Of a stretch of DNA of 64,000 nt, positions 1 to 64,000 are shown piece by piece. The translations under genes and the position numbers were made by a program. Where the stretch lies: positions 186,001 through 250,000 of the IMG/VR virus record IMGVR_UViG_3300025121_000282; one strand, written 5' to 3'. A model generated the notes under the pieces. That model saw only the letters and a list, made by a program, of their open reading frames with translations, ran no database searches and had not been told where the DNA came from. Within the stretch, counting starts at the first letter, position 1. Each line of letters starts with the position of its first letter.

Positions 1-1
1 T

Positions 2-586
2 GTCAGCCACCACTGTCTGAGGGGGGAACAGGTTCGTATCCCTCAAGAAAAAATTGGTGACCTTCCGGACTCTGACTTCTACGAAGATGATGTCGTTGCT
101 TTTACCCGAGACCATGCTTGGCCCAAGGGCACTGAGCTTGTGGTTTGCAACATCGATTATAACAGTGACATGAGAACTGTCAGGCACTACAGTGTGGGGC
201 CCAAAGACGGTGGCACTACCTACGCCGACACGGAAGACCTGCGGCTTGTCTCGCGTGGAAACGTGTGGAAGAAGTATCACGGTCTGCCGATGACGTTTCC
301 TTTCCTCCAGGAAGAGATGGACTTTGCCCTGAGGATTGCAGCATGCGACGAGATGAAAAATCCTCGCCAGGATAACATGTACTCCTGGAATCTAGCAGAG
401 ATCATGGATGCCATCAAAGCAGGGGAGGTGGATTGTTTCACCAACGGAAGCATCATTGGGTCCCTGGCAGGTGGTAGACCCCGGCTCGTTGCCTACCGGC
501 TCCATGACCGCGACTTGGCGGAGCGGGCCCGGAAGCACATGCTTACCCGGTTTACGGATGAATTCGTGCGTAGCAGGAGCCGATAA
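2..586 (+). CDS. hypothetical protein, 5' truncated by window edge
   Basis: Frame of ORF 140..586 is open back to position 2 (VSHHCLRGEQVRIPQ...); stop overlaps next ATG. Confidence 0.75.
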   Translation, partial: VSHHCLRGEQVRIPQEKIGDLPDSDFYEDDVVAFTRDHAWPKGTELVVCNIDYNSDMRTVRHYSVGPKDGGTTYADTEDLRLVSRGNVWKKYHGLPMTFPFLQEEMDFALRIAACDEMKNPRQDNMYSWNLAEIMDAIKAGEVDCFTNGSIIGSLAGGRPRLVAYRLHDRDLAERARKHMLTRFTDEFVRSRSR

Positions 587-1158
587 TGAACGACAACAAC
601 CTTATTGCTGCCACGGTTTTGCTTGGTGGGCCTGCCGTCTCGATGGCGATGGGTTGTAAGCACCCGATGCAAACCGAGGACGGGCGTGTTTTGGTGTGTA
701 TGGCCCAGGCTGGAGAGTGTCGCCACAACTCGCGCCACTACGAATCCGGGATGAGTTCTGAGCGGGCTTGGTCGCTTCCGCAGATCGAACCCGGCTGTGA
801 CCGTAGGTGTGGGTACAGGATGGAGGTAGCCGACCCATCTGTGGACACCGTGTGGACTCGGTACCACAGGCAATACGATTTGGCCGGGTTTGAGTATTAC
901 AAACGGGCTCAGGACGCTTGCGGCTACAATATCCGTCTTCATGCTCAGCGGAAAGAGCAGGCAAAACGGGATGGGGTACCCATCGACAGTGTGCGTTTTA
1001 CGTACAGTCATGATTCACGAACCTGTCCTGAGTGTTCCAAACCCCAGGTTGTCCCTGCCAACAACTGGGTCGACACGGTTCGTGAGAAACTTAAGGCCGC
1101 GTCTCGTGTGGAAATGTCCAGGTACGGTTATAACTGTACCTACTACGACAATGAATAA
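586..1158 (+). CDS. Cys-rich hypothetical protein (possible Zn ribbon, CPEC)
   Basis: 190 aa ORF translationally coupled on both sides. Confidence 0.7.
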   Translation: MNDNNLIAATVLLGGPAVSMAMGCKHPMQTEDGRVLVCMAQAGECRHNSRHYESGMSSERAWSLPQIEPGCDRRCGYRMEVADPSVDTVWTRYHRQYDLAGFEYYKRAQDACGYNIRLHAQRKEQAKRDGVPIDSVRFTYSHDSRTCPECSKPQVVPANNWVDTVREKLKAASRVEMSRYGYNCTYYDNE

Positions 1159-1435
1159 AACTAAGCCCACCTATGGGAACCCCGAGCGGGCTTTTGAAGT
1201 GCGTGTTCTCGAATTGCACATCGAGTCACTGGAAGACCAGATAGAAGTATCCAGAGCTGGACTGGACAGCCTCAAGAAAGCGGCCGTCGTCCAGATTCTG
1301 GGTTATAACCCAGGCACAATCCGCACTTTAGGATGGAGTTGTCCGGAGTCCCCAATCGGAGAGTGCGTAGTGCCGCTTCGAGGGAGTGACAGAGGGTGCT
1401 GCCTGTTTTGTGATCTGCCTGACGAAAGAAAATAA
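1151..1435 (+). CDS. hypothetical protein with C-terminal Cys cluster
   Basis: ATG at 1151 overlaps upstream stop; in frame with ORF 890..1435. Confidence 0.65.
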   Translation: MNKTKPTYGNPERAFEVRVLELHIESLEDQIEVSRAGLDSLKKAAVVQILGYNPGTIRTLGWSCPESPIGECVVPLRGSDRGCCLFCDLPDERK

Positions 1436-1439
1436 TTTT

Positions 1440-2096
1440 TTAGTGAATGTTAATCTTGAGGGTCTTATAGCCCTGATACTCATCCTTACCTAACTCGTAC
1501 TTCCACCCCAACTTGTCCAACAACTTCTTCGCCTTTTCAAGCTGGTCGGACTTGCCAGAGATGTAGGTGGTTCCGTTTGGCTCAAGCGGACACATCTTGG
1601 GGTCTCTCGGGTCCATTTCCTTAAAGAATTCCTCAGCCTGCCTAAACTGGGTGGGGAATTTCTTCTGGGCCTCTATTCGGTCTTTCCACCCACCACTTGC
1701 TTCTTTATGCTTAACCACACCATTTTCAATCAAAAAATCTAATAGTTCGTCGATGCTCTTACTGTCAATTTTCCCAAGCTCGTGGGTGTACTCGTTCTCC
1801 CAGGCCAGTTCATCTGGGTCTGTAGACCAAGACCTGGAAATCATGTCTCTGAGTTTATCAGCCTCAGGGTTACTAGTGTGGCGGTCGATGTGGACAACAC
1901 CACCGTAATTGCTCACGTGGGTCTCGTTGTCATTTTCAACAAACTCGTGGCCCAACCACTTAGTCGCTGCTTTAATAGCGTCCTCTTTGGTCAGGTTCTT
2001 CTCTATAATGTGCTCGCCGTCTACATCTTCTACTACAACCTTGTATTTCAAAGCTGAACTTGCAGCAACAATTTTTAATTTTGAAGAAAACCTCAT
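1440..2096 (-). CDS. AT-rich, charged hypothetical protein (possible late/virion protein)
   Basis: Start MRFSSKLK at 2096 with GGGAGG RBS; upstream TATAAC. Confidence 0.8.
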   Translation of the reverse strand: MRFSSKLKIVAASSALKYKVVVEDVDGEHIIEKNLTKEDAIKAATKWLGHEFVENDNETHVSNYGGVVHIDRHTSNPEADKLRDMISRSWSTDPDELAWENEYTHELGKIDSKSIDELLDFLIENGVVKHKEASGGWKDRIEAQKKFPTQFRQAEEFFKEMDPRDPKMCPLEPNGTTYISGKSDQLEKAKKLLDKLGWKYELGKDEYQGYKTLKINIH

Positions 2097-2150
2097 CTCA
2101 ATCCTCCCGTTGTGTATTCTCTTAGTTATAAGTGTTACAGAAGTATGAGC

Positions 2151-2176
2151 GCAGTAATGGCTGCGGGCGGGGATGA
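2151..2176. repeat. hairpin element copy 1 (GCAGTAATGGCTGCGGGCGGGGATGA)
   Basis: Near-identical to 17638-17667 and 24062-24090. Confidence 0.85.
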
Positions 2177-2318
2177 ACACCCGCTCTCGTGTAAGCGCTC
2201 GTGTGCGTGCGTGTCCGAGTGGGTGTGTTCCAACCTTTACAGACTACATTGACTGACAATTCTGACTATTGAACGGGAGAGTGTGTCCACACTTACCTGA
2301 AAGAGGGGGTATAAGTTT

Positions 2319-2570
2319 ATGGCCAAACTTTACGTAGTGTCTACCTGGGGGTTCGATAACGATTCCGTTATCGAGAAAGCCCTGGAAGAACTGAACGTGG
2401 AATTCCTGAAAGTTCCACGGAAAACGGACTGGTCCGACTTCAGAGTGAACCTCGCAGGCGAACACATTGTGGCTCTCTCCGAGAGGTTTGATGTGATGAT
2501 TCACCACGTTACAGGTGACAAAAAGATGATTTTTCTGGATATTAAGGGCAGCAGATTTAAACAGAGGTAA
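2319..2570 (+). CDS. hypothetical protein
   Basis: AGAGGGGG RBS; motif at 2249. Confidence 0.7.
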   Translation: MAKLYVVSTWGFDNDSVIEKALEELNVEFLKVPRKTDWSDFRVNLAGEHIVALSERFDVMIHHVTGDKKMIFLDIKGSRFKQR

Positions 2571-2810
2571 TTAGAACTGTTGCCAAATATTCCCAGGTGC
2601 TGCTTGGGGGAGGGGTGGCGCAGAGGTTGTCCCTTTTAGAACGAAAGTGGCATCTCCTGGAATGATGCGCACGGCATCTCCGTTTGGTGCACGTTCCAGG
2701 TGGAGAACTCTGCTATCGCTCATCTCGTATTGGTCGAAGTCTACCACATCATCTGGTATGATGGGTTCGTTGCCTTCGGGTAGATATTTGATTATAACCT
2801 GTATTTTCAT
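2571..2810 (-). CDS. hypothetical protein
   Basis: 79 aa ORF; GTATAAT about 30 nt upstream. Confidence 0.6.
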   Translation of the reverse strand: MKIQVIIKYLPEGNEPIIPDDVVDFDQYEMSDSRVLHLERAPNGDAVRIIPGDATFVLKGTTSAPPLPQAAPGNIWQQF

Positions 2811-2926
2811 GTAATAATTCTACAATTTACCAAAGCACAGATTATACGCTCTCAGAGGATTGACGATGGGTGGCGAGGGGTGAAGGACCCCAGAAGAGAG
2901 AATCAATCAACTAACTGAGATGGAGA

Positions 2927-3409
2927 ATGAAAATGTCTGGTCGTCGCCCCCGAATCGTCGCTTCTTCCCTCGCCCTTCTCGCCCTTCTCGCCCCCGCGAA
3001 CGCTGCCCCTGAGGAGCAGGGGCAGGAGCCGGTCACGGATGGCCTCCCTGGACCCATCGTGACGCCCGAGCCCGAGCCGGTCCTGGAGCCCGTCTCGCCC
3101 CCCACGGCTGCTCTGCAGCAGAAGGCCCCGGCGCCCCTCTGTCTCTGCGGATGCCTCGTGCAGACCTCCTCGGTTCGTCGCCTCTTCCGCCAGGGCCACG
3201 ACGCCCGCCTCGTGGGCTTCGTCGCTCGTGGCAAGCTGGCCGATGGCTCCGAGCCGAGCCCCGAGCAGACCGCAGCGGCGAACCAGATCCGGAGTGCCAA
3301 GGCTTGGACCGCCGCCCGCCGTCTCCCGCCGGTCCTGGAGGCCGCGACCCAGGAGGAAATCTCGGCCACGGAGCAGGCGGGAGAGGCCACTGCTTCCAAC
3401 GTGGGCTGA
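2927..3409 (+). CDS. family A (CLCGC...RQGHDARLVG putative metal-binding protein), copy 1, signal-peptide-like N-terminus
   Basis: Clear paralogy with 18505..18975 and 26000..26506; promoter motif at 2860. Confidence 0.85.
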   Translation: MKMSGRRPRIVASSLALLALLAPANAAPEEQGQEPVTDGLPGPIVTPEPEPVLEPVSPPTAALQQKAPAPLCLCGCLVQTSSVRRLFRQGHDARLVGFVARGKLADGSEPSPEQTAAANQIRSAKAWTAARRLPPVLEAATQEEISATEQAGEATASNVG

Positions 3410-3439
3410 TTGACCTGTGTCCCCACCGGGTGAAGAATT

Positions 3440-3555
3440 GCAAGACCCGGCTGGAAGTCCTAACTGCAGCGGCCCCTCCCTGTTCATCCTCCCTGTTCAC
3501 AGTGAGGCCCAACATGGACCATCCAATGCTTCGGGGATTCTCAGTCGGGTCTTGT
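3440..3555 (+). ncRNA. candidate sRNA with tandem anti-SD-like CCUCCCUGUUCA seeds
   Basis: Between motifs at 3410 and 3566, no ORF; 14-bp closing stem 3440-3453/3542-3555 with two G-U pairs. Confidence 0.65.
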
Positions 3556-3636
3556 TGTATCTGGGTTGACCCGGTTTGTTTCCATGTGAAGAATTATAAG
3601 GAGGAACTATAAAATGGCCCCAGTTCACCCTGCGAT

Positions 3637-3915
3637 CCAGTACCTCAAAGACTTGAGGCTCTGAGTTGGACTTCACCCGTGCCTCGGTGTGGGTTGACCC
3701 CGACTACTGTCCGCCGAATGATGACAAGACCTTCCGGGTGGACCTCCCCAACAAAGACGTGTTTGTCATCGTTTACCTGCCCGGTGCTGTAGGCCTGAAC
3801 GGCTCGGAAGTGGGCGGGGAATACGGAGATTACGAGGAGTTCGAAAAATGAGCCTCCCCCACAACGACCCCCAAGTTCTCGGCTATTACCACCAGTACCT
3901 CAAAGACTTGAGGCT
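3637..3915 (+). repeat. 24-bp exact direct repeat CCAGTACCTCAAAGACTTGAGGCT (3637-3660, 3892-3915)
   Basis: Read directly; encodes QYLKDLRL in a 16-codon stub (3614-3664) and in ORF 3848. Confidence 0.9.
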
Positions 3916-4090
3916 GGTTCTGGGTGACCTTGAGTTTTCTCCCAACCTTAACGTGGAGAAAATCATCTGGAAGGGTGCGGAAATCGCAGCCTTGGCGGGG
4001 TACAGCGGGGCATCCAACGATGGTGGTGGTTGGAAACACGTTCTGGAGGGGACCCTGAACTTGTTGTACCGGAGATCAATCGTGGGTTGA
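3848..4090 (+). CDS. hypothetical protein
   Basis: Stop is the TGA of a TTGAC half-motif at 4087. Confidence 0.7.
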   Translation: MSLPHNDPQVLGYYHQYLKDLRLVLGDLEFSPNLNVEKIIWKGAEIAALAGYSGASNDGGGWKHVLEGTLNLLYRRSIVG

Positions 4091-4126
4091 CCACAATCCA
4101 CCAGATAACAAATAGGGGTTTTAGTC

Positions 4127-4381
4127 ATGATATCAGTCTCCGCTGATACAGACCCAGATTTCCTTGCGGCAGTAAACCAGATGGTCGCACAAAACATCGC
4201 CGGTCGGGGGGCGCCTGACCGGGTAAAAATAACCATTCAGAACACTAGCGTTTACTTTCAGGGTCCGGTGAGTTTCCTCGATAGTACCGACCTGGAGCGA
4301 CTTTGCGGATGGCCGGTCCGAGTGTGGTACCACGACCTCACTTCGTTTTTGGTTTGTTACCAGAAGCCAAACCGGGATTGA
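4127..4381 (+). CDS. hypothetical protein
   Basis: Stop inside TTGAC at 4378. Confidence 0.7.
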   Translation: MISVSADTDPDFLAAVNQMVAQNIAGRGAPDRVKITIQNTSVYFQGPVSFLDSTDLERLCGWPVRVWYHDLTSFLVCYQKPNRD

Positions 4382-4440
4382 CCACAACACTCTCCAGACG
4401 AAGAGTACCAGACAGAAACCATTATAGGGAGTATTTCAAC

Positions 4441-4650
4441 TTGATTCACCTTTTCTTTCTCGCCATGGCCTCCAGCCTTTCTCCCAACGCCTCCAGCCTC
4501 GACCTGAGTAACATCCCCCACGAGTTTGGGGACACCCGCTACGACGGCAAATGTTGGGAGACGCCCGTCCACCTTATGGACCGTGGTCGCACGATCATTA
4601 TCCGGAAGTGTGAGGGGTGGAAGAACGCAGTGGTCATCCAGTCGAACTGA
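4441..4650 (+). CDS. hypothetical protein (start TTG 4441 or ATG 4465)
   Basis: GGGAG RBS after motif at 4378. Confidence 0.55.
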   Translation: MIHLFFLAMASSLSPNASSLDLSNIPHEFGDTRYDGKCWETPVHLMDRGRTIIIRKCEGWKNAVVIQSN

Positions 4651-4678
4651 TTACAACACCATTCAGGAGGACTCTAAA

Positions 4679-4960
4679 ATGTGGCATCCCATTCAGTGCG
4701 GGCGGCCTCGCCATGAGGCTGACCACCCGTTCACGCTATTCGGTGAACTTGTCAAGTACGGAGACACACTGGAGTTCCTCCTACCTGACGGCCATGTCCA
4801 CCCCCCGGTCATGGTTCATGGGGGAAGTGAAAACATCATGGGCGGCACGACGGAGGTGTATGTCTACCTGACTCTGCACGGTCTGTCTGTCAGATATGGG
4901 TTTGGTGCTCTCGCCCAATGCATGGTGAGTGCACGTAAAGCCACCCCGACTCCCGGTTGA
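4679..4960 (+). CDS. hypothetical protein
   Basis: AGGAGG RBS; stop inside TTGAC at 4957. Confidence 0.75.
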   Translation: MWHPIQCGRPRHEADHPFTLFGELVKYGDTLEFLLPDGHVHPPVMVHGGSENIMGGTTEVYVYLTLHGLSVRYGFGALAQCMVSARKATPTPG

Positions 4961-5014
4961 CTGTAGTCCGTTTCCATGTGAAAACCAAAGAATCCTAACA
5001 GGGGGACTAAGACA

Positions 5015-5248
5015 ATGAGCGAACACATGATCAGCGTCGACATCTACGTGGACCGCAACAGCCATCCTCACAAACCCGACTATCAGTACCACGTTTCGGC
5101 GCACCTCGCTGGAATTCCCCCGTTGGGATACCGAATTGTAGTCCCAGAGGACAACAACGGAGGAACAACTTACAAGTCCTACGTGGTGGTCGAGGGCTCA
5201 ATGCGGACACACGAACCCGTTGTGATTCTGTACTGCCGGGCGGTGTAA
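5015..5248 (+). CDS. hypothetical protein
   Basis: Motif at 4957, GGGGG RBS. Confidence 0.7.
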   Translation: MSEHMISVDIYVDRNSHPHKPDYQYHVSAHLAGIPPLGYRIVVPEDNNGGTTYKSYVVVEGSMRTHEPVVILYCRAV

Positions 5249-5297
5249 GGCAACCCTGGATTGACCGGGACCGAGACAAGACGAAGAATCCCAGAGA

Positions 5298-5385
5298 GCG
5301 AGAGTGGCGAAAAACAGGAAGACGCCCTAGCTTCAGGTGCTAGGGGCTGCAAGGCACTCAGGTTCGAATCCTGACTCTCGTACCA
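5298..5385 (+). tRNA. trnL: tRNA-Leu (CAG)
   Basis: Acceptor GCGAGAG/CTCTCGT+ACCA, anticodon arm CTAGC-TTCAGGT-GCTAG, long variable arm, T arm TCAGG-TTCGAAT-CCTGA; own motif at 5261. Confidence 0.93.
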
Positions 5386-5626
5386 CGGTCCAACAAAGGA
5401 GCACTGTTTAAAAATGACCAAATATAATCTTCTGTTCTACGATTTAATCGACCCGTGCCCGTAGCATCCCTGCCCGCTTCGACTTTTCTAGGGTACATGT
5501 ACGGTGACACGGGAAGGTTCCAATCCCTTTTTGAGTTGTCTAAACCAGTTTAAAGTATGGGTAACAATAAAATGATTCGAGCACCGCCCCGCTGAGGTTA
5601 TGTTAGTTTTTGATAAAAGAAACCAA

Positions 5627-5707
5627 ATGCCCAGACTGGATGACACCGAAACCAAGGTGCTCCTGTTCTGGGCATTGGCGTATTTAGAATACGAAAACCA
5701 TAATTGA
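5627..5707 (+). CDS. 26-aa micro-ORF (MPRLDDTETKVLLFWALAYLEYENHN)
   Basis: Stop inside TTGAC at 5704; weak RBS. Confidence 0.35.
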   Translation: MPRLDDTETKVLLFWALAYLEYENHN

Positions 5708-5751
5708 CTATAATATGTCTCCATGTGAAGAGTCTCATAAGGAGAAACCAA

Positions 5752-6096
5752 ATGACAGACCCTGTACGGTTCCACATTGATGCCATCCCCAGAGATTTCG
5801 CGCCCACAACCGAAACGGTCATCCTGTTTGACGATGTGGCGGAGCTTCACATTGATGTCAGGGACCCGGGGGAACTGTGGAAGGTCTGGTTCAAGGACGA
5901 CACTGATTACCCATACCCCACAGAGCGGATGAGTTACGACCACAGCAACCAAACCTGGACGTGGTGTTTCTACGATTACAACGTCCAGGTTCCATGTGAG
6001 ACTTTCGGAATTTGCGCACAGACCGCCTGGATGACCTACATGTACCTGAGCATCCAGTACAGGAAGGGACGTGAGGGAGTCAAAGCCAAGGATTGA
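5752..6096 (+). CDS. hypothetical protein
   Basis: AAGGAG RBS; stop inside TTGAC at 6093. Confidence 0.8.
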   Translation: MTDPVRFHIDAIPRDFAPTTETVILFDDVAELHIDVRDPGELWKVWFKDDTDYPYPTERMSYDHSNQTWTWCFYDYNVQVPCETFGICAQTAWMTYMYLSIQYRKGREGVKAKD

Positions 6097-6140
6097 CTGC
6101 AATCCGACTCCATGTGAAGAGCAGTAAGGGAGACGCCAAG

Positions 6141-6455
6141 ATGGTTATCAAACCTGGGACCAAATCCACTACCTTGGGAACGGGTTTGACTTTCAAGGTC
6201 CGAGACCACCGTGGGACATACGGATTTCCCGGCGACCAGTGTGGGTTTGTGTTCAGGTATGACTACCCTGTCCCCGATACTTCCAGGATGGAAGTCTACA
6301 CAATTCAGGCTGATATCGATCGGGATTGGCATGTGAGTTACACTTCCTGGGTTGGACCCAAAGAAGTTATTTGCGGACCCCATAATGAGTCCTACTGGTC
6401 CACAAACGAAGCGGCTGCCCAAGCCCTTGAGTGGTATTTGAAGAGTAGAGGTTGA
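6141..6455 (+). CDS. family C hypothetical (TTLG...FPGDQ...GPKE), paralog of 10975..11286
   Basis: Alignable end to end; stop inside TTGAC at 6452. Confidence 0.85.
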   Translation: MVIKPGTKSTTLGTGLTFKVRDHRGTYGFPGDQCGFVFRYDYPVPDTSRMEVYTIQADIDRDWHVSYTSWVGPKEVICGPHNESYWSTNEAAAQALEWYLKSRG

Positions 6456-6466
6456 CCGCAGTCAAG

Positions 6467-6712
6467 TCATCGAGGTGGTAGAATGCCCTCGTGCTTGATT
6501 CTTTTCTTATTCACTTCTACTATCAAGTCATAATCCGCCCGCAACTTTTCCCGCAGTTCTTCGCTGACTCCCGCAAAACCAAGCCCCGTTTTCTTTATTT
6601 CTGCCATGGTGACGCTGTAGGCATCGTTGGCCTTTTGGCACTGGTCCAACAGGTCTACCATGACGGGGTCGATTTGGGCTATTCGTCTCAGTTGTTTTGC
6701 GAGAGTTATCAT
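6467..6712 (-). CDS. hypothetical helical protein (MITLAKQLRRIA)
   Basis: 81 aa ORF on the opposite strand, inserted between cassettes. Confidence 0.7.
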   Translation of the reverse strand: MITLAKQLRRIAQIDPVMVDLLDQCQKANDAYSVTMAEIKKTGLGFAGVSEELREKLRADYDLIVEVNKKRIKHEGILPPR

Positions 6713-6810
6713 TTTTGGCTCTTACATGTGTAGTATCCTGGTGGAATAAAAACACAATTGACCATAGTATGTTCCGGTATGAAGATCTGTATAGGAGGAA
6801 CCAATTAAAA

Positions 6811-7068
6811 ATGAGCGATTCCGACACCTACTACTACGTTTCCATCGTCTACTACGGTCACAAGGTCTTCAAGTGCCACGGAATGTGCCCCGACGAGGCG
6901 CATAAAGAGGTCTACCTCCCGCTCTTCGAACAGTATGGAAACAGTCTTCCGTGGCACCAGTGTGGGGATGCGCCCACCGAACGGTACAAGGTGGTCATGA
7001 TGCCCTACGTGGCCGACCGCATCACCCAGAACGAAAATGGGGAGTGGGTTGCTTTCACCGGAACCTGA
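6811..7068 (+). CDS. hypothetical protein
   Basis: AGGAGG RBS; motif at 6758. Confidence 0.8.
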   Translation: MSDSDTYYYVSIVYYGHKVFKCHGMCPDEAHKEVYLPLFEQYGNSLPWHQCGDAPTERYKVVMMPYVADRITQNENGEWVAFTGT

Positions 7069-7120
7069 ATTAACTTGCCTGTTCTTCGGGTGAAAGACCA
7101 CAGAAAGGAGTTGTAACCAA

Positions 7121-7273
7121 ATGCTCGAACAAATCATTCACTCATTTCAACACCTTCACATTCACAATGACCACGGGGAACTCACTGCCCTGGTCGGCCT
7201 GAGTGCCACCTTCGGCATTTCAATCCGCCTGTACTGGAGCCGGATTTGTGCTTTCTTCAAGAAGGGGTGCTGA
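7121..7273 (+). CDS. 50-aa small protein
   Basis: AAGGAG RBS after TTAAC motif at 7070; below ORF-track cutoff. Confidence 0.55.
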   Translation: MLEQIIHSFQHLHIHNDHGELTALVGLSATFGISIRLYWSRICAFFKKGC

Positions 7274-7509
7274 TTATAATGAACATCTACAAAAAACCTT
7301 CCTGATGAATGACCCCATTTTCGGCCAAACCATGGGCTTCAGTGCCATCTGGTTCACTTTCAGCCGAGGCCTTGAGTATTACAGCGGCGGCCTTTTCCCG
7401 GGTCCACCAACGTGTGGACCCGGTTCAGTTTCCGCATCCCGTTCGGGCTTCTGACCATCCTCTCGTACATCACGGTTTATTCCACGTACCTCGCCGTTCG
7501 GAGTTGAAA

Positions 7510-7815
7510 ATGGCTGACCGATTCATCAACAATGGTTGTCATGCGTGGTTTAGCTATAAGCAGGCAGAGGTGGCTGGGTATCGGGTCCATCAACGACCGG
7601 ATGGGACGACTTATCAGGTGACTACAATCAGTGACACCACAGACCACGGGTGTGGTTGGGATGACATGAAGTACCTCGGTGTCATCGGTCCGGATGATAC
7701 CTCTCTGGGCCAGTACGAGGCCACGGACCCCCTGCAGGCTATGCTCAATCGAGCCGCTGACGAGGCATGGAACGATGCCGCCCTCAACTACTACGAAGAA
7801 ATGGGGTGGGATTGA
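7510..7815 (+). CDS. family B hypothetical (HAWFS...RPDGTTY...HGCGWDDM), copy 1
   Basis: Paralogs at 13446 and 16245; stop inside TTGAC at 7812. Confidence 0.85.
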   Translation: MADRFINNGCHAWFSYKQAEVAGYRVHQRPDGTTYQVTTISDTTDHGCGWDDMKYLGVIGPDDTSLGQYEATDPLQAMLNRAADEAWNDAALNYYEEMGWD

Positions 7816-7869
7816 CCTATTCGGTGCCTGTGTGAATGGACATGGTTGGCCACAAAGGAGCCCACTAAA

Positions 7870-8190
7870 ATGAAAGCCAAGGTCTCGTGTGAACTGTGTC
7901 CGAACGAGGAGGGTGTTTCCACCATGTACCTCGTTTTTGAGGCACCCTACCATTCTCCCAGCGGGGTTGAAGGAGTCTTTATCAACGAGGAATGCGGGGA
8001 TTGGGTCTCTATCTCCACCCTCGACGACGAGACCTTCACGTTTGCAGACGAAGTGAGTGGAAAAACCGCCACCTTCACCGAAAGAGAGTTGACTGCTCTC
8101 GTCTGCGAGGCCATGAAATCTCAGTATGGCTGGTCTTGGACTGGTCCCGTGATGTTTGTGGCAAAGGTCATGTACAAACACAAAGTCTGA
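7870..8190 (+). CDS. hypothetical protein (CELC)
   Basis: AAGGAG RBS; motif at 7812. Confidence 0.75.
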   Translation: MKAKVSCELCPNEEGVSTMYLVFEAPYHSPSGVEGVFINEECGDWVSISTLDDETFTFADEVSGKTATFTERELTALVCEAMKSQYGWSWTGPVMFVAKVMYKHKV

Positions 8191-8273
8191 CACCTTTTAG
8201 TCCTGACGGTTGACCGATCGTAGCCTCAGGTGAAGAATTATAGACACCAATCGACTGCAACAAGGAAAATTGA

Positions 8274-8615
8274 ATGAAAGCCATCTGGAAAGCCAATCGG
8301 GTCGATTTCCGCCCGTCCAACGTGGACCCCAACAATCTGGGCGCGAGTCACTGGCAGAATGCTGAGACGGAGACTACGGTTTTCTGGATCGTGGCCTTTC
8401 TGGTGGCCACGGGTGACACGTGGCGATCGTTTCCGCGTTCGGAACTGAATGCCTGGGCCTTTGAACATGGGCACCGTCCGGCTGGAATCCATTTCAACAA
8501 ACTCTCGGTGTACGACGACAATGACTCGCGCTCCGAGTATGCCGACCTGATTACCGAGCCGTTGGGGGACAACGACATCCGTATGGTGCCGACGACCCGT
8601 TTTCTTTCTAGGTGA
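8274..8615 (+). CDS. hypothetical protein
   Basis: Motif at 8210; stop is the TGA of the next GTGAA. Confidence 0.75.
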   Translation: MKAIWKANRVDFRPSNVDPNNLGASHWQNAETETTVFWIVAFLVATGDTWRSFPRSELNAWAFEHGHRPAGIHFNKLSVYDDNDSRSEYADLITEPLGDNDIRMVPTTRFLSR

Positions 8616-8669
8616 ACAATCTTACGAGACAATCAACCAATCAATTATTATAAAAGGACACCAATTATA

Positions 8670-9098
8670 ATGAAAATCTGGCTCAGCTATTCCACCCTCT
8701 GTCACTCCCTCGAAGCGGCGATCACCGACCCCAAGGTCGTTCTCCCCGAGCCGGGTGACTGTTTCTTCTTCGGGTGTCACGAGATTGTGGTTGGGTCCTG
8801 CCCCTACGCCGGGCACACAGGCCGCGAGTGGCCGCCTGGGGTCCTGTTTGCGGCACAGAAGCTGTTCATTACGGCCAAAAGCGTGAGACGTGCTCTCTGT
8901 TGTGGCGATCTTCGAGATGAGGGCAAAGATCTATGGGAAGAACTGGCAAAACTTACGGGGGCCCGCGACCGGTTCATGAGTGAGTTGGACCGGATTTTTG
9001 AGGATCGGTGCCGCGGGCAGGATTACTGTTATCCCACTGCGGTGGAAGTCCTGGAAAAGATGGGCATTGTGGGTGTGAGTCACACGACCCGCACTTGA
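8670..9098 (+). CDS. hypothetical protein
   Basis: Stop inside TTGAC at 9095. Confidence 0.75.
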   Translation: MKIWLSYSTLCHSLEAAITDPKVVLPEPGDCFFFGCHEIVVGSCPYAGHTGREWPPGVLFAAQKLFITAKSVRRALCCGDLRDEGKDLWEELAKLTGARDRFMSELDRIFEDRCRGQDYCYPTAVEVLEKMGIVGVSHTTRT

Positions 9099-9140
9099 CT
9101 AGTGCCATTGCCTGCTGAATGTACCCTAGGAGAATCAATC

Positions 9141-9347
9141 ATGAATAAATTTGTGGTCACCACCACACGCATCCCCACCAATTTCAACGCCCCGACGTGC
9201 AATGTTGTGGAAGCGGAAACTGAGCAGGGTGCACTGCTCATCATCAAGGACTACTACCGCGACTTCAGTCTCCCTCAGTACGTGTACTCAGTCTCCCCCT
9301 ATGTTCCGCCCCCTGCTGGACGTATCTTGAACAGAGAAGAACTGTGA
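9141..9347 (+). CDS. hypothetical protein
   Basis: TAGGAG RBS; motif at 9095. Confidence 0.75.
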   Translation: MNKFVVTTTRIPTNFNAPTCNVVEAETEQGALLIIKDYYRDFSLPQYVYSVSPYVPPPAGRILNREEL

Positions 9348-9403
9348 AGGATTGACCAGGGTACTAACAGACTGAAGAACAACAGACATTCAAGGAGCAA
9401 CTT

Positions 9404-9598
9404 TTGAACACTTCAGAACATGAACTTCGTGAACGCGTCTGTGGAATTCTCCAGTCCGGAGACTTGGCGCTCTACCAGATGAAGCGCCAATGGTTCAAGT
9501 CCAAGGCTGACGAAATTGCTATCCAGAGTCTGGAGGACCACCTTGCTTTGGTGCGTGCCTACCTCAAAAAGCGAGACGCCGAACTGAAGGGTGGCTGA
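9404..9598 (+). CDS. coiled-coil hypothetical protein
   Basis: AAGGAG RBS with TTG start; motif at 9352. Confidence 0.7.
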   Translation: MNTSEHELRERVCGILQSGDLALYQMKRQWFKSKADEIAIQSLEDHLALVRAYLKKRDAELKGG

Positions 9599-9599
9599 A

Positions 9600-9701
9600 A
9601 TGTGGGAACTTTTTGAAGTGACTGGATGGGTTGGGGTTTTCAGTCTGACTATGGTGGGCATCGACTGGATCGGTGTCAAACTCGGCCTCTGGGTCGATTG
9701 A
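9600..9701 (+). CDS. 33-aa hydrophobic peptide
   Basis: MWELFEVTGWVGVFSLTMVGIDWIGVKLGLWVD; stop inside TTGAC at 9698. Confidence 0.5.
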   Translation: MWELFEVTGWVGVFSLTMVGIDWIGVKLGLWVD

Positions 9702-9704
9702 CCG

Positions 9705-10019
9705 ATGCCTGACCTATATCTCACCCCGAGAAACATGGAAAGAATCGAGGCGGGCTGCAACATCCACGGTGGCTTTCATTTGAGCCCCGATTGCAGTGGG
9801 CTCTTACGCCATCATACTTGTCCCATTCCCAGACCAGTTGTGGTGTACAACTTGCAACCTGCCACTGCTACGGTGGCATACAAAGCCAAAATTACAATTG
9901 CTGGAATTGAAGTCGGGAACGTATGCTCCCTATGCTTCAATCAAGAAATGTCCAGACAAAATCAAGTAAAGATATCGGAAGCTCTAAAGGAGAACGAAGA
10001 TCATGGAAAATCAGTATGA
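9705..10019 (+). CDS. hypothetical protein (CSLC)
   Basis: 104 aa ORF overlapping the next start. Confidence 0.55.
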   Translation: MPDLYLTPRNMERIEAGCNIHGGFHLSPDCSGLLRHHTCPIPRPVVVYNLQPATATVAYKAKITIAGIEVGNVCSLCFNQEMSRQNQVKISEALKENEDHGKSV

Positions 10020-10296
10020 ACTGTTGACGAGAATTCTGCAGGATGCCGGAATTCCCACTGCCACCACACCTCCGAAGCTTCAGCCGTATGGAGATGCCGC
10101 CAAGTGCCCACGCCTCTGGTGGCCAAATACGGAGACACCCTACGTCCAGGTGTGCATGACCAACTCCACCCCCGGACACGAGCGCTATGAGGTCGTGGAC
10201 GACCGGCACAACGCCTTTGGCTACGAACCCCTGGTCGTGGGCGAGGATGTCACGGCCTCAGATGCCACAGCCCTAGTGAGAAACATCCTGGCTTAG
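10003..10296 (+). CDS. hypothetical protein
   Basis: AAGGAG upstream. Confidence 0.7.
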   Translation: MENQYELLTRILQDAGIPTATTPPKLQPYGDAAKCPRLWWPNTETPYVQVCMTNSTPGHERYEVVDDRHNAFGYEPLVVGEDVTASDATALVRNILA

Positions 10297-10319
10297 GCCA
10301 TTCCCAGTGCTGCAATAAG

Positions 10320-10868
10320 TTAAATGCTACTGTAAGCCCTTAACACTTCTGCAACGTCGTCATACACTTCTGGTTCAGTCGCAACAGTAGCGCAGCAATT
10401 CACCGACCTGACCACTCTGGGCTGGAAGATTTCTACCAGGGTCCTGGTCTGCTCGTTCACAGCGTCCCTCAAAGTCCTAAAAATTCCCACACCACCCTTG
10501 ATTTTGTAATCGGTCTGCTTGTCGTCCAACGCAAGCTTTGCGCCCGCCTTGGTTATAGCCTTGTCTATAATTTTCCAAATTGCAGTCCGAGTCAACTTAC
10601 CCCAATGAAGGATAGACTTGAAAAGTAGGGATTTGGCTTCCAACTTATTCTTGCGTCCGTATTCCAGAAGGCGAGTCTGTAGGCTGGCTTTGACTTTGTC
10701 TGGCATTTGACAATCTCGCACCAGAGCCTGAGCTTGCCCATAAGTCAAACCTGAAATTTGCTTATCTGAGGTAATTCTCAGGTTTGCGCATAGGATGAGC
10801 AGTAACTTATCACGGTTTGAGTGGGCAACTTCTATCATGGTTTTGAAAAGTTTGGCTACAGTGCTCAT
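10320..10868 (-). CDS. basic, AT-rich hypothetical protein (possible late/virion protein)
   Basis: AGGAG RBS; TGTATAAT upstream (10900-10907). Confidence 0.8.
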   Translation of the reverse strand: MSTVAKLFKTMIEVAHSNRDKLLLILCANLRITSDKQISGLTYGQAQALVRDCQMPDKVKASLQTRLLEYGRKNKLEAKSLLFKSILHWGKLTRTAIWKIIDKAITKAGAKLALDDKQTDYKIKGGVGIFRTLRDAVNEQTRTLVEIFQPRVVRSVNCCATVATEPEVYDDVAEVLRAYSSI

Positions 10869-10974
10869 TTTGCAACTCTCCTGTTTACTTCTTGCTACTA
10901 TTATACAATGAAAAGACTATTGACTCGAATTGTTTCCATACGAATAACCACACACACCAACAAGGAGATTAAAA

Positions 10975-11286
10975 ATGGACATCAGCGACACAGACAATAA
11001 CACCACCCTGGGAACGTCGTTGACTTTCCTCATTCTGGACTACCGCGGGAAATACGACTTTCCTGGCGACCAAAACGGGTTTGTGTTCGAACATCGGAGG
11101 TCCATACCCAAGACCACCAGTACCGAGGGCTATGCCATCCGGACAGATGACACTGGTGGGGGGTGGCGGGTGGACTACATCCCCCAATTCGGTCCCAAAG
11201 AGACTGTCTACGGACCCAACCGGGAAAGCTACTGGCCCACCAACGAGGAAGCGGCTGCAGCCCTGGAGTTGTACCTGAAAGATTGA
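10975..11286 (+). CDS. family C hypothetical, copy 2
   Basis: Paralog of 6141..6455; stop inside TTGAC at 11283. Confidence 0.85.
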   Translation: MDISDTDNNTTLGTSLTFLILDYRGKYDFPGDQNGFVFEHRRSIPKTTSTEGYAIRTDDTGGGWRVDYIPQFGPKETVYGPNRESYWPTNEEAAAALELYLKD

Positions 11287-11345
11287 CCGCAGTCTGTTTC
11301 CATGTGAATAGCCCCAGACACCAAGAACCACAAGGAGATTGAAGA

Positions 11346-11642
11346 ATGCGCTTCCTCAATGATAATGACCTCAGTGCTCTCGTCTGCCACATGAATCGTC
11401 AGATTGTGGGCTTGGCCTCAAGGTCGGTCAACGGGGAACGAGTCACGTTGATTGCCAAGCTCCACGTCGCCGTTCCCGATGATGACACGGTGGAGGACAC
11501 CGATGTGCCAGTGACCCCCTCGACAGAGCGAGGCACGATCACTTACCACACCCATCGCCACCTGGGCGGGGTCCTGCTGGAAGAGACGGACGGAACTCCG
11601 AGTCTCACACAGGCAATCCGGGAGTTCAATGAATGGATTTAG
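11346..11642 (+). CDS. hypothetical protein
   Basis: AAGGAG RBS; motif at 11283. Confidence 0.75.
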   Translation: MRFLNDNDLSALVCHMNRQIVGLASRSVNGERVTLIAKLHVAVPDDDTVEDTDVPVTPSTERGTITYHTHRHLGGVLLEETDGTPSLTQAIREFNEWI

Positions 11643-11696
11643 TTATTAACGTAGATCGTTTCCATGTGAAGCACCAACAAAGGAGACTGAAAGCCA

Positions 11697-11963
11697 ATGT
11701 CCAACCTCGAAGACGCCGATTTCACGCGGATCATCGAAGCGAGTCTCGCAGTGGAGAAAGCTGCGGACGAACTTCAGACCAAGCTCGCCTCTCTCCAGAA
11801 CAAGGTGGCACCATACCTACCCCCGAACAAGGGCTTGAGGGTTTGGATTGAAGCCATGAGAGCGGCGGCCTACTGTGACGGTCCTGGCGAGACTGGACAC
11901 GAAGACGGGAAGGTGTTTAGCTCTGCCCGCTTGGCCCGAGTCCTGCTGAGTGCCAGTGAATGA
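11697..11963 (+). CDS. hypothetical protein
   Basis: AAGGAG RBS; TTAAC motif at 11646. Confidence 0.75.
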   Translation: MSNLEDADFTRIIEASLAVEKAADELQTKLASLQNKVAPYLPPNKGLRVWIEAMRAAAYCDGPGETGHEDGKVFSSARLARVLLSASE

Positions 11964-12163
11964 GTGCCAAAAAGAAGTGCTCATATTGTAAGCGGAGGCC
12001 AGTCACGTACTGCTCTCCAGCGGATTTTTGTAATATCTGTTGGGACCGCTGGTTCAAATCAGGTTGTCCCAATTTTGATGGCAAGCGGTGGGTTTTGAAA
12101 ATCGTCCGCTTCGTCAACAGCACAAAGAACAAAACCCGCAACACTAGGAGCAGGCCACAGTGA
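11960..12163 (+). CDS. Zn-finger-like small protein (CxxC...CxxC)
   Basis: ATGA coupling; CSYC/CNIC. Confidence 0.65.
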   Translation: MSAKKKCSYCKRRPVTYCSPADFCNICWDRWFKSGCPNFDGKRWVLKIVRFVNSTKNKTRNTRSRPQ

Positions 12164-12375
12164 AATTGGACATGGTTAAGTACCTTTCGTTTGAGGCAGT
12201 GGTACCTGTCAAAATGGACTCTAGCCATCGTGACCCCGAATTGGACGAACCCAAGGCACGGACGCTTCTCGCTTCGTTGGGGGTCGCACCGCGAGACACC
12301 AATCGTGCTCTGAAAATCCTTAGGGTGCGGGTCGAACAGGTGGCCGCCCAAGTCTCGTATGAGGACCTGATCTAG
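12160..12375 (+). CDS. hypothetical protein
   Basis: GTGA coupling to the upstream gene. Confidence 0.6.
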   Translation: MKLDMVKYLSFEAVVPVKMDSSHRDPELDEPKARTLLASLGVAPRDTNRALKILRVRVEQVAAQVSYEDLI

Positions 12376-12440
12376 ATTGACCACAGTCTGTTTCCATGTG
12401 AAGCACTACGAGACACTAACTACAAGGGAGACTAACTACA

Positions 12441-12689
12441 ATGGCCGTTTACAATCGCACCAAGAAAGCTGACCGGGCACGGGAAATTGCTGATCGGCAG
12501 GCTGAGATTGAGGCCATTGAGGCCGGGCTTTGGCCTCGTGACATCAACGACCAGTTTCGGTGGTACGACCGGACTCCCACTTTTACCCCTGCTCAGTGGG
12601 CTCGGAAGATGTGTGAGGACACAATCGCCTACCTGACCGCAATTCCTGGTCGGATTGCAAATGGAGAACTGTCCGGATGGGAGGCGTAA
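12441..12689 (+). CDS. hypothetical protein
   Basis: GGGAG RBS; motif at 12377. Confidence 0.75.
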   Translation: MAVYNRTKKADRAREIADRQAEIEAIEAGLWPRDINDQFRWYDRTPTFTPAQWARKMCEDTIAYLTAIPGRIANGELSGWEA

Positions 12690-12690
12690 G

Positions 12691-12924
12691 ATGAAGGTCT
12701 CCGAACTCATCCAGTGGCTGGCCACTCAAGACCAGGAGGCCACTGTTGAGGTTGTCGTACATATGGATCGTGGTAGTTACTACGAACAGGGTGGCACGGC
12801 TACGACCGAGGAATTCACCGGCGAACTGTCCGAATACACCGATTTCCGAGAAAACCAATTTGTCACCCCAGACCAGCCTCATTTCAACCGGCGATTCCTG
12901 CTTCTGGGTGTGTACAAAGGTTAA
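12691..12924 (+). CDS. hypothetical protein (MKVSELIQWL)
   Basis: GGAGG RBS; stop TAA inside TTAAC at 12921. Confidence 0.75.
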   Translation: MKVSELIQWLATQDQEATVEVVVHMDRGSYYEQGGTATTEEFTGELSEYTDFRENQFVTPDQPHFNRRFLLLGVYKG

Positions 12925-12965
12925 CTACAATCTGTTTCCATTTGAAAAGAAGGGTGCAACTTACA

Positions 12966-13373
12966 ATGTCTACCGAAAAAGAAGCGACGACTACCCGCGC
13001 TGTTCTGAATCCGGCCACGACCAAGGACTGGCTCAAGTCTATGCTGACAAGCTCCCTTCGAAGGGTGACCCGGGTCGAAATTCACTACTTACCCCCAAGG
13101 TGGGCAGCTGTGGTCGAAATGGCATTCATGATGATGGAAGCCGTGTACTACCAACCGGGTGACGAACCCAAGGCGAGGGAAGCCGGTATCAAAATCATTG
13201 ATACGGCTGTGGAAGCCTTTAAGGGAGAATACACCGACAAGGCTGCGACTGCCCTAAACCAGATGGGTAGTATGCTGAGGTGTTGTAACGACTTGGACGA
13301 GCCAGCAGAGGTAAAGATGCTGGCTTACGTCAAGGAATTGATGGCCCGTCAGACCGAACCGGTCAAGAAATAA
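12966..13373 (+). CDS. helical hypothetical protein
   Basis: Motif at 12921; ATG 12966. Confidence 0.75.
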   Translation: MSTEKEATTTRAVLNPATTKDWLKSMLTSSLRRVTRVEIHYLPPRWAAVVEMAFMMMEAVYYQPGDEPKAREAGIKIIDTAVEAFKGEYTDKAATALNQMGSMLRCCNDLDEPAEVKMLAYVKELMARQTEPVKK

Positions 13374-13445
13374 CCAAAATCCTCGACTTAACCAATCCTC
13401 GCCTGGAATGAAGAACTGTACAGCAACAGGAAGGGACCGATTACA

Positions 13446-13724
13446 ATGGGAACTACCAGCGCGGGCCGCCATGCGTGGTACAGCCAGTCTCAAGCATGGG
13501 TGGCTGGTCATGTTACCTACCAGAGACCTGATGGGACGACCTATCAGGTGACTACAATCTCCAGCAGGCCCGAGCACGGGTGCGGTTGGGATGATATGAG
13601 GTACCTCGGTGTCATTGGTGAATCCGACATCTGCATCGGAAGCACCGAAGCACTTAACCCAAAACAAGCCAAGTTGGACAAAATCAATGATTTTGTCCGG
13701 TACAAAGAGTGGGAAATGGAATGA
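13446..13724 (+). CDS. family B hypothetical, copy 2
   Basis: Paralogy; TTAAC motif at 13388. Confidence 0.85.
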   Translation: MGTTSAGRHAWYSQSQAWVAGHVTYQRPDGTTYQVTTISSRPEHGCGWDDMRYLGVIGESDICIGSTEALNPKQAKLDKINDFVRYKEWEME

Positions 13725-13951
13725 AACAGTTTACTTTCTACTGGCTGGACGGCAAACGTGATGTCCTCTCGGGACGGGATGCGGCTGATGCCATGAACCG
13801 GGCGGGGTACGGTCATGGCGCCCTTGGTGCCCTGGACTTCCATGCCTGGGGGGACTGCAAGGAGTACGTCTGGAATCCCAAAACCCGGAGATGGGACAAT
13901 CCAGGGCTGAATGAGCGTCTCGACCGTGAGACGCTCATTCCCAAGGAGTAA
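13721..13951 (+). CDS. hypothetical protein (MKQFTFYWLDG)
   Basis: ATGA coupling. Confidence 0.7.
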   Translation: MKQFTFYWLDGKRDVLSGRDAADAMNRAGYGHGALGALDFHAWGDCKEYVWNPKTRRWDNPGLNERLDRETLIPKE

Positions 13952-13956
13952 AAGAC

Positions 13957-14199
13957 GTGAATTCACACTTCGAACAAGTCGTCTGGCACGCCCAAAACGC
14001 TGGTTTCCAGGTAGAGACGCTGGCGGGAGACAATTGCAGCTTCCGTGTCTACCCCGACGATGGGAGTCGGTGGGCCACCGTCACCGTGGGGCACTCAGGT
14101 TTGGTGAGGTGGAATACCCCGGGAGCAGAATTCAGACAGTTCGACTCCCCAAGCGTGGCTTTCAAAGAACTTAAGAAGGCATGGGGGACAAATCTGTAG
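13957..14199 (+). CDS. hypothetical protein
   Basis: AAGGAG RBS, GTG start. Confidence 0.7.
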   Translation: MNSHFEQVVWHAQNAGFQVETLAGDNCSFRVYPDDGSRWATVTVGHSGLVRWNTPGAEFRQFDSPSVAFKELKKAWGTNL

Positions 14200-14334
14200 C
14201 TATACTGGTGCAGCCCCCACCGGTAGTGGAACATGCATCTACATGGTTTGCTCCCGCCTGAGAGAGTGATTGACCCGATCTTTTCCCGTGCGAATACCTA
14301 TACCAATCAACCAATTATAATAAGGACACCATCA

Positions 14335-14751
14335 ATGTTTGACCCGCTCACCCATTACATGCAAACCATCCTGACACTCCTGGCAATGGACAATGACTCC
14401 CTGCGCGGTGCAGTTCAGGAGGCCCTCAAGCAGGACTCACTGGAGCCCATCAAGGGCGCCTTGAGTCCTCGCGATCTGGCCTACAATTTCTACCACAAGG
14501 AATGGGAAATTTGGGTTCAGATGGAGCTGTATCAGAGTTCCATGGAGCGGCGTCGAAACTGGGACGCTCTCAGCCGGGTAGAGGTTATGGTTTTTGGGCG
14601 GGCCACCCAAGGTCGAATCATCGAGACACTGGATGATGGTTTCTCCGTAGAGTTCGAAGATGAGATGGAAATCCCCATCGGGGAAATGTGGCCTTCTCAC
14701 CACGGATGCATGGGTGGTCTCTTCAAACGGGAAGACGTCACTTTCCTCTGA
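14335..14751 (+). CDS. hypothetical protein (C-terminal SH3-like barrel possible)
   Basis: Motif at 14270; leader resembles that of the 8670 gene. Confidence 0.75.
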   Translation: MFDPLTHYMQTILTLLAMDNDSLRGAVQEALKQDSLEPIKGALSPRDLAYNFYHKEWEIWVQMELYQSSMERRRNWDALSRVEVMVFGRATQGRIIETLDDGFSVEFEDEMEIPIGEMWPSHHGCMGGLFKREDVTFL

Positions 14752-14805
14752 CCGATTGACCGCTTTCGTTTCCATGTGAAGAATCCCAGAAGGAGAGAAT
14801 TCAAA

Positions 14806-14913
14806 ATGCGCACGCTCGAATCACTCGCAGATGGCCGTCTTATCACTTTTCTCGGTGCCGTTTCGGTGGACTTTCGCCACGTTCTGACCTGCCCAACGGG
14901 TTCGAGAATCTGA
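14806..14913 (+). CDS. 35-aa micro-ORF
   Basis: AAGGAG RBS after motif at 14756. Confidence 0.45.
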   Translation: MRTLESLADGRLITFLGAVSVDFRHVLTCPTGSRI

Positions 14914-14923
14914 AATTCTGTCC

Positions 14924-15109
14924 GTGGGATGGTGGAACTATCAGCACAAAAACGAGCCTCCATTTCTCATCCTGTCTCGGAGAGACAAGGGGATTTACAT
15001 CATCCCCGAATCCGAAGCTGGCGAATTGTTTGATGCCGGGTGGGTTCCCCCGAAGGTGACCAAACGGCTGGTGAATGGTGTCTTCGTGGCGGACGAGGAG
15101 AAAGTTTAG
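14924..15109 (+). CDS. hypothetical protein
   Basis: 61 aa ORF filling the gap; start uncertain. Confidence 0.5.
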   Translation: MGWWNYQHKNEPPFLILSRRDKGIYIIPESEAGELFDAGWVPPKVTKRLVNGVFVADEEKV

Positions 15110-15114
15110 CTACA

Positions 15115-15540
15115 ATGAGTACTCTTAATCAGAAGTACAGCGACACAGATGGTGTGGGCCTCGGCCGGTGCGAAGAGTGTGGCTACATGTTCGTGAATGA
15201 GAACGAGCGCCACACCAAAACCGGTCTGCCCGGCTTCTCCTGTGAACTTCACAAAGCCGTGCATATCGATGACTGGATCGAACTGCCTCCTGCCAACGAC
15301 CAGGAAAAACTGGTCAAGGAGTGGTTCGACCACTTCCGACGTCCCGCCATTCAGAAAGATTACAAGTGGCTCGCGGCCCGCAAGGTTTTCTGCATTTTCG
15401 AGGGAAAGAGGATGCGTTGCACCGGGGCTTCAAGGATGGGTGACGTGTGGCTGACCTACAATCTTGTCAAGGACTTCGGATACGACCGGCGGGTGGACGT
15501 GGCGGGATGCTCTGATTGGACCGTCGAGGGCCCGAAGTGA
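15115..15540 (+). CDS. hypothetical protein (CEECG)
   Basis: GAGGAG RBS, ATG 15115. Confidence 0.75.
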   Translation: MSTLNQKYSDTDGVGLGRCEECGYMFVNENERHTKTGLPGFSCELHKAVHIDDWIELPPANDQEKLVKEWFDHFRRPAIQKDYKWLAARKVFCIFEGKRMRCTGASRMGDVWLTYNLVKDFGYDRRVDVAGCSDWTVEGPK

Positions 15541-15818
15541 AAGTTGCAATCTACAAGTCCCAGGGTGTGGTCCCGTTCCAGACTCGTGAATGGGACGTGT
15601 CGGAGGCATACGCCACCAACGAAGAGGCCATCCGAGTTTGCAATGCCATGAATTGGAAAATGGTGAGCGCAAACTGCAATCCGGGTGTCTTCACGGTTGA
15701 CGTGTCCGAGTCCCAGATGAACCTGTGGAAGCTCCACAAGCAAATGGACATCTGCGAGATTCCTACACTTGTCATGTTGTCTGATGGTATCCAATACCAT
15801 GTTGACCCATTGGGGTGA
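15537..15818 (+). CDS. hypothetical protein
   Basis: GTGA coupling. Confidence 0.7.
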   Translation: MKVAIYKSQGVVPFQTREWDVSEAYATNEEAIRVCNAMNWKMVSANCNPGVFTVDVSESQMNLWKLHKQMDICEIPTLVMLSDGIQYHVDPLG

Positions 15819-15820
15819 CA

Positions 15821-16081
15821 ATGCAAATTAACGGCATCGACGTGTTGGTCGGGACCCAGGTGCAGTCGCTGGTCTTCGACTACGAAACCAGTGTGGCTCG
15901 TGGCGGGATTTGTCGTGGCGACATTGGCAATGTTGTACGCGTGGAACCCGAACGCGTTGAAGTTGTGTTCTACCCGTGGGGCGTCCCAACAATGTCCTGG
16001 TGGACAAAGAGCGAAACTGCACACCTGACCACACTCGTCCATATGCAGACAGTTTTGTGGCTCACCCTTGGTAGGAGATAA
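15821..16081 (+). CDS. hypothetical protein
   Basis: Coupled to upstream stop. Confidence 0.6.
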   Translation: MQINGIDVLVGTQVQSLVFDYETSVARGGICRGDIGNVVRVEPERVEVVFYPWGVPTMSWWTKSETAHLTTLVHMQTVLWLTLGRR

Positions 16082-16244
16082 TCAGGTCCAACCCACGATG
16101 GAAACAGAATGTGGAATCGATGATTTCTGGACGCTGGGTGTGTGGGTGAAATCGGAAACACGGGCTGACGTTACCCCCACACAATTGACCACCCTACTCT
16201 ACGGGCGAATTACATCCTAGACCCCAACAAGAAGATAAGAACAA

Positions 16245-16568
16245 ATGAGCAAGCAATTCAGCAGTGGTATGCACGCGTGGTTCAGCTGGAAACAGGCCGA
16301 AGCTGCTGGCGTTCGGACGCTGAAGCGTCCTGATGGGACAACCTACCATCTGACCACAGTGACTGCCGCACTCGAACACGGCTGTGGTTGGGATGACATG
16401 CAATATCTCGGGACCATTGGTGAAGATGACACCGACGTGTGCTCTACCATGTCCTCACGAGAAAACTGCAACCATGTGAAAAACACGACACTTCTCCCGT
16501 TGGATGTGGGTTCCAAAGAGTTCTTTAAACTGGTTCTGGACTGCGAGTCCAACCAGAAAAACAAGTAA
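16245..16568 (+). CDS. family B hypothetical, copy 3
   Basis: Paralogy; motif at 16185. Confidence 0.85.
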   Translation: MSKQFSSGMHAWFSWKQAEAAGVRTLKRPDGTTYHLTTVTAALEHGCGWDDMQYLGTIGEDDTDVCSTMSSRENCNHVKNTTLLPLDVGSKEFFKLVLDCESNQKNK

Positions 16569-16623
16569 CATGACTGACTTGTCTCGGTGTCCACATGGAT
16601 AGTCAACAGAGGTAGTGCAACAG

Positions 16624-16935
16624 ATGGCCGACCTTCGACGTGAATTTACCACTGACCAGTACGAAGCCATGCGCCCAGATTTGGAAGAAGCAAGGGCTGC
16701 AGTTCTGGCTGCGCTTGCCCGACACCATGAACTGGGTCTGACCCAATGGGTCCGTCAAGATGCTGACTCTGTACCTGACCCTGCGGTAAAAGAGGCATTC
16801 AGCCTGTTGAATCAAGCGGCCAGACTCATCGACCGGGCTCAGTTCGAACTAGTGCTGCGCCTCCATACAACCGGAGCCATTGCACCCAAAAATGGCCCGA
16901 CAAGAGAGGCAACAAATGGCAACCATTCCCCGTGA
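16624..16935 (+). CDS. family D helical protein, copy 1
   Basis: Tandem paralog of 16916..17203 (LARHHELG...DPAVKEAF). Confidence 0.8.
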   Translation: MADLRREFTTDQYEAMRPDLEEARAAVLAALARHHELGLTQWVRQDADSVPDPAVKEAFSLLNQAARLIDRAQFELVLRLHTTGAIAPKNGPTREATNGNHSP

Positions 16936-17203
16936 TTTCACCATTGCACAATACGACGCCATGGCCCCCGACTTCGAGGCCGCTCGTGCAGGCGTTCTCG
17001 CCCTATTGGCTCGCCACCATGAACTTGGTCAGAGTCATTGGTTGGGCGGTGATAGTGACTCTGCACCCAACCCCGCGGTCAAAGAAGCATTTGACCTGTT
17101 GCATCAAGCGGTAAGGCTCATGGACCGTGCTCAGCACGAACTGGTCATGCACCTCTGCGCAAACGGGCACATTCCTTTTCAAACCGATCAGAAACCGGAT
17201 TGA
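16916..17203 (+). CDS. family D helical protein, copy 2
   Basis: Tandem paralog; stop inside TTGAC at 17200. Confidence 0.8.
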   Translation: MATIPRDFTIAQYDAMAPDFEAARAGVLALLARHHELGQSHWLGGDSDSAPNPAVKEAFDLLHQAVRLMDRAQHELVMHLCANGHIPFQTDQKPD

Positions 17204-17461
17204 CCGCGGACTGTTTCCGCTCTCTTCAAGGAGCGAGACGACCCAGGATAGTCTTGCATGGGTGACGAAAAACTACCATGCTTAGCTGGAGAAGTAGTGC
17301 ACATCCAGTGAAATGTCGGCACTAGTTGTGGGTTCGGGTGACGCCGATAAGGGGCTGCAGACCCCAAGCGCAAACCCTCCAAATGTGGTATCACTTGGCG
17401 TAAAAAGCCAAGCAATTACGGACAAAGCCACACAAGGCCTGTTGATGGTCCTAGACAGGCT

Positions 17462-17503
17462 ACAGCGCCCTCCCGGCCTCGCAAGTGGTTGAGAGGGCGC
17501 TGT
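17462..17503. terminator. 11-bp hairpin ACAGCGCCCTC/GAGGGCGCTGT, possible terminator
   Basis: Inverted repeat seen directly; weak U-tract. Confidence 0.4.
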
Positions 17504-17616
17504 CGTATTTGAAATCTATGAACAAATAAATTAACCAATCCTTTCGTGGGGTGAAGAACTGTACACAGTGGGCTCGGTGCCACACCCGAACCTTCTTTCC
17601 ACGACTGATGCACCTA

Positions 17617-17667
17617 CCCCCCCCCCCCCCCCCCCCCGCAATAATGGCTGCGGGCGAGGATAGATGT
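17617..17667. repeat. C21 tract plus hairpin element copy 2
   Basis: C21 at 17617-17637, then GCAATAATGGCTGCGGGCGAGGATAGATGT. Confidence 0.85.
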
Positions 17668-18504
17668 ACCCGAATTCGCCCGTTGCGGTCCGCCTGTCAC
17701 CAGTACGTGGCATAGCTGCCCCCTCCCATCTGTACTCCCACGTGAATGCGGCTCGCACTCGCAACCGCCTATCAAACCCACACACCACTCAATTGCGCGC
17801 CCGCATCAAGTACCCACAATTTCGCAAACAGCATACACGAACACGGATGTACACGGAATCGTGTATGCTGTGCTTTCGTGTATGCCAGAACGGATGTACT
17901 GCATCACGCTCTCGCCAACACATGCAAGTGCTCACGTGAACGTACGGGCTGTCACATGTGGGCCCACACACGAGTGTGCTCAGTGTTCAAGAAAATTTGT
18001 CCACAATATCTCGTTCTGATTTCTGAAATTTGTCCGCACTGTTCCCACTCTCCCAAGACAACCACCCCAGCTTTGGAAGCCCCTCAGTTTAGAACTATTC
18101 ACCCCCTGACACCCCTCGAACCAAAGCTATTTACACGTCCACACCTAGAAACTTTCAACTTCTGGTGTGTTTATTTATACCTATGGTTCTAAAAAGCGGT
18201 CTATTATAACAAGGTGTCACCCTTTGGCCAAACCAGAGCCACAGGTTTGGGCCTGCCTTGGGTTTGGGGCTTGGGGGGGGGGAGTTGTTTTTCACCCAGT
18301 AGGGAGTGCTAGATAACCCGTATTTCGGGAGTCTCAAACCGTTGACTACCCATTGACGGAGCCCTGTAGGGGTGAAATAACTCAGAGACGGAGATTTTCT
18401 TTCCCGCCTCGAAGAGACTCCCCCCCCCCGACTAAGGATTGACGAGGCGGGATGGGGAGTGAAGAATCCCAGAGACAATCAACCGACTGAACAGGAGATT
18501 CCCA

Positions 18505-18975
18505 ATGACCACCAAGTCCACCAAGTCCACCACCAAGTCCCCCCGCGCTCCCAAGATCGTCGTCGAGAAGCTGGACGCCCTGGGCTTCCCGATTCCCGCC
18601 GCTGCGCAGGAGCCGGTCATCGTCCCGGTCGAAGAGACCAATCCGGGCGCGACCGGGGTCGCGCCCGTCGTCGTCGTCAAGGCGGTCCGAGTCGTCCCCG
18701 AGGCCCCGCTCTGCCTCTGCGGGTGCCTGACCCAGACCAGCCACCACACCCGGACCTTCCGCCAGGGCCACGACGCCCGGCTGGTGGGGATGTTCCGCAA
18801 GGCGCCCGAGGGCCTCTCGGAGGCGCAGGTCGCGGCGGCCACCCAGATCATCAACCGGAAGCTCCAGAGCGCCGCCGCGAAGCTCCCGGCCGCCTCCAAG
18901 CCCATCCTGGAGGCCGCTCCTGCAGAGCAGAACGAGACCACCAGCGACGAGGCCGCTGCTTCCAACGTGGGCTGA
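18505..18975 (+). CDS. family A (CLCGC...GHDAR) protein, copy 2
   Basis: Paralogy; motif at 18439; AGGAG RBS. Confidence 0.88.
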   Translation: MTTKSTKSTTKSPRAPKIVVEKLDALGFPIPAAAQEPVIVPVEETNPGATGVAPVVVVKAVRVVPEAPLCLCGCLTQTSHHTRTFRQGHDARLVGMFRKAPEGLSEAQVAAATQIINRKLQSAAAKLPAASKPILEAAPAEQNETTSDEAAASNVG

Positions 18976-18982
18976 TCGGCCT

Positions 18983-19007
18983 TTCGCCTCCCGGACGGAG
19001 CGGTCAA
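18983..19007 (-). promoter_or_regulatory. antisense promoter motif TTGAC-N15-GCGAA pointing into 18505..18975
   Basis: Exact motif on the - strand just after the stop codon. Confidence 0.65.
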
Positions 19008-19066
19008 TCTTTGGGTGTCCGAGCCCGGGATTGACCGCCCAAGGACCGAGGTGAATCATCCCGAGA

Positions 19067-19231
19067 TTGGCTGTTCAGAAATCGGTTCGAAACATTGAGG
19101 ATTGGCAACCACCCGGTACGTTCCGGGAAAGGGGTCAATCTTTAGGAGGTGGTTTGTCAGGACCACCAACCCAGCACATAGGCTGACACCTTTTGTGATT
19201 GGGTGCTTCGGACCGGTTTCTGAACAGCCAA
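19067..19231 (+). ncRNA. candidate structured ncRNA 1 (25-bp closing helix, multibranch core)
   Basis: 19067-19091 pairs with 19207-19231, its only non-Watson-Crick pairs being two G-U; own motif at 19031; no ORF. Confidence 0.7.
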
Positions 19232-19269
19232 ATGAGGATTGACCGCTCTGGTCTCCGAGGCGAAGAGTT

Positions 19270-19340
19270 ATGTGGGGGTACCAATCGGCCCTAGAGGCCG
19301 GGGTCCACTGATACGTAATTCAGTATTGGTACCCCCACAT
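19270..19340 (+). ncRNA. candidate ncRNA 2 (three-way junction)
   Basis: Perfect 16-bp stem 19270-19285/19325-19340 enclosing CGGCC/GGCCG and ACTGA/TCAGT hairpins; motif at 19239. Confidence 0.65.
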
Positions 19341-19378
19341 TGTCAATTGACGAGAGTCACCCTCAGGTGAAGTGTCCT

Positions 19379-19553
19379 GGAAGAGAGGACAATCCAAGCC
19401 CCCGAGCCGTGTGGCCCGCCCGACTCCGCGGTAAGGCCTGCCACCCGCTTTGGGACTCAAGGGGCCTCTCTTCCCTTTTCAACTACACCCTCATTGGTCC
19501 TTTTCAAGAGACTGGTGGGGGCGCAGTCGTATTTGGGGTTCGAAAAGGACCAA
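19379..19553 (+). ncRNA. candidate ncRNA 3 (two stem domains)
   Basis: 10-bp stem 19379-19388/19465-19474 and 12-bp stem 19494-19505/19542-19553; motif at 19347. Confidence 0.6.
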
Positions 19554-19609
19554 AACCTGGATTGACCGATTTTGTTTCCATGCGAAGAAAGACAAGGAGG
19601 AACTCAAAA

Positions 19610-19843
19610 ATGTCCAGATTCAAACCCTCGGTTTCGCAGCTGATGGAGGTCCAGCACCGGGTGGACACTCAGAATCCGTCGCAAGTGGCACTCTTCTGCC
19701 GGGTGATTGGTGCCTCGATGCTTGCCAATGCTGCTGCCTCGATTCCCTCCGTCTGGAGAGCGGCTCGGGCCCAGTTGGCCATTGAGGCCGCCACGCTCAA
19801 TGTGGTCTTGGGCATCGACCTCGAAGTGGTTTGGTGCGATTGA
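19610..19843 (+). CDS. hypothetical protein
   Basis: AAGGAGG RBS; stop inside TTGAC at 19840. Confidence 0.8.
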   Translation: MSRFKPSVSQLMEVQHRVDTQNPSQVALFCRVIGASMLANAAASIPSVWRAARAQLAIEAATLNVVLGIDLEVVWCD

Positions 19844-19900
19844 CTGATTTCGTTTCCATGTGAAGAACGACACACAATCGACAGGGAGGGGCTAAAAAAG

Positions 19901-20173
19901 ATGGCACGCTTCTACGTTCAGGCGAGTGAGTACGAGTTGATTGCGTCCCTGGACGTGGTTGTGGCCGACACCTACGAGGCCATCCAACACTTTAACCGGC
20001 ACTTCAAGGGACGGGTTGGCGGGTGGAAAGACGTGAAGAGTTCCACCCACATCGTGATCAACCTTGACAACCCCAAAGAGCACTGGTTGGGAACCGACTC
20101 CTTCAAGCGCATCTGCACCGGGTGGCGCGAAGGTCGAGAATACTGGTCGGGTCCACACTCAATCGAGTATTAA
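19901..20173 (+). CDS. hypothetical protein
   Basis: GGGAGG RBS; stop inside TTAAC at 20170. Confidence 0.8.
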   Translation: MARFYVQASEYELIASLDVVVADTYEAIQHFNRHFKGRVGGWKDVKSSTHIVINLDNPKEHWLGTDSFKRICTGWREGREYWSGPHSIEY

Positions 20174-20236
20174 CCGGTTCCATCTTCAGCTGAAAGAGAC
20201 TACGAGACACCGAACCAACTGAAAGGGGGATTCCAA

Positions 20237-20689
20237 ATGCTCAGCGAAGACCGACTCGAAGTTCTCGACCTCTACGGCTTCGGATGGAATCGCTTCTTTC
20301 AGACGGTCCACGAGCCGGACCCGGAAGTGAAGCGGTCCATGATCGGCGATGTGCTTCTCATGTGGGAGTTCGACAAGACAGGAGCCGAGTACCACTGGTA
20401 CGACCTGTTCACACGCCTCCGCCGAGACGAGCATGCGATCATCCTGGAGCAGCTGTTGGTCTTCATCGACCAGGGGTTCGTCCTCGGACCGTTCGCAGAC
20501 GACACCATCACCATCAACCCGGAAAAGCAGGAAGAACTGATGCTTTTCGTGGGTATGTGGCCGGAGGGTTTCGAGGCACCCGAGGGTGTGGAAGTTCTTC
20601 GCCTGACGGAAGAGGCCAAGGACATTCTCGAAACAGAGGGCGGAGAAGAGTACCTCATCGAGCAGGCGGTCAAAGCACTCAAGGATTGA
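20237..20689 (+). CDS. acidic hypothetical protein
   Basis: Stop inside TTGAC at 20686. Confidence 0.8.
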   Translation: MLSEDRLEVLDLYGFGWNRFFQTVHEPDPEVKRSMIGDVLLMWEFDKTGAEYHWYDLFTRLRRDEHAIILEQLLVFIDQGFVLGPFADDTITINPEKQEELMLFVGMWPEGFEAPEGVEVLRLTEEAKDILETEGGEEYLIEQAVKALKD

Positions 20690-20759
20690 CCGGCCTCTCC
20701 TTCGGGTGAAGGAACTAAGAGAGCACTTTCGCTCTCCTTTTCCAGCCCAGGAGGTCATA

Positions 20760-21065
20760 ATGTCCCGCATCGACGCCGAATTCAAGTCCGTTGTCGCTTT
20801 CGCCAGTTACAAGCTCGACAACGACGACCCCACCTTCACGGGTGCCGATTTGCAAACCCTCAACCGGGTGACGCTGACATCGGTCCCGAACATCAAGCTC
20901 CAATTGCTCGAACTTGGCCTGACCCAGGCCATTCCCGAAAAGGCCTCCGTGGTCCGAGGGTTCACCGCGAACTCGCACGACCGGTGGGCCGGCAACCCCT
21001 GCGCGGGTGGGTCGGGTGGGTCGTCGATCCAGAAGTTCGCAGGGAATGCGGCCGGCTGGAATTGA
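20760..21065 (+). CDS. hypothetical protein
   Basis: AGGAGG RBS; stop inside TTGAC at 21062. Confidence 0.8.
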   Translation: MSRIDAEFKSVVAFASYKLDNDDPTFTGADLQTLNRVTLTSVPNIKLQLLELGLTQAIPEKASVVRGFTANSHDRWAGNPCAGGSGGSSIQKFAGNAAGWN

Positions 21066-21117
21066 CCTGAAGTCCTGTGGGGCGAAAGTCCACACACCAA
21101 ACCAGGGAGTTTTCAGT

Positions 21118-21387
21118 ATGTCGCGAGGCAACTCACAAGTCAATCGAAACTACGAATGCGCCACAAAGATGGCCGAGTGTGCTGATTTCGTGGTTGAGCA
21201 CTTGGGCTCACACGCACACTTTCAGGTGCGATGGGGGCAATTCTGGGCGACGGTCCGCCTCGACAGAAATGGGGATGTCTCGTGCGGGAGTTTCAATCGA
21301 AACTTTTCGCCTTGGGGCTCATCCGCCTCTGTTTTTTCCGAATTGCTGAGACAGTGGAAGTCCGAGGGTGAACCCAAGGCTGATTGA
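21118..21387 (+). CDS. hypothetical protein
   Basis: GGGAG RBS; stop inside TTGAC at 21384. Confidence 0.75.
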   Translation: MSRGNSQVNRNYECATKMAECADFVVEHLGSHAHFQVRWGQFWATVRLDRNGDVSCGSFNRNFSPWGSSASVFSELLRQWKSEGEPKAD

Positions 21388-21447
21388 CCCGTTTCCATTT
21401 CGGACGAAAAGACTACGAGACACCAGCCAACAAAGGAGTAGTTTCCA

Positions 21448-21726
21448 ATGTCCCCACCCTTTCTGATCGATTTTCAGGCCATGCAAGACCACCTGAACTC
21501 AAGGGAGATGGTACTCGCTGCCTGTTCCATCAATCGGGGTCAGCACGCAGGACAGCGGCTACGGCTCGTGGCGCGTTTCCTGGTGGAAGACCCCGGTGAT
21601 AAGGACACGATTTTCTACTATGTCACCCGCACGTTCCAGGGTGATAAGGTGTACGAGGATGGGCCAAGCCCACGTCTGGCTCTCTCGGTGTCGCTGTTCA
21701 ACAGCATCTCCCTGGGCGAAGGTTGA
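21448..21726 (+). CDS. hypothetical protein
   Basis: AAGGAG RBS; stop inside TTGAC at 21723. Confidence 0.8.
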   Translation: MSPPFLIDFQAMQDHLNSREMVLAACSINRGQHAGQRLRLVARFLVEDPGDKDTIFYYVTRTFQGDKVYEDGPSPRLALSVSLFNSISLGEG

Positions 21727-21777
21727 CCCGCCTCGTTTCCATGTGAAGACCAGCACACAATCAAGGAGGAAACAGTA

Positions 21778-22035
21778 ATGACTCTGGCCAACGACCCCCG
21801 CCGGTGGGGCGGGATTTGCAAGTGGGATGGAACTTCGGCTCCCACGGTGACCGTCCAACCCCGGCTCCTGGATCTCCAAGGGTACGACTCGAACGGTCAG
21901 TACTTCGGGCGCGGTCTCCCCCTCTACTGCGTCACAGACGAAGAGGGGGACATGAACTTCTTCGTTCGTGCGGAGGGCATGGACCACGCCCGAGAGTTGG
22001 TTCTGGAGCGGGTTCCCACCTGTCAGTTCGCCTAA
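21778..22035 (+). CDS. hypothetical protein (LDxxGYDxxGxYFGxG)
   Basis: AAGGAGG RBS; motif at 21723. Confidence 0.8.
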   Translation: MTLANDPRRWGGICKWDGTSAPTVTVQPRLLDLQGYDSNGQYFGRGLPLYCVTDEEGDMNFFVRAEGMDHARELVLERVPTCQFA

Positions 22036-22098
22036 GTGGGAATTGACTGAGGTCCGTTTCCACCTGAATTGTGACACACTGAGAAATGGAGACTGAAA

Positions 22099-22323
22099 GT
22101 GGCCAACGTTCCCTACAAGTTTCGTGGTCTTCCCTGCAACATCACGACCGACGACAAGCTCTGGTGCATCGTCGGTCGCTTCGTCAATGAACGGGGTTGC
22201 GGTGGGGGCGCCTTGGAGTGGTGCTACGATGAGCAGGACGCCTCGGCTGTTCTGGCTCAGATGGTTCAGGACAGCCAGTTTCGAAACCTGCAAGCCATCA
22301 CGTATAAGCAGTTCTGCGCTTAA
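22099..22323 (+). CDS. hypothetical protein
   Basis: GGAG RBS; stop inside TTAAC at 22320. Confidence 0.75.
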   Translation: MANVPYKFRGLPCNITTDDKLWCIVGRFVNERGCGGGALEWCYDEQDASAVLAQMVQDSQFRNLQAITYKQFCA

Positions 22324-22373
22324 CCCACGCCGTTTCCATGTGAACAGTCACGCACTGGAAAAGGAGACCGAAA

Positions 22374-22514
22374 ATGGTAAAGAATCTCATCATCGGTCTC
22401 CTGCTCGTTGCCTTCGTGGCACGGGCAAACCCAGAAAAGGTGGCTCATCTGAGCAAGATGGCCACGACTGGAGTCACCTACCTGGAGAAACAGGTCGGGT
22501 TCAAATTCTGGTGA
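22374..22514 (+). CDS. 46-aa membrane-anchored/secreted peptide
   Basis: AAGGAG RBS; MVKNLIIGLLLVAFVARA hydrophobic N-terminus. Confidence 0.65.
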   Translation: MVKNLIIGLLLVAFVARANPEKVAHLSKMATTGVTYLEKQVGFKFW

Positions 22515-22562
22515 ATTGACCGCACCACAATTCGGACGAAGAGTGTTGTAGGAGACACCCCC

Positions 22563-22868
22563 ATGTACAAGAGTTTGGCAGAGTTTCTAGCCTCAACGAA
22601 TTTGCTGGAGAGGTTGACCAACATCGACAGGGCCCTGAATGTAAACGGGGCCCTGTGCAACCACCATGACGGTGTGGTCTTCAAAATCAACTTCGGCCCC
22701 TATACGGCGAGTTGCATGTGGCTGGATACCGTGTCGGACAACACCTGGAATGTCCAACTCTCCTACCTGGATTCAGACCACAAATACCACCCGTTCGGTG
22801 GCAGCGTTTCAACCTCTGAGTTCAAGATCGTAAAGGGTGTAGCCGAGATCTGCGGACTCGGCAATTGA
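22563..22868 (+). CDS. hypothetical protein
   Basis: AGGAG RBS; stop inside TTGAC at 22865. Confidence 0.8.
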   Translation: MYKSLAEFLASTNLLERLTNIDRALNVNGALCNHHDGVVFKINFGPYTASCMWLDTVSDNTWNVQLSYLDSDHKYHPFGGSVSTSEFKIVKGVAEICGLGN

Positions 22869-23245
22869 CGGGGTCTTCTCCGGGTGAAGAGTCCCCGAGG
22901 CGCTTTTGCCTCCCTTGTCCTCTGGGGGTTTTAACCATGCCTTCTTCCGATCTCTCCTTTTCCTTTTCCGGCCGTCCCTACCGCGCCCGCCTTCTCTCCG
23001 AGCCCGGCAAGGGTGACGCGCTGGTCTTCGGTCTCAGCCTCAACCCGAAACTGGACAAGGTCTGGGTTCTGGTGCAACGTGACGGCGCGTGGGTGCGCCC
23101 CACGGGTGAAAAGCCCTCGGCTCTGGGGCGGGCCGCAGTCGCAGCGATCGGTTGATCGGCGTTTCCGATTGACGGGGTCTTCTCCGGGTGAAGAGTCCCC
23201 GAGGCGCTTTTGCCTCCCTTGTCCTCTGGGGGTTTTAACCATGCC
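22864..23245 (+). repeat. 78-bp exact direct repeat (22864-22941, 23168-23245) comprising promoter, leader and ATG
   Basis: Read directly base for base. Confidence 0.95.
22937..23155 (+). CDS. hypothetical protein (MPSSDLSF)
   Basis: ATG inside repeat copy 1. Confidence 0.7.
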   Translation: MPSSDLSFSFSGRPYRARLLSEPGKGDALVFGLSLNPKLDKVWVLVQRDGAWVRPTGEKPSALGRAAVAAIG

Positions 23246-23540
23246 CGCCGCTGCCGCCCTTGCCCTCGACACGTTCCAGGCCAACCACGCGAATGACGAC
23301 CTTTGGGACGTCATGACGTTTGCTGATATGGTGGAAAACTGGCACCTTTCGACCCCCGAAGAAGAGTGCTTCAAAGCGGCTCTGGAGTTGGAGGGGCTCG
23401 GCCTCCTCACCGTCAGTACCGGATTTCTGTGCTACTCGGTCGAACTGACGGGCCTTGGGCGAGAGGCCTCCCAGATCTTCCACCAGCGGTTTTTGGACCG
23501 CGTGAAGGCCCAGAACCCGGACTTCGATGGCGTATGGTAA
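23241..23540 (+). CDS. hypothetical protein (MPAAAALA)
   Basis: ATG inside repeat copy 2. Confidence 0.75.
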   Translation: MPAAAALALDTFQANHANDDLWDVMTFADMVENWHLSTPEEECFKAALELEGLGLLTVSTGFLCYSVELTGLGREASQIFHQRFLDRVKAQNPDFDGVW

Positions 23541-23592
23541 GGGATTGACTGAAATCTGTTTCCATGTGAATTGTGACAAGGAGGAACTCAAA

Positions 23593-23820
23593 ATGGAAAC
23601 AGAAATCCTGACCCAGTGGTTCAACGAGGAAAGCGGCAATCACTGGATCGTGGTGGAAGACGCCATTGGGAAGTTTCTTCACAAGGGAAAACGGGTGGCA
23701 CTGCTGGCGGTCAGCGGTGATGTGGACAACACCTTCGTACTGAAGTGGGTTGTCGACCCCTGCTGGACGACGGAAGAGGAAGAATCGGCACTGTCAGTGC
23801 TTGGAGTTGCAGCCCGCTGA
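23593..23820 (+). CDS. hypothetical protein
   Basis: GAGGA RBS; motif at 23545. Confidence 0.75.
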   Translation: METEILTQWFNEESGNHWIVVEDAIGKFLHKGKRVALLAVSGDVDNTFVLKWVVDPCWTTEEEESALSVLGVAAR

Positions 23821-23865
23821 ATCGATTCAGCGGGATTGACCGCAGTTTTTTCGTGTGAATTACAA

Positions 23866-24050
23866 TGTACCGGGGCGACCTCCGAAGGGCCACTTAGCTC
23901 TTAAACATGTGCCTACGCCCCAAAGTGCTATGCGGTAGGGTGCATGCAATAGTCGTCAATGGTGTCTGGCGTAAGTGTGCTGCGGGGTCGGGTCAATGTT
24001 CGACCGTAAGACCGTCTGAAGCACACAGACACCGTTCCTTTTAAAGCTGG
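23866..24050 (+). ncRNA. candidate structured ncRNA 4
   Basis: Motif at 23836 followed by no ORF; nested stems 23961-67/24027-33, 23975-81/24020-26, 23986-90/24001-05 and 23906-16/23935-46. Confidence 0.55.
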
Positions 24051-24051
24051 A

Positions 24052-24090
24052 CCCCCCCCCTGCAATAATGGCTGCGGGCGGGGATAGATG
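24052..24090. repeat. C9 tract plus hairpin element copy 3
   Basis: GCAATAATGGCTGCGGGCGGGATAGATGT at 24062-24090. Confidence 0.85.
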
Positions 24091-24318
24091 TGTCAAACGT
24101 GTGGACACCTGCTACGCCTGTCAACGCGTCCACGCTGCATCCGCACAACCCACTCAGACGTACCCCCACGGGAGACATTCGAGCCGCACAATCCATTGTA
24201 ACCCGTTTCCACATAATAGTAAGTTGTGGTGGGTGGCAGGTTGTCCGAGGCATTTGAAAACTCACTGTTGAATCTTCCACCTGAGATTGACCCGTTTCCA
24301 TCTCGGGTGAAAAACAAC

Positions 24319-24714
24319 ATGGAAACAACATGGACCAATGAAGACGCAGCCGAAGCAGGACGAGCCTACCAAGGAGCCAACGACCCGGATTGGCAGGCAC
24401 CTGACCTGGACTGGCGGTACGAACCTGCTTTTCCAGTTGAAAAACTCATCCCGCTGATGCCGAGTGGGTTCAACGGCTGGAATTCGTGGCTGCTGGACGA
24501 GCGGCAGTGGGACGAGTCTGGAGGTACCAGTCGATGGGGCGACGAATTCACCGAGTGGTGGAAGCAACAGTCCGAGGATGAGCCCGTGGTCCTCGTGGAA
24601 TCGCACGATGGGTCCAAAATCCTTGGGATCTGGGATGGGTGGCCCCGGTCTGCGGTTTCCATCACCTCAAGGTTGCCGACCCTACCTGCCTTTGTGGGTC
24701 GGGCCAGACAATGA
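24319..24714 (+). CDS. possible degenerate ParB/Srx-like domain protein; probably leaderless
   Basis: EPVVLVE...IWDGWPR resembles the ParB DGxHR motif with H replaced by P; ATG 8 nt after GTGAA. Confidence 0.6.
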   Translation: METTWTNEDAAEAGRAYQGANDPDWQAPDLDWRYEPAFPVEKLIPLMPSGFNGWNSWLLDERQWDESGGTSRWGDEFTEWWKQQSEDEPVVLVESHDGSKILGIWDGWPRSAVSITSRLPTLPAFVGRARQ

Positions 24715-24806
24715 TTCAGCCATAACTCCCTGGTGACAAGTTGCAATTGACCGAACTTTCGTTCAGGCGAAAGTTCTGGAGAGACAACCAACCACGAAGA
24801 TTCCAA

Positions 24807-25025
24807 ATGACCCTCCCCATCACGATTTTCGTTGTCACGACCGCCTCGTCCATTGACGAAAACACACCGAACCCGAAGGTGATGGTGGGACACCTCTCCG
24901 AAGGCGAAATCTGGAACCAGTTCACCGAGCTCCTGGGTGGGTCTGACTGCGAACTCATCCAGGAGAGCGAAACCCGCTGGACCGGCGTCGTGGGAGACCG
25001 GACGGTCTTCGCCTTCCACGCCTGA
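24807..25025 (+). CDS. hypothetical protein
   Basis: Motif at 24747. Confidence 0.7.
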   Translation: MTLPITIFVVTTASSIDENTPNPKVMVGHLSEGEIWNQFTELLGGSDCELIQESETRWTGVVGDRTVFAFHA

Positions 25026-25085
25026 ACGATTGACGGGCTTTGTTTCTGTCTGACGAACACCACACCAACAAGGGAGACTTCGAAA

Positions 25086-25304
25086 ATGACTCGCGAAACC
25101 GTCACCAAGTGCATTGCCTTCATTTACATCTGCCTTTGCACCATTGGCCTCGGCGCCATGGCGGGCCTGCAGGAGCGGCAGTTCAGCGGGGCATGGTGGG
25201 TGCTCAGTCTCCTGATGGCCGCGGTCGTGGCGGTCATGGGCCTCATGGCCACCGTCTGCGAGCGCAAGCACCTGGGTTGGCGAATCTGGGTCGAAGAGTG
25301 CTGA
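25086..25304 (+). CDS. two-TM membrane protein
   Basis: GGGAG RBS; two hydrophobic segments. Confidence 0.75.
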   Translation: MTRETVTKCIAFIYICLCTIGLGAMAGLQERQFSGAWWVLSLLMAAVVAVMGLMATVCERKHLGWRIWVEEC

Positions 25305-25364
25305 TTGACGGAGCCTCCTGAGGGGCGAAGAGTCCCAGACCAACAACCAAGAGGAGACCGCACG

Positions 25365-25709
25365 ATGCCATTCCCCACCCCCCAGATCGAAGCTGCCACT
25401 CCCACCCCCTGCTCCGCCTTTCGGGCGTGGGCTGTCTACGCCGACTTCGACGGCAATGCGCCTGACACCAAGGACCTCGTCCTTTGCGCCTCCGAACCGC
25501 TGGCGCAAGCGGCGGCAGAGTTCCTCGCGTGGGCTGCCGACGAGCAGCAGGCGAACTGTTACAATGGCGCTGACTGCGACCCTGATGCCGATGGTGTTGC
25601 CGTCCCATCGGTCGACGAAGCGAATCGCGCGAGGAATTTCGTGGTCCGCGAGACCGTGGCCTCTCGGGTCTGCACGACCTGGGACGAGGTGTTGGCCGAC
25701 CTTCGCTAA
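25365..25709 (+). CDS. hypothetical protein
   Basis: GAGGAG RBS; motif at 25305. Confidence 0.75.
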   Translation: MPFPTPQIEAATPTPCSAFRAWAVYADFDGNAPDTKDLVLCASEPLAQAAAEFLAWAADEQQANCYNGADCDPDADGVAVPSVDEANRARNFVVRETVASRVCTTWDEVLADLR

Positions 25710-25716
25710 CCTGACC

Positions 25717-25741
25717 TTCGTCCTCGACTGAGAGTCGTCAA
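25717..25741 (-). promoter_or_regulatory. antisense promoter motif TTGAC-N15-ACGAA pointing into 25365..25709
   Basis: Exact motif on the - strand just after the stop codon. Confidence 0.65.
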
Positions 25742-25999
25742 GCTGTGCCCAGTCTGCCGAGAGGTGGCCTGGGCACAGCCGTACCTGAGTTCTGAGAGAT
25801 TCGTCCTCACAGGCATCCGGCTCTTCGGGCTGATTGGCCGATTGACGGAGGGTCGCAGCGGGTGAAAAAGGATAAGAGGACGAGATAGTTTCGTTTCGGT
25901 CCTCCTGCCCCGGTCCCCCGACTAAGGATTGACGGACCCGGGGCCGAGACGAAGAATCCCAGAGACAGCGAATCAACCCAAGACGAAGGAGATCATCCC

Positions 26000-26506
26000 A
26001 TGGCCACCAAGTCCACCAAGAGCACCACCAAGTCCCCCCGCGCCACCCGCAAGCAGGCCGAGGTCCTCGACGCCCTCGGTTTCCCGGTCCCCGCCATCAT
26101 GGAGGCCGCTCCCGAGCCCGTCGTGGCGCCCGAGCCCGAAATCCCGGTGGTCGTGGCCGTCAAGGCCGAAAAGGCGGTCCGAGTCGTCCCCGAGGCCCCG
26201 CTCTGCCTCTGCGGCTGCCTCGTGCAGACGAGCAGCCACCTGCGGACCTTCCGCCAGGGCCATGACGCCCGGCTGGTGGGCTTCCTGGCCGCCAACGAGC
26301 GGGCGGTCGCGAAGCAGAAGGAGGCCCCTCACAACCTCTCGGAGGCGCAGATCACCGCCGCCTGCCAGATCCGGAACCGCAAGGCGGAGGCCGCCGCCGC
26401 GAAGCTCCCTTCGACCTCGTCGAAGCCCGTGCTGGAGGCCGCTCCTGCGGAGCAGAACGAAGCCGAGCAGAGCACGGACGAGCAGGACGCCGCGAACGCC
26501 GGCTGA
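26000..26506 (+). CDS. family A (CLCGC...GHDAR) protein, copy 3
   Basis: Paralogy; motif at 25929; AAGGAG RBS. Confidence 0.88.
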   Translation: MATKSTKSTTKSPRATRKQAEVLDALGFPVPAIMEAAPEPVVAPEPEIPVVVAVKAEKAVRVVPEAPLCLCGCLVQTSSHLRTFRQGHDARLVGFLAANERAVAKQKEAPHNLSEAQITAACQIRNRKAEAAAAKLPSTSSKPVLEAAPAEQNEAEQSTDEQDAANAG

Positions 26507-26513
26507 TCGGGCC

Positions 26514-26538
26514 TTCGTCTGACCGACCCGCCCGTCAA
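26514..26538 (-). promoter_or_regulatory. antisense promoter motif TTGAC-N15-ACGAA pointing into 26000..26506
   Basis: Exact motif on the - strand just after the stop codon. Confidence 0.65.
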
Positions 26539-26629
26539 GCTTTCCGAGCCGATTGACCGCAGCCTCTGAGGGGCGAAGGAATCCCGAGGGCAGTTTCGCC
26601 CCCCCCCCACCAACAGAGGACCATTTACA

Positions 26630-26962
26630 ATGATCAGCGCTTTTCGGGACATGGTTGCTGAATTCGAACGGACCAAGGCTGCTTTCGAAGCCGCACAACG
26701 GAAGTTGGAGCAGGGACGGCGGCAGTGTGCCCATCTGTGGGGACCCACCCAATACGATCCCATCAGGACCAAGGGATACGAAAAGCAGGACCTCATGGGT
26801 CATTTCACGGTGAGCCAGGACGGTCACGTCAACGCTCCCACGGTGTACATCCCTCCGACCGAAACCCCGCAGTGGGTCCGCACCTGCGAACACTGTGGAC
26901 TGACCGAAACCACCCGGCAGACAACAGAGCAGAAGAGCTACACGCCGAAGTTCGGGCAGTAG
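26630..26962 (+). CDS. hypothetical protein (coiled coil plus CxH...CxxC Zn site)
   Basis: GAGG RBS; motif at 26553. Confidence 0.75.
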   Translation: MISAFRDMVAEFERTKAAFEAAQRKLEQGRRQCAHLWGPTQYDPIRTKGYEKQDLMGHFTVSQDGHVNAPTVYIPPTETPQWVRTCEHCGLTETTRQTTEQKSYTPKFGQ

Positions 26963-26999
26963 GGGGATTGACCGAATCGCACGATGGGTGAAAGAACAT

Positions 27000-27260
27000 A
27001 TGAGCACACCACAAGAAATCCAGGCCCAGAAAACCCTCATTCAGCGGCTCGATGCGGCCGGAATCCTGGACAGTGAGAAGGACTGCGACTTCAAGCTTCG
27101 GGACGAGTTGTTCTTCCGGGTGGGCAACACGATCTTCGGGTATGAGGACCCCACAATCACGGAGGTTCCCTCAACCACGATGGGTGACGATGTCAGCACC
27201 TACGAGGTGAACTACGTCAGAATGCTCGCCGTGTGGGTTGACCCGGTCAAGATCCTGTAG
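27000..27260 (+). CDS. hypothetical protein, probably leaderless
   Basis: ATG 8 nt after GTGAA of the motif at 26968, no SD. Confidence 0.7.
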   Translation: MSTPQEIQAQKTLIQRLDAAGILDSEKDCDFKLRDELFFRVGNTIFGYEDPTITEVPSTTMGDDVSTYEVNYVRMLAVWVDPVKIL

Positions 27261-27278
27261 AAAAATGGGTCAAGTAAA

Positions 27279-27578
27279 ATGAAATGGTGGCTCTCATTCT
27301 GCGATGCAACCCTACCAAGGGGCTCTCAATTCTTGGGTGCTTGCATCGTGGAAGGTGAAAGCATGATCGAGGCGGTAAAGAGTGCACATCGCCTCGGATG
27401 CAACCCTGGTGGAGAAGTCCAGGGCTGTCCTGTTCAAGAAGATCTGGTCATTGCCGATAGGTGGCTTTCACGCTTGTTATCGCGTGAAGAGTGTACACAG
27501 GTGGATGAAGAAGTGTACAAGGCCAAGTTGAAATTGACCGAATCGCACGATCGGTTGAACAAAGGTGCGGGACACTAA
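27279..27578 (+). CDS. hypothetical protein (MKWWLSFCD...GCNPGGEV)
   Basis: 99 aa ORF with typical codon usage. Confidence 0.7.
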   Translation: MKWWLSFCDATLPRGSQFLGACIVEGESMIEAVKSAHRLGCNPGGEVQGCPVQEDLVIADRWLSRLLSREECTQVDEEVYKAKLKLTESHDRLNKGAGH

Positions 27579-28128
27579 CTCAGTTAGCAAAGAATGCCTA
27601 CATTGCAAGGTTTCGTTTGTCCCACCGTACAGAAATAGACAAAAGAAATTTTGTTGTGTAGAGCACTCTCGTCTGTGGCAGAGCCAAACCCTGACTAACC
27701 AGAACACCGTCTCACGCGACGGGAAGTGTCGAAAGTGTGCTATCACCATAGACACCAACTTTCCGGGCAAAAATAGAGGTGGGCGTAGTAGACTATGTGC
27801 CAAGTGTTTCAGCAACTACACCAGTGAGCGTTATCTTTCCAGAAAACTGGCTTTAATTGAGTTTTTGGGCGGAAAATGTCATGACTATGGGCAGCAGTAC
27901 CATTATGCTGCCATGCAGTTTCATCACACGGACCCCAACAGCAAAGAGTTTGACTGGAGCCGTTTAAGACGACAGTCTCTCGCCACTGTGCTAAATGAAA
28001 TTAGCAAGTGTGCTTTGCTCTGCAATAATTGCCATGCAATAAGGCACTGTCAATCCCAGATAAGTGACGAGTCTCTAAGAATGAAAAATAACTTCCTCGC
28101 TGACTTAAGATCGGCGCACGCCTTTTAA
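27565..28128 (+). CDS. HNH homing endonuclease-like protein
   Basis: GGKC...QFHHTDPNSKEF...KCALLCNNCHAIRH, N-terminal Zn/DNA-binding Cys motifs; AT-richer than neighbours. Confidence 0.85.
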   Translation: MRDTNSVSKECLHCKVSFVPPYRNRQKKFCCVEHSRLWQSQTLTNQNTVSRDGKCRKCAITIDTNFPGKNRGGRSRLCAKCFSNYTSERYLSRKLALIEFLGGKCHDYGQQYHYAAMQFHHTDPNSKEFDWSRLRRQSLATVLNEISKCALLCNNCHAIRHCQSQISDESLRMKNNFLADLRSAHAF

Positions 28129-28316
28129 GCGTTGAGGTTCTGGGTTTCTACCCCCAGGTTGAAACCACCACCCGCAAGAATCGATGCGCCCCGAAAAGAA
28201 AGAATCGCACGATGAGTCCCCTGGTGATTGTCCATCACGGGTTATCGTGCGATTGACCCGTCCAACCCGAGATTGAAGTAATCCATGGCACACACATCCC
28301 ACAAAAGGTCCTTGTA

Positions 28317-28541
28317 ATGACAACCCCGGCAGGGCCCATGGCGACAGAGTACGTGGCACACGCTGAAACTTGTCCGCGATGTGAGACTGTAGACCGTGGA
28401 GTTGTGTCTGATTCCCGATTAAGACCAGGGTCCAGATGTCCAGTAGGTAAAATACTGGTCAAAGCAGCAGTGAGGGAAGATGTCCGTTTAGGCAGGTGCC
28501 ATCCCAACGGGCAAAGCAAGAGTTTTGTGTCCCCCAAGTAG
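28317..28541 (+). CDS. small Cys-containing hypothetical protein
   Basis: CPRC...CPVG; motif at 28253. Confidence 0.45.
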   Translation: MTTPAGPMATEYVAHAETCPRCETVDRGVVSDSRLRPGSRCPVGKILVKAAVREDVRLGRCHPNGQSKSFVSPK

Positions 28542-28921
28542 TTCTACTATCCGAAGTCGTGGTCAATCACAGACCATAATCGTGCGATTCCAGAAGGTTG
28601 TAATTGACGAATCGCATGATGGGGTGAAAAATAGTGGGAGTCCGAGAAATTACAACAGGGCAAAGGTGGATAATTGACAGAGCACGGGGAAGGTGGAAAT
28701 ACCCCACGGAAGGAAACGGGGGAGTCCGAAATATACCCCATTTCCCGAAAGGTCGGGGGCCGTCAAATGTATATATCGATATATATTTCCAGAGGTATAT
28801 ATCATCTTGCGCGTGCTCCAATGTACCTGGACGAATATTCGGATACAAACGTTTGATAACTTGTTAGTGCTGTTTTGGTCGCACCTACGTTGTTTCGTTG
28901 TTCCATTAAAAACAGGAGTGT

Positions 28922-29149
28922 GTGACCATGCTCGTCTACCTACTCATCAATGAAAAAGCCACTACCTACCTAGACAAGTGGCGGCTATTCGCTTCTAAAC
29001 AGGAGTGCTTAGCCGCTGCCCGAAAGCTGGGTTATGGTTCGTCCCCGTTCGGAGAATTCGGTTCTCTGAGTGACGAGCCTGGAAAAATTACCCAGGAGAT
29101 GGGTTGTAACCGACTGGCTTGGATATCACCATGGTTCCTGTCATACTAG
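28922..29149 (+). CDS. hypothetical protein
   Basis: AGGAG RBS. Confidence 0.6.
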   Translation: MTMLVYLLINEKATTYLDKWRLFASKQECLAAARKLGYGSSPFGEFGSLSDEPGKITQEMGCNRLAWISPWFLSY

Positions 29150-29305
29150 ACATACCATAGTGAATATACTGTATTGCAGTATGCACCCGGGTTGGTTGTT
29201 ATCTCCTCAAGGTTGTAGTACTATTTTGGTTTTGGAAATTATTTATATCTGGGCTGCAGTAGGTACAAATATTCGGTCAGGATAGAAATTGGAGATTGTA
29301 ATTAG

Positions 29306-29533
29306 ATGCTTGCACTTGGCTTATTTTTAATCACCATCGGCTCAGCTGGTATTGCCATAATTTTGTTTGAGGCTGTAATCGAACTCAGCAAAATGAAACG
29401 CAGAGTCTTCAGCAGCGATCAGTGGGTCGACTTGTTTTCTCAAAACATTATCCTGTTGACAGTAAGTGCTTTGGCTGCTTTTTCCGTCCTTGTGGGGGTT
29501 GTTTTGACCCTCGTTGGTTTGCTCAAAAACTGA
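29306..29533 (+). CDS. two-TM membrane protein
   Basis: GGAG RBS; two hydrophobic helices. Confidence 0.7.
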   Translation: MLALGLFLITIGSAGIAIILFEAVIELSKMKRRVFSSDQWVDLFSQNIILLTVSALAAFSVLVGVVLTLVGLLKN

Positions 29534-29546
29534 GGAGCGTAATGCC

Positions 29547-30338
29547 ATGTCTGAATTGGTAGCCCTTTCTAAAACCTTGCCTCGTCACCCGGGATACGTG
29601 TCCTTCGTGAACGAATCTAGATTTTTACCCGGCAGAAGCCGAATACTCCGTGAGCAAGGAGTCGTTGTCTTTGTCCGTGAATCAGACGGGACGGGAGGAC
29701 TAGAATTCCCGTTCTGGTGTAATTTCCAAAAACTAAAAGACTTGGGTCATACCAAGGGCTGGGTTCCAAAATGGTTTGTCCCCGCGGGCAGAGGACGCGC
29801 CTTGCTTCGGGTCAAACCAACCGAGTACAAAACAATGCCTCTCGGAGAATTCAAGTACAAGACGTGCGAGCCCAACTATCAGTATCAGGACGAGGTAATC
29901 ATGAAAGACTTCTTCCGGCACGCAGAGGGCATCCGGGACGGCTTGTTTGATAACAGGACCTCGTCCGACTTCAAGGGTGAGGAAAACAATTTCAACGACA
30001 CGTTGAGAGCCATTTATGCCAAAATAGCTTCACGTGATTTCCCGTTCGAGGTCGGTGACTGGGTCTATGTCCCGTTGAACGGCGGAGAACTTCAGACCAA
30101 AGCCCAGATTCAGCTGACGAAATATGACTTTGACCCGAATTGTTGTGTTGTGAGACTCGAACCATTTCTTGCGGAAGACGCCACTGGGAAATCCAAACTT
30201 CTCACCAGCGGGGGTGTCCAGGTTATTAGAAAAAGCTTGGTTACGCAACGGGCTTTTCCTCCGGTCCCGTACGAATCCAAGCGAGGAATCGGCGCCAAAT
30301 ACGACCCGACTCCTTATATCAATCTCGATTGGGAATAA
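29547..30338 (+). CDS. hypothetical protein
   Basis: GAGGAG RBS; long ORF. Confidence 0.75.
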   Translation: MSELVALSKTLPRHPGYVSFVNESRFLPGRSRILREQGVVVFVRESDGTGGLEFPFWCNFQKLKDLGHTKGWVPKWFVPAGRGRALLRVKPTEYKTMPLGEFKYKTCEPNYQYQDEVIMKDFFRHAEGIRDGLFDNRTSSDFKGEENNFNDTLRAIYAKIASRDFPFEVGDWVYVPLNGGELQTKAQIQLTKYDFDPNCCVVRLEPFLAEDATGKSKLLTSGGVQVIRKSLVTQRAFPPVPYESKRGIGAKYDPTPYINLDWE

Positions 30339-30417
30339 GTACAAGGCGCAGTAATTATAATTGACTACAAGCTCGGTCTACTGAAATACCCCCACAACCA
30401 AAGGAATAGAGTTTACA

Positions 30418-30681
30418 ATGAGCAAACAATTGATGGCTATCAGTATCCTTGAAGACATGATTGTAGCTGGATGGTCTCCTGAGACTTCTATCCTGGACGC
30501 CATACAGTTCTTGCAAACGTCCACAGATGTGGCAAACCTCCAACCCACAGAAGATTATAACAGAACTCAACGAATTAGAAAACTTAAGCGGGACCTTGCT
30601 CAGGCTGGAGACAGGAGAGACTCGGACGCATGCGACGAAATTGAGGCTGAACTTGACAAACTTCGCGGTTATTGCACCTGA
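30418..30681 (+). CDS. hypothetical helical protein
   Basis: AAGGA RBS; last promoter motif at 30361. Confidence 0.7.
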   Translation: MSKQLMAISILEDMIVAGWSPETSILDAIQFLQTSTDVANLQPTEDYNRTQRIRKLKRDLAQAGDRRDSDACDEIEAELDKLRGYCT

Positions 30682-30689
30682 GAACCAGC

Positions 30690-31033
30690 TGTTTAAAAAT
30701 GCATGCAGGGTTGCCTGCAACTGGGCCATACACCAGTATCTCCAGGCCAACGCTGGGGGGTGTGTAGATTTTGCAGCCAAGTCTACTTGGCACATCGAGT
30801 TGTGCAATTTTTACGTGGCTACGTTTTACGGTTTACCCGATGGTTTTGGGGCGGGCAGCTTTTACCCTGAGGCGCACTCAAAAATACATTCTGAGACCCA
30901 AGAATTAACCGGGTACTTGGACACTGCTATCGGTTTCCCGATCAGAGGCATTCCGGACTACGACCAGCTGGCGTCAAAGTTTTTTGAAATATTCCACACC
31001 ATTGCAATGGCAACATTGGAGTCGCAGCATTGA
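30690..31033 (+). CDS. hypothetical protein, start uncertain (track ORF 30527..31033)
   Basis: Open frame filling the gap; stop coupled to the next TTG. Confidence 0.5.
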
Positions 31034-31392
31034 CACCCGACCATGAATTGCAAACCTTGGGTAATGAGAAGTTTCCGGCCAACTCTGCCAACGTTATTCG
31101 GTGGTGGACGCTTCCTGATAACGCTTACGTGGTGATGTTTGAGTATTATGATGGCTGTGACCTGGAAAATGAGTCAACACCGCTTCCGATGATCCACGGG
31201 GCAATCCGCTTTGATGGGTGTGCAAACTTGTATTCCGACAATCCTGATGGCTCTGGTATGCATTTTTGCGGACCTTATGCAGCACAGGTCATTTTACGCA
31301 TGTACCAAATCGCAGGCGAACAGATGGGTCAGGACTTTAACATCCCAGCTTTGCCTAAAAACTACTCGTTGGAGCGTTACAATGAGCCTTAA
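31030..31392 (+). CDS. hypothetical protein
   Basis: TTGA coupling. Confidence 0.65.
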   Translation: MTPDHELQTLGNEKFPANSANVIRWWTLPDNAYVVMFEYYDGCDLENESTPLPMIHGAIRFDGCANLYSDNPDGSGMHFCGPYAAQVILRMYQIAGEQMGQDFNIPALPKNYSLERYNEP

Positions 31393-32062
31393 TGACCGTC
31401 TTTGTCCCCCACCCAATGAGAAGCTCGCAATTATCGGGATTGAAGTTTCATTCTCAATTCCGGTATTCTTGTCTGTGGAACAAGACCGTGAACTGTCGAA
31501 TCTTATAGGTGAGATTGTCGAATCCCGTTATAATCAGCCCACCGAGGGTGTCCATTGGGTATCAGGCTATGGCTCCAAACCAAATTACAGCCGAATGGAT
31601 GCGATCTTTTTGGGACTAAAACCGGACCCTGAAGCCCCGGAAGATGGAGAGCCCACCTATAACGATTCTATTTATCAGATTGTAACCACAGCCCGTGAAT
31701 TTGTATCTGATTCAGAGCGCTATAATACCAAACTTGAGAGAGACCAGCACCCAAATCCGGTCCCTGAACCGGTCCGCATAGACAAACGCCCTAGCCGCAG
31801 AAGTTATTCTCAGCACGACGAGCGGCTCGACACGCTACCCGAGGGAACCATCATAAGGGACCACACAGGGGTCGTCGTGCATGTGCGTCAAAGTGACTGT
31901 TGGCTCGGTTTTGACTTTAGCAGAGAGGTAGAAACGTACAACCTTACCTACCCTGTGCAGGTTATCTGGGTTCCGGAAACAGAGATTTGTACAGCATGCA
32001 ACGGTGTAACTACAGTTTGTGAAACGTGCGGGTCTCGCGGATGGGTACTTCCCACGCCTTAA
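31382..32062 (+). CDS. hypothetical protein with C-terminal CxxC-CxxC ribbon
   Basis: ATG 31382 overlapping upstream end; CTACNG...CETCG. Confidence 0.7.
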   Translation: MSLNDRLCPPPNEKLAIIGIEVSFSIPVFLSVEQDRELSNLIGEIVESRYNQPTEGVHWVSGYGSKPNYSRMDAIFLGLKPDPEAPEDGEPTYNDSIYQIVTTAREFVSDSERYNTKLERDQHPNPVPEPVRIDKRPSRRSYSQHDERLDTLPEGTIIRDHTGVVVHVRQSDCWLGFDFSREVETYNLTYPVQVIWVPETEICTACNGVTTVCETCGSRGWVLPTP

Positions 32063-32082
32063 AAAGACGGTTAGTCTACAAA

Positions 32083-32793
32083 ATGAACGTGTATGGTCAT
32101 ACTATAAATCACGCCTTAGTGTCAAATAGACTCAAATTTTATATTGACAGAGGAAGAGATTACGTAGATATCTCGGCTGAGTGCCAAAATTGTGGCGCTT
32201 GTTTACATTTTGAATTGGACTCTCAAAAGAATCTCTTTGTCGAGTCTATGTACCCATTTCCTAGTGTGACTCCGTGGAGTGACCCATTTTTGGTGAATTT
32301 TGCAAAACCATTTGAGTGTCCGTATCAGGAAGTTATACCTCTGTCATTTGATTTTGAGGTTAAATCCGGTGTAATAGCCCTCGGAAATGATTTCAGAGGA
32401 AACCTTGAGCTAGAACCTAAAGTCACGCCTTACTTCTCCTACAAAGGTTTGCTTGGTGACCGTACCTACATCCAGCACCGCTATGAATCTTTAAAATATT
32501 TGACAGGTCGAGTCGGCAATACCCACATAACTTTTGTCGACAAGGACGGCGGAATTGATGTTGTGGAGGGGTGGGGCGAAAACGCCGTCCACGAGTTCTC
32601 AACTGAACTGTGGTGGTTCATGATAATGGACGCCGCAGACCTACCATTTGGTTGCACAGACTCGTTTGGTCGTAAAATTGGTTTTCACAAAGTGGAATCC
32701 GGTTGGTACAAATTTACCTACCATCAAGAACTTCTACTAACCGAACTAACCGAGTCACAAGTGTGGGCTACCCTGAGGAAAATTGTATTGTAG
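32083..32793 (+). CDS. hypothetical protein
   Basis: Long ORF; CQNCG. Confidence 0.7.
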   Translation: MNVYGHTINHALVSNRLKFYIDRGRDYVDISAECQNCGACLHFELDSQKNLFVESMYPFPSVTPWSDPFLVNFAKPFECPYQEVIPLSFDFEVKSGVIALGNDFRGNLELEPKVTPYFSYKGLLGDRTYIQHRYESLKYLTGRVGNTHITFVDKDGGIDVVEGWGENAVHEFSTELWWFMIMDAADLPFGCTDSFGRKIGFHKVESGWYKFTYHQELLLTELTESQVWATLRKIVL

Positions 32794-32796
32794 TAC

Positions 32797-33684
32797 ATGC
32801 TTAAAATAATTCTAGACATGGAGACTCAGGACCCGGATGATGTGCTGACCCTGGCTATGCTTGCGGACCATCCACAAGTAGACCTGCTTGCTGTCACCGT
32901 CACCCCCGGAACTCCACACCAAATAGGTGTGGTTTCTCATGTGTTGTGGTTACTGGAAAAAGAAAGTGTACCAGTTGGTAGCTTCAATATCAACCACACA
33001 AAAGGCAGAGGGACTCCACAGGAACATTATGTGACCTGTGTCTCCGACTGGCATTATAAAGCTTTTGGCCCCATGGAACCAATTTCGAAGACTGAAGTCG
33101 GGTGGCAGTTGTTGGAGCGGACTTTAGGCCCTGATACAACCTTAGTAACGGGTGCTCCGCTCAAAAATCCGGGTGCTCTTCTTGAGAATACTGCAAATTC
33201 TAACTTGGGACGCATTTTTGTCCAGGGTGGTTTTGCTGGGCAGGGAGTGGTTCCGGAGTGCGACCAATTGCCAAAATTCAAAGGTTTGGTTTCATGCCCC
33301 ACCTTCAATCTGAACGGCGACCCCAAGGCTGCACTGAGAGTTCTGGAATCTAAAAGGTTCTCTGAACGTAAAATGGTGTCTAAAAATGTTTGCCATGGGG
33401 TTACTTACACCCAAGAGTTCCACGACAAGTTAAGAACCATGGAACGTAGCCGTCAAGGTTTGCGACTGATCACCCGTGTCATGAATTCCAAGATCGGTAA
33501 AGCACTACACGACCCTTTGACAGCTTGCTGTGCCATCGAGCCCAAAATAGGGAAATGGGCTCCTGTTATTGTGTTTAGGACTGTCCATGATGAGTGGGGG
33601 AGTGAGCTAAGCCCAGAATCCACTACTCAAATCATAACATCTTACGACCCCAATTTGTTTTTCCGTACCTTCAGTGCAACCTAA
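32797..33684 (+). CDS. inosine-uridine nucleoside hydrolase (IUNH)-like protein
   Basis: N-terminal DMETQDPDD Asp motif, GAPLKN, FNLNGDP, LHDPL. Confidence 0.8.
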   Translation: MLKIILDMETQDPDDVLTLAMLADHPQVDLLAVTVTPGTPHQIGVVSHVLWLLEKESVPVGSFNINHTKGRGTPQEHYVTCVSDWHYKAFGPMEPISKTEVGWQLLERTLGPDTTLVTGAPLKNPGALLENTANSNLGRIFVQGGFAGQGVVPECDQLPKFKGLVSCPTFNLNGDPKAALRVLESKRFSERKMVSKNVCHGVTYTQEFHDKLRTMERSRQGLRLITRVMNSKIGKALHDPLTACCAIEPKIGKWAPVIVFRTVHDEWGSELSPESTTQIITSYDPNLFFRTFSAT

Positions 33685-33708
33685 TTTGTAAACCGAGGAG
33701 AGTTAAAA

Positions 33709-34959
33709 GTGTCTTACTCAATTCACGAAGTCCTGGGGATTCCTGTTATTTTCAATACCACAGGCACACCGATGGTATCTGTAAGGGTCATTGTGAATGC
33801 GGGTAGTACCCATGAGGACGTCCCTGGTACTGCTCACTTTTTGGAGCACATGTTTTTCAAGGGTTCCGAAAAGAGAGGTTATGAAGAGATAAACCGTATT
33901 GCGGCCAGAATGGGCAATACGAATGCGTACACGTGCCCCAACCGAACAGTGTTCACCATAGATACCGTAGAAGGAAAAGTCTTGGAGGCTCTAGAGCTTC
34001 TGCTTGAAATGTTGTTTACACCCAAACTCGATCCTGCTGAGATAGAAAAAGAGCGGAGTGTAATTTTAGAAGAGTGGAGGGCAGGCGAGGACGACCCGGT
34101 GGGCTTTATGATAGAAAGCGCTGTGAACTTGGTGTCCCCCAATCGTAATGGCCGACCAGTTATTGGAACCGAAGACTCAATAAAAAGTATTACTGCAAAT
34201 ACCCTCAGGGATTTCAGGTCCAAAAACTATACCAGACAAAATTTGGCTATTGCTATTATTGGTGGAACCACAATTGATTCTGAACCAATAGACAGCGCAA
34301 TTGCAGGGTATGGGTGGTACCTTATCGACTCTAGCAAAAATGATATAGTTACACTAGAAAAGGACTTCAAACCCTGGGAAGAAGATCACAGCAGAGCCAT
34401 TACCCACGTGGCCGGTCAAGCTGGTATATGTCTATTTACACCCTGGGTCTCAGCAGCCGAGGACCAAAACCTCGCTAGCCATGTTTTGGCAAATATGCTC
34501 GGCGAGGGCATGCACAGCCTTCTATTTAATAGACTTCGAGAACAAAGTGGTCTCTGTTATGCCACGGGATGTTCACCCATGGGCTCGTGGGACGACCAGT
34601 CTCTTTTGTGTTATGCTCTTTTGAGTCCCGAGAATGTGATTCGGGGTGTAACAGAAATGAAAGCAGTTTTAGAAGAGCTTGCCCTAGGCCAGTTTGACGA
34701 CGACCTTTTAGAAATTAGTCTAGCTAACAGTTTGTTTGCCAGTGCATCCCGGTCCGAAACCGCTTCGGGGTGGGCTCAAACTTTTGTTGATGATTACTTC
34801 TACTTCGAAAAGGTAGGACTCATACCCGAAATCTTCCATGGGTATGACTTCATTACAAGTAGGCTAGGCTCCATGGACATGGTCCAACTGCGGGAAGAGA
34901 TTATTGTGATAGCCAAAAAGATGGTAACCCAGTCTTTGACAGTTGTTATGAATGGGTAA
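33709..34959 (+). CDS. M16 family zinc peptidase (insulinase-like)
   Basis: GTAHFLEHMFFKGS (HxxEH), NAYT, distal E...E, C-terminal SLLFNRLREQSGLCY. Confidence 0.92.
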   Translation: MSYSIHEVLGIPVIFNTTGTPMVSVRVIVNAGSTHEDVPGTAHFLEHMFFKGSEKRGYEEINRIAARMGNTNAYTCPNRTVFTIDTVEGKVLEALELLLEMLFTPKLDPAEIEKERSVILEEWRAGEDDPVGFMIESAVNLVSPNRNGRPVIGTEDSIKSITANTLRDFRSKNYTRQNLAIAIIGGTTIDSEPIDSAIAGYGWYLIDSSKNDIVTLEKDFKPWEEDHSRAITHVAGQAGICLFTPWVSAAEDQNLASHVLANMLGEGMHSLLFNRLREQSGLCYATGCSPMGSWDDQSLLCYALLSPENVIRGVTEMKAVLEELALGQFDDDLLEISLANSLFASASRSETASGWAQTFVDDYFYFEKVGLIPEIFHGYDFITSRLGSMDMVQLREEIIVIAKKMVTQSLTVVMNG

Positions 34960-35227
34960 ACTAGAAATACTTAAGGCTTTTGCTTTTGCCCATGCTATAA
35001 CTGTTACAACCCTAATGCTGTCAAGTAATTTTGTGCCATTGCTTGTGACAATTTTCTGGGGCATAGGAGTTGTAATTAGTGGTTTAATAGAATTCAGAAT
35101 CCGACATCGACCGGGTCCACCATGGCAGATTAGAGCCATGCTGGTCATAAGCGGGTGGGGTATGCCCTTACTAGCCGTTGTCGGGAGCATTGTTTATGCC
35201 TGCAAAAAGACTAGGATTAACCAGTAA
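34952..35227 (+). CDS. three-TM membrane protein
   Basis: Hydrophobic segments; coupled start. Confidence 0.7.
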   Translation: MGKLEILKAFAFAHAITVTTLMLSSNFVPLLVTIFWGIGVVISGLIEFRIRHRPGPPWQIRAMLVISGWGMPLLAVVGSIVYACKKTRINQ

Positions 35228-35248
35228 CCCGCTGCACGTAATTATAAT

Positions 35249-35464
35249 ATGCAGCACGACTCTTTAAACAAATTCAGACAATTTATCACTGAACAAATGA
35301 TTGCCCAGGGTATGTCCAGGTCTGATTTGTCCAGAGTTTTGGGTTTGCACAGGTCCAGGGTTACTAAAATTTTGGACCACGACGACAACCTAACTTTCAA
35401 AACCATGTACAGGGTGGCCCAGGCTTTGGGATACAAAATTGAAATCAACCTTACTAAAGAGTGA
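35249..35464 (+). CDS. XRE-family HTH transcriptional regulator
   Basis: GMSRSDLSRVLGLHRSRVTKIL...NLTFKTMYRVAQALG. Confidence 0.88.
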   Translation: MQHDSLNKFRQFITEQMIAQGMSRSDLSRVLGLHRSRVTKILDHDDNLTFKTMYRVAQALGYKIEINLTKE

Positions 35465-35811
35465 TACTTACAATGAACAAACCTGAAGAATTCCCCGATG
35501 GCAACGGGATCGTGTACCTGACGTCTCTGTTTATAATGCAAATTGAGAATAAGTTTGGTGAAGAAATACCCGCAGAAAAAGTAGACTTTGTTATAGACTC
35601 CATTGAAAGACATGCATCGGTATACGACGCCCTGATGGAGAAAGCCTTTAAGAAAGCCGGTGTTAAGACCCCGTCTGAAACTACAGGCGCGCTTCACCAA
35701 TCCGCTTTGGCACTGTGGGAGGTATGTTTTAGTTTAGCTATGTTGACCATGTTTAACAAGCAAACTTTGAGAGGTGTGAATAAGCTCATTTCTAAGAATA
35801 CGGAGGAGTGA
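35461..35811 (+). CDS. hypothetical protein
   Basis: GTGA coupling. Confidence 0.7.
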   Translation: MILTMNKPEEFPDGNGIVYLTSLFIMQIENKFGEEIPAEKVDFVIDSIERHASVYDALMEKAFKKAGVKTPSETTGALHQSALALWEVCFSLAMLTMFNKQTLRGVNKLISKNTEE

Positions 35812-36134
35812 GAGTGTTTATCAAGGCACAGTCTCCATCAAATTTAGAGGGCTCTGTAGGTGGTTATGACGAGACTTACACTACAGCACCAAGCTGCTAC
35901 CGTTGCCCATGTGGGGAATCTTGGCCCCTAGGTGTGCTCACTCACACAGGGTACCTACCGGCAGGGAGTCCTAAGCCCAAAGGGCCCAATGTTTGGAGCG
36001 AACAGATTACACAAGGACCCATACGGGTAAAGCGGTGGTTGGCGTGTGGGATGTGTATAAATACTGCAACTGGCATTGCGATAGAAGTACGAGACTTATT
36101 TCTTGAGCGTTACCCGCCCGGTACTGCAGATTAG
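35808..36134 (+). CDS. Zn-ribbon-like hypothetical protein
   Basis: CPCG and CGMC; coupled. Confidence 0.65.
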   Translation: MRVFIKAQSPSNLEGSVGGYDETYTTAPSCYRCPCGESWPLGVLTHTGYLPAGSPKPKGPNVWSEQITQGPIRVKRWLACGMCINTATGIAIEVRDLFLERYPPGTAD

Positions 36135-36547
36135 AGTATTTTACACAATATCCCAAATCTGTCTGGTTTCCCCACCAAACCAGCTTGGGATGGGTGGGGG
36201 TCGTGTACTATTTCCTCGTCCAACATAATCACAGCGTGCCTCAACCCTCTAGGACTTATCCCTGAACCAATGTAATGGACCACACTTGAGGTGCAAGGCT
36301 CTTCTTTGGTGTACATAAGCCAGAGCCCGTGTTTGGCTAAAAATGCTTCCTGTTCGTCCCAGTATTTGACCCCAAATTTTGCAAAATTGGGCACTTCTTC
36401 GATCGATAAGTCCAGTAAAGTTGCTATGCATGCTGCTTGACAATTACCCGGTTCAGAGCCGTCTGAACCGTCTCCGAAAGTGGTTTGAAATACAGGTGTC
36501 ACTTGAGATAACCTCCAATTAACCCACCCTAACTGTATAGAAAACAA
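36131..36547 (-). CDS. putative papain-fold (C39-like) peptidase
   Basis: GNCQAACIATLL, SPRGLRHAVI, VHDPHP give a Cys-His-Asp arrangement. Confidence 0.6.
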   Translation of the reverse strand: MFSIQLGWVNWRLSQVTPVFQTTFGDGSDGSEPGNCQAACIATLLDLSIEEVPNFAKFGVKYWDEQEAFLAKHGLWLMYTKEEPCTSSVVHYIGSGISPRGLRHAVIMLDEEIVHDPHPSQAGLVGKPDRFGILCKIL

Positions 36548-36561
36548 CTAGGAGTGTACCG

Positions 36562-36885
36562 ATGCTGATTGCCCCACCGGGTACAAAAGTAAAAACGCTT
36601 TCTTTGTGGAGGCTGAGTTTTTATTTTTGTCCAACAAATCGCAGAATTGGTAGACTAATGGACATTCAACCGCCCATTCCTAGCGAAAAATACTTGGACC
36701 CTTGGTACCAATCTGACCTATGCGCCCCTATTGTTATACCAGCAGAGTCAATTTTGGTCATAGACCGAATTTATTTTGAAAAGAAAACCTCCAAAGTAAT
36801 TTTAAAAATGATCCTGGGGCACTGTCAGTACCGGTTGCTGTGCACTTTGTCTGATATAAACCAAATGGAGTACGAGCTTGCTTGA
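36562..36885 (+). CDS. hypothetical protein
   Basis: AGGAG RBS. Confidence 0.7.
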   Translation: MLIAPPGTKVKTLSLWRLSFYFCPTNRRIGRLMDIQPPIPSEKYLDPWYQSDLCAPIVIPAESILVIDRIYFEKKTSKVILKMILGHCQYRLLCTLSDINQMEYELA

Positions 36886-37075
36886 AGAGATCGATGACGA
36901 AACTCTAGCGGCTTTTGCTGAGGGTAGACTAACTAAACCTGAGTATGACACCGTAACTCAAAAGTTATTAAGCCAAAACACAGCTAGAGCAGCATTTAGG
37001 GATTTGTACCCGCATGAGTACCGCAAATGGGAGAACGGAAATTGGAACAATCAGTATCCATTGACACAGTATTGA
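36878..37075 (+). CDS. anti-sigma-domain-like small protein lacking Zn ligands
   Basis: IDDETLAAFAEGRLT..E...V...L matches the N-terminal helices of RsiW/zf-HC2 anti-sigma domains. Confidence 0.55.
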   Translation: MLEEIDDETLAAFAEGRLTKPEYDTVTQKLLSQNTARAAFRDLYPHEYRKWENGNWNNQYPLTQY

Positions 37076-37305
37076 CAGCGTTTGTACACCAGTGTCACAT
37101 AGCCAAAAGAAGCGACCAAGAATCCTTATGCAATGTTGTGGCTACCATCCTGACTTTTTCGTTAAAAAAGATGGGCCCGACTTTAGATGGCTCTTTGCTA
37201 AAATTGTTAGATGGTACGGCGGCCTTGTTAGTGCATGACGTGATGCCACCAGAAAAGGTGCTTTCTGAACTAAAAATAGCCATTAACAACTTGTACATTC
37301 CATAA
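37027..37305 (+). CDS. hypothetical protein, start uncertain
   Basis: Open frame filling the gap. Confidence 0.5.
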   Translation: MGERKLEQSVSIDTVLTAFVHQCHIAKRSDQESLCNVVATILTFSLKKMGPTLDGSLLKLLDGTAALLVHDVMPPEKVLSELKIAINNLYIP

Positions 37306-37318
37306 GAAAGGTTGCGCA

Positions 37319-37624
37319 ATGTTTACACTTACTCCTAGACTCACCCATTGGTCTTTAGAGAGTCTGGCACACAGGCTTACGCGTATCAGAAGCGAAAACC
37401 CGTTTATGATTGACAGAGAATCTTGGTCGCTGGGGTCTGACAACAACGTGTGGCTTCACGCCGGGGGCGCCCCAGGAACATTTAGAATAAACAACAGGAC
37501 CTTTGACACCCCGCAGTTTATTGCATTTATGGCATTTGTCGCATTTGAAATTGGGGAAGTAACCAGTCCAGTCCCTGAGATGATGGAAAAACTGAGGCCA
37601 TACATAGTACCCCGAAAGTGGTAA
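37319..37624 (+). CDS. hypothetical protein
   Basis: AAGG RBS. Confidence 0.7.
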   Translation: MFTLTPRLTHWSLESLAHRLTRIRSENPFMIDRESWSLGSDNNVWLHAGGAPGTFRINNRTFDTPQFIAFMAFVAFEIGEVTSPVPEMMEKLRPYIVPRKW

Positions 37625-37625
37625 A

Positions 37626-37901
37626 ATGAGATACAATCAAAAAGTAGCTGACGAGTTGTGGACGCAGTATAGCCAGCATGTACGGGTGTCCATGCTGTTG
37701 TGCGGCATACTAGTGCTTGCGTGCCTTTTAAACAGTGTAGCAGGATACATGGGATATTCCAATACATCGATGTCCCTTTGGGCCATTTCTGCTGTATTGT
37801 TTGTTGTTTTGCTGGTGTATGATCAGCGCAGGAGAACCTCAAGAGACAAATGGCGTTCATATACATTTTCGCTTGAGACGAACGAAACTGATAGTCTTTA
37901 A
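37626..37901 (+). CDS. two-TM membrane protein (holin-like topology)
   Basis: Two hydrophobic helices, basic C-terminal region. Confidence 0.65.
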   Translation: MRYNQKVADELWTQYSQHVRVSMLLCGILVLACLLNSVAGYMGYSNTSMSLWAISAVLFVVLLVYDQRRRTSRDKWRSYTFSLETNETDSL

Positions 37902-38244
37902 ATCCCATCAAAAACTGAGGTGTCCTCAGAATAGAATCTCGCTTGGGAGGATGCGAGAAGGTACATAAACTCAAATCAAAGGATGACTAAAATGAAAGTC
38001 TTTAATTCGGTTACGTGGTCAGAAATATATAAGTACACAAACTCATTATCTGTCAATGGACCTGTTGGGCTCACCCCCATTGTATTTATAGACGCGGGTA
38101 CCCGCGTCTTTTGTAAATCAACAGGTAAATGACCTGTAAAAAGATTGTAGTAACTAGTAATACCAAAAATTTTGAAGGAGATAGTAAAAAGACTCTGGTT
38201 TGTGGTGAGACAAACCAATACATACTAAAGCTTGTTATTAGTAG

Positions 38245-38817
38245 GTGGTTGCAATGACAATACTGATCATGGCCACACTAATAAAAGCCTTCCTAGGAAC
38301 GCCAGAAGAAAGCCTTCCTAAATGTTCTGCGGCAACCCACAGATGGTGCCCAGAAAGAGCCAAGTTGTGGTCGTTACCTATAGACATGGCTATCAGGTAT
38401 ACTGGGACCAAAGTTAAGCGGTCTCAATTACAGGCCTTGGCTGCTATAGAGACAATACACGACCCTGAGGTGTATGCCAGGAAAAAAGACCCTACCGAGT
38501 ACCAACGAGGTCTTTACAGCATTATGTGCAAAGATGGGGATAAGGAAACTTGGGGTAGTCAAAAGTGGCTACATGTGCTGAGAAAAGCAGACCCTATGTT
38601 GCATGGCCTAAAATGTTCGGACATAGACAGTTCCAGCACTTGGTCTGTGTTTTTGCAAACAGTGTCCGCAATCAAGGTTTTGGAGTACATGAGTCCAGAT
38701 CTGGAACATGCAGCCACGGTAGTGTACGCTGGGAACAAAAAAAGTAAAAACCAAGAAATGAGGAAAGTTATGTTCAAAAGATTTACTAGGTACTTCGACG
38801 AAGTGCCAGAATTATGA
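38245..38817 (+). CDS. putative lytic transglycosylase (SLT-like) with N-terminal membrane anchor
   Basis: LQALAAIET..DP......RGLYSI resembles SLT motifs I/II; hydrophobic N-terminus. Confidence 0.5.
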   Translation: MVAMTILIMATLIKAFLGTPEESLPKCSAATHRWCPERAKLWSLPIDMAIRYTGTKVKRSQLQALAAIETIHDPEVYARKKDPTEYQRGLYSIMCKDGDKETWGSQKWLHVLRKADPMLHGLKCSDIDSSSTWSVFLQTVSAIKVLEYMSPDLEHAATVVYAGNKKSKNQEMRKVMFKRFTRYFDEVPEL

Positions 38818-39080
38818 GGATGTGGATGTGGCTATGCACTATTTTCACAATGGGCCTATCTGGGTGTGGCTCTGCCCCGATAAATCTACCTCGTCCCAAA
38901 AAAGAGTTGAACACGAGGGTGTATAAGTGCTCATTTTCCGATAAAAAAGAACACAACGAACTGTGGGTGAGTGTGGTAATTAAAGTAAGTGGAGCACTAA
39001 TAGATGTAAGTAATAGTGCGGGCTTGGGTTCTGATAGGATAGAACTCAAGGCTAGGTGTTCTGAAAGCTACATCAACTAA
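38814..39080 (+). CDS. lipoprotein
   Basis: Lipobox LSGC; ATGA coupling. Confidence 0.7.
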   Translation: MRMWMWLCTIFTMGLSGCGSAPINLPRPKKELNTRVYKCSFSDKKEHNELWVSVVIKVSGALIDVSNSAGLGSDRIELKARCSESYIN

Positions 39081-39324
39081 ACCTTACTAGTACAAGATAT
39101 CTCGTTACATATCTACGTTTTAATCCCCCCCCCCAATCTTCAGCTTCATTGTTTGTTAGTCCCAAACTTGTGTGCAATGAGGTTGGGACTGCTGTACCCA
39201 ATTGTGGGTAAGGCCTGATGTCAAACCAAGCAACAAACTGTATGGCTGTTGATACGTCAATAGACTGTATAATAGCCATAGTTGACACAACAAAACCCGC
39301 ACAAAGCAGGTGAATTGAGTACAT
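39073..39324 (-). CDS. small hypothetical protein with hydrophobic N-terminus
   Basis: Fills the gap between + genes. Confidence 0.4.
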   Translation of the reverse strand: MYSIHLLCAGFVVSTMAIIQSIDVSTAIQFVAWFDIRPYPQLGTAVPTSLHTSLGLTNNEAEDWGGGLKRRYVTRYLVLVRFS

Positions 39325-39712
39325 GGATCTTCAACAAAAAGCAGAGGAGATGTTTTCCAGATTGGCAAGCATCAATCCGATTCTGGCTGATTTGATTAAA
39401 GAGGCCGCCAAAACTGGGGAGGCCGCTATAGTAGACCACCTGAAGTCCAGGTTATCCCCATTTATGTCTGTTACTTTAGGTGAAAAGTCTAAGTATGGTG
39501 CAATGGTTACCATGATTATTCAAGCAGAGCAATTAATGAAACTTATAGAATCAGACTACAGTATACTGTCTCCTGCTCAAACCATTGTTGTAGTCAAAAA
39601 GAGTGTCAACACCGGTAATGATGCCCCAGACTTATCTGACCTGGATGAGCATACACGTTCTGCAGGCCCGGGTCCCGTAAGAGCGCCAATGGCGTTTGTG
39701 AAACCGGCCTAA
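39323..39712 (+). CDS. hypothetical protein
   Basis: 129 aa ORF. Confidence 0.7.
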   Translation: MDLQQKAEEMFSRLASINPILADLIKEAAKTGEAAIVDHLKSRLSPFMSVTLGEKSKYGAMVTMIIQAEQLMKLIESDYSILSPAQTIVVVKKSVNTGNDAPDLSDLDEHTRSAGPGPVRAPMAFVKPA

Positions 39713-39715
39713 ACG

Positions 39716-40237
39716 ATGGCACACATAAAAAGTATAATAGTAACTGATTCAGAAGTTAAAATGCCAGATTTGCCTATTGACCTAAAAAGGCCAGTAGGGG
39801 TAATAGTTGCGTCTGTAGACTCAGACACCTTGTCAAATTTGGCTGATGTATTCTGTAGTCACAATATTATAGTGTCAAATTTAGTTCCGAAGTTTTTAGT
39901 AATAGATAACAACGGAACTAGAATGGCGCTGAAATGTGTAGAGGACAAGCCCAAGTCGTGCTTGTTAAAGATAGACGGCTGCAACACAAATGTTTTTGTG
40001 TACCAAGTAGGTAATAGCTGTTTTGTATTGAGTGATCCGGACATAAATGACACCAATTTTATCGCGGACCACCTGCAAAAAGTTACACAAGCAATATACC
40101 TGGACAACCCGCTTTTAACCGGAAAACAAATACCGATAATATTCGGAAATTCTATTCGTTTATTGCAAACTGTTGGATGTCCCAACTGGTTTGTTGAGTG
40201 GCACTTGAGAGATAAGGACAATCAAAATGGCATGTGA
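39716..40237 (+). CDS. hypothetical protein
   Basis: 173 aa ORF. Confidence 0.7.
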   Translation: MAHIKSIIVTDSEVKMPDLPIDLKRPVGVIVASVDSDTLSNLADVFCSHNIIVSNLVPKFLVIDNNGTRMALKCVEDKPKSCLLKIDGCNTNVFVYQVGNSCFVLSDPDINDTNFIADHLQKVTQAIYLDNPLLTGKQIPIIFGNSIRLLQTVGCPNWFVEWHLRDKDNQNGM

Positions 40238-40823
40238 ATTTTGGCTTGCAGACGAAGTTAAAACAATTGCTGAGGGTTTGATTGCTGATGGTACTGACCA
40301 TTCGCATTTGGCCTCTGCAAAAATAGTATACATGTTTCGCGAGACACCCACCAAAAGGGGTGGCAAAATAGTGTATGCGACTATGTCCAAGATGTCTGCA
40401 ATGATGGCTGCACTCATCAGAGAGACGGAGACTTCTACTGAAGAAAAAATTAGTGGCCCAGACGCGATAGTGTTGGGCGCGTCAGTGTATACACCAGACA
40501 TAGCGGCTCAGATTGTGGCCGAGGGGACTTCTGAAGAGGATACACCGTCCAACAAGCCAAAAAGAGAAGAGTTTGTATTCTTAATGATGGTTGCGTGGGA
40601 ATGTTGGAAGGCTCTGGACGATAACAAGAAGAAAGCTCTGGTTGATCACGAATTGTGCCACGCCCAAGGCGAGGAAGACGAAGACACAGGTGACATGCGT
40701 TGGTTTACCATCGGCCATGACTATGAGGGGTTTTTATCAAATATAAAGAGATTTGGGTTCTGGACCCCAGAGTACCAGAGCATGGCAGACACTGTAGTAA
40801 AAATTGAAGACGAAAACTCGTAA
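40227..40823 (+). CDS. putative phage metallopeptidase
   Basis: ALVDHELCH...GHDYEGF...IKRFGFW (HExxH plus downstream HD-E). Confidence 0.8.
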   Translation: MACEFWLADEVKTIAEGLIADGTDHSHLASAKIVYMFRETPTKRGGKIVYATMSKMSAMMAALIRETETSTEEKISGPDAIVLGASVYTPDIAAQIVAEGTSEEDTPSNKPKREEFVFLMMVAWECWKALDDNKKKALVDHELCHAQGEEDEDTGDMRWFTIGHDYEGFLSNIKRFGFWTPEYQSMADTVVKIEDENS

Positions 40824-40846
40824 TCACTAACTAAGAGACAGAGGAC

Positions 40847-41038
40847 ATGAGAGAAGAAGCTGGAGAGCGTTTAAAAAATTTTCTTTTAGAGTACGAAGGA
40901 CTATGTAGGAAGTACAGGTGTGTACTGAACACCGAAAATTCTGAGGATGTAGTTCTTGTACCTTTAGAAGAATACGGACTCTATGGCAATTCTGAGTTAG
41001 AAAACCAAATCCGTAAGCTAGAATTATCCCTACCCTAG
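40847..41038 (+). CDS. hypothetical protein
   Basis: GAGGA RBS. Confidence 0.65.
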   Translation: MREEAGERLKNFLLEYEGLCRKYRCVLNTENSEDVVLVPLEEYGLYGNSELENQIRKLELSLP

Positions 41039-41066
41039 CCCCCCTGATTACACGTAGGACCGCAAA

Positions 41067-41750
41067 ATGCTTTTAGTAAAGCCAACAGCCATAATTGAGG
41101 CTGGGACATTTGGCAATGAGGCCTTGTCTATCATAGAACGTGCAGGTAGGACATGTTACAAAAGCGAGCCTAAGGGAGAGTCAGCTGCTTTTGTAAGACG
41201 CATACTCGATAGCCAGCACGAATCTGTGATAGAGCATGCAGGCTTCTCTGTCAGATTCGTTGTGGACCGGGGTGTTTCTCACGAATTGGTACGCCATCGT
41301 TTGGCAGCATTCAGTCAAGAGTCTACACGGTATGTGAACTACAGCCGTAAGGGTGGTGGACACTGTCAGTTCATTATACCCAGCTGGCTGAGCGCAGAAT
41401 TGTTTGAGGGTGAAAACACAGAAAAGGATTTTTATACTCCCGCTCAAAATGGCTCATACAGCCTTTCGGCAGTACAGTGGCTTACTGCTATGCAAAGTGC
41501 AGAGAATGCCTACAGGGACCTGTGTGCTCTAGGTTGGACGGCTCAACAGGCCCGAAGTGTGTTGCCAAATAGTGCAAAAACTGAATTGGTTATGACAGCC
41601 AATTACAGAGAATGGCGCCATGTATTCAAACTACGGACATCAAAACAGGCTCACCCTCAGATGAGAGAGGTTATGGCCCCACTTCTCGACCAGATTAAAA
41701 CACTGGTTCCGGTTGTGTTTGATGACATAAACTTGCACAAGACTGTATAA
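41067..41750 (+). CDS. thyX: FAD-dependent thymidylate synthase
   Basis: HESVIEH, SHELVRHRLAAFSQESTRY, ARSVLPN, AHPQMRE. Confidence 0.97.
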   Translation: MLLVKPTAIIEAGTFGNEALSIIERAGRTCYKSEPKGESAAFVRRILDSQHESVIEHAGFSVRFVVDRGVSHELVRHRLAAFSQESTRYVNYSRKGGGHCQFIIPSWLSAELFEGENTEKDFYTPAQNGSYSLSAVQWLTAMQSAENAYRDLCALGWTAQQARSVLPNSAKTELVMTANYREWRHVFKLRTSKQAHPQMREVMAPLLDQIKTLVPVVFDDINLHKTV

Positions 41751-41759
41751 TATAAAACC

Positions 41760-42176
41760 ATGCAATATGTAATAGACGTGCCTGAAACAGATGCATCACT
41801 AGTGTGGCAGCTAGTGATGCAATCCTTTATAAACAGCAGCAGGTACTCGGCATCAGAAATTAATTCTATTGAAATTAAAGTGTACCAAGAGTGGGATGAA
41901 GCCAAAAAGCGTATGTTTGTATTAGTACACAAACTTTTACAGAGTATGGACTATCTTAGTTTGGGGGCACTGCTGGGCCACTTTGGAAGACCGATTTTAC
42001 ACTCAGTAGAAGAGCGTAGATCAGCGGTGTCAGACTTGGTGGAAGATGGGATGATAGAGATTGTAAAGGTGTACAAAGATGACAAAGAATTAGAAGTCGT
42101 CTTAGTATGCCACCACAACGACAAAGTGAAACAGTTACTTCGCACCCTAATTAAAGGTGGGTCCAACAATGTCTAA
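41760..42176 (+). CDS. hypothetical protein
   Basis: 138 aa ORF; TGTATAAT just upstream. Confidence 0.7.
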   Translation: MQYVIDVPETDASLVWQLVMQSFINSSRYSASEINSIEIKVYQEWDEAKKRMFVLVHKLLQSMDYLSLGALLGHFGRPILHSVEERRSAVSDLVEDGMIEIVKVYKDDKELEVVLVCHHNDKVKQLLRTLIKGGSNNV

Positions 42177-43152
42177 CAATGCTTACAAAGGCGTACCGAA
42201 TCCTAAAAAAGATTCTGCGTATGCCTGTGAACTGAATGTACATTACTCTCAGAGCATCGGCTGGGGCGAAAAGACAAACGGGAAAGTAGTAGTTAAACCG
42301 CTACCGCCTCCATTGGATAAGTTATGTGGTCTTTTGGTTGACGACCCCATAGTAGCAATTAGTATTTTTGATTTTCAAACTGAATTTTCTGCCACTCACA
42401 CAGAGTCACCATTGGTGTGTGATGGCGTCATGGGGAATAAAACATTCTCGGTATTAAAGTCCACTTCTGTAAATCCTGTAGGGAGAGACTACATAGTACT
42501 AAACAAAGTACACGTTCCAGTGGACTTTAAGGTCATCTCATTTGATGAAAATGGCGGGTACTCATTTTACCCACACAGAAAAAATTATAGGTCGCGGGTT
42601 AACAAAATCACTGCCATAACGGTGCACTGGGATGCGGCACTATCGGCCATCTCGTGTTTCAACATTCTGTTGAGAAGGAATTTTTCCACACATTTCTGTG
42701 TGGACGTAGAGTGGGACGGTAAGAAACTTATACCTGTGGTTTATCAGTTTGGTGACCCATCGGACATGGTTACTCACCACGGTGGGTTTGTAAATGGTTG
42801 GACCATAGGGATTGATATATCTAATGCAGTAGACATGCAGTTTCAATCTAGCTATGTCTCCAGACTAAAAGTACCAAGACCCGTAGTGACCGGGTCTGTA
42901 CACGGCGATAAAAGCACTATACTAGGCTTTTATCCAGAGCAGAAGGCATGTCTCAAATCGTTGTGCCACGCTTTGATGAGAACCTACAACATCAAGCCTG
43001 TAGCGCCTACACACAAAGATACAATATCTCCTGAGGTATTCAAATCTTCCTGGTCCGGTGTTATGGGACACCTAAACTTAACAACCAATAAATGGGACCC
43101 GGGTCCGGAGTGGCCAAGTTTAGTGACTAGTATCGTTGATAGTTACAAATAA
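42169..43152 (+). CDS. N-acetylmuramoyl-L-alanine amidase (Amidase_2), probable endolysin
   Basis: ITVHWD, STHFCVD, IGIDIS, GVMGH...KWDPG Zn-amidase pattern. Confidence 0.85.
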   Translation: MSNNAYKGVPNPKKDSAYACELNVHYSQSIGWGEKTNGKVVVKPLPPPLDKLCGLLVDDPIVAISIFDFQTEFSATHTESPLVCDGVMGNKTFSVLKSTSVNPVGRDYIVLNKVHVPVDFKVISFDENGGYSFYPHRKNYRSRVNKITAITVHWDAALSAISCFNILLRRNFSTHFCVDVEWDGKKLIPVVYQFGDPSDMVTHHGGFVNGWTIGIDISNAVDMQFQSSYVSRLKVPRPVVTGSVHGDKSTILGFYPEQKACLKSLCHALMRTYNIKPVAPTHKDTISPEVFKSSWSGVMGHLNLTTNKWDPGPEWPSLVTSIVDSYK

Positions 43153-43167
43153 AATTAAGGTTACAAA

Positions 43168-44436
43168 ATGATTGATAGATACTCTTATCCAGAAATGGTT
43201 AAGGTGTGGTCGGATGAGCATAAATACGACCTATGGTTTCAACTAGAAACTAAGGTATGCAGGGCCATGGAAAAGCTAGGAACTGTTCCACCTGGAACTG
43301 CGTCTGCCATAGAGAGTAACACTAAAATAAATATAAAAAGAATTTTAGAACTAGAGTCTATAGTGAGGCACGACGTCATAGCATTTTTAAGCCACATAGA
43401 AGAACAAAACGCAGACCATTCCCGTTGGTTGCATTTAGGGCTTACGAGTTCAGACATTACTGACACAACATTCTCAATTTTATTGGACGAGGCACTGTCT
43501 TTAATTGAAGGTCAGGTGTGTGAGCTATTGGACGTAATCAGGGAATTGGCTTATAAGCATAAATTTACTATGGTTATTGGACGAAGCCACGGGATGCACG
43601 CAGAACCAACAACATTCGGACTTATAATGGCTTCTTTTTATTCTGAATTTAAAAGAAATCAGGCAAGACTAAATCAGGCAAAAGAGGGTATAAACGTATG
43701 TAAGTTCAGTGGCCCTGTTGGCAACTTTTCCAGTATAGACCCGCTAGTAGAAGTTGAAATAAGTCTCAGGTCTGGAATGAGCCCAGAGCCGGCTGCATCC
43801 CAGATTATAAATAGAGATAGACACGCTTATTATTTTAGTGTACTTGCTTTAGTTGGTACAAGCATTGAGAGACTCGCTTTACAAATAAGACATTGGCAGA
43901 GAAGTGAAGTAGGGGAGGTAGAGGAACCTTTTTCGCCTCGTCAAAAGGGTTCCTCGGCAATGCCACACAAACACAACCCTATTATTTCTGAGAACCTGAC
44001 TGGACTAGCTAGAATGCTCAGAGGGTATGCCCAATCGGCCATGGAAAATGTAGCCCTGTGGCACGAAAGAGACATCAGTCACTCTAGTGTAGAAAGATTT
44101 ATTGGGCCAGACTCAACGTCTATTTTGTATTATATGCTGAAAAAGACTGTGTTTTTATTAAAAAATATGAGAGTAAACTCTGCCAAAATGGCGGAGAATT
44201 TGAATAAGTCTATGGACTACATCCACAGCCAAAAGTTGTTACTCGCACTTACAACAGGTGGAACACCAAGACAAGAGGCGTACACCCACATACAAAACGC
44301 CCTGAAGTCTGGGGAGAGCCTGGAAGAATGGTCTAAACGACAAATTGCAACCAGTGTGTTGGTTGATAAAGTATTCAATGGGCACCAAGACTACACCAAG
44401 CACGTGGACTACATCTTTGAACGTACATTTGTGTAA
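43168..44436 (+). CDS. purB: adenylosuccinate lyase
   Basis: MIDRY...W, HDVIAF, GLTSSD, GRSHGMHAEPTTFG, signature GSSAMPHKHNP, LWHERDISHSSVER. Confidence 0.97.
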   Translation: MIDRYSYPEMVKVWSDEHKYDLWFQLETKVCRAMEKLGTVPPGTASAIESNTKINIKRILELESIVRHDVIAFLSHIEEQNADHSRWLHLGLTSSDITDTTFSILLDEALSLIEGQVCELLDVIRELAYKHKFTMVIGRSHGMHAEPTTFGLIMASFYSEFKRNQARLNQAKEGINVCKFSGPVGNFSSIDPLVEVEISLRSGMSPEPAASQIINRDRHAYYFSVLALVGTSIERLALQIRHWQRSEVGEVEEPFSPRQKGSSAMPHKHNPIISENLTGLARMLRGYAQSAMENVALWHERDISHSSVERFIGPDSTSILYYMLKKTVFLLKNMRVNSAKMAENLNKSMDYIHSQKLLLALTTGGTPRQEAYTHIQNALKSGESLEEWSKRQIATSVLVDKVFNGHQDYTKHVDYIFERTFV

Positions 44437-44457
44437 AGTATTGGTACCAGGAAACAA

Positions 44458-45159
44458 ATGATAAAAAACACCACCATTACTACAACTGGAAGAATGATGA
44501 ACCTGGAAACAGGCTCTGAGATTTCGGTTGTAGACTTTGTGTCGTTATTTACCCAGCGTAGGTTTAGTACTGTTTCAGTACCGTGTGCCATTGACATCTC
44601 TACCCACCTCATAATTTGTGGAATGGTAGGGGCCAGATATTACAGATGGTTTAAAGACAGAGTGGACCCATGCCCGAGGCATGACTTTGTACTGGCGTGT
44701 TACCAGCATGACTTGCCGGAAACATTTTTAAGTGACATAGTTGTTCCGGTTAAAAATGTTGTTGGAAGAGAAGTAATAAATAAGATAGAAGATACTGCCT
44801 ACGCCGGTATCATGGGTTGGGCTTATGGCGAGGACACTCCCGTCGACCCACCACACGAAGCCCTAAAAGATGCAGACACCCTGGCCATGATAGCAGAGTT
44901 GTCGTGGTATCTAGAGTGCTGGCCTAGGCATAAAGGCTTAAGGACAGTACTGGTTCAGTCCTATGATTATCTTTCCAGACGGAATTTGATACCATTCATA
45001 CTCTCCAAAGAGGGTATGTTCATTAGAAACCCGATAGTTATGCATTATTTTTATTCTATGGACGCCAATTGTCTCAGAGACTTGGGGATATCCAATTATG
45101 ATGTTCCCAACGAAACATACTTCGATGAATGTGCATTTGAATCAAAGGACACCAAATAA
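44458..45159 (+). CDS. HD-domain nucleotide phosphohydrolase (YfbR/DatZ-like)
   Basis: RRF...H...HDLPETFLSDI..PVK...DADT. Confidence 0.75.
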   Translation: MIKNTTITTTGRMMNLETGSEISVVDFVSLFTQRRFSTVSVPCAIDISTHLIICGMVGARYYRWFKDRVDPCPRHDFVLACYQHDLPETFLSDIVVPVKNVVGREVINKIEDTAYAGIMGWAYGEDTPVDPPHEALKDADTLAMIAELSWYLECWPRHKGLRTVLVQSYDYLSRRNLIPFILSKEGMFIRNPIVMHYFYSMDANCLRDLGISNYDVPNETYFDECAFESKDTK

Positions 45160-46785
45160 ATGGACCAAACTAAAACCATAACCCACGGCACCATTGTTCG
45201 CAAGAAAATGGTACGAGGGGCTCAGATCTTAGCCAGAACTGTGGGAGTCACACTTGGCCCCAAGGGTAGAAATGTCATGATTGACCGGGCCATGCTCGGT
45301 CCTGTAATAACCAAGGATGGTGTCACAGTAGCGAAAGAGGTGATGCTCTCTGACCCGTTAGAGGACATGGGTGCCACTATCGTGCGTCAGGCGTCGGAAA
45401 AGACCTCCGACGACGCAGGAGACGGCACGACGACGGCTACTGTAATAGCGGGCAGGCTGATTACTGAGGCAAACAAACTGGTAGAGAGCGGGATGTCGCC
45501 TATAAACTTGCACAAAGGCATGCTTATAGCACAAAGATACATAACTGACCAGATTGGCCAAACTGCCACAAAAATATCCTCTGTTGAAGAAATAAAGGCA
45601 GTTGCTACACTGTCAGCCAATGGCGACACTACTATAGGTGACACAGTTTCTGAAGCCATGGACGCCGTTGGTAAAGACGGTGTCATAATGGTCGAAGAGT
45701 CCAACACCGTAAAAGATGTGCTTGAACTTATTGAGGGAGCCCGGTACGAAAAAGGCTGGAAGGACCAAGCCTTTGGCGGTATTTCGGGCACAGCAACACT
45801 GGAAAATCCGTATGTCTTAATTATAGGCGAAAGAGTAGAAGCAATCAATGCTTTTGTAGACACTATTCATTTTATTTTGGAGTCTGGCAGGCCCTTGTTG
45901 TTCATTGCAAATGATATAGCGTTGGACGCCTTGTCCACGTTTATCCTTAACCACAAAAAAGAACAACTCATTTGTTGTTGTGTTCCTGGTCCCTCATTTG
46001 GTCAGAAAATGAGGGATATGATGGAGGACTTGGCTATTTTTACTGGTGCAACGCTTATTGCAACAAATAAGGGCATCAAACCGTCCGACATCAAACCGGA
46101 ACACCTAGGAACATGCGACAAAGCCGTAATAAATAAAACTCACACTACTATATTTGGTGGTAAGGGTTCGAATGAGAACATTACGGCCAGAATCACATCG
46201 CTGCGCTCTCAAAGGGACAGTGCACTATCTCTTTTTGACAAAGACAGGTATCAAGAGAGAATCGGTATGCTGTCTGGCGGTATTGGTGTGATAAAGATAG
46301 GGGAAATGACAGAAGCAGCCCTGAGAGAGCGGAAGGCCCGTGTAGAGGACGCAATTGGGGCCACAAGGTCTGCCATAAAGCATGGCGTAGTAGCTGGTGG
46401 TGGCTCAATTTTGGCTAAAATCTCCGCAAGCATGGGTGACTTGGATGACTATGGGGAACATGACGTAGAAGAGTGTGCCGGGTGGAATGCTGTAAGAACA
46501 GCAATACAAGAACCTATACGACTCATCGCTAAAAATTGCGGAGTAAATGCAGATACTGTTTATAGGGTAGTGTCTAGCTCTGTAGACCCCAAATTTGGTT
46601 GGAACGCATCAACAGAGGAATACGGGGACTTGTTTATCGACGGGGTTATTGACCCATCAGCTGTAACTCAAAATGTTGTGGTTAATGCCATTTCTGCTGT
46701 CCATGGGATTTTGACATCTGAATGCGCTATTGTGTACACCCAGTATGTTAAAGATCAGGACTTGTCCGGAGGGCTCCATGTCTGA
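45160..46785 (+). CDS. groEL: phage chaperonin GroEL
   Basis: TLGPKGRNV, TKDGVTVAKE, AGDGTTTATV, LSGGIGVIKIG, RVEDAIGATR..GVVAGGG; no GGM tail. Confidence 0.97.
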   Translation: MDQTKTITHGTIVRKKMVRGAQILARTVGVTLGPKGRNVMIDRAMLGPVITKDGVTVAKEVMLSDPLEDMGATIVRQASEKTSDDAGDGTTTATVIAGRLITEANKLVESGMSPINLHKGMLIAQRYITDQIGQTATKISSVEEIKAVATLSANGDTTIGDTVSEAMDAVGKDGVIMVEESNTVKDVLELIEGARYEKGWKDQAFGGISGTATLENPYVLIIGERVEAINAFVDTIHFILESGRPLLFIANDIALDALSTFILNHKKEQLICCCVPGPSFGQKMRDMMEDLAIFTGATLIATNKGIKPSDIKPEHLGTCDKAVINKTHTTIFGGKGSNENITARITSLRSQRDSALSLFDKDRYQERIGMLSGGIGVIKIGEMTEAALRERKARVEDAIGATRSAIKHGVVAGGGSILAKISASMGDLDDYGEHDVEECAGWNAVRTAIQEPIRLIAKNCGVNADTVYRVVSSSVDPKFGWNASTEEYGDLFIDGVIDPSAVTQNVVVNAISAVHGILTSECAIVYTQYVKDQDLSGGLHV

Positions 46786-47080
46786 GGTAAACACTGACAA
46801 AATACCGCAGGACTTAGTATCCTCCGGATACTTACAGGAAGCGAACAGACAGTTTTTCCACCTGCTAGGGCTAGCTTTAGGTGTGGTGGAAGAGGACGAT
46901 GGGTCGATTTCCAAACTATTTATTTTAGACTACAGAGACGACCCTGAGGGTATGGCATTTGATGATGCGTTTATTTCTAGTGACGACGCAAAGAAAAAAG
47001 CGGGTCACATTAAATTTGAATTGGCACGAAAGTCAGTGGTAAGACTTAAAAATTTGGGGTATGTAGTACAACCAGTTTAG
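46778..47080 (+). CDS. conserved-looking phage hypothetical protein (GYLQEANRQFFHLLGLAL...DYRDDPEG)
   Basis: ATG overlapping the groEL end. Confidence 0.75.
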   Translation: MSEVNTDKIPQDLVSSGYLQEANRQFFHLLGLALGVVEEDDGSISKLFILDYRDDPEGMAFDDAFISSDDAKKKAGHIKFELARKSVVRLKNLGYVVQPV

Positions 47081-47385
47081 TTTATCTGTTCTGGGTCAAT
47101 ATAAATCAGTATTCTCCTAACTTCAAAACTACTTCTTAACTCGATGTCGAGACTATTCAAATAGTCCCGTGCCGACTCCACGTCAGAGAACACACCAAAT
47201 TCAGGCATAAATCTGGCACTTATGATTTGTTCGGGTGTTATACCCATACCTAACAGAGACTTACATAATTTGGGAACCCCAGAGCGATGTTTTTGTACCA
47301 CAATCCACCGCTCGTCACCTGGGTCATTGTCATGAAATGGGTCATTGACCATGTGCTCTCCTGTTGCAATACACTGTACATCCAC
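47077..47385 (-). CDS. hypothetical protein, start uncertain
   Basis: 102 aa ORF converging on the 46778 gene. Confidence 0.55.
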   Translation of the reverse strand: MDVQCIATGEHMVNDPFHDNDPGDERWIVVQKHRSGVPKLCKSLLGMGITPEQIISARFMPEFGVFSDVESARDYLNSLDIELRSSFEVRRILIYIDPEQIN

Positions 47386-47882
47386 TAGAAAGTAATCCTA
47401 ACGTGTACATTTACAACAAAATAGTACTCGGTGTTGCAGTAACAAAGGACCAGTTCTTCGTTAAGTCAGGTCGCAAACTGCAGTGTGGGCATTTAGTTGT
47501 TCTACCCATTAAGAAATTTTGCGCTGAGTGTGGCAAATCAGCTAAGTTGAAAGAAACCTTTGTCCCCACAGAGAACTTTGCTGACTGGTGTAGAAAAAGT
47601 GGTATTTCACTTTCTAAGGCTTGGCTTCCGGACGAAACCATTCCCGGTCAACTGGCGGCATTTCAGGTAAACCCCATTTACGACATAGAGTGTAAGGGTG
47701 AAGGTCAAATAGCATTTGGTTTTTGCATGTACTTTTGCACTGGAAGCGACGAGGGGTGCAGGGTAAACTTTGACCTGTTAGGTGCCATCCATGAGTATAA
47801 GGTTAAGTTGTTTTTGGCGCTAACTGAATTGGGACTGTCTGGAGAACCAGTGCTATACCCAACTGTCATGGCATCATACTAA
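47364..47882 (+). CDS. hypothetical protein (CGH...CAECG), start uncertain
   Basis: 172 aa ORF. Confidence 0.6.
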   Translation: MQYTVHPLESNPNVYIYNKIVLGVAVTKDQFFVKSGRKLQCGHLVVLPIKKFCAECGKSAKLKETFVPTENFADWCRKSGISLSKAWLPDETIPGQLAAFQVNPIYDIECKGEGQIAFGFCMYFCTGSDEGCRVNFDLLGAIHEYKVKLFLALTELGLSGEPVLYPTVMASY

Positions 47883-47896
47883 GAGGCTCCAAGTTA

Positions 47897-48436
47897 ATGA
47901 GACTAAATGCCCGCCTAGAAGAGATTCGGGTTCACCTCGGTCATTGTCTTAACAAGGACTCGCAAAGAGTGTGCGATATAGACGCCGCCAAGGCTATACT
48001 GGGTAGTATGGGTGGTTCAGACCTGGATGCTGATTGGGAAGAACGGGTATGTAGAGAAGAGGCAGAACGACTCATCAGCACGGCTGAGAATTCAAAAATT
48101 CCATTTTCTAAGTGGGTGTGGCTAGACGACCCTACTCTATGGGACTTAACCGATAGGCCGGGTTTCCCATTTGGCTGTTTAAATGAAGATGGGATGATGA
48201 CGGACGAAGAAGAAGCTGAATTTGAGGCCTATACCCAGAGGATAAAACAGCTTGAATCCCTGACATTTAAGGGAAGTGTACACTGCGTTCCTGGAGTTGT
48301 AATAAAGTTGTACGATGGCACAGAACACGTGTTGGGCGGACGTTTGCCTGACCTATATGTGGACACCGACTGGTGGACCACAGAGATTTTGGTCATTGCA
48401 TACATACCGTCCCCATTTTATAGTCAGTCTGTGTGA
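47897..48436 (+). CDS. hypothetical protein
   Basis: GAGG RBS; 179 aa. Confidence 0.7.
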   Translation: MRLNARLEEIRVHLGHCLNKDSQRVCDIDAAKAILGSMGGSDLDADWEERVCREEAERLISTAENSKIPFSKWVWLDDPTLWDLTDRPGFPFGCLNEDGMMTDEEEAEFEAYTQRIKQLESLTFKGSVHCVPGVVIKLYDGTEHVLGGRLPDLYVDTDWWTTEILVIAYIPSPFYSQSV

Positions 48437-48440
48437 TGGC

Positions 48441-48698
48441 TTACTGACAGCTTTCTATCTTATCACAAGACAAAATAGAAGAAACACACTTGGGCTTTAA
48501 GTTGTGCCCATTAGTCAAAGACTGCCGACAAAATACTTCACAAGTAGTGCCGTCCTCCAGTGGTTTCCCTTCCTCGCACCCTAATTTTACTAAATTTTGA
48601 CACGCAAGCGGACAGTCTTCTGCTCCACCCACTTCTTGCACTACATATGCTGGAACACAACCTGGAATAAATAAGAAAACTGCTGAAAGCATCTTCAT
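48441..48698 (-). CDS. Cys-rich lipoprotein
   Basis: MKMLSAVFLFIPGC lipobox-like signal; 8 further Cys; ATGA coupling to the C1 peptidase. Confidence 0.75.
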   Translation of the reverse strand: MKMLSAVFLFIPGCVPAYVVQEVGGAEDCPLACQNLVKLGCEEGKPLEDGTTCEVFCRQSLTNGHNLKPKCVSSILSCDKIESCQ

Positions 48699-49492
48699 TT
48701 TTTGTTTCCTAGTGCAAAGGGGTCCCAAGGAGCCGAAACTACAAAGGGGTCGTCTGTTAGGGTAAAGTCCGCAATCACATCCGGGTCCATAAAATAGTAT
48801 CCGTCGTACCCCCACTTGGTGCCCCAGGAATTTTCTCCTATAAAGTTCGTCCCATCCCACCCCACCAAAACTGTAATATGTCCACCTTCAGTAGTGCTCG
48901 GCTTTCCAATTACCATGTCCGGTTTTTTACCATAACCGTCCCAGTTGTTGCCAATTAAGGTTCCCACTACAACAGGGCAATTGTTGCGCAGGGCTTTAAT
49001 GCATGCATCCACCCTGTAAGACCCAATTCCTCGAATTCTATAGTATGAATCAATTTTGTTTACATAGGCTCTGCGCATGGCTGCCCACGATGGGGCAACT
49101 GAGACCTTACTTAAATCAAATGGCCACACTACATCTTCGCATACACCAAATCTTTTTAAGGCGTCACATGCTGCACTGATGGTAGTCCCGTTGTCAACCC
49201 TGCCACCATCAGGTCCACCTCTCAATTCTCTGGCTAGGTAATACAAAGCTAACACAGACAGGTCTATGTGCTTTGATTTTCCATACGTAAGTATTCTTTT
49301 AATTTCCAGGGCTTTAATTACGCCCTGAGCTACACAACTGTTTGACCCTTTTTGGTTGTGTCTGGGCGATGAATAGTCCCTTAGGTCCACCGTCCCCGCA
49401 CCTGAAGTGCCAAGCATGGGAGACAGTCTGTCCTCAAATGACCAATCACCCGGATGCTCACCCTCCCCGGAATAGCCGTACTTAATTACCAC
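48695..49492 (-). CDS. C1 (papain-family) cysteine peptidase
   Basis: VDLR, NQKGSNSCVA (Q...C), GGHITVLVGW, ENSWGTKWGYDGY. Confidence 0.92.
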   Translation of the reverse strand: MVIKYGYSGEGEHPGDWSFEDRLSPMLGTSGAGTVDLRDYSSPRHNQKGSNSCVAQGVIKALEIKRILTYGKSKHIDLSVLALYYLARELRGGPDGGRVDNGTTISAACDALKRFGVCEDVVWPFDLSKVSVAPSWAAMRRAYVNKIDSYYRIRGIGSYRVDACIKALRNNCPVVVGTLIGNNWDGYGKKPDMVIGKPSTTEGGHITVLVGWDGTNFIGENSWGTKWGYDGYYFMDPDVIADFTLTDDPFVVSAPWDPFALGNKK

Positions 49493-50121
49493 ACTATCCT
49501 CCAGGTCAAAGAGTATGTGGCACCCGATGGCTTATTTATTACTTTCATAGTTTTATAGTTGATTAAAATATCTACACCCTCTTGGGATGCATCCCCGCCT
49601 GCTGTAACTATACTGATGCCAGCATCTGGGCCAGAGGGGGCGTTTCCGCCCACTATTCCCATTTCTACCCACGGCCCCACGGCTTCGGCTTCGGCAAATG
49701 TAGTAGTAAAGTCCACTATGTTGGATGGGGCAGCTTGTTCATCCCCATTTTCATCTCTAAACGAAGTTCCAGAAAATGTTTTTCTGAAAAATTCAGCAAC
49801 AAGAGCGCGCTGAGTCGATGTTGGTGCTGGCGGATCCTGTTTATCCCAAGCTGGGTCTCCTGACCCTACCGCTAGAGCAACAGCCCCACCGCCCGGCCCA
49901 CCTGAGTTTTTCATAAGCCAAGCTATAAGAATAGAGTGGTCGCCAGTGATTACATTTGCAGCCGAGTATACCTCTGTCCAATTACCATCGGGGCCCATCT
50001 CTTTAATTGAAATGTGGCCTGATGGCTTCCTTGAGTAAGTTTCTTTGTGTATCCACTTGGAAACAGACTTAACTGAGGTTTCGTCGTTTAGTCTATTTTT
50101 CCTGTACTTTGAGGTTATCAC
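49486..50121 (-). CDS. baseplate/tail-fiber attachment protein
   Basis: N-I...AVGSG...L.AEFFRK...FAEAEAVG..EMG...K.....TWRI pattern; last structural gene of the operon. Confidence 0.65.
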   Translation of the reverse strand: MITSKYRKNRLNDETSVKSVSKWIHKETYSRKPSGHISIKEMGPDGNWTEVYSAANVITGDHSILIAWLMKNSGGPGGGAVALAVGSGDPAWDKQDPPAPTSTQRALVAEFFRKTFSGTSFRDENGDEQAAPSNIVDFTTTFAEAEAVGPWVEMGIVGGNAPSGPDAGISIVTAGGDASQEGVDILINYKTMKVINKPSGATYSLTWRIVW

Positions 50122-50136
50122 GTTGTCACCCTTAGT

Positions 50137-53100
50137 TTATGAAATGTACCCGATCAGGTCAACAGTTTCAGACACAGCTGCGGGACTACTAAACCTAAAA
50201 CTTGTGTTAAAAAGTGAACCTGGGCTTACTTCGGTATACCCACCGGGGTTGTCTAGCCCATCTTGAGGCTGGTTGTTAAACACAGATTCATCTACACTAA
50301 ACAGTCTAAATGATACAAAGGACACAAATGACTCACTTATGTCTTTTGTTACAGCATCCTCAAATAACAAGTCCAAAACATGTTTCACAAAATTTTTTAC
50401 AGGTCCAAATGCACCCGCATTAAAAGTACCAACACTATTAAACAGCATGTATTCCGAGTCGTAACCCTGGGTTGGAAATACATACGTGTCTGTCTGTACG
50501 GGGTTGTCTACGCTTAAACTAATAATCCCAAAATAGTCTGATGCTGGAAACAAAACATTTTCCAGTTTCCCATCTGACGTATGGTAATGGTCTACGTCCA
50601 GGTATAGGGCACTACTCGGGAAAGAATGTATCAGTATTTTATTTGCACTTATTTCCAAGTATTGTTTGCTGCTAGTTTTGTTGAATGCATAATCAAGATC
50701 AAGATCCAATTCCTCCAGTGTAACGCCACCAGATTGTGAAACTGGGACAATTGGGAACCGTCCATTTAGAACCGTCCATGTATCCATACTAGTAGACATG
50801 GAAGCCAAAAATTCATCGCTAACCGGATGGGTGTGTGCAGTTTTAGTGTACAAATGACTAGGGTCAGGTTGGATGTTGAAAGAATTCAGTACATTTTTCC
50901 CTGGGGATTCCTCAGAGTCAAATCCAGGGTGTAGCAGATACCTTAAAGATTTCACATCCAATATCAACACATTCTCGGTGTCGTAGGAACCTAGCCCAAC
51001 GCTGACACGACTGGAGTCTATGAATAGGTTGTTTAAATAGAAATCCCCATTTTCCCATTCAACCAAGCCGCCGTTTACGTGTAGTGTGGCGACCTCAAAA
51101 TCCATACCTATTTTAAACAAAATGTCACCAATAGAGTTTATCTCATTTAACGCCCATAAGATTTCAGAGTCTCCTGTTTTAATCCCCGGTATAACAGTAC
51201 TGGGTGGTGTGGGGACCACTGTTATTCTACTTAAGTTAACAGTGATACCCTCGCTATTGGTTGTACCATCACACCCCACCTGGATGTACTCGCCATTTGA
51301 GACTGATGAGACTTGCGTTGTACACGCAGTGCTGCCGTCTATTTGGACCAGGATGTCATTATTGTCTTTAAAAATTACGTCATAGGTGTGCTGCAGACTC
51401 CAGTCTACAGCGTACTCACCAACCAGTATTACGTCCTGAACGTATACCTGTATTTTTTTCCCATTGTCGTATACAAATTTTACTCTTAGTGTTTCTAGTG
51501 CATTGGATATGACAAAGTACACATTCGGACTGGTACTCACGTCGTTTATACTTAGACAGAATGAGACCACTTCAGTCCAGGCAGGGTTCCAGGTAGCCAT
51601 GGTATACCCAAAACTTGACCCGGATGGTGTGTACACACTCTGTGACTCATTTTCTAAGTTGGATATTATGCCGCCCCCAAAAGTTTGTAAAGTACATCCT
51701 ACGTCTTCCAGTAGAGAGTCTCCTACCCATCCCCACTTAGTGTTCACTTCCTCTAGACGCACAAGTTTTAAAAACAAGTCTACGCTGTACAAACCATTGG
51801 AAATGTGCGCTACCTGAAATTGAGTTTCAGACGATGCAATAACACCAATTTGAGTCTCTACTACTACAACCCCACACCCAATTTCTGTACGAGTAAAGTG
51901 ATACGGTGATGACAGCCCTGTGTCACCATATGAATAAATCCTGGATGTTTCGTCTGAGTTTGACTCGACACCCCATGTATTCGATTCGGCCCAGTCATCA
52001 CTTAAAGTAGTTGTGGGGTCCCATAGGTATTTTTTAAATCTGACAGGAGTTCTAATGCCTTCAGGCTTGGTGTAGGCCCTTACAAATTGCCACTCAGACA
52101 CTCCGTTGGCTACATAATCAAATGACCCAAACATTACACATGGGGTGGTGTGCTGTTTGGTGTAATTAAGTTCTGATACTTTTGGGAGACCACTCCACAA
52201 AAGAGTCGCTACCAACATTTCGTCCACATACAACGACACACTCTCTTCGTAATCCCAAGATAGCCTATACGTGTGAAAAGTAGACGTGTCTACTTCCAAT
52301 CCGTTGTGTGTCCACGATCCTTCTGACAGTTCGTCCCCGGTAGTCAGTAATGCGGGCAGTTCTCTTATGTTGCAGACAGCAGCTTTTATCCCGTTTGTAA
52401 CTATTACAGAAAACCCAGAGAATGCCCCATTACTCGCCACATTTGTGAGTTTAATTCTAAATACTACACTGGTGGAGAAATCTTGGTCAGGCAATGGCGC
52501 GGACCAGTATCTATTTGACAATGGAGTGCTGGTTAGAGTTAGTGCCCCATTGCCTACTGTAATCAGTCCCCCACTACCTCCGTCAGTCCACGGACTCGAT
52601 GGTAGAGCATCCCCTTCATATTGTATTACACTGTGCTCGGGAGCGTCCCACAAAGAGGACGGGTCCTCTTTGGAACGCATATTTAGCAAGAGTGACGTTG
52701 GGTCATTTAATACTGCAGAATTCTCTTTGCACACCATATGGTATGCATGGTACACCTCTTCCGGTTCCTCTACAGAACCAGTGTGCACTACACCAAAATC
52801 CTCTTCTGTGTCGGTCACGTCTATTAGATGGTTGGGATACCCCGACCCATTTAAAGAATTTAACACAAAATTTGGGTCGTTTAGCCTAGCAAAAGGTATG
52901 TTTGTGTATTGTACCCAGTAGTATGACACCAAAATTTCTGCGTTTATAGGTGGTGCATCTGATAACACTATACCAGGGACGGTGGGGTACACATCAGACA
53001 CTTCCACTTCGTCACCGTTGACAGTTACTATAACATCTGCAGATTGAGCTAACTGTGTACCCGCAGAATTCGTAAGTATGCGGCCCCTAGGGGTTATTGT

Positions 53101-53841
53101 ACTGCCGTGTATGTTAGCTGGCTCGTCTGTTTTGTGGTGTACTTTTTGGCCCCCAAGCTTGTGCACACCCTCTATACCTTCCCAGAATTTTCTCCCGTCC
53201 TCATAATAATACCACTGGACGTTAGATGTTATAGTTTCTTCTGTTTGTAAATCCACTTCTTCTTCAAACAGGTATGTAAGTTTGTATATAGTGTGTGCCG
53301 GTTTGATTAATGTGAGTACCTGTTTTAGAGTGTCGTCTATTTGACTGTTTGAGAGTTCTACACCGTCAATCTCTATGTCAAATGTAAACTGGTCGGAAAT
53401 GTCGTATGTACTATTTTTGTACCTCTCCCGTATTTGTACACTTCCAGAAAGTATTAGTTCCAGACCAGAACCAATACTTTCTTTTTTAGACCCTTGTAGC
53501 AACAACTTGAATAATGACATTAAAAACGCATTAAATTCGTCATCAGACATTGCTTTATTTGGTACATCGCCCTTAAATAGGTATACCCCCAAAAATTGCC
53601 ATAAAAACTCAGGCCTCACTTGAGTAAGGTTATTATCTTGTCTAATCTTGTCTAGTTTTATTTTGATCCTAGCTATTTCTCTGGCTATAGTGGACAGGTA
53701 CAAACCATAGTTTGTGGATGGAATTGCAGACCTATACTCTGATGGCAAAACCGCCATCAGAGACTGGAGTACTATCTTGGACTCGTCTCTGAGCAGAATA
53801 TCATACTTTTGCCCTGACTCTATTAGGTCCATACCTGCCAT
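50137..53841 (-). CDS. baseplate wedge protein (P2 gpI-like N-terminus) with beta-rich lectin-like C-terminal domains
   Basis: Follows gpJ-like gene; LWQFLG...LKQVLTLIKPAHT motif; 1234 aa. Confidence 0.7.
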   Translation of the reverse strand: MAGMDLIESGQKYDILLRDESKIVLQSLMAVLPSEYRSAIPSTNYGLYLSTIAREIARIKIKLDKIRQDNNLTQVRPEFLWQFLGVYLFKGDVPNKAMSDDEFNAFLMSLFKLLLQGSKKESIGSGLELILSGSVQIRERYKNSTYDISDQFTFDIEIDGVELSNSQIDDTLKQVLTLIKPAHTIYKLTYLFEEEVDLQTEETITSNVQWYYYEDGRKFWEGIEGVHKLGGQKVHHKTDEPANIHGSTITPRGRILTNSAGTQLAQSADVIVTVNGDEVEVSDVYPTVPGIVLSDAPPINAEILVSYYWVQYTNIPFARLNDPNFVLNSLNGSGYPNHLIDVTDTEEDFGVVHTGSVEEPEEVYHAYHMVCKENSAVLNDPTSLLLNMRSKEDPSSLWDAPEHSVIQYEGDALPSSPWTDGGSGGLITVGNGALTLTSTPLSNRYWSAPLPDQDFSTSVVFRIKLTNVASNGAFSGFSVIVTNGIKAAVCNIRELPALLTTGDELSEGSWTHNGLEVDTSTFHTYRLSWDYEESVSLYVDEMLVATLLWSGLPKVSELNYTKQHTTPCVMFGSFDYVANGVSEWQFVRAYTKPEGIRTPVRFKKYLWDPTTTLSDDWAESNTWGVESNSDETSRIYSYGDTGLSSPYHFTRTEIGCGVVVVETQIGVIASSETQFQVAHISNGLYSVDLFLKLVRLEEVNTKWGWVGDSLLEDVGCTLQTFGGGIISNLENESQSVYTPSGSSFGYTMATWNPAWTEVVSFCLSINDVSTSPNVYFVISNALETLRVKFVYDNGKKIQVYVQDVILVGEYAVDWSLQHTYDVIFKDNNDILVQIDGSTACTTQVSSVSNGEYIQVGCDGTTNSEGITVNLSRITVVPTPPSTVIPGIKTGDSEILWALNEINSIGDILFKIGMDFEVATLHVNGGLVEWENGDFYLNNLFIDSSRVSVGLGSYDTENVLILDVKSLRYLLHPGFDSEESPGKNVLNSFNIQPDPSHLYTKTAHTHPVSDEFLASMSTSMDTWTVLNGRFPIVPVSQSGGVTLEELDLDLDYAFNKTSSKQYLEISANKILIHSFPSSALYLDVDHYHTSDGKLENVLFPASDYFGIISLSVDNPVQTDTYVFPTQGYDSEYMLFNSVGTFNAGAFGPVKNFVKHVLDLLFEDAVTKDISESFVSFVSFRLFSVDESVFNNQPQDGLDNPGGYTEVSPGSLFNTSFRFSSPAAVSETVDLIGYIS

Positions 53842-53925
53842 ACCCCGGTAAGTAGGTACGGGAACAAATTCCCGTTGTGATTATACACAGCTATGCGGTT
53901 GACCTCACACGACCTTTGTTTTTGA

Positions 53926-56900
53926 TTAAGAGGTCTGTTCATTTACACACGCCATACGTATCAAAGAAAACATCGCTCTCTCTATACTGGACACTCCTAT
54001 GTCCCTGGCCCCTGTAGACCCATAAACTGAATAGGTTGCTTCAAACATATAATCAGTGGGTATCTCGTTGGTTGGTATTGCTACCAAAACTCTATTTGCA
54101 GTCCTCAGTTTTCTTTCTATCTGCCTGTCTGCATCAGTGCTAAACCCAGCCAATGTTAGAGTGGCATCATCAGAATAGCCTGCCAATGACGCCCCATCAG
54201 ACCCTATAATAAATGCCCCATTTACGGTTCCACTGATTTCTGTCGCCGAGTCTATGCCGTGTGTGGTCATCGGCTGTGTCTCTTTAAACACCCCCACTGG
54301 CTGGGTTATCCAGTTTCCACCATGGTCCGAGGTTGGGTACTGTAAAGGTGATGTAAACAAGTACACACTAGTGTTGTATGTAGACTCTTCCACCAAGTGC
54401 ACAAACCCAGTACTGTCAGTTTTGCTATGCACCAATTCTGCCACTACAAGTGTGCCATCGGCTCGGGTCAGTCTGGCGAGCGGTACCACAACTTTATCCA
54501 CGCCTATGGCAGAGCCTATGGCTGTAATAACATCAGACTGGTCTAAAGAGACTCCTGGACGTTTACTTTCCTGCAGTCTCCCTAAAGCCGTTCTTATGTT
54601 TATGTCTGCTTGCACTGGATCAAATTTAGGCACAAGTACCACTGTGGCCTCTACGTCCACCCACGCACTTAGATTCTCTTTTATTATGACGTCAGCGGTA
54701 GCATGCTTTTTTAAATTAGTTGCGGCATTAATTCTATCAATTATTCTGTTGGTGACGTATGTTACAGTAAAATTCTCGTCGTGGGCATAGTCAACATAAA
54801 CCACTCCTCCATCTGGTATGCTTCCAGATGCGACCCTGGTTATTGTTGTGTAGTCTGACACGGACACGGCGCTCGTTATAGTGTAATCTTCCCCCAATGT
54901 GTATTCTACTTCACCACCCGCGTCCTCGTATACAGCTACACTACTTGGGTTTATACCAAATTGATCAAGCCTTAGTGGAATCACACCTAGCAGGGTGTGA
55001 TTTTCTTTTGCTACTAGTAGCGGGTCTCCACTGGGCATCCAGGTATTACCACTTAGTATTCTATTAATCTGAACCCTATCATTGGACCCTGATGACCTTC
55101 CAATGGTGCGTGGGTCTGCGTCTGCTATAAAGTCAAAGTGTGTACCCTCTACGAGTAGCCCGGAAACATCTCCAACTAGGGTCACTACTGACCTAGCAGG
55201 TTGGGTTTTTAGCACATAAGCAGAATTCAACTGAAACGCATAATCTATTCGTACTACATCATCTGGATTGTAATCAATTTGGTTCAATGCATCCGGATTC
55301 AGCTTGATCTGGTTGTATAACACATCGGGGTAAGTTAAAACCCCAGTTAATACAAATCTCTTGCCTGTGGTTACATTGTATGCCCCAAGACCCCTGTCCA
55401 CATCATCAATAACTTGTTTTATGGGGCTATTTTGGGTCAGCCTACTATCATTTAAAGTAAACAACAGGTCTTGTGATTCCCCAACAAATGTGGCCAGTAC
55501 TTTTCTTCCTTCCCCAAAGTTAAATGCAAATGTTTCTGTTACTACATCTAATTCTTCCCCACATACCCACACATCTACTTTACCACCAACATGCTTTTCG
55601 CGTATTGGGTCCCAATCTCTAAACATAGACGGGTGTTGGGCATCCACAACTTCCACGTCAGTAACCCCAGAAATTCTAGCGGTCTGCTCGTAACCATTCT
55701 TTGTTCCTGAGTCTACTGCCAACCCAAGCAGCGACCGTTCTGCTAAACTTAAATTATTTTCATTTTCTTCACCATAGGCTATAGCAAGGTCATTGGTTAC
55801 CCTTAATGAACCAAACCCATACCCCGGTTTATTTACTCTGTTGGGCGGTTTATTTCCTACTTTGCCACTTACTCTAGCGATAATTTGTATAGACCCTGTT
55901 TGCCATACACCAGAGCTTGGGTCGTAGTAATCGTCTACCTCACCCGTGGCAGTAAACCCACCTACAACTGTATACTCAACAGTGGCCGAAGACTCGACCG
56001 AAGACTCACTATATACCTTTGACCCGGGTCTCACTGTTAATGAATTTAGGGAGACCGGCCTAGCGGTGGTCCATGCCCTGACATTTCCCTTTGCAAACTT
56101 GGGGCCCTGTCTGGTCACATTATAGTTAGAAGCCAGAGACTCAAACGAAAGGTCTATTATTCTTTGTACATCAGAATCGGTTTCTAACTTTAAAGCGGCC
56201 TTTAGTCCTATTTTGTAAGCATTGAGTGATACGGGGTCAGACACCCCGTCACCATCTGTGTCGTCAATGCCCAACAGTGTAGAAAACGATTTGGACCTAT
56301 GCGTGAAGTCAGCTAGAAAATGTATTCTTTCAAATTCTGACGCAAACGGGTCTATAAGCACTGTTCTATTAACAGACCCGGGTATGAGTGATACATCGGG
56401 CTGTTTTTGCATTATGTTTGTTATTATGGATTTGACTATGCCATCAAATTGGTCTACACTTATTTGACTGTAGTTGCTGCTAATTGCAATAGGTATACCT
56501 GAGAGTTCGTAAGACAGGGGACTTTCTATGTACTGGTGGGTGGCACTATCCCACGCTACGGAAGTACACACATAAAACAGCGGATTTCCGGGTGGTACTA
56601 AACTAAGTATGTCGGAGTTTAAGGTGCCATTTGACACCGTTGTCAATCTGTTATGATTAAACAAAAACACATCAGTAGTCAACACAGACACTAAGGTCAG
56701 GGTGGCTTTAATGCTACCATCCACATTTGTAACATCGAGTGTGGAGTCTATAATATTTTCCGAAATGTCTCCGTTACTGTTGGATGGTCCTACTTTTACA
56801 GATACACTCTCAGTAGATGTAATAACAGAAGAGACAGTGTCCAATTCTGTCTCTACAGACTCTTGGAAAGATACTTCAGTGACTAAGTCTTTGTTAAGTT

Positions 56901-57366
56901 TTAGGTACTTTCCTTTAGTGTCTGTGGATGCATAAAAATTATACCCTATAACTCCCGACTCCGGACTTTTGGACACTAACAGGTCAACAGAGTCTCTGTG
57001 TCTGCGAATTTTGAACCCAGTAGGTGGGGACAAAATAACGCCCAAGTTGGACGGATTAACCCGATGTATGTTTAAGGTGGTGGAAAATTTTACTTTTCCA
57101 AGCCCATCAGTGGTTCTAATCTCTAGTGTGTTCAGCCCACTTTGTAGAGGTATACCACTTTGTAAGTAAGATGGGTCTGGTATTACAAAATTGGGGTCGT
57201 CATAGTACACCATCCCATAAGAGGTCCAGCCCGACGAGTTTATACTTACCTGAACCAGAGCCGTACCTGCAGGTACGGCTCCAGATATGGAGATGGACTC
57301 TTTATTTGTAGTGAAAGAATGTGGTGACAAGACACCACTGTTAGGTGAATTTATGACAATGCTCAT
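53926..57366 (-). CDS. baseplate J / T4 gp6-like wedge protein with N-terminal Ig/FN3-like extension
   Basis: PGSVNR..IDP, VTR..AKG.V, ENENN..LAER, GT..GY...SGV.DV, GGKVDVWV. Confidence 0.85.
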   Translation of the reverse strand: MSIVINSPNSGVLSPHSFTTNKESISISGAVPAGTALVQVSINSSGWTSYGMVYYDDPNFVIPDPSYLQSGIPLQSGLNTLEIRTTDGLGKVKFSTTLNIHRVNPSNLGVILSPPTGFKIRRHRDSVDLLVSKSPESGVIGYNFYASTDTKGKYLKLNKDLVTEVSFQESVETELDTVSSVITSTESVSVKVGPSNSNGDISENIIDSTLDVTNVDGSIKATLTLVSVLTTDVFLFNHNRLTTVSNGTLNSDILSLVPPGNPLFYVCTSVAWDSATHQYIESPLSYELSGIPIAISSNYSQISVDQFDGIVKSIITNIMQKQPDVSLIPGSVNRTVLIDPFASEFERIHFLADFTHRSKSFSTLLGIDDTDGDGVSDPVSLNAYKIGLKAALKLETDSDVQRIIDLSFESLASNYNVTRQGPKFAKGNVRAWTTARPVSLNSLTVRPGSKVYSESSVESSATVEYTVVGGFTATGEVDDYYDPSSGVWQTGSIQIIARVSGKVGNKPPNRVNKPGYGFGSLRVTNDLAIAYGEENENNLSLAERSLLGLAVDSGTKNGYEQTARISGVTDVEVVDAQHPSMFRDWDPIREKHVGGKVDVWVCGEELDVVTETFAFNFGEGRKVLATFVGESQDLLFTLNDSRLTQNSPIKQVIDDVDRGLGAYNVTTGKRFVLTGVLTYPDVLYNQIKLNPDALNQIDYNPDDVVRIDYAFQLNSAYVLKTQPARSVVTLVGDVSGLLVEGTHFDFIADADPRTIGRSSGSNDRVQINRILSGNTWMPSGDPLLVAKENHTLLGVIPLRLDQFGINPSSVAVYEDAGGEVEYTLGEDYTITSAVSVSDYTTITRVASGSIPDGGVVYVDYAHDENFTVTYVTNRIIDRINAATNLKKHATADVIIKENLSAWVDVEATVVLVPKFDPVQADINIRTALGRLQESKRPGVSLDQSDVITAIGSAIGVDKVVVPLARLTRADGTLVVAELVHSKTDSTGFVHLVEESTYNTSVYLFTSPLQYPTSDHGGNWITQPVGVFKETQPMTTHGIDSATEISGTVNGAFIIGSDGASLAGYSDDATLTLAGFSTDADRQIERKLRTANRVLVAIPTNEIPTDYMFEATYSVYGSTGARDIGVSSIERAMFSLIRMACVNEQTS

Positions 57367-57389
57367 GCTAATTCTGTCCCATAGAGAAA

Positions 57390-58463
57390 TTACCCGATTC
57401 TCATAGCACCATCAGTGCCACTCAAAAGTGGCAACTCCAGCATGGACCTCACTAAAGATGTTTTGAATGTCACTGGAGTGTTTCTTCTGCTCTTCAAACC
57501 TATGGCAATTCGGATAATGGTGGGGTCGTTTGCATCAAGTTTTACTGATATACCCTCTATTCTAAAAAGATACTCTCCGTCAGACACATACTGCACTCTT
57601 TCCTGCTGTTTTTTTATAGACTGTAATTTTTGTAAAACCTGAGAGATCTCAGACATAAGTCTTAAGTCTAAAGAAGCGTGGTATTTCTCTCCAATAACAG
57701 ACATAATTTGAGTGCCGTACCACGAGTGGAATCGGTTGGTCCCCCTCATAGTCAAGACAACATTTCTGGCTTCTTGCAGTAACAGTGCCTCTTCTTCTAT
57801 AGTTACGATTTCTCCACTTTCGTTATACCTCCAGTCGTTCTCCAGCCTAAGGCCAAAACACCTTCTGCAAGATTTTGCGGGAGTAACGTAGCTACACTCT
57901 ACTTTTACCCCTTGGCCAAAGAGGTTTCTTAAATCTTGCAAAAACACAATTTTTCTGTATTCGTCGAATAACCTAGAATCGTCGTCCACCACATTCCATG
58001 GTGGACACCAAACCGAACCTGTCACCATTCTATTGTTAGGTAATCCCAATTCTTCGTGAACCGCAGAACTTCCAAATCCTATGGAAGCTGCAGCACCCAA
58101 CTCTCTGGAGCGTATGCACAACTTGTTATTTGGTGCAGAAATGTGGATAGGTATTGACAACAATGACTGTCTTAACTTATTCAAGTCATAAGAACCGAGT
58201 ACCAACCGAAGGGTGTATTCTTCCCCATTTACTGTTAGGGACAAATCAGAAGAAGAGCTTATGGTTATAGGGAAGGTTTTGTTTGTGTCCCATTTGGCAG
58301 GTAGCATTAAACCACCCTGAGGCACATGTACATCGTTGACGTATACATCGTTGACAGAAGAGGGCGGGTAGGGTAACAAGCACTCGGTGCCATCTACAAG
58401 TTCAAGTTCATCTCTAAAAACTGAGTGTGGACAGGCATTCAATAAGTTAAAATCAAAGCTCAT
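57390..58463 (-). CDS. gp25/gpW-like baseplate protein with N-terminal extension
   Basis: C-terminal LLQE...LT.RG.N.FH.WYGT.I...IG...DPT.I.I.I pattern; upstream of gpJ. Confidence 0.75.
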   Translation of the reverse strand: MSFDFNLLNACPHSVFRDELELVDGTECLLPYPPSSVNDVYVNDVHVPQGGLMLPAKWDTNKTFPITISSSSDLSLTVNGEEYTLRLVLGSYDLNKLRQSLLSIPIHISAPNNKLCIRSRELGAAASIGFGSSAVHEELGLPNNRMVTGSVWCPPWNVVDDDSRLFDEYRKIVFLQDLRNLFGQGVKVECSYVTPAKSCRRCFGLRLENDWRYNESGEIVTIEEEALLLQEARNVVLTMRGTNRFHSWYGTQIMSVIGEKYHASLDLRLMSEISQVLQKLQSIKKQQERVQYVSDGEYLFRIEGISVKLDANDPTIIRIAIGLKSRRNTPVTFKTSLVRSMLELPLLSGTDGAMRIG

Positions 58464-59140
58464 GCCACACTCCCACCCATACCTGAGGTACTGTCGCCAG
58501 CAATGGTGCCTGCATTTAAATCCGAACCAGCCCTCGGAAATGAGGGGTCACTCATTACGATTTCAACTTGAGCCACCAAACTTTGTATAGACCTAGAACC
58601 GTCTACTTTAGTGAGGTCTTTTATTTTCGATTGTATAGAAACAAGTTTATCAGAATAGTCTATTGCTTTGAGTATTTTATACTCCCATCTACCCAATTTA
58701 GACTTGATAGATGGCAAGAAAAATTCTTTGAGTTCATAGACTGCTACAGCGGCATACGTGTCATTGTGCACCCGAACGTCTTTTTCAGAGCCGTCTTTAT
58801 TTACCAACATAGCCGGCGTGTCAGCATCACCCTGGGTATAACTCTGTGGAATTTTGGGGTCATAAATTGCAGGTATATCAAGGTCTAGTGGGTTGCCACC
58901 ATTTCGTTTATAATGCTCTATCAGTTGGGCAAGCCGGGTGCCCGGGGCCACGACCAAACGTGACAGCTTTTTCGTGGTGGGGTCGCGTTCCGTTTTTAGT
59001 ATTGTACCGTTTGCAGCCAGTTCTACAGTAGTCCAAATCATTATACCATTTAGTTCTATCTCTCTGTTGCCAATGTATGCTCTTAGTAACAGGTACTCTT
59101 CTAAAGTAAATGCGCCGGAAAAGTGTAGTGATGACGACAT
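58460..59140 (-). CDS. structural-operon hypothetical protein
   Basis: 226 aa, coupled within the baseplate operon. Confidence 0.75.
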   Translation of the reverse strand: MSSSLHFSGAFTLEEYLLLRAYIGNREIELNGIMIWTTVELAANGTILKTERDPTTKKLSRLVVAPGTRLAQLIEHYKRNGGNPLDLDIPAIYDPKIPQSYTQGDADTPAMLVNKDGSEKDVRVHNDTYAAVAVYELKEFFLPSIKSKLGRWEYKILKAIDYSDKLVSIQSKIKDLTKVDGSRSIQSLVAQVEIVMSDPSFPRAGSDLNAGTIAGDSTSGMGGSVA

Positions 59141-59143
59141 ACT

Positions 59144-61147
59144 TTATCCAGCCGCACCCAAAATTAAATCCCACAAAGGCTTAATAGCAGCAAAGCTTGG
59201 GCCGCCGTACAGTATGGTTATCCCAGCAGTGTATGCATTTGGGTCGGGTTGGATGGCATCTGACCTTTCATCGGGGTTGTCCGATGGTGCACCCACGCCC
59301 TCTTGCACCTTATTTAGAAAGTCATTTGTGCTGTTTGCTTGGTCCACATACACCAAGTAAAAGCCGCCCCTTAAATTCAGAATTTCCAGTATAATGTTCT
59401 CAATCATTTTAATTAATGATTCGAGTTTCTCTATTTTATGGTCCAACATGTCTATTGTAGCAATGATGTCCTTAATAGTGGAATCATAAGCCTCCATGAG
59501 AGCTTTTAATTCTGAAATAAGAGCATTTAAAAGTTCAGAAACTGGTGGTAAGAATTCTCTTAGTGGTCTTATGGTACTCCAATTCGGCTCAACACCGGAG
59601 ACCACGCCATACTTAAGTATTTTTCTGAGAACAGTGTCTATGAATACCCTGTCAACACCGCCTACTGCGTCGTCTGAAATACCTAGGCTACCTCTCAAAT
59701 TTCCACCAAGTAATGACCCCTCATCTCCAGGTCCTTGCCACCTTTCTATGCTGTCAGCAGAATCGGTATACAATTTTTCGATCATAGACCACGTACCTGG
59801 AAGTCGGTACAAAGCGGCCATGATGTCAGCTTCCAAACGACCTTTATCAGCTTTGACTACAGCAGCCATGCCATTAGCTACACTGGTGTTCCACTGTAAA
59901 GCACTGGTTTTGGCTATACTCGACCTGACATTTGTGTTGTTGTCTGTAACATTATTAATAGCCGCTACAGCATACTGATAACCTCTATAATTGCCTGTTA
60001 GCCCACCTTTTTCTTCCACTTCTAAAAGACAGGGTGCAGAAACATTAAATCCGGCCCACAATATCCTGGATACCAGTACTCTTATGTCGGCTATTTTTTT
60101 AGAGGGTATAGTTATAGACACTGGGTACGAGGGTGAACCAAGGATTCCGCCCTCAATAGTTAATTTTCCATTAGGGTCCACTGTGTACATAGGGGACCCA
60201 GACTTGGCCCTAACACGGTAGTAATATGTTTTTACTTCTGTGTCTGCAGGGGAGAGAGTTGCGTCTTTGTCCACGTAGGTATACGCATTTGTTAAAAAAC
60301 CCATGATGCCCGTGGAAACGTCTACTTGGTCTACGTCTCCGGTTGGGGCAATGTTTTCTATGACGTCAAAATACCTTACTACAGACCCAAATTTGTCAGT
60401 ACCCACCCACTGGTTAATATTAGCGCCCGGTACCTCGTCTGGGCTATCAGCGGGTCCGTAGGTATACTTACTATCACTTATTTTTGTTACAATGTACGGG
60501 AGGCCATTAGGGTACCTGGATCGCTCGACCTGCCACTCGGTAATCCCACCAAACCCCTGCCACTGGATCATAACCTCTGGATTGGGGTCAAAACTGTCAA
60601 GTAACCTGAGAATGGGTACCCCTCCCCTGTGCATTTTCACTGTCACCGGATTAGGAGCAGGCAGGCTTAGTTTTTTGTTTATACCAAACAGCTTTAATAG
60701 AGACAGTATGGCTTCCATCACAGTAGCAATGTTTCCACTGTCCGCTACTAGAACGAACCCACCAACGTTTGCATTAGACGAAAACTGGGGCCTATTGGGG
60801 TCATTCACATCTTCAAGTGACAATATTACAGTGTTTAAAAAGTTGTCTATGCCACCTTTTACATTCGAGTAACTGTTATCAGCCCCGGCTTCTGGCAGTA
60901 CCAACAGGGAATAAACACCTGCTTGGTCCAGGTCATTTAAAATTTGTTCTATAGCGGCCACAGCTATTTGAAGGGCTGTTCTTATCGGATTTCCTAAGTC
61001 TAGTAAGAACGCCTTTATTACTCTTAATACATTTCGTACAGCGCCAGTAAAAGCAAGTATGGAATCAAATGTATCAGTTACTGTTTCTATAGCTTCTCTA
61101 GCTACTAGAAGGTCCTCTATGGCTATACTTTTCCATTTCGCTGGCAT
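59144..61147 (-). CDS. structural-operon protein with coiled-coil termini and FN3-like middle
   Basis: 667 aa; YYYRVRA, WQVERS. Confidence 0.8.
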   Translation of the reverse strand: MPAKWKSIAIEDLLVAREAIETVTDTFDSILAFTGAVRNVLRVIKAFLLDLGNPIRTALQIAVAAIEQILNDLDQAGVYSLLVLPEAGADNSYSNVKGGIDNFLNTVILSLEDVNDPNRPQFSSNANVGGFVLVADSGNIATVMEAILSLLKLFGINKKLSLPAPNPVTVKMHRGGVPILRLLDSFDPNPEVMIQWQGFGGITEWQVERSRYPNGLPYIVTKISDSKYTYGPADSPDEVPGANINQWVGTDKFGSVVRYFDVIENIAPTGDVDQVDVSTGIMGFLTNAYTYVDKDATLSPADTEVKTYYYRVRAKSGSPMYTVDPNGKLTIEGGILGSPSYPVSITIPSKKIADIRVLVSRILWAGFNVSAPCLLEVEEKGGLTGNYRGYQYAVAAINNVTDNNTNVRSSIAKTSALQWNTSVANGMAAVVKADKGRLEADIMAALYRLPGTWSMIEKLYTDSADSIERWQGPGDEGSLLGGNLRGSLGISDDAVGGVDRVFIDTVLRKILKYGVVSGVEPNWSTIRPLREFLPPVSELLNALISELKALMEAYDSTIKDIIATIDMLDHKIEKLESLIKMIENIILEILNLRGGFYLVYVDQANSTNDFLNKVQEGVGAPSDNPDERSDAIQPDPNAYTAGITILYGGPSFAAIKPLWDLILGAAG

Positions 61148-61268
61148 TCTGCCTCTTTACGCTTCTGAATCAAATTCTGTTTTACAACTTCCAGAGCATC
61201 TCTTATACTTGTCAGGTGTTTTATTAGAGGTCCAGTGAACTGACTAGCCTCTACTTTTATAAATTTGT

Positions 61269-63998
61269 TTACATGCTCTCCAGTATCAGTGTTTTCAAGA
61301 TGGACTCCAGAAGTTCTTTCTCCTGCTGTTCTTTCTCCAAGTCCATTCTCAGTATTCTCTGCAAAAACCCCGATTTCAGGTTTATTCTTGAGTTGATCCA
61401 TGTGTATCTAACCCCATTAAGGTTTGGCCCTGAGTTCAGTATAGACTCTATTTTGTCTATCAACCCTTCACTCTCATTGAGTACGCCGTTTAAATAGTCT
61501 ATTCTCCCTTGAACGGCGGACAATCTGTCTGTCAGAACACCGTCAGTTGCGTCTCCATAAGTAGGATTTGGTGGGTTCCTTGGTGGGTCATACGTGATGA
61601 TTGGTATGTTTATGTCGTCCCATGCTATATACTGCCGTAAGTTAGTCCACCCCTCACATACAACCTCGACCACTTCTGTGCCAATAAACGGAACAGTGCC
61701 CCACACCTCAAAATCTATGTTTCCTGCAGATACAAACTCTTGAGACACAGTTATTTTGCTGTTATCTGGGTCTATAACACCAATGCTTAACATCGGATTC
61801 GTGTCGCTCGACACGTATACGACACCACTAGTTAGCCCCGTTAAGTCAACAGCGGTGATTATGTCCAGTTTGTTATTTTGGACAGCACCCGACCCAGATA
61901 CTATCAAACTACTTAAAACCTGTTCTCTTAGATTGTCCCAGTTGTCTATCTGGTTTGTGGGGGTGTTGTTGTCTATTCTGTACCGTACCCGCTTTGTCTC
62001 TAATTCAGTCCCAATTGATAGTGTTATGTCATTGTTGACTACAGACGAAACTTTTCTAATTAGTCTATTAGGGCTTTTGTCTGGTATAAATACCAAGTCT
62101 CCCTCAGACACCCCTGTCAGGTTTGATACGAAATCTGTGAGTACAGTATCTGCAACTTGACATTCTCCGTAAACCCTATTTCTTTGGTTCGTTTTAAATA
62201 TTCCACTCAGAGAGCCCATTGCCTCGGCATAATTTCTAATTAAATTTGAATCTCTCCTGGGCCTTCTTATGTATGCTTTTGTGTCCTCGTCATTAGAAGC
62301 CGAATCGTACCATCTAAAAGGGTGGGCTGCATCATACCCGGGGTACACCAGTCCGGTAACTACCACCAGGGTGTCCCCAGTTGATAAATTGCTGCTTTCT
62401 ACCAAGTATCGGCCAATGTTTGGCCCATACAAAATCAGTATTTGAGTACCGGGAGTAAATGTTTCAGTTAGATCTATGCTACGGCAAGTAATTCTTGAAA
62501 GGGATGTAATGTCCACCATCACAAATTCGTCCACATCCATACACCCTCTGTCGATAAACCATTGTTTGTCGTTTCCAGAAGGGAAACACCCTTTTACTGT
62601 TATGGTCGTCCCGTTGGAGGACAAAACTTCCCACACGCCATTACAAACCCCAACTCCGGGGACACCCTCGTCCACCGTAAGTTTTGATCCAACAGGTATA
62701 CTCAGGAAGTTATCAGCCCCCAGGTCGTGCGTCAGAATGGTTGACGTTGAAACCGCCCCACTTCTACGGATAACCAGTCTATAAGTGTGGTTCGCCCCAG
62801 CAATGTTAGAAAAGGGCACTCCTGCGTCTATTACAAATCTGGGGCTGGGTACATTGGTCATGGAGGCAATTTTGTACATGCCACCGTTTACTGCTGAGGT
62901 TATAACCAAATACTCATCCCCAGTCAGTGCTGATATGCCGCTCGGGGCGTCTAGCAACAGTATAGTTGGGTCGGACACAACACCAGTGCCCTCTTCGTAA
63001 TCAATTTCGTAATCAATTCCAACCCCATCAATTTTCATCCCAACGTATACAGAGTCGGCATCACTGGACAGGCACATTTGCATGCCACCGCTGCCAGAGT
63101 TTGATGCCTCAGGGATCACAACCAAATCTCCTACTATGGTCGTGCTAAACCCGCCCGCTTGAGTGAGTGTCATTCCGTCCCCAGACACAACCCCTGCCAG
63201 ACCAGTCAGTGATTCTTGTGTATCTGTTAACATGGACTGTAAATATTCTAACACCAAACTTAACAAATAAGGTTCTGTGTTTAAACTTGTAACAGGTGTG
63301 GTGCTCGAAACAGGTAGTTTTGGCTGGATTCTAGGTATAGAAAGGCACTCTCTGTCATCAGTTCCCACACTATTCAGAGCAGGTATTTTTCTAGGGTTGG
63401 GGTCTGTCCATACAGTTTTAAATTTGAATTTTACTAATTGGTTTGGTTCCGGGTAGTATGCAGAATCACCCGGGTCGTGAGTTACAACCCCATCTTCGGT
63501 CACGTCAAAGTTGGGGCCCTCTTTCCACTTTGGGTCCAATGTGTAGACCGTATCTCCAGCGTACACGATATGTTCTACTGTGCCCCATGCATCAATGGGA
63601 AGTCTCAATTTTGCTAGCAGTACAATTTCTTCTTCAGTAGGCGCACCACCATTTTGAAGCGTGATGCTGGTGGTAGTAGAATCGGTAACTTTAGAACCCG
63701 GGGCTGCTACAGTGCCATCAAGCCGTACTATACTTATTACATCCCCAGCTATTATTTGTCTAACCCCGTTTGCATAATCATTTATCGGATTGTTTACAGG
63801 TATAATTACCGCGCCGTCATTAACCCCTGAAGTTACAATGCAAACCCCAGGTTTTTTCCATCCTCGCACCCTGGACGGGTGCTCAGTTTCCAAGTCAAAC
63901 ACATCATCATCGTCGGCATATTCTAATGAGGGGTCTGTTATACCCTCTTTTACAGACCAAGTCGGGAAAAATCTGCTGTACTTGTGTCTTTCCCATGC
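61269..63998 (-). CDS. large virion structural protein, 5' end beyond the window
   Basis: Frame of ORF 61269..63902 stays open to the window edge; beta-rich repeats and C-terminal coiled coil. Confidence 0.8.
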   Translation of the reverse strand, partial: AWERHKYSRFFPTWSVKEGITDPSLEYADDDDVFDLETEHPSRVRGWKKPGVCIVTSGVNDGAVIIPVNNPINDYANGVRQIIAGDVISIVRLDGTVAAPGSKVTDSTTTSITLQNGGAPTEEEIVLLAKLRLPIDAWGTVEHIVYAGDTVYTLDPKWKEGPNFDVTEDGVVTHDPGDSAYYPEPNQLVKFKFKTVWTDPNPRKIPALNSVGTDDRECLSIPRIQPKLPVSSTTPVTSLNTEPYLLSLVLEYLQSMLTDTQESLTGLAGVVSGDGMTLTQAGGFSTTIVGDLVVIPEASNSGSGGMQMCLSSDADSVYVGMKIDGVGIDYEIDYEEGTGVVSDPTILLLDAPSGISALTGDEYLVITSAVNGGMYKIASMTNVPSPRFVIDAGVPFSNIAGANHTYRLVIRRSGAVSTSTILTHDLGADNFLSIPVGSKLTVDEGVPGVGVCNGVWEVLSSNGTTITVKGCFPSGNDKQWFIDRGCMDVDEFVMVDITSLSRITCRSIDLTETFTPGTQILILYGPNIGRYLVESSNLSTGDTLVVVTGLVYPGYDAAHPFRWYDSASNDEDTKAYIRRPRRDSNLIRNYAEAMGSLSGIFKTNQRNRVYGECQVADTVLTDFVSNLTGVSEGDLVFIPDKSPNRLIRKVSSVVNNDITLSIGTELETKRVRYRIDNNTPTNQIDNWDNLREQVLSSLIVSGSGAVQNNKLDIITAVDLTGLTSGVVYVSSDTNPMLSIGVIDPDNSKITVSQEFVSAGNIDFEVWGTVPFIGTEVVEVVCEGWTNLRQYIAWDDINIPIITYDPPRNPPNPTYGDATDGVLTDRLSAVQGRIDYLNGVLNESEGLIDKIESILNSGPNLNGVRYTWINSRINLKSGFLQRILRMDLEKEQQEKELLESILKTLILESM

Positions 63999-64000
63999 AT

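What the first reader, a model, noticed from the sequence alone, without database searches (positions are those of the whole stretch)
2151..26506. Three-fold macro-module: hairpin element, strong promoter and CxCGC-GHD gene
The 26-30 nt element GCARTAATGGCTGCGGGCG(A/G)GGATRGA occurs at 2151, 17638 and 24062 and I found it nowhere else. Each copy lies 0.8-1.9 kb upstream of one family A gene (2927, 18505, 26000), whose promoters share the flank (A)CT(A/C)A(G)AGGATTGACG. Each family A gene heads a new run of cassettes, and copies 1 and 2 are followed directly by ncRNA cassettes. Inference: the early region is built from three units, each with a cis element and a lead gene, perhaps marking DNA-entry stages, replication or recombination initiation sites, or an ancient triplication.
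Basis: partly seen in the sequence, partly recalled or inferred. Interest (0 to 1): 0.75.

Follow-up and report, generated by a model that had tools for sequence, protein, structure and literature searches.

The report
Conserved hairpin repeat in jumbo phage
A 23-27-base hairpin-forming sequence occurs exactly three times in a 315-kb groundwater phage. It is kept almost unchanged in related phages while its surroundings drift, so it is a real signal under selection, but its link to the neighbouring gene family is inherited rather than obligatory and its function is unproven.

Summary
The element occurs at window 2151, 17638 and 24062, all on the + strand, and nowhere else in the 314,886-bp phage genome. 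Each copy lies 776, 867 or 1,938 nt upstream of a paralogous CxCGC...GHD gene.

Two related phages (about 72-80% nt identity) keep copies 1 and 2 at syntenic sites. The invariant core is GCARTARTGGCTGCGGGCGRGGA, set in flanks that barely align. It is not coding, matches no Rfam family and is not a CRISPR repeat.

All six copies can form a hairpin (GCA/UGC stem, 8-nt loop). In copies 2 and 3 a C-rich 5' arm (C21, C9; CCCCGCCC in one relative) pairs with the G-rich 3' arm.

The link to family A is not obligatory:
- A fourth family A gene in the same genome has no element.
- One relative keeps copy 2, its roughly 850-nt non-coding region and the tandem promoters, but has an unrelated gene in place of A2.
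- No other genes repeat in register.

So the "macro-module" reduces to an old triplication of element plus family A gene.

My best reading (confidence 0.4) is a cis-acting hairpin in non-coding leader transcripts, read by one trans-acting factor. A DNA-level site (0.3) is not excluded. DNA-entry or replication roles have no support so far.

The parts
2151..2177 (+). Element copy 1 (E1): GCAGTAATGGCTGCGGGCGGGGATGAA. It lies in the 220-nt divergent intergenic region between a minus-strand 218-aa gene (1440-2096) and the + promoter at 2249. It has no C-rich 5' arm.
   Evidence: The orthologue in L022 matches 26 of 28 positions and is the longest conserved block of the intergenic region. Hairpin -9.2 kcal/mol.
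17617..17664 (+). C21 tract (17617-17637) plus element copy 2 (E2, 17638-17664). It lies about 75 nt downstream of the promoter motif at 17531-17556.
   Evidence: Orthologues exist in L162/L164/L166 (C10 arm) and L165 (CCCCGCCC arm, perfect 12-bp stem, -28.1 kcal/mol, z -4.8). Logan unitigs of all 4 runs break at 17607-17647.
24052..24088 (+). C9-T arm (24052-24061) plus element copy 3 (E3, 24062-24088). It lies about 195 nt downstream of the promoter motif at 23836-23860, inside a roughly 420-nt ORF-free cassette (23866-24286).
   Evidence: It is 95% identical to copy 2 over 40 nt, while the rest of the two cassettes do not align. Hairpin -18.2 kcal/mol, z -2.3.
17691..17701 (+). Second conserved block CGCCTGTCACC, starting exactly 33 nt after the GGA of copy 2.
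   Evidence: The same block at the same spacing is seen in copy 3 and in the copy 2 orthologues of L162 and L165, with unconserved sequence in between.
24115..24125 (+). Second conserved block CGCCTGTCAAC, starting 33 nt after the GGA of copy 3.
17565..18352 (+). ORF-free region of about 790 nt after copy 2. It is syntenic with islands of conservation in relative R2. It holds two direct repeats AAATTTGTCC(A/G)CA (17993-18005, 18026-18038), a candidate conserved hairpin at about 17975-18040, a G10 tract (18273-18282), and a sigma-70-consensus promoter on the minus strand (18231-18203).
18353..18467 (+). Tandem promoter motifs (18353-18377 and 18439-18467), with a C10 tract (18420-18429) between them, ahead of A2. 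The block is duplicated ahead of A3 and conserved in L162, where it drives a gene that is not family A.
25842..25957 (+). Tandem promoter motifs ahead of A3 (25842-25867 and 25929-25957).
   Evidence: the orthologue is in L027
2860..2885 (+). Promoter motif ahead of A1.
2927..3409 (+). Family A gene A1 (160 aa), carrying CxCGC...FRQGHDARLVG. Its N-terminus looks like a signal peptide.
   Evidence: orthologue P0006 in L022
18505..18975 (+). Family A gene A2 (156 aa).
   Evidence: the 3' part of an orthologue is in L167; the gene is replaced by a 101-aa gene in L162
26000..26506 (+). Family A gene A3 (168 aa).
   Evidence: orthologue P0003 in L027. AF2 model: mean pLDDT 78; residues ~61-130 above 90, two helices (88-104, 115-135) after the Cys cluster.

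Best explanation
What the element is. The 27-mer is the conserved core of a stem-loop module: 23 nt, GCARTARTGGCTGCGGGCGRGGA, with 20 invariant positions over six copies. An inner stem GCA/UGC closes an 8-nt conserved loop (A-R-U-A-R-U-G-G-C region). The G-rich 3' arm GGGCGRGG pairs, in copies 2 and 3 and their orthologues, with a C-rich 5' arm.

How it most likely works. I read it as a cis-acting signal on the sense strand of ORF-free, promoter-headed transcripts of the phage's promoter-dense accessory ('early') region. One trans-acting factor, most likely a protein, would recognise it sequence-specifically as an RNA hairpin. The purpose would be control of processing, stability or read-through of these leader or non-coding transcripts.

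What is shown:
- The copy number, and selection on the primary sequence.
- The capacity of every copy to form the hairpin.
- Its position in ORF-free sequence, and its non-coding nature.
- An old triplication together with the family A gene.

What is inferred:
- That the TTGAC...GTGAA motifs are promoters.
- That the element acts as RNA.
- That a common factor reads all copies, and what the outcome of that is.

The arrangement with family A is explained by an ancient segmental triplication. It does not reflect a required functional pairing.
For: - Copy number. Exactly three copies exist in 315 kb, with none degenerate and none on the other strand.
- Selection between paralogues. Copies 2 and 3 are 95% identical over 40 nt while the rest of their cassettes is unalignable, and their linked genes are only about 61% identical.
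- Selection between orthologues. Copy 1 keeps 26 of 28 positions in a roughly 72%-identical relative, where the remaining intergenic sequence is largely diverged. Copy 2 is kept in two relatives.
- Concerted change. Position 7 is A in all three window copies and G in all three copies from relatives. This is expected if one factor reads all copies, or if the copies undergo gene conversion.
- Not coding. The internal ATG becomes GTG in relatives, and downstream reading frames differ.
- Hairpin. All six copies fold to the same inner hairpin. The outer stem is a perfect 12 bp in L165 (-28.1 kcal/mol, z -4.8), where a G in the 5' arm sits exactly opposite the C of GGGCGGGG.
- Sense-strand context. 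Copy 2 is about 75 nt and copy 3 about 195 nt downstream of promoter motifs. In the relatives copy 2 follows about 20 nt after a + strand gene.
- Second block. CGCCTGTCA(C/A)C lies at a fixed 33-nt spacing in copies 2 and 3 and in the copy 2 orthologues.
- No antisense partner of 11 nt or more beyond chance.
Against: - Copy 1 and its orthologue have no conserved sense-strand promoter upstream. They lie in a divergent intergenic region 55 nt from the start of a minus-strand gene.
- The inner stem never varies, so there is no covariation. RNAalifold over four copies gives only -8.4 kcal/mol, with no pair changed on both sides.
- Single-sequence fold z-scores around copies 2 and 3 are about 0.
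- The alignment-fold z of the long non-coding region is -3.8 to -4.5, but neighbouring coding controls reach -3.6.
- The wobble and mismatch pattern of the outer stem favours the + strand in copy 3 and the - strand in copy 2.
- No RNA run holds the phage.
- Strict primary-sequence conservation fits a DNA site equally well.
Confidence: 0.4

Rival explanations
1. DNA-level site. The element is an asymmetric double-stranded (or extruded-hairpin) DNA site bound or cut by a phage or host protein. Possible roles are a replication or priming site, a localized single-strand nick site as in T5 or phiKMV-type phages, or an anchor for a DNA-organising protein. This rival covers the first reader's 'replication or recombination initiation' idea.
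For: - There is strict primary-sequence conservation without covariation.
- Copy 1 lies in a divergent, probably untranscribed-in-sense intergenic region.
- All copies lie on one strand.
- The region after copy 2 has origin-like furniture: two conserved direct repeats containing TTGTCCACA or TTGTCCGCA, an A+T-richer stretch, and a consensus sigma-70 promoter facing the element on the minus strand.
- Three of the six exact TTGTCCACA in the genome lie within 360 nt of the three elements.
- Independent assemblies break or have gaps at all three sites: L019, L020, the N-run in L024, and the unitigs.
Against: - Contig depth shows no step at copy 2.
- The breaks are explained by homopolymers at copies 2 and 3, and other contigs (L015, L021) cross copies 1 and 3 intact.
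- The 7-mer enrichment is weak, and the motif is absent from the copy 1 orthologue region in L022.
- There is no dyad or iterated structure inside the element.
- Three origins within 22 kb would be unusual.
- No raw reads were available to look for nicks.
Confidence: 0.3
2. Family A binding site. The element is the binding site of the family A proteins themselves (Cys-cluster domain plus a basic Ser/Thr/Lys-rich N-terminus). Each unit would then be a site-plus-binder pair, comparable to parS/ParB or nut/N.
For: - Each of the three elements lies within 2 kb upstream of a family A gene in the same orientation. The chance of this for independent placement in the 66-kb region is about 2e-4 by my own estimate from the coordinates.
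- A2 and A3 have a basic, probably disordered N-terminus. The AF2 model gives a confident small core with an invariant C-x-C-G-C...G-H-D.
- Relative R1 keeps both the element and the gene in units 1 and 2.
Against: - Block duplication explains the proximity without any functional link.
- The fourth family A gene has no element.
- Relative R2 keeps copy 2 with a non-family-A gene in place of A2.
- The three sites are nearly identical while the three proteins have diverged to 47-61% identity.
- No fold or family assigns nucleic-acid binding to the protein.
- The complex prediction was not run by the tool.
Confidence: 0.1
3. CRISPR decoy. The element is a solitary CRISPR-repeat-like decoy (an RNA anti-CRISPR), transcribed from the phage promoters to sequester Cas proteins of the host.
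For: - It is a promoter-headed, ORF-free cassette with a G+C-rich hairpin.
- By my own recollection of that repeat, not a tool result, the sequence after the stem (CGGGGAUAGA) resembles the 3' end of type I-E repeats (GCGGGGAUAAACCG).
- The position of copies 2 and 3 fits.
Against: - A scan of 185,579 species genomes with RTGGCTGCGGGCGRGGATR gave only single chance matches with no flank similarity and no arrays. The viral and metagenome scans gave the same result.
- The 14-nt inner hairpin is far larger than a repeat loop.
- Copy 1 lacks the 5' arm.
Confidence: 0.07
4. No function. The three copies are a leftover of the triplication, kept alike by gene conversion.
For: - The concerted A/G state at position 7 is what gene conversion would give.
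- Recombination between family A paralogues does occur (L021).
Against: - Conversion tracts of only 23-40 nt, with unalignable flanks on both sides, at three loci and in three lineages, are unlikely.
- The orthologous conservation of copies 1 and 2 against diverged intergenic sequence indicates purifying selection.
Confidence: 0.05

Closest known systems
Lambdoid nut (boxA/boxB) and HK022 put sites: cis-acting RNA elements in early transcripts
   Same: There are a few copies per genome. They are short hairpin-containing elements on the sense strand downstream of early promoters and ahead of gene runs, are conserved as sequence, and in lambda sit next to the gene of a small basic protein.
   Different: The element has no boxA or boxB consensus and an 8-nt loop instead of a GNRA-like pentaloop. 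Copy 1 has no upstream sense promoter. Almost every gene here has its own promoter motif. No N-like protein or terminator read-through has been shown.
Phage N4 early promoters (three DNA-hairpin promoters read by the injected virion RNA polymerase)
   Same: There are three copies, they form hairpins, and they lie in a region of small early-type genes in one orientation.
   Different: N4 hairpins have 5-7-bp stems and 3-nt loops. No phage RNA polymerase was detected here, although that search was inconclusive. Copies 2 and 3 lie inside units headed by another promoter motif.
Localized single-strand interruption sites of T5 and phiKMV-like phages
   Same: They are a handful of long asymmetric motifs, all on one strand of a phage genome.
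   Different: No evidence of nicks could be obtained here. Those motifs are not hairpins with C- and G-rich arms.
RNA anti-CRISPRs (solitary repeat units)
   Same: They are a short structured repeat in promoter-headed, ORF-free phage cassettes.
   Different: No matching CRISPR array was found in any collection scanned, and the architecture does not fit a repeat.
PHROG families phrog_5390 and phrog_5395 (for the family A gene)
   Same: The family A core matches both families at E 4.5e-8 to 1e-4. They are small phage proteins with the C-x-C-G-C...G-H-D signature.
   Different: Both families have unknown function, so membership explains nothing about mechanism.

Membership tests
nut/put-type antitermination RNA | Lies in the sense transcript shortly downstream of an early promoter | tested here: inconclusive
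   Copy 2 is about 75 nt and copy 3 about 195 nt after TTGAC...GTGAA motifs. Copy 1 and its orthologue have no conserved upstream sense promoter. The promoter role of the motif is itself inferred.
nut/put-type antitermination RNA | boxA consensus plus a boxB hairpin (5-bp stem, pentaloop), or the two-stem put fold | tested here: not met
   The hairpin is GCA-N8-UGC with G- and C-rich outer arms. No boxA-like block is present. No Rfam family matches, even at E up to 10.
nut/put-type antitermination RNA | Confers read-through of downstream terminators, with or without an N-like protein | not testable with these tools
   No RNA run holds this phage.
N4-type hairpin promoters | 5-7-bp stem with a 3-nt loop on the template strand | tested here: not met
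   The loop is 8 nt and the stem is 4-12 bp.
N4-type hairpin promoters | A virion-packaged single-subunit RNA polymerase is encoded | tested here: inconclusive
   PF00940 found nothing in the genome, but the control genomes did not ring either. The PHROG scan of 8 of the largest ORFs found a terminase, an exonuclease V-type helicase/nuclease, a DnaB-like helicase and endonuclease (LAGLIDADG, HNH) hits, but no polymerase.
CRISPR repeat / RNA anti-CRISPR | Near-identity to the repeat of a CRISPR array in cellular genomes | tested here: not met
   More than 120 genome contigs matched the 19-nt pattern once each, with unrelated flanks and no arrays. The test is limited to exact matches of that pattern.
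Any Rfam RNA family | Covariance-model score at the gathering threshold | tested here: not met
   There were 0 matches in the window at gathering thresholds. Only chance-level hits (E 0.3-9) were found in the three 3-kb loci.
Localized nick sites (T5 / phiKMV type) | A strand break at a fixed position of the motif in virion DNA | not testable with these tools
   Only assembled unitigs were available. These show breaks at the C21 tract but no depth step.
phrog_5390 / phrog_5395 (family A protein) | Profile match over the Cys-cluster/GHD core | tested here: met
   A3 matches phrog_5395 at 4.5e-8 and A1 matches phrog_5390 at 6.5e-7. C-x-C-G-C and G-H-D are invariant in 50 homologues. No Pfam family matches.

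The most novel reading that the evidence does not exclude
The hairpin would be the shared 5' module of a lineage-specific set of phage non-coding RNAs, one of which is about 800 nt long and conserved in islands between phages. One dedicated phage or host factor would read it. This would make it a new kind of RNA-based control or decoy system in the accessory region of a jumbo phage.
Probability: 0.15. Interest if true: 0.7.

Novelty: new variant of a known kind. Interest (0 to 1): 0.45.

Why it matters
Jumbo-phage accessory regions are mostly unannotated small genes, and almost nothing is known about their cis-acting signals.

This case offers a short element with exact copy number, clear purifying selection, a defined hairpin and orthologues in related phages. 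It sits next to a long, partly conserved non-coding region. That makes it a concrete handle for experiments on how such a region is transcribed, processed or replicated.

It also shows that proximity of repeats in a duplicated block does not prove a functional pairing. The apparent 'module' breaks apart once relatives are examined.

Tried and rejected
- Small ORF. Rejected: the ATG becomes GTG in relatives, and downstream similarity is at nucleotide level with frame shifts.
- Antisense or sRNA target. No complementary stretch of 11 nt or more beyond chance exists in the genome.
- CRISPR repeat. Only single chance hits were found.
- Known RNA family. None matches.
- Sigma-70 or sigma-54 promoter inside the element. 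By eye, the -10-like A(A/G)TA(A/G)T is not matched by a conserved -35. The scan flagged only copy 3.
- Phage RNA polymerase or sigma factor that could read the element. Nothing was found.
- DnaA-box cluster. Three of six exact TTGTCCACA lie near the elements, but the enrichment is weak and the motif is absent from L022. I kept this only as a lead.
- Terminal repeat or physical genome end. There is no depth step.
- Close relatives in public collections. The phage collection and IMG/VR hold none. Relatives were reached only through protein look-ups.
- L016 is a chance match in an A+T-rich contig that looks eukaryotic.
- L024 seemed to lack copy 1, but the gap is a run of N.
- Family A function from fold. 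There is no PDB or AlphaFold DB match, and the Atlas neighbours are unnamed phage proteins.
- The literature search for the motif returned nothing useful.
- The protein-DNA complex prediction was not folded by the tool and counts as no evidence.
- Conserved structure of the long non-coding region. The z-score is no better than that of the best coding control.

Full report
**What the window is.** The window is bases 186,001-250,000 of a 314,886-bp phage record from groundwater metagenomes. The first 28 kb are G+C-richer (52-59%) than the rest (42-48%). They are packed with small + strand genes, almost each preceded by the motif gATTGACn-N14-16-(G/T)TGAA(G/A). This motif occurs about 50 times in window 1-29000 and is concentrated between genome 150 and 216 kb. 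I take these motifs as promoters because of their fixed position 25-45 nt ahead of ribosome-binding sites. That is an inference. The second box is not a standard -10 hexamer, and no phage RNA polymerase or sigma factor was found.

**The observation.** The 27-mer is at 2151, 17638 and 24062, all on the + strand, with none expected by chance.
- The whole genome holds exactly these three copies, and there are no degenerate copies on either strand.
- The family A genes are true paralogues with an invariant Cys-cluster/GHD core. They lie 776, 867 and 1,938 nt downstream of the three copies.
- A fourth, more divergent family A gene at genome 139879-140482 has an A1-like promoter tail but no element.
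- The "shared promoter flank" is largely the generic promoter consensus. What is truly shared is a tandem-promoter block ahead of A2 and A3.

**Is it specific to this phage lineage?** Yes.
- Exact-pattern scans of viral, metagenome and genome collections returned only the phage itself, near-identical contigs from other samples, and chance hits without flank similarity. No hit was in an array.
- The public phage collection and IMG/VR hold no close relative.

**Relatives.** Protein look-ups reached two related lineages at about 72-80% nucleotide identity.
- R1 (L022/L023, L165, L167, L027) has copy 1 at the syntenic divergent intergenic site, 772 nt upstream of an A1 orthologue. It also has copy 2, the 3' part of an A2 orthologue and an A3 orthologue with the tandem promoters. 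The triplication therefore predates the split of these phages.
- R2 (L162, L164, L166) has copy 2 about 20 nt after the stop of a 125-aa gene. It is followed by a syntenic non-coding region of about 850 nt and by the tandem promoters. These promoters drive an unrelated 101-aa gene, not family A.
- Together with the element-less fourth gene, this shows that element and family A gene are not obligatorily coupled.
- Self-comparison of the early region at protein level finds other small paralogue families, but none repeated in register with the three units. The "macro-module" is therefore just element plus family A gene.

**Selection.** Over six copies the core is GCARTARTGGCTGCGGGCGRGGA, with 20 of 23 positions invariant.
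- Copy 1 against its orthologue keeps 26 of 28 positions and is the longest conserved block in an otherwise diverged intergenic region.
- Copies 2 and 3 share 38 of 40 nt, including the C-tract, while nothing else in their cassettes aligns.
- Position 7 is A in all three window copies and G in all three copies from relatives. This concerted state is expected if one factor reads all copies, or if the copies exchange sequence.
- A second block, CGCCTGTCA(C/A)C, follows at exactly 33 nt in copies 2 and 3 and in the copy 2 orthologues, with unconserved sequence in between.
- The element is not coding.

**Structure.** Every copy folds to the same inner hairpin.

| Copy | Source | Energy (kcal/mol) | z-score |
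|---|---|---|---|
| 1 | window | -9.2 | -1.5 |
| 1 orthologue | L022 | -9.7 | -0.8 |
| 2 | window | -13.5 | -1.6 |
| 2 orthologue | L162 | -20.4 | -1.9 |
| 2 orthologue | L165 | -28.1 | -4.8 |
| 3 | window | -18.2 | -2.3 |

- Where a C-rich 5' arm is present, the stem lengthens.
- In L165 the arm reads CCCCGCCC and is perfectly complementary to GGGCGGGG. The homopolymers C21, C10 and C9 therefore look like slipped versions of a pairing arm.
- Homopolymers of 9 or more bases are rare. There are seven in the genome, five of them between window 17617 and 26608.
- There is no covariation in the inner stem, because it never varies. A four-sequence consensus fold is weak.

**The long region after copy 2.** It shows conserved islands, two conserved direct repeats and a candidate hairpin with one fully compensated and five wobble-compensated pairs. 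However, its alignment-fold z-score (-3.8 to -4.5) is no better than the best of six neighbouring coding controls, which range from -1.0 to -3.6. Conserved RNA structure there remains unproven.

**DNA-level clues.** These are weak overall.
- Unitigs of four runs all break at 17607-17647, two contigs of another sample start at the C-tracts of copies 2 and 3, and one scaffold has an N-run over copy 1.
- Against that, depth is flat, other contigs cross copies 1 and 3, and homopolymers explain the breaks.
- A consensus sigma-70 promoter on the minus strand points at copy 2 from 560 nt away.
- Exact TTGTCCACA sits within 360 nt of each element, accounting for 3 of 6 copies in the genome. The wider enrichment is weak and the motif is missing from the copy 1 orthologue region.

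**Family A.**
- It has no Pfam family. It matches two PHROGs of unknown function.
- 49 cluster representatives in 1.8 billion proteins share only the core.
- The AF2 model is confident over residues ~61-130 (10-residue pLDDT blocks 95-97), with helices at 88-104 and 115-135, but has no fold match.
- Its role, and any binding to the element, remain open. The complex prediction was not run by the tool.

**Verdict.** The element is real, lineage-specific, triplicated long ago with the family A gene, and under strong selection as a sequence that can form a hairpin.
- My best reading is an RNA-level cis signal read by one factor (0.4).
- A DNA-level site is the main rival (0.3).

Noticed in passing
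L021 (7,582 nt; JGI sample 3300009031), against window 18425-26560: This contig of the same phage population differs by only about 5 SNPs. It runs from window 23184 to 26445 and then continues at 18925 to 23240. The crossover lies in the last roughly 50-80 nt of the family A gene (A3 5' part, A2 3' part), and the contig ends overlap by 57 nt. It could be a tandem duplication, an excised 7.5-kb circle or an assembly cycle between the two paralogues.
   Followed up: partly
window 22864-22941 and 23168-23245: Two identical 78-nt units lie 304 nt apart. Each has a promoter motif followed by a hairpin and TTTT, so each looks like a gene for an sRNA of about 45 nt. Run X9 holds a variant with one 304-nt unit missing.
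   Followed up: partly
window 17565-18352 and L162:11320-12020: This ORF-free region of about 800 nt is syntenic between phages. It has conserved islands, two direct repeats AAATTGTCCGCAC spaced 33-37 nt apart, G- and C-tracts that can pair over long range, and a consensus sigma-70 promoter on the minus strand (18231-18203). It could be a large non-coding RNA or an origin-like region.
   Followed up: partly
window 3410-3565, 19031-19346, 19347-19558: These stretches are headed by promoter motifs, contain no ORF, and lie directly after A1 and A2. They do not resemble each other.
   Followed up: no
window 5258-5385: tRNA-Leu (CAG) at 5298-5385 sits directly behind one of the phage promoter motifs. 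Its tail GAAGAATCCCAGAGA is the same as in the A2 and A3 promoters.
   Followed up: no
genome 139400-140482 (outside the window): This is the fourth family A gene (201 aa, with a different N-terminal half). It lies behind an A+T-rich, GTAC-rich ORF-free stretch and has no element.
   Followed up: partly
window 2927-3020: The A1 N-terminus (MKMSGRRPRIVASSLALLALLAPANA) looks like a signal peptide. The homologous stretch of A2 and A3 is basic and hydrophilic.
   Followed up: no
window 17463-17515, 25745-25790; L162:12560-12615; L027:380-430: Terminator-like hairpins in this phage group are followed by a recurring tail (G)YCGTATTTG rather than a plain T-run.
   Followed up: no
window about 28000: G+C drops sharply from about 58% to about 45% where the promoter-dense small-gene region ends. 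The high-G+C part may have a different origin from the rest of the genome.
   Followed up: no
window 6141-6455 / 10975-11286; 7510-7815 / 13446-13724 / 16245-16568; 16624-16935 / 16916-17203: Three further small paralogue families are scattered in the same region, one of them also in three copies. They are not in register with the element units.
   Followed up: partly
L162-L170, last 30 nt of each contig: Contigs of five samples of the relatives all end inside the same promoter motif (GATTGACCGATTGCAGTTCCATGTGAAAAC). Repeated promoter sequence therefore limits assembly of this region.
   Followed up: no
window 33709-46785: This stretch holds host-like genes: an M16 peptidase pair, an adenylosuccinate lyase and a GroEL-type chaperonin.
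   Followed up: no

What the first reader, a model, noticed from the sequence alone, without database searches (positions are those of the whole stretch)
2249..30385. Array of about 57 promoter-delimited single-gene cassettes, with stop codons supplied by the next promoter
TT(G/A)AC-N14-16-nYGAA occurs at 2249, 2860, 3410, 3566, 4378, 4957, 5261, 5704, 6093, 6758, 7070, 7812, 8210, 9095, 9352, 10920, 11283, 11646, 12377, 12921, 13388, 14270, 14756, 16185, 17531, 18439, 19031, 19239, 19347, 19562, 19840, 20170, 20686, 21062, 21384, 21723, 22043, 22320, 22516, 22865, 23169, 23545, 23836, 24287, 24747, 25305, 25842, 25929, 26553, 26968, 27534, 28253, 28604 and 30361, plus a few variants. About 20 ORFs end on the TGA/TAA inside the motif (e.g. 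4381, 4960, 6096, 7815, 11286, 19843, 20689, 21065, 21387, 21726, 22868). The unit [promoter-RBS-ORF-stop] parallels integron cassettes, where the stop lies in the attC R'' box, but these repeats are not attC palindromes. Cargo includes proteins, a tRNA and structured RNAs. Inference: a gene-shuffling platform in which the promoter doubles as the recombination joint. SPO1-type early promoter arrays are the known precedent, but stop-codon fusion at this density is unusual.
Basis: partly seen in the sequence, partly recalled or inferred. Interest (0 to 1): 0.88.

Follow-up and report, generated by a model that had tools for sequence, protein, structure and literature searches.

The report
Dense early-promoter gene array, jumbo phage
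A 28-kb stretch of an uncultivated 315-kb groundwater phage holds about 55 copies of one promoter, each driving one or a few tiny genes of unknown function, and related phages show that these promoter-flanked units are often gained, lost and swapped, much as in T4-type phages.

Summary
Fifty-five copies of gaTTGACc-N15-17-YGAAgaa lie on the + strand between 2249 and 30385. For the N16 form alone there are 40 matches against 1.4 expected by chance, and there are essentially none in 30.4-64 kb. Each copy sits about 33 nt upstream of a Shine-Dalgarno site and start codon, a tRNA-Leu, or a structured RNA.

- **Cargo:** 36 of 55 units hold one ORF, 14 hold 2-5, and 5 hold RNA only.
- **Stops in the motif:** 15 well-supported ORFs (up to 19) stop on the TGA/TAA inside TTGAC/TTAAC. 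This is only modestly above what tight packing predicts (17 of 33 junctions in that frame, p=0.02).
- **Origin:** the window is positions 186001-250000 of a 314,886-bp groundwater phage contig.
- **Relatives:** two diverged relatives carry the same motif. One is collinear with the window over 18.8 kb and differs by 19 cassette-scale indels or replacements.
- **Breakpoints:** half fall in the promoter/leader zone (25% expected), and three "empty-site" promoters are clear hybrids. Other, recent deletions have breakpoints inside ORFs.
- **What is absent:** no hairpin, no terminator enrichment and no recombinase.

Best reading: this is an early-gene (ORFan) hyperplastic region whose repeated promoters also serve as short homology for modular shuffling. 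It resembles T4-type PeSLs without the stem-loop. It is not an integron-like system.

The parts
2249..30385 (+). Whole array: 55 co-oriented promoter-like motifs and about 75 small ORFs, 1 tRNA and several structured RNAs; GC 52-58% against 42-47% downstream
2249..2273 (+). promoter motif (first of array)
2860..2884 (+). promoter motif
3410..3434 (+). promoter motif; TGA of ORF 2927-3409 abuts it; cargo is a 122-nt structured RNA
3566..3590 (+). promoter motif (GTTTCCATGTGAA spacer class)
4378..4402 (+). promoter motif; weak ORF 4127-4381 stops in its TTGAC
4957..4982 (+). promoter motif; ORF 4679-4960 stops in its TTGAC
5261..5285 (+). promoter motif driving tRNA-Leu
5298..5385 (+). tRNA-Leu(CAG); starts 13 nt after the YGAA of promoter 5261
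5704..5729 (+). promoter motif; short ORF 5627-5707 stops in its TTGAC
6093..6118 (+). promoter motif; ORF 5752-6096 stops in its TTGAC
6758..6783 (+). promoter motif; right edge of the SNP-dense patch in variant L093
7070..7094 (+). promoter motif (TTAAC form)
7812..7836 (+). promoter motif; ORF 7510-7815 stops in its TTGAC
8210..8234 (+). promoter motif
9095..9119 (+). promoter motif; ORF 8670-9098 stops in its TTGAC
9352..9376 (+). promoter motif
10920..10944 (+). promoter motif; left parent of hybrid promoter P1133 in L136
11283..11308 (+). promoter motif; ORF 10975-11286 stops in its TTGAC
11646..11670 (+). promoter motif (TTAAC); right parent of hybrid promoter P1133 in L136
12377..12402 (+). 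promoter motif
12921..12946 (+). promoter motif (TTAAC); ORF 12691-12924 stops on its TAA
13388..13412 (+). promoter motif (TTAAC)
14270..14294 (+). promoter motif
14756..14780 (+). promoter motif
16185..16209 (+). promoter motif
17531..17555 (+). promoter motif (TTAAC)
18439..18463 (+). promoter motif
19031..19055 (+). promoter motif driving a structured RNA
19065..19238 (+). 174-nt structured non-coding RNA: MFE -93.8 kcal/mol, z -10.6. Conserved in L134 with 63 pairs, 5 of them compensatory and none broken. No Rfam match
19239..19264 (+). promoter motif driving a 73-nt hairpin RNA (19274-19346, z -5.7)
19347..19371 (+). promoter motif; 181-nt non-coding cargo (z -2.4)
19562..19586 (+). promoter motif
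19840..19864 (+). promoter motif; ORF 19610-19843 stops in its TTGAC; hybrid of L141 P16955 and P17352
20170..20194 (+). promoter motif (TTAAC); ORF 19901-20173 stops on its TAA; hybrid of L134 P3069 and P3914
20686..20710 (+). promoter motif; ORF 20237-20689 stops in its TTGAC
21062..21086 (+). promoter motif; ORF 20760-21065 stops in its TTGAC
21384..21408 (+). promoter motif; ORF 21118-21387 stops in its TTGAC
21723..21747 (+). promoter motif; ORF 21448-21726 stops in its TTGAC
22043..22068 (+). promoter motif
22320..22344 (+). promoter motif (TTAAC); ORF 22099-22323 stops on its TAA
22516..22540 (+). promoter motif
22864..22941 (+). promoter 22865 plus 72-nt leader plus ATG. It is 100% identical to 23168-23245 but precedes an unrelated ORF. 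ORF 22563-22868 stops in its TTGAC
23168..23245 (+). second exact copy of the promoter+leader+ATG module (promoter 23169)
23545..23570 (+). promoter motif
23836..23859 (+). promoter motif (15-nt spacing)
24287..24311 (+). promoter motif; ATG only 7 nt after YGAA (possibly leaderless)
24747..24771 (+). promoter motif
25305..25329 (+). promoter motif; TGA of ORF 25086-25304 abuts it
25842..25866 (+). promoter motif; 53-nt hairpin cargo before the next promoter
25929..25953 (+). promoter motif
26553..26577 (+). promoter motif
26968..26992 (+). promoter motif; ATG 7 nt after YGAA
27534..27559 (+). promoter motif
28253..28277 (+). promoter motif
28604..28628 (+). promoter motif
30361..30385 (+). 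promoter motif (last of array)
18983..19007 (-). antisense copy of the motif; its predicted start falls on the stop codon of ORF 18505-18975
25717..25741 (-). antisense copy of the motif, just after the stop of ORF 25365-25709
26514..26538 (-). antisense copy of the motif, just after the stop of ORF 26000-26506 (paralogue of 18505-18975)
10320..10868 (-). the only supported minus-strand gene inside the array; conserved in L141 (8964-9497, -)

Best explanation
Region 2249-30385 is the main early-gene (ORFan, probably host-takeover and counter-defence) hyperplastic region of an uncultivated ~315-kb groundwater jumbo myovirus.

**Architecture.** It carries 55 co-oriented copies of one promoter type. 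Each has a -35-like gaTTGACc, 15-17 nt of spacer, and a non-canonical -10-like YGAAgaa; a conserved CA-n-R lies 7-10 nt further on and is taken as the start site. About 33 nt after the YGAA comes a Shine-Dalgarno site and start codon for one (36 of 55) or several small ORFs, or an RNA cargo. There are no intrinsic terminators, so transcription probably accumulates along the array (inferred).

**Stops in the promoter.** Genes are packed so tightly that the upstream ORF ends within 25 nt of the next -35. Where the frame allows, it ends on the TGA/TAA that TTGAC/TTAAC happens to contain. This is mainly compaction, with a modest excess. The excess is probably because ORFs in the other two frames would have to be translated through the promoter (inferred).

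**Recombination.** The repeated promoter+leader sequences also act as short homology tracts. Ordinary homologous or short-homology recombination at these tracts deletes, duplicates and swaps cassettes and regulatory modules (shown by comparison with relatives; the mechanism is inferred). This is not a site-specific system. Illegitimate deletions elsewhere also occur and are filtered by selection.

**Open point.** Which RNA polymerase and sigma factor reads the motif is unknown.
For: **Motif enrichment, strand and regional restriction:**

**Promoter geometry:**
- Conserved -35-like and -10-like blocks and a conserved CA-n-R 7-10 nt downstream.
- Median 33 nt from YGAA to the start codon, with a Shine-Dalgarno site.
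- The tRNA-Leu begins 13 nt after the YGAA.
- At orthologous sites in the relatives, TTGAC and YGAA are kept while the spacers diverge.

**A general promoter class of this phage:** the same motif precedes NADAR- and Macro-domain genes and others elsewhere on the contig.

**ORFan content:** 74 array proteins give 0 Pfam and 0 PADLOC hits.

**No terminator enrichment:** 15 found against 21.7 expected, and 13 against 10.6.

**Stop statistics:** in the window, 15 of 33 tight junctions stop at +1 and the frame class is 17/33, p=0.023, with none at the second TGA. In L141 it is 12 of 21 at +1, frame class 13/21, p=0.007; in L134 it is 6 of 10.

**Shuffling:**
- L134 and L135 (about 80% nt identity) and L141 (67-86% nt, collinear over 18.8 kb) carry 18 and 34 copies of the same motif, all on the + strand.
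- There are 19 events of at least 150 bp. Nineteen of 38 breakpoints fall within -10..+65 of a promoter start, against 25% expected.
- Hybrid promoters sit at three empty sites.
- An exact 78-nt promoter+leader+ATG module precedes two unrelated ORFs.
- In variant L093 a cassette-sized SNP-dense patch runs from 6160 to 6769, beginning about 30 nt after promoter 6093's motif and ending inside promoter 6758.
Against: - No transcription data exist; promoter function is inferred from geometry alone.
- The -10-like element lacks the conserved T at -7 of sigma-70 promoters, so the polymerase or sigma factor is unknown.
- Nearly all non-coding space in the array is promoter plus leader. Selection for whole-gene indels would therefore by itself concentrate surviving breakpoints there.
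- Half of the breakpoints are not at promoters.
- Between the near-identical relatives L134 and L136, one of three recent events has both ends inside ORFs and another runs from a start codon into an ORF.
- The junctions in the relatives are partly orthologous to those in the window, so the stop-frame statistics are not independent.
Confidence: 0.7

Rival explanations
1. Compaction plus selection only. The motif is a promoter, but it plays no part in recombination. Indels arise by illegitimate recombination anywhere, and only those that remove or add whole functional units persist, which gives an apparent cassette pattern.
For: Of three events between the 97-99% identical relatives L134 and L136, one has both ends inside ORFs at a 12-nt imperfect microhomology and one runs from an ATG into an ORF. 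Nineteen of 38 window-versus-L141 breakpoints lie outside the promoter zone, several at promoter-less gene boundaries such as 15541/15839. A 37-bp frameshifting deletion sits inside gene 7870-8190 in variant L056.
Against: Three empty-site promoters are clean hybrids whose crossover lies inside or at the end of the promoter. A 78-nt regulatory module is duplicated exactly, with sharp borders. Promoter+leader modules are exchanged between subfamilies in front of orthologous genes.
Confidence: 0.25
2. A dedicated, integron-like cassette platform. A site-specific recombinase recognises the motif, excises and inserts [promoter-ORF] units as circles, and the stop codon is built into the site as in the attC R'' box.
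For: Units are regular and one-directional. Stops lie inside the motif. Cassette-scale indels have junctions in the motif.
Against: Mirrored positions in the motif show no hairpin or covariation: pairing equals that of permuted controls and the mean folding z is -0.15. None of the 74 array proteins or the flanking genes hits a recombinase family. Crossover points vary (after TTGAC, after YGAA, in the leader, at the ATG), and many breakpoints lie elsewhere. Every unit has its own promoter instead of sharing one Pc.
Confidence: 0.04
3. The repeat is not a promoter but another cis element, such as an operator for a phage regulator, a replication or packaging iteron, or an RNA-level signal.
For: The -10-like part is non-canonical. 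Fifteen copies share a conserved spacer (GTTTCCATGTGAA) that could be a protein-binding site.
Against: The motif has a strict orientation with the genes. Its distance to the Shine-Dalgarno site and ATG is fixed, and it sits just before a tRNA and structured RNAs. It has a two-block architecture with 15-17 nt spacing and a conserved purine at the expected start. No RNA structure is present.
Confidence: 0.05

Closest known systems
PeSLs (promoter-early stem-loops) in the hyperplastic regions of T4-type phages (Arbiol et al. 2010, PMC2839356; Comeau et al. 2014, PMC4122927)
   Same: About 50 repeated strong early-promoter motifs per genome, concentrated in regions of small ORFans. They lie between the stop of one gene and the Shine-Dalgarno site and start of the next. 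Indels and replacements between relatives have junctions in the motif, so the regulatory cassette doubles as a recombination substrate.
   Different: There is no stem-loop or terminator component here. The -10 is not sigma-70 consensus, and there is no AT-rich upstream element. The stop codon is often inside the -35 rather than upstream. The phage is a ~315-kb jumbo phage with no detected T4 relationship. Mini-circles were not tested.
SPO1 host-takeover module (26 small early genes in a 12.4-kb terminal region with strong promoters and ribosome-binding sites; PMC6873191, citing Stewart et al. 1998)
   Same: A cluster of small early genes of mostly unknown function, each or each few behind a strong promoter and Shine-Dalgarno site, all in one orientation.
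   Different: The array here is about twice as long, with about 55 promoters. The promoter consensus differs. The position relative to the genome ends is unknown. No function has been tested.
Integron cassette arrays (attC sites, IntI, one Pc promoter); from general knowledge
   Same: One-directional array of short single-gene units, with the unit boundary next to or overlapping the stop codon.
   Different: No attC-like imperfect palindrome, no integrase, a promoter in every unit, and variable crossover points.
Cyanophage 'ORFanage' region lost by spontaneous deletion (PMC4503421; title and abstract only seen)
   Same: A dispensable block of novel small genes in a large myovirus that is prone to deletion.
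   Different: No repeated promoter joints are known to me for that case. I did not read it in detail.

Membership tests
PeSL (T4-type mobile regulatory cassette) | Repeated early promoter matching the host sigma-70 consensus (-35 and -10) | tested here: inconclusive
   The -35 (TTGAC(C)) and the 16-17 nt spacing fit. The best -10 reading is AAGAAT/GAAGAA, with no conserved T at -7. Host and sigma factor are unknown.
PeSL (T4-type mobile regulatory cassette) | Stable stem-loop (terminator/attenuator) within or next to the promoter | tested here: not met
   Mirrored pairing equals that of permuted controls and the mean folding z is -0.15. Terminator-like sites are not enriched: 15 against 21.7, and 13 against 10.6. 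A few leaders carry a 5-6 bp hairpin.
PeSL (T4-type mobile regulatory cassette) | Concentrated in hyperplastic regions, upstream of ORFans | tested here: met
   Fifty-five copies in 28 kb. All 74 proteins lack Pfam hits. There are 19 indel events against a relative over 18.8 kb.
PeSL (T4-type mobile regulatory cassette) | Indel and replacement junctions between relatives lie in the motif | tested here: met
   Three hybrid promoters. Nineteen of 38 breakpoints are in the promoter/leader zone against 25% expected. However, other events lie outside it.
PeSL (T4-type mobile regulatory cassette) | Cassette mini-circles formed by exchange between nearby motifs | not testable with these tools
   This needs reads or PCR.
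Integron | attC sites: imperfect inverted repeats that fold as single strands | tested here: not met
Integron | Adjacent IntI tyrosine recombinase | tested here: not met
   No recombinase domain was found in the array or in the flanking ORFs that were searched. The rest of the 315-kb genome was not examined.
Integron | Promoterless cassettes expressed from one common promoter | tested here: not met
   Each unit has its own promoter motif.
SPO1-type host-takeover module | Cluster of small early genes with strong promoters and ribosome-binding sites | tested here: met
   Met at sequence level only. Timing of expression was not tested.
SPO1-type host-takeover module | Location in the terminal redundancy; products shut off host processes | not testable with these tools
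   The array lies at contig positions ~188-216 kb of 314,886. Genome termini and protein functions are unknown.

The most novel reading that the evidence does not exclude
The promoter+leader module may be a portable recombination joint in a jumbo-phage lineage unrelated to T4. It would continually exchange ORFan cassettes, possibly through circular intermediates, with a separate GC-rich gene pool. That would account for the array's very different codon usage (GC3 70% against 43% in the rest of the same genome), its own tRNA-Leu(CAG), and the roughly one cassette-scale event per kb seen between relatives. The promoter itself would be read by an unusual sigma factor or polymerase that recognises YGAA in place of a TATAAT-type -10.
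Probability: 0.25. Interest if true: 0.7.

Novelty: new variant of a known kind. Interest (0 to 1): 0.5.

Why it matters
It extends promoter-mediated modular shuffling beyond T4-type phages. Until now that mechanism was documented there, with composite promoter-terminator motifs. Here it appears in an uncultivated jumbo phage, and a bare promoter+leader with no stem-loop seems to be enough. The region offers about 75 early ORFans and several promoter-driven structured RNAs as candidates for host-takeover or counter-defence functions. It defines a well-sampled non-canonical promoter consensus (55 + 34 + 18 copies) that could identify the polymerase or sigma factor, or the host. It also shows an extreme early-versus-rest split in codon usage within one genome. 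Finally, the eye-catching "stop codon supplied by the next promoter" turns out to be largely a by-product of compaction, because TTGAC contains TGA.

Tried and rejected
- **Phage database:** a megablast of 20 kb of the array against 50,697 phage records found nothing.
- **Promoter-pattern scans:** scans of IMG/VR and JGI metagenomes returned mostly single chance hits. L003, L043, L092 and L099 turned out to be unrelated. The only true hits were the source contig and variants at >=98.8% identity.
- **Protein-seeded searches:** single-protein and paralogue-alignment searches of IMG/VR found only the source contig, or distant motif-level hits.
- **Same-population contigs:** contigs carrying P0001 were essentially clonal and uninformative.
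- **Hairpin/attC idea:** rejected by the permutation and folding controls.
- **RNA families:** Rfam gave no match, at gathering threshold over the whole window or at E<=1 over 18950-19650.
- **Protein families:** Pfam and PADLOC on all 74 array proteins gave nothing. PHROGs matched only families of unknown function, for the three CLCGC...FRQGHDAR paralogues.
- **Host inference:** the phage adenylosuccinate lyase has best hits at 45-51% identity, mostly Alphaproteobacteria. That is too distant to name a host.
- **A coincidence:** the 263-aa gene in L134 is not homologous to the window's 263-aa gene 29547-30338.
- **Gene calling:** 'longest open frame' misled in this GC-rich region. I replaced it with a codon-usage score, which was cross-checked against external gene calls.

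Full report

Yes. The spacing is 16 nt in 41 copies, 17 in 11 and 15 in 3. The tool's own count for the fixed N16 form is 40 matches in the window against 1.38 +/- 1.10 in shuffles. Of these, 37 lie on the + strand between 2249 and 30385 and 3 on the - strand. A position-weight scan gives 45 + strand sites at score >=12 (0.25 expected) and essentially nothing in 30.4-64 kb. It adds one variant at 25030.

It reads g-a-TTGAC-c, a variable spacer, c-R-G-G-Y-GAA-g-a-a, then C-A-n-R 7-10 nt after the GAA. Fifteen copies share the spacer ending GTTTCCATGTGAA.

**What the window is**

The window is positions 186001-250000 of a 314,886-bp contig (Ga0208375_1000024, also IMGVR_UViG_3300025121_000282) from a groundwater metagenome series, PRJNA292723. 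Downstream of the array lie:
- a nucleoside hydrolase, an M16 peptidase, ThyX, an amidase, adenylosuccinate lyase and a GroEL;
- on the other strand, large baseplate-like proteins only distantly similar to Bacillus phage G.

It is therefore a novel jumbo myovirus-like phage. Nothing similar is in the phage collection at the DNA level.

**Anatomy of the array**

A codon-usage score trained on ORFs with a start codon and Shine-Dalgarno site just after a motif recovered a clean set of + strand genes. This set agrees with independent gene calls attached to public assemblies.
- The median distance from YGAA to the start codon is 33 nt, and the median promoter-to-promoter distance is 406 bp.
- Thirty-six of 55 intervals hold one ORF, 14 hold 2-5 and 5 hold none.
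- The tRNA-Leu(CAG) begins 13 nt after the YGAA of motif 5261.
- Three intervals without ORFs encode strongly structured RNAs. The 174-nt cargo of motif 19031 folds to -93.8 kcal/mol (z -10.6). It is conserved in a relative with 63 pairs, 5 of them compensatory and none broken. The 73-nt and 122-nt cargos of motifs 19239 and 3410 have z of -5.7 and -4.0. None matches Rfam.
- Intrinsic-terminator-like sites are not enriched.
- The motif has no internal hairpin: mirrored positions pair no more than in permuted controls.
- None of the 74 array proteins hits Pfam or PADLOC.
- There are five small paralogue families.

The geometry fits a promoter: two blocks at sigma-70-like spacing, a conserved purine at the expected start, and a fixed distance to the ribosome-binding site or to an RNA 5' end. 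The -10-like block, however, is not TATAAT-like, so the polymerase or sigma factor is unknown. The same motif precedes genes elsewhere on the contig at ~149-154 kb and ~178-179 kb, including NADAR- and Macro-domain proteins. It is thus a general promoter class of this phage that is densest here.

**Stop codons in the promoter**

TTGAC contains TGA and TTAAC contains TAA. Thirty-three supported genes end within 30 nt of the next motif. Of these:
- 15 end on that internal stop;
- the rest end 3-25 nt upstream;
- none ends on the second TGA in GTGAA.

If genes simply abut promoters in random frames, one third should fall in the frame that meets this stop. The observed figure is 17 of 33 (one-sided p=0.023). 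Two relatives give 13 of 21 (p=0.007) and 6 of 10, although their junctions are partly orthologous to those in the window. The feature is therefore real, but it is mostly what compaction predicts, with a modest excess. My inference is that ORFs in the other two frames would have to be translated across the promoter, which seems to be avoided.

**Comparison with relatives**

A homologue of gene 20237-20689 at 82% amino-acid identity led to Logan contigs L134 (5.8 kb) and L135. A gene on L134 then led to L136/L141, an 18.7-kb contig. These carry the same motif: 18 and 34 copies, all on the + strand. At orthologous sites TTGAC and YGAA are conserved while the spacers diverge.

L141 is collinear with window 3191-22029 at 67-86% identity and differs by 19 events of at least 150 bp.
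- Nineteen of the 38 breakpoints lie between -10 and +65 of a promoter start in at least one genome, against 25% expected (p~0.001).
- By my manual reading of the table, most of the remainder lie at promoter-less gene boundaries and about a quarter lie inside ORFs.

Three cases are clean.
- Window promoter 20170 has the upstream flank of L134 promoter 3069 and the leader of L134 promoter 3914. In L134 these two promoters bracket a 263-aa gene.
- L136 promoter 1133 joins the flank of window promoter 10920 to the leader of window promoter 11646, across two window cassettes.
- Window promoter 19840 joins L141 promoters 16955 and 17352 across one cassette.

Four further observations point the same way.
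- Promoter+leader modules are swapped in front of orthologous genes.
- One cassette gene (the 10975-11286 family) sits at a different place in L141.
- Within the window, a 78-nt promoter+leader+ATG module is duplicated exactly in front of two unrelated ORFs.
- A 98.8%-identical variant (L093) concentrates 40 of its 49 SNPs between 6160 and 6769, a patch that begins about 30 nt after promoter 6093's motif and ends inside promoter 6758.

**Limits on that conclusion**

L134 and L136 are 97-99% identical and differ by three recent events:
- a promoter+leader swap ending 6 nt before the ATG;
- a 575-bp deletion running from a start codon into an ORF;
- a 1709-bp deletion with both ends inside ORFs at a 12-nt imperfect microhomology, which fuses two genes.

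A 37-bp frameshifting deletion also sits inside a gene in another variant. Recombination is therefore not confined to the motif. Because nearly all non-coding DNA here is promoter plus leader, selection alone would also enrich surviving breakpoints there. I found no recombinase and no site-like structure.

**Conclusion**

The array works like the PeSL-rich hyperplastic regions of T4-type phages (PMC2839356, PMC4122927) and like early host-takeover modules such as that of SPO1 (PMC6873191). It fails the PeSL stem-loop criterion and all integron criteria. I file it as a new variant of a known kind: a bare promoter+leader acting as the repeated joint, in a jumbo phage.

**An unexplained extra**

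Array genes have GC3 of 70.5% and use CTG+CTC for 71% of leucines. Twenty genes in 31-64 kb of the same window have GC3 of 42.8% and 26%. The array also encodes tRNA-Leu(CAG). Possible explanations are early genes tuned to a GC-rich host, a separate gene pool, or biased gene conversion in a recombination-prone region. All three are speculation. The weak alphaproteobacterial affinity of the phage adenylosuccinate lyase (45-51% identity) is compatible with a GC-rich host but does not establish one.

Noticed in passing
window 2249-28000 versus 31000-64000: There is an extreme codon-usage split within one genome. Array genes have GC3 of 70.5%, with Leu CTG+CTC at 71% and TTA at 0%. Twenty downstream genes have GC3 of 42.8%, CTG+CTC at 26% and TTA at 19%. 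The array also carries tRNA-Leu(CAG).
   Followed up: partly
window 18983-19007, 25717-25741, 26514-26538 (minus strand): Three good copies of the promoter motif lie on the opposite strand. Each is placed so that its predicted start falls on the stop codon of the upstream + strand gene (18505-18975, 25365-25709, 26000-26506). Two of these genes are paralogues. The copies are candidates for antisense transcripts. No minus-strand copies occur in L141.
   Followed up: partly
window 19065-19238; also 19274-19346 and 3444-3565: These are promoter-driven structured RNAs with no Rfam family. The first has a ~25-bp closing stem and three inner hairpins, and is supported by 5 compensatory pairs against L134.
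   Followed up: partly
window 17617-17667 and 24043-24091; L136 6901-6974: A repeated element consists of a poly-C tract (21, 9 and 10 C) followed by a GC-rich hairpin that overlaps a possible start codon and Shine-Dalgarno site of small ORFs. The homopolymer length differs between copies.
   Followed up: no
window 24287, 26968, 27534: At three promoters the first start codon lies only 5-7 nt after YGAA, that is, at the predicted transcription start. These may be leaderless mRNAs.
   Followed up: no
window 2927-3409, 18505-18975, 26000-26506: A paralogous family has an invariant CLCGC...FRQGHDARLVG core. It matches only PHROG families of unknown function, and short motif-level matches occur in other viral contigs.
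   Followed up: partly
L024 349-1440 (minus strand); source contig ~149-158 kb: A TnpB/Cas12f-like (OrfB_IS605) gene lies in the same phage genome. It is next to NADAR- and Macro-domain genes that sit behind the same promoter type.
   Followed up: no
window 7898-7934 (variant L056); window ~1384-1395 (variant L019): Population variants carry a 37-bp frameshifting deletion inside array gene 7870-8190 and a 12-bp deletion upstream of the array. This suggests that the array gene is dispensable.
   Followed up: no
window 20720-20740, 22898-22915, 26587-26602; L134 ~4470-4490: Several leaders begin with a similar 5-6 bp hairpin (GAGRGC, loop, GCYCTC) right at the predicted transcript start, followed by a pyrimidine-rich run. 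It could be a 5' stabiliser or an attenuator for read-through transcripts.
   Followed up: no
window 32797-46785: The phage encodes a nucleoside hydrolase, an M16 peptidase, ThyX, an amidase, an adenylosuccinate lyase and a full-length GroEL-type chaperonin.
   Followed up: no

What the first reader, a model, noticed from the sequence alone, without database searches (positions are those of the whole stretch)
3440..3555. sRNA cassette displaying two tandem anti-Shine-Dalgarno seeds
The interval between motifs 3410 and 3566 has no ORF. It is closed by a 14-bp stem with two G-U pairs that extends further with a bulge. Inside, CCTCCCTGTTCA occurs twice (3475-3486, 3488-3499). Its complement TGAACAGGGAGG matches phage leaders: ACAGGGAGG (9/9) over the SD of gene 19901 and TGAACAGG before the SD of family A copy 2. 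C-rich anti-SD seeds are how RNAIII, RsaE and LhrC repress translation (established). Inference: a phage trans-acting translational repressor of host mRNAs or of its own cassettes.
Basis: partly seen in the sequence, partly recalled or inferred. Interest (0 to 1): 0.7.

Follow-up and report, generated by a model that had tools for sequence, protein, structure and literature searches.

The report
Orphan-promoter hairpin RNA in a jumbo phage
Between two copies of an early promoter, a 315-kb groundwater phage has a gene-less stretch that should give a very stable hairpin RNA of about 110-140 nt. It is a reasonable small-RNA candidate, but its two repeated C-rich "seeds" are predicted to lie mostly inside the hairpin, and nothing here shows that they repress translation.

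Summary
CCTCCCTGTTCA occurs twice in tandem (3475-3486, 3488-3499). It sits inside a long imperfect hairpin (3440-3555) with a 14/15-bp basal stem. The hairpin lies between two copies of a promoter motif (3410-3438, 3566-3594). That motif occurs about 54 times in this early region and also precedes a tRNA-Leu gene.

The window is part of a 314,886-bp jumbo phage from groundwater metagenomes. The RNA fold is far better than shuffles on the + strand (z -4.7) and weaker on the - strand (z -2.3). No Rfam family, tRNA, paralogue or homologue was found.

The anti-Shine-Dalgarno reading is weak:
- Both CCUCC cores are predicted to pair inside the hairpin, with GAGG 3504-3507 and AACAUGGA 3511-3518. 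Opening them costs 5-9 kcal/mol.
- A natural variant strain changes the sixth base of both repeats (C to A) with no compensating change in either proposed target.

Short tandem duplications and short-patch conversion are common in this phage, so the identical repeats need no selection.

Best reading: an ORF-less early unit making a structured non-coding RNA, role unproven. No RNA data could be obtained.

The parts
3410..3438 (+). Orphan early promoter: TTGACC, a 17-nt spacer, AAGAAT, with GTG before the -10. The predicted start is about 3444-3446.
   Evidence: The same motif stands 10-40 nt before an RBS and ORF at most of its ~54 copies, and 8 nt before tRNA-Leu (5261 -> 5298).
3440..3555 (+). 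Long imperfect hairpin. The lower helix has 15 + 6 bp. The upper part is made of short 2-4 bp helices, and the apical loop is UUCA (3496-3499).
   Evidence: The + strand folds at z -4.74 and the - strand at z -2.31. The three G.U pairs of the lower stem favour the + strand RNA.
3475..3486 (+). Repeat copy 1 (CCTCCCTGTTCA). U3477-C3479 pair with G3516-A3518, and U3481-U3484 pair with A3511-A3514. C3480 faces U3515.
   Evidence: The variant allele has A at 3480, which gives a perfect 8-bp helix.
3488..3499 (+). Repeat copy 2. C3488-C3491 pair with GAGG 3504-3507, and C3493-G3495 pair with C3500-G3502. Its last four bases form the apical loop.
   Evidence: The variant allele has A at 3493, which breaks the C3493-G3502 pair.
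3504..3518 (+). The 3' arm partner of the repeats: GAGG, 6 nt, then ATG 3514. It reads like an SD plus start codon of a 32-codon frame (3514-3612), but it is fully sequestered.
   Evidence: The frame runs through the next promoter and RBS. It has no homologues and is judged spurious.
3561..3584 (+). Small stem-loop (5 bp, about -6 kcal/mol) followed by a T-run. It overlaps the -35 of the next promoter and is the likely 3' end of the RNA.
   Evidence: Terminator-like hit; fold.
3566..3594 (+). Second copy of the early promoter. It drives the RBS at 3600 and the ATG at 3615.
   Evidence: (families D1, D19).
3615..3851 (+). Downstream gene. It is an intact 78-codon gene in the variant strain. In the window it is cut after 16 codons by a short replaced patch (3649-3656) copied from 3893-3916.

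Best explanation
This is an ORF-less early transcription unit of an uncultivated jumbo phage.

Inferred from sequence only:
- The host sigma-70-type polymerase starts at the orphan promoter (3410-3438), at about 3445.
- The transcript folds into a roughly 110-nt hairpin whose 5' and 3' ends pair.
- Transcription ends, at least partly, at the small stem-loop plus T-run that overlaps the next promoter. The product is a discrete, nuclease-resistant RNA of about 110-140 nt.

Shown by folding: the tandem 12-mer belongs to the 5' arm of the hairpin. Copy 2 pairs with GAGG and copy 1 with AACAUGGA of the 3' arm.

Inferred: the duplicate arose by 13-bp slippage and is kept identical by slippage or short-patch conversion, both of which are visibly active in this phage.

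The RNA therefore most likely works through its folded shape. The 21-bp lower helix would suit a stable structured RNA, a double-strand-specific nuclease site or a protein-binding site. It would also insulate the upstream gene's transcripts from the next cassette. It probably does not work by displaying free anti-SD seeds. The biological role is not established.
For: - Promoter: an exact consensus copy. The motif is overwhelmingly followed by an RBS and ORF, or by tRNA-Leu, at the right distance.
- Only a handful of the ~54 copies lack an ORF behind them. Three others (19031, 19239, 19347) are also followed by sequences closed by long terminal stems. One of these has z = -11.
- Fold: z -4.74 on +, -2.31 on -.
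- The repeats are paired in the ensemble.
- The variant A3480 turns a C.U mismatch into a perfect 8-bp helix.
- The genome has 18 short tandem duplications against 0 in shuffles. A short conversion patch lies 150 nt downstream in the same strain comparison.
- A terminator-like stem-loop sits at 3561-3574.
Against: - No transcript data. No listed RNA run holds the stretch.
- Only two alleles are known and there are no distant homologues, so covariation cannot be tested.
- The hairpin carries 2 changes in 121 nt against about 2% in the flanks, so there is no sign of extra constraint.
- The basal 5 bp of the stem lie upstream of the predicted start. The full stem would therefore form only in read-through transcripts.
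- The large hairpin itself lacks a U-tail.
- An orphan promoter could be a leftover of cassette shuffling.
Confidence: 0.45

Rival explanations
1. One reading: a trans-acting small RNA whose two CCUCC-containing repeats pair with Shine-Dalgarno regions of phage (or host) mRNAs and block translation initiation.
For: - It has the layout of a separate transcription unit.
- There is 12-nt perfect complementarity to the SD region of gene 19901, which extends to a 14-pair duplex of -30.5 kcal/mol. This is rarer than in random constructs with two CCUCC cores (10 of 300).
- The CCUCC core itself is kept in both alleles.
- The two repeats changed together, which selection on two equivalent seeds could explain.
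Against: - The seeds are predicted to be paired. Opening costs 5-9 kcal/mol, about as much as a bare CCUCC/GGAGG duplex yields.
- The variant allele breaks the extended pairing with both proposed leaders, and the leaders are unchanged in the same runs.
- Other 12-nt matches to the element occur at chance frequency across the genome.
- Neither proposed leader ranks among the 25 best windows of a genome-wide duplex scan.
- The RNA has a closed 5'/3' hairpin shape, unlike known C-rich-seed sRNAs.
- The phage has no Hfq.
- The host is unknown, so host targets could not be tested.
Confidence: 0.2
2. A neutral leftover. Recombination between repeated promoter cassettes left two promoters 156 bp apart. 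Between them lies a fossil inverted repeat that later acquired a slippage duplication. The RNA may be made but has no role.
For: - The region is a mosaic of about 54 promoter-fronted small ORFans with paralogous cassettes.
- Tandem promoters without an ORF between them also occur at 18353/18439 and 25842/25929.
- Conversion and slippage are frequent.
- The element is confined to one phage lineage.
- It shows no lower substitution rate than its flanks.
Against: - The fold is much more stable than shuffles, and asymmetrically so on the transcribed strand through G.U pairs. A decaying DNA palindrome would not be expected to do this.
- Both promoters keep the full consensus.
- Sister ORF-less units are even more elaborately structured.
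Confidence: 0.2
3. A structured leader controlling a 32-codon small ORF (ATG 3514 to TAA 3612). Its SD-like GAGG and start codon are masked by the two repeat copies, so translation would need the hairpin to open.
For: GAGG lies 6 nt before the ATG. Both are paired with the repeats, and the frame ends 2 nt before the next gene's ATG.
Against: - The frame is dictated by the hairpin's 3' arm, the next promoter and the next RBS.
- Its only difference between strains is non-synonymous.
- The GAGG and AUG are simply the complement of the repeat unit.
- No homologues exist for anything in this interval.
Confidence: 0.05
4. A DNA-level element: two direct 12-bp repeats that act as the binding site of a phage or host DNA-binding protein acting on the neighbouring promoters.
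For: Two identical direct repeats that changed together in a variant. They lie about 65-90 bp upstream of the next promoter's predicted start.
Against: - There is no other copy of the motif near any of the ~54 promoters. Matches with up to 2 mismatches occur at chance level.
- A 13-bp spacing puts the two sites on different faces of the helix.
- The G.U-dependent strand asymmetry points to an RNA-level feature.
Confidence: 0.05

Closest known systems
   Same: A short non-coding unit with repeated C-rich CCUCC motifs that are complementary to SD sequences.
   Different: In those RNAs the C-rich motifs sit in loops or unpaired stretches and a U-tailed terminator hairpin follows. Here the motifs are inside helices of a hairpin whose two ends pair. 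There is no sequence or structure match to any Rfam family. The element is phage-borne and limited to one lineage.
Phage-encoded small RNAs, for example the lambda-type sRNA supporting lytic replication (bioRxiv 10.1101/2024.10.31.621285) and the phiKZ transcriptome map (PMC8244752); also the stable RNAs next to the T4 tRNA cluster (from memory)
   Same: A small non-coding RNA made from a phage promoter early in infection and located near a phage tRNA gene.
   Different: There is no homology and no expression data. The function of this one is unknown.
PeSL composite promoter/terminator cassettes of T4-type phages (PMC2839356, PMC4122927)
   Same: A conserved early-promoter motif is repeated in front of nearly every small ORF of a variable region. 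The promoter at 3566 carries a stem-loop plus T-run over its -35.
   Different: Across the 54 promoters the -35 region folds no better than shuffles, so the stem-loop part of the definition is not generally met. The large hairpin at 3440-3555 is not part of a PeSL.
RNase III processing hairpins between phage early genes (T7 early region, lambda sib); from general knowledge
   Same: A long, nearly perfect double-stranded lower helix (15 + 6 bp) with internal loops above it, lying in an intergenic part of a phage early region.
   Different: It has its own promoter directly in front and is about twice as long as T7 sites. The phage encodes no RNase III. Cleavage could not be tested.

Membership tests
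Trans-acting anti-SD (C-rich seed) sRNA | Own promoter and terminator, with no ORF | tested here: met
   By sequence only: a consensus promoter at 3410-3438, a terminator-like stem-loop plus T-run at 3561-3584, and no credible ORF.
Trans-acting anti-SD (C-rich seed) sRNA | C-rich seeds exposed in loops or single-stranded regions | tested here: not met
   In the predicted ensemble the unpaired probability is about 0 for 3477-3479 and 3488-3491. Opening costs 4.9-8.1 kcal/mol per CCUCC. This is prediction, not probing.
Trans-acting anti-SD (C-rich seed) sRNA | Target complementarity beyond chance and maintained in evolution | tested here: inconclusive
   The 12-nt match to the 19901 SD has p about 0.03. 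The variant allele breaks it without compensation. Host targets could not be tested.
Trans-acting anti-SD (C-rich seed) sRNA | A discrete transcript of the expected size | not testable with these tools
Any described RNA family (Rfam 15), tRNA or tmRNA | Match to a covariance model, or a cloverleaf | tested here: not met
   No hit at gathering scores over the whole window, and only chance-level hits at E up to 10 in 3300-3700. ARAGORN finds only tRNA-Leu at 5298-5385.
PeSL promoter/stem-loop cassette | Conserved early promoter repeated before the ORFs of a variable region | tested here: met
   About 54 copies in window 2860-28630, most of them 10-40 nt before an RBS and ORF.
PeSL promoter/stem-loop cassette | Stem-loop (terminator) joined to each promoter | tested here: not met
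   Mean MFE around the -35 is -4.3 kcal/mol against -4.07 for shuffles. A stem-loop is present at some copies, including 3566.
Intrinsic terminator | G+C-rich stem directly followed by a U-run | tested here: inconclusive
   The large hairpin is followed by UGUAUC, which is a poor tail. The small stem-loop at 3561-3574 is followed by TTTGTTTCC and passes the scan.
RNase III substrate | About two turns of double-stranded RNA | tested here: met
   15 + 6 bp interrupted by one 1x1 loop. Cleavage itself cannot be tested. The phage has no RNase III gene.
Type III antitoxin (ToxI-like) repeat RNA | Tandem repeats of about 34-36 nt next to a toxin gene | tested here: not met
   Two repeats of 13 nt. 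The neighbours are ORFans with no Pfam match.

The most novel reading that the evidence does not exclude
The RNA is a genuine early riboregulator of a huge phage. Its two identical seeds would be kept identical by selection because they act as a pair.

They could clamp SD or start regions of phage early mRNAs. Candidates are the gene-19901 leader and the 5' end of the 24287 promoter's transcript. That 5' end carries AACAUGGA twice in tandem, which is perfectly complementary to both repeats of the variant allele. Alternatively they could titrate SD-rich host mRNAs.

Together with the neighbouring orphan-promoter RNAs at 19031-19560, it would then belong to an undescribed set of structured early RNAs in jumbo phages.
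Probability: 0.15. Interest if true: 0.65.

Novelty: new member of a known kind. Interest (0 to 1): 0.35.

Why it matters
Non-coding RNAs of huge, uncultivated phages are almost unknown. An early region in which nearly every gene has its own promoter makes promoter-only units easy to spot, so it gives a way to find such RNAs from sequence alone.

If this hairpin and its more elaborate neighbours are real stable RNAs, they are entry points to post-transcriptional control of host take-over in jumbo phages.

As it stands, the finding is a well-delimited candidate with a testable allele pair (C/C against A/A). It is not evidence for anti-SD regulation.

Tried and rejected
- Homologue searches found only the same phage population. 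I tried megablast against phage records, two exact or degenerate pattern scans of IMG/VR and protein-anchored scans of IMG/VR and JGI metagenomes.
- Further homologue searches gave the same result: a protein search with the downstream gene plus contig look-up, and DNA and covariance-model searches of five distant relatives at about 35% protein identity.
- A pattern scan of 185,579 prokaryote genomes gave one hit, in a Faecousia MAG. It has no flanking similarity and lies antisense to an apparent coding start, so I judged it chance.
- Rfam gave nothing. The covariance model found no paralogue in the phage itself.
- The RNA run search listed none that holds the stretch.
- The genome-wide duplex scan was dominated by long-loop artefacts and a poly-C/poly-G tract, and gave no clear target.
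- The phage has no RNase III, Hfq, bS21 or Ro/TROVE gene. That removes cheap support for processing, chaperone, ribosome-tuning or Y-RNA readings.
- I considered a minus-strand gene: the public gene call on L037 takes the 194-codon minus-strand ORF that starts inside the repeat. I rejected it because 12 of 18 variable columns between the three plus-strand paralogues fall on third codon positions of the plus frame.
- I considered common descent of the 3' arm and the 5' end of the 24287 transcript, which share 12 identical nt. I did not claim it, because 12-nt matches occur at chance frequency.

Full report
**Context**

The window is bases 186,001-250,000 of a 314,886-bp virus record rated complete. 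It is found in several groundwater metagenomes. Its structural proteins have only about 35% identity to other huge-phage contigs, and it carries a GroEL-like gene and baseplate-like genes. The first 28 kb of the window have 52-59% G+C, against 42-48% for the rest.

That first part is packed with small plus-strand ORFans that have no Pfam match. Nearly every one is preceded by the same promoter-like motif: TTGAC(C), a 17-18-nt spacer, then (GTG)AAGAAT. I counted about 54 copies, and most stand 10-40 nt before an RBS and start codon. One copy (5261-5289) stands 8 nt before the only tRNA gene of the window, tRNA-Leu(CAG) at 5298-5385. The motif is therefore very probably the phage's early promoter, read by a sigma-70-type host polymerase. 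That is inference from position and consensus.

**The observation**

- The 12-mer occurs at 3475-3486 and 3488-3499.
- The interval is bounded by two full-consensus promoter copies, at 3410-3438 and 3566-3594.
- The stretch 3440-3555 folds into one long imperfect hairpin. Its lower stem has 15 bp (3440-3454 / 3541-3555, three G.U pairs), followed by a 1x1 loop, 6 more pairs, and then a series of 2-4-bp helices up to a UUCA loop.
- The fold reaches -55.8 kcal/mol, z = -4.74, and none of 200 shuffles folds as well. The complementary strand folds less well (-49.8 kcal/mol, z = -2.31). G.U pairs read as RNA on the plus strand would produce exactly this asymmetry.
- A short stem-loop with a T-run (3561-3584) follows and overlaps the -35 of the next promoter.

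The interval is not literally ORF-free. The only frame that starts behind the predicted transcription start is a 32-codon frame from ATG 3514. Its sequence is dictated by the hairpin's 3' arm, the next promoter and the next RBS.

**Is it an RNA gene?**

Among the ~54 promoter copies, only a few are not followed by an ORF: this one, the tRNA promoter, three units at 19031, 19239 and 19347, and one at 23836. The three units at 19031-19560 are each followed by a sequence closed by a long terminal stem. The largest (19067-19232) has a 25-bp closing stem and a four-way junction, and folds at -97.6 kcal/mol with z = -11.

So this phage seems to place structured, ORF-less units behind its early promoter more than once. 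That makes a discrete RNA product the most economical reading for 3440-3555.

Two cautions apply. First, the five basal pairs of the stem (3440-3444) lie upstream of the predicted start at about 3445. The complete stem would therefore form only in read-through transcripts from the upstream gene. Transcripts from 3410 would still fold at about -45 kcal/mol. Second, no RNA data could be obtained, because no listed RNA run holds the stretch.

**Where the repeats sit**

In the minimum-energy and ensemble structures:
- Copy 2 pairs through CCUC with GAGG 3504-3507, and through CUG with CAG 3500-3502.
- Copy 1 pairs through UCC and UGUU with GGA and AACA of 3511-3518.
- Only C3475-C3476 and a few bulged bases are free.

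Forcing either CCUCC open costs 4.9-5.6 kcal/mol. Opening the 12-nt site that matches gene 19901 costs 8.8 kcal/mol. The SD-like GAGG and the ATG in the 3' arm are simply the complement of the repeat unit. For that reason I do not take the 32-codon frame seriously.

**Natural variation**

Contigs from two sequencing runs (X9, X11) and a JGI contig (L028) carry a second allele about 2% diverged over 1.4 kb. Inside the hairpin it differs at exactly two positions, 3480 and 3493. Both are C to A, and both are the sixth base of a repeat copy. An ENA contig (L037) carries the reference allele.

The change at 3480 converts a C.U mismatch into a perfect 8-bp helix, UCCAUGUU / AACAUGGA. The change at 3493 breaks a C-G pair in the apical hairpin. 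Overall stability is similar, -46.9 against -45.4 kcal/mol.

The concerted change shows that the two copies do not evolve independently. This does not require selection:
- The genome has 18 short tandem duplications where shuffled genomes have none.
- About 150 nt downstream, the same strain comparison shows a short patch (3649-3656) overwritten from a paralogous stretch at 3893-3916. In the window's strain this truncates a gene that is an intact 78 codons in the variant.

**Test of the trans-target idea**

It is 12 perfect nt (19881-19892 with 3472-3483) and extends to a 14-pair duplex of -30.5 kcal/mol. I built 300 random constructs that kept two CCUCC cores. Ten of them reached a 12-nt match to some predicted translation-initiation region, giving p about 0.03. 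Several unrelated 12-nt matches to other parts of the element exist in the genome, as expected by chance.

The A/A allele interrupts this duplex (-23.9 kcal/mol) and shortens the match to the gene-18505 leader. In the same runs both leaders are unchanged: X9 and X11 contigs span 19862-20239 and 18420-18708 with no difference at those sites. A sliding duplex scan of both genome strands produced no outstanding partner for either allele. The host is unknown, so host targets remain untested.

One observation is recorded but not claimed. The 5' end of the transcript from promoter 24287 carries AACAACATGGA twice in tandem (24312-24334). AACAUGGA is perfectly complementary to both repeats of the A/A allele, and the sequence is identical in the variant sample. 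The predicted duplex is only -21 kcal/mol, and the reference allele mismatches both sites.

**Comparison with known systems**

No Rfam family matches, even at permissive thresholds. A covariance model of the hairpin finds nothing else in the phage or in five distant relatives. The relatives do not share the promoter motif either.

The region as a whole resembles the PeSL cassettes of T4-type phages, which are repeated early promoter/terminator modules in variable regions (PMC2839356, PMC4122927). However, a stem-loop at the -35 is not a general feature here.

The hairpin's lower helix would suit RNase III, but the phage encodes none. It also encodes no Hfq, bS21 or Ro. Phage-encoded small RNAs are an established kind (for example bioRxiv 10.1101/2024.10.31.621285 and PMC8244752). 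This would be a new, unrelated member of that kind.

**Verdict**

The specific mechanism of tandem anti-SD seeds acting in trans is weakly supported, at about 0.2. The seeds are predicted to be helical, target complementarity is marginal, and the one natural experiment available shows no compensation. A neutral remnant of cassette shuffling cannot be excluded (about 0.2).

Interest is moderate to low without expression data. The allele pair and the neighbouring, far more structured orphan-promoter units give concrete experiments.

Noticed in passing
window 18976-19610: A roughly 630-nt ORF-poor stretch after paralogue gene 18505-18975. It holds three to four promoter copies, each followed by a sequence closed by a long terminal stem. 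The stretch 19067-19232 has a 25-bp closing stem and a four-way junction (-97.6 kcal/mol, z -11 on +, -7.4 on -). The stretch 19270-19340 has a 16-bp perfect stem. There is no Rfam match. These may be more interesting ncRNA candidates than the finding itself.
   Followed up: partly
window 2860-28630: About 54 copies of one early-promoter motif sit in front of nearly every small ORFan. G+C here is 52-59%, against 42-48% in the rest of the phage. The layout resembles PeSL regions, but without a general stem-loop at the -35.
   Followed up: partly
window 3615-3851 and 3893-3916: The gene behind the second promoter is an intact 78 codons in the variant strain (L028). In the window it stops after 16 codons, because an 8-nt patch (3649-3656) was overwritten by the paralogous stretch of the next gene. 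This is evidence of short-patch conversion.
   Followed up: yes
window 24312-24334: AACAACATGGA occurs twice in tandem at the 5' end of the unit behind promoter 24287. Its core AACAUGGA is complementary to both repeats of the A/A allele and identical to 3511-3518. The predicted start falls at or after the first ATG (24319), so the true start of that gene is unclear.
   Followed up: partly
window 22864-22941 and 23168-23245: Two 100% identical 78-nt promoter-plus-leader copies stand in front of two different genes. The leader forms a hairpin that masks the G-rich SD-like run and shows CCUCCC in its loop.
   Followed up: no
window 2933-3409, 18505-18975, 26000-26506: Three paralogues of an ORFan family with an invariant CLCGC ... 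FRQGHDARLVG block. The public gene call on the ENA contig takes the minus-strand shadow ORF (2903-3487) instead. Third-codon-position variation supports the plus strand.
   Followed up: yes
G000 284600-284674 (outside the window), minus strand: ARAGORN calls a tRNA with anticodon CUA (labelled Pyl), that is, an amber-suppressor-type tRNA. This raises the possibility of TAG read-through in part of this phage. There are eight tRNAs in all.
   Followed up: no
window 17617-17637 and about 24055-24065: Poly-C runs (21 C at 17617) are each followed by a shared element of about 30 nt (GCAATAATGGCTGCGGGCG.GGATAGATGT). The second one lies in a roughly 450-nt ORF-poor stretch behind promoter 23836.
   Followed up: no
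L040 7181-7205 (Faecousia MAG): The only exact match to the degenerate double-repeat pattern in 185,579 prokaryote genomes. It has no flanking similarity and lies antisense to an apparent coding start. I judged it chance, although the naive expectation is only about 0.02 hits.
   Followed up: partly
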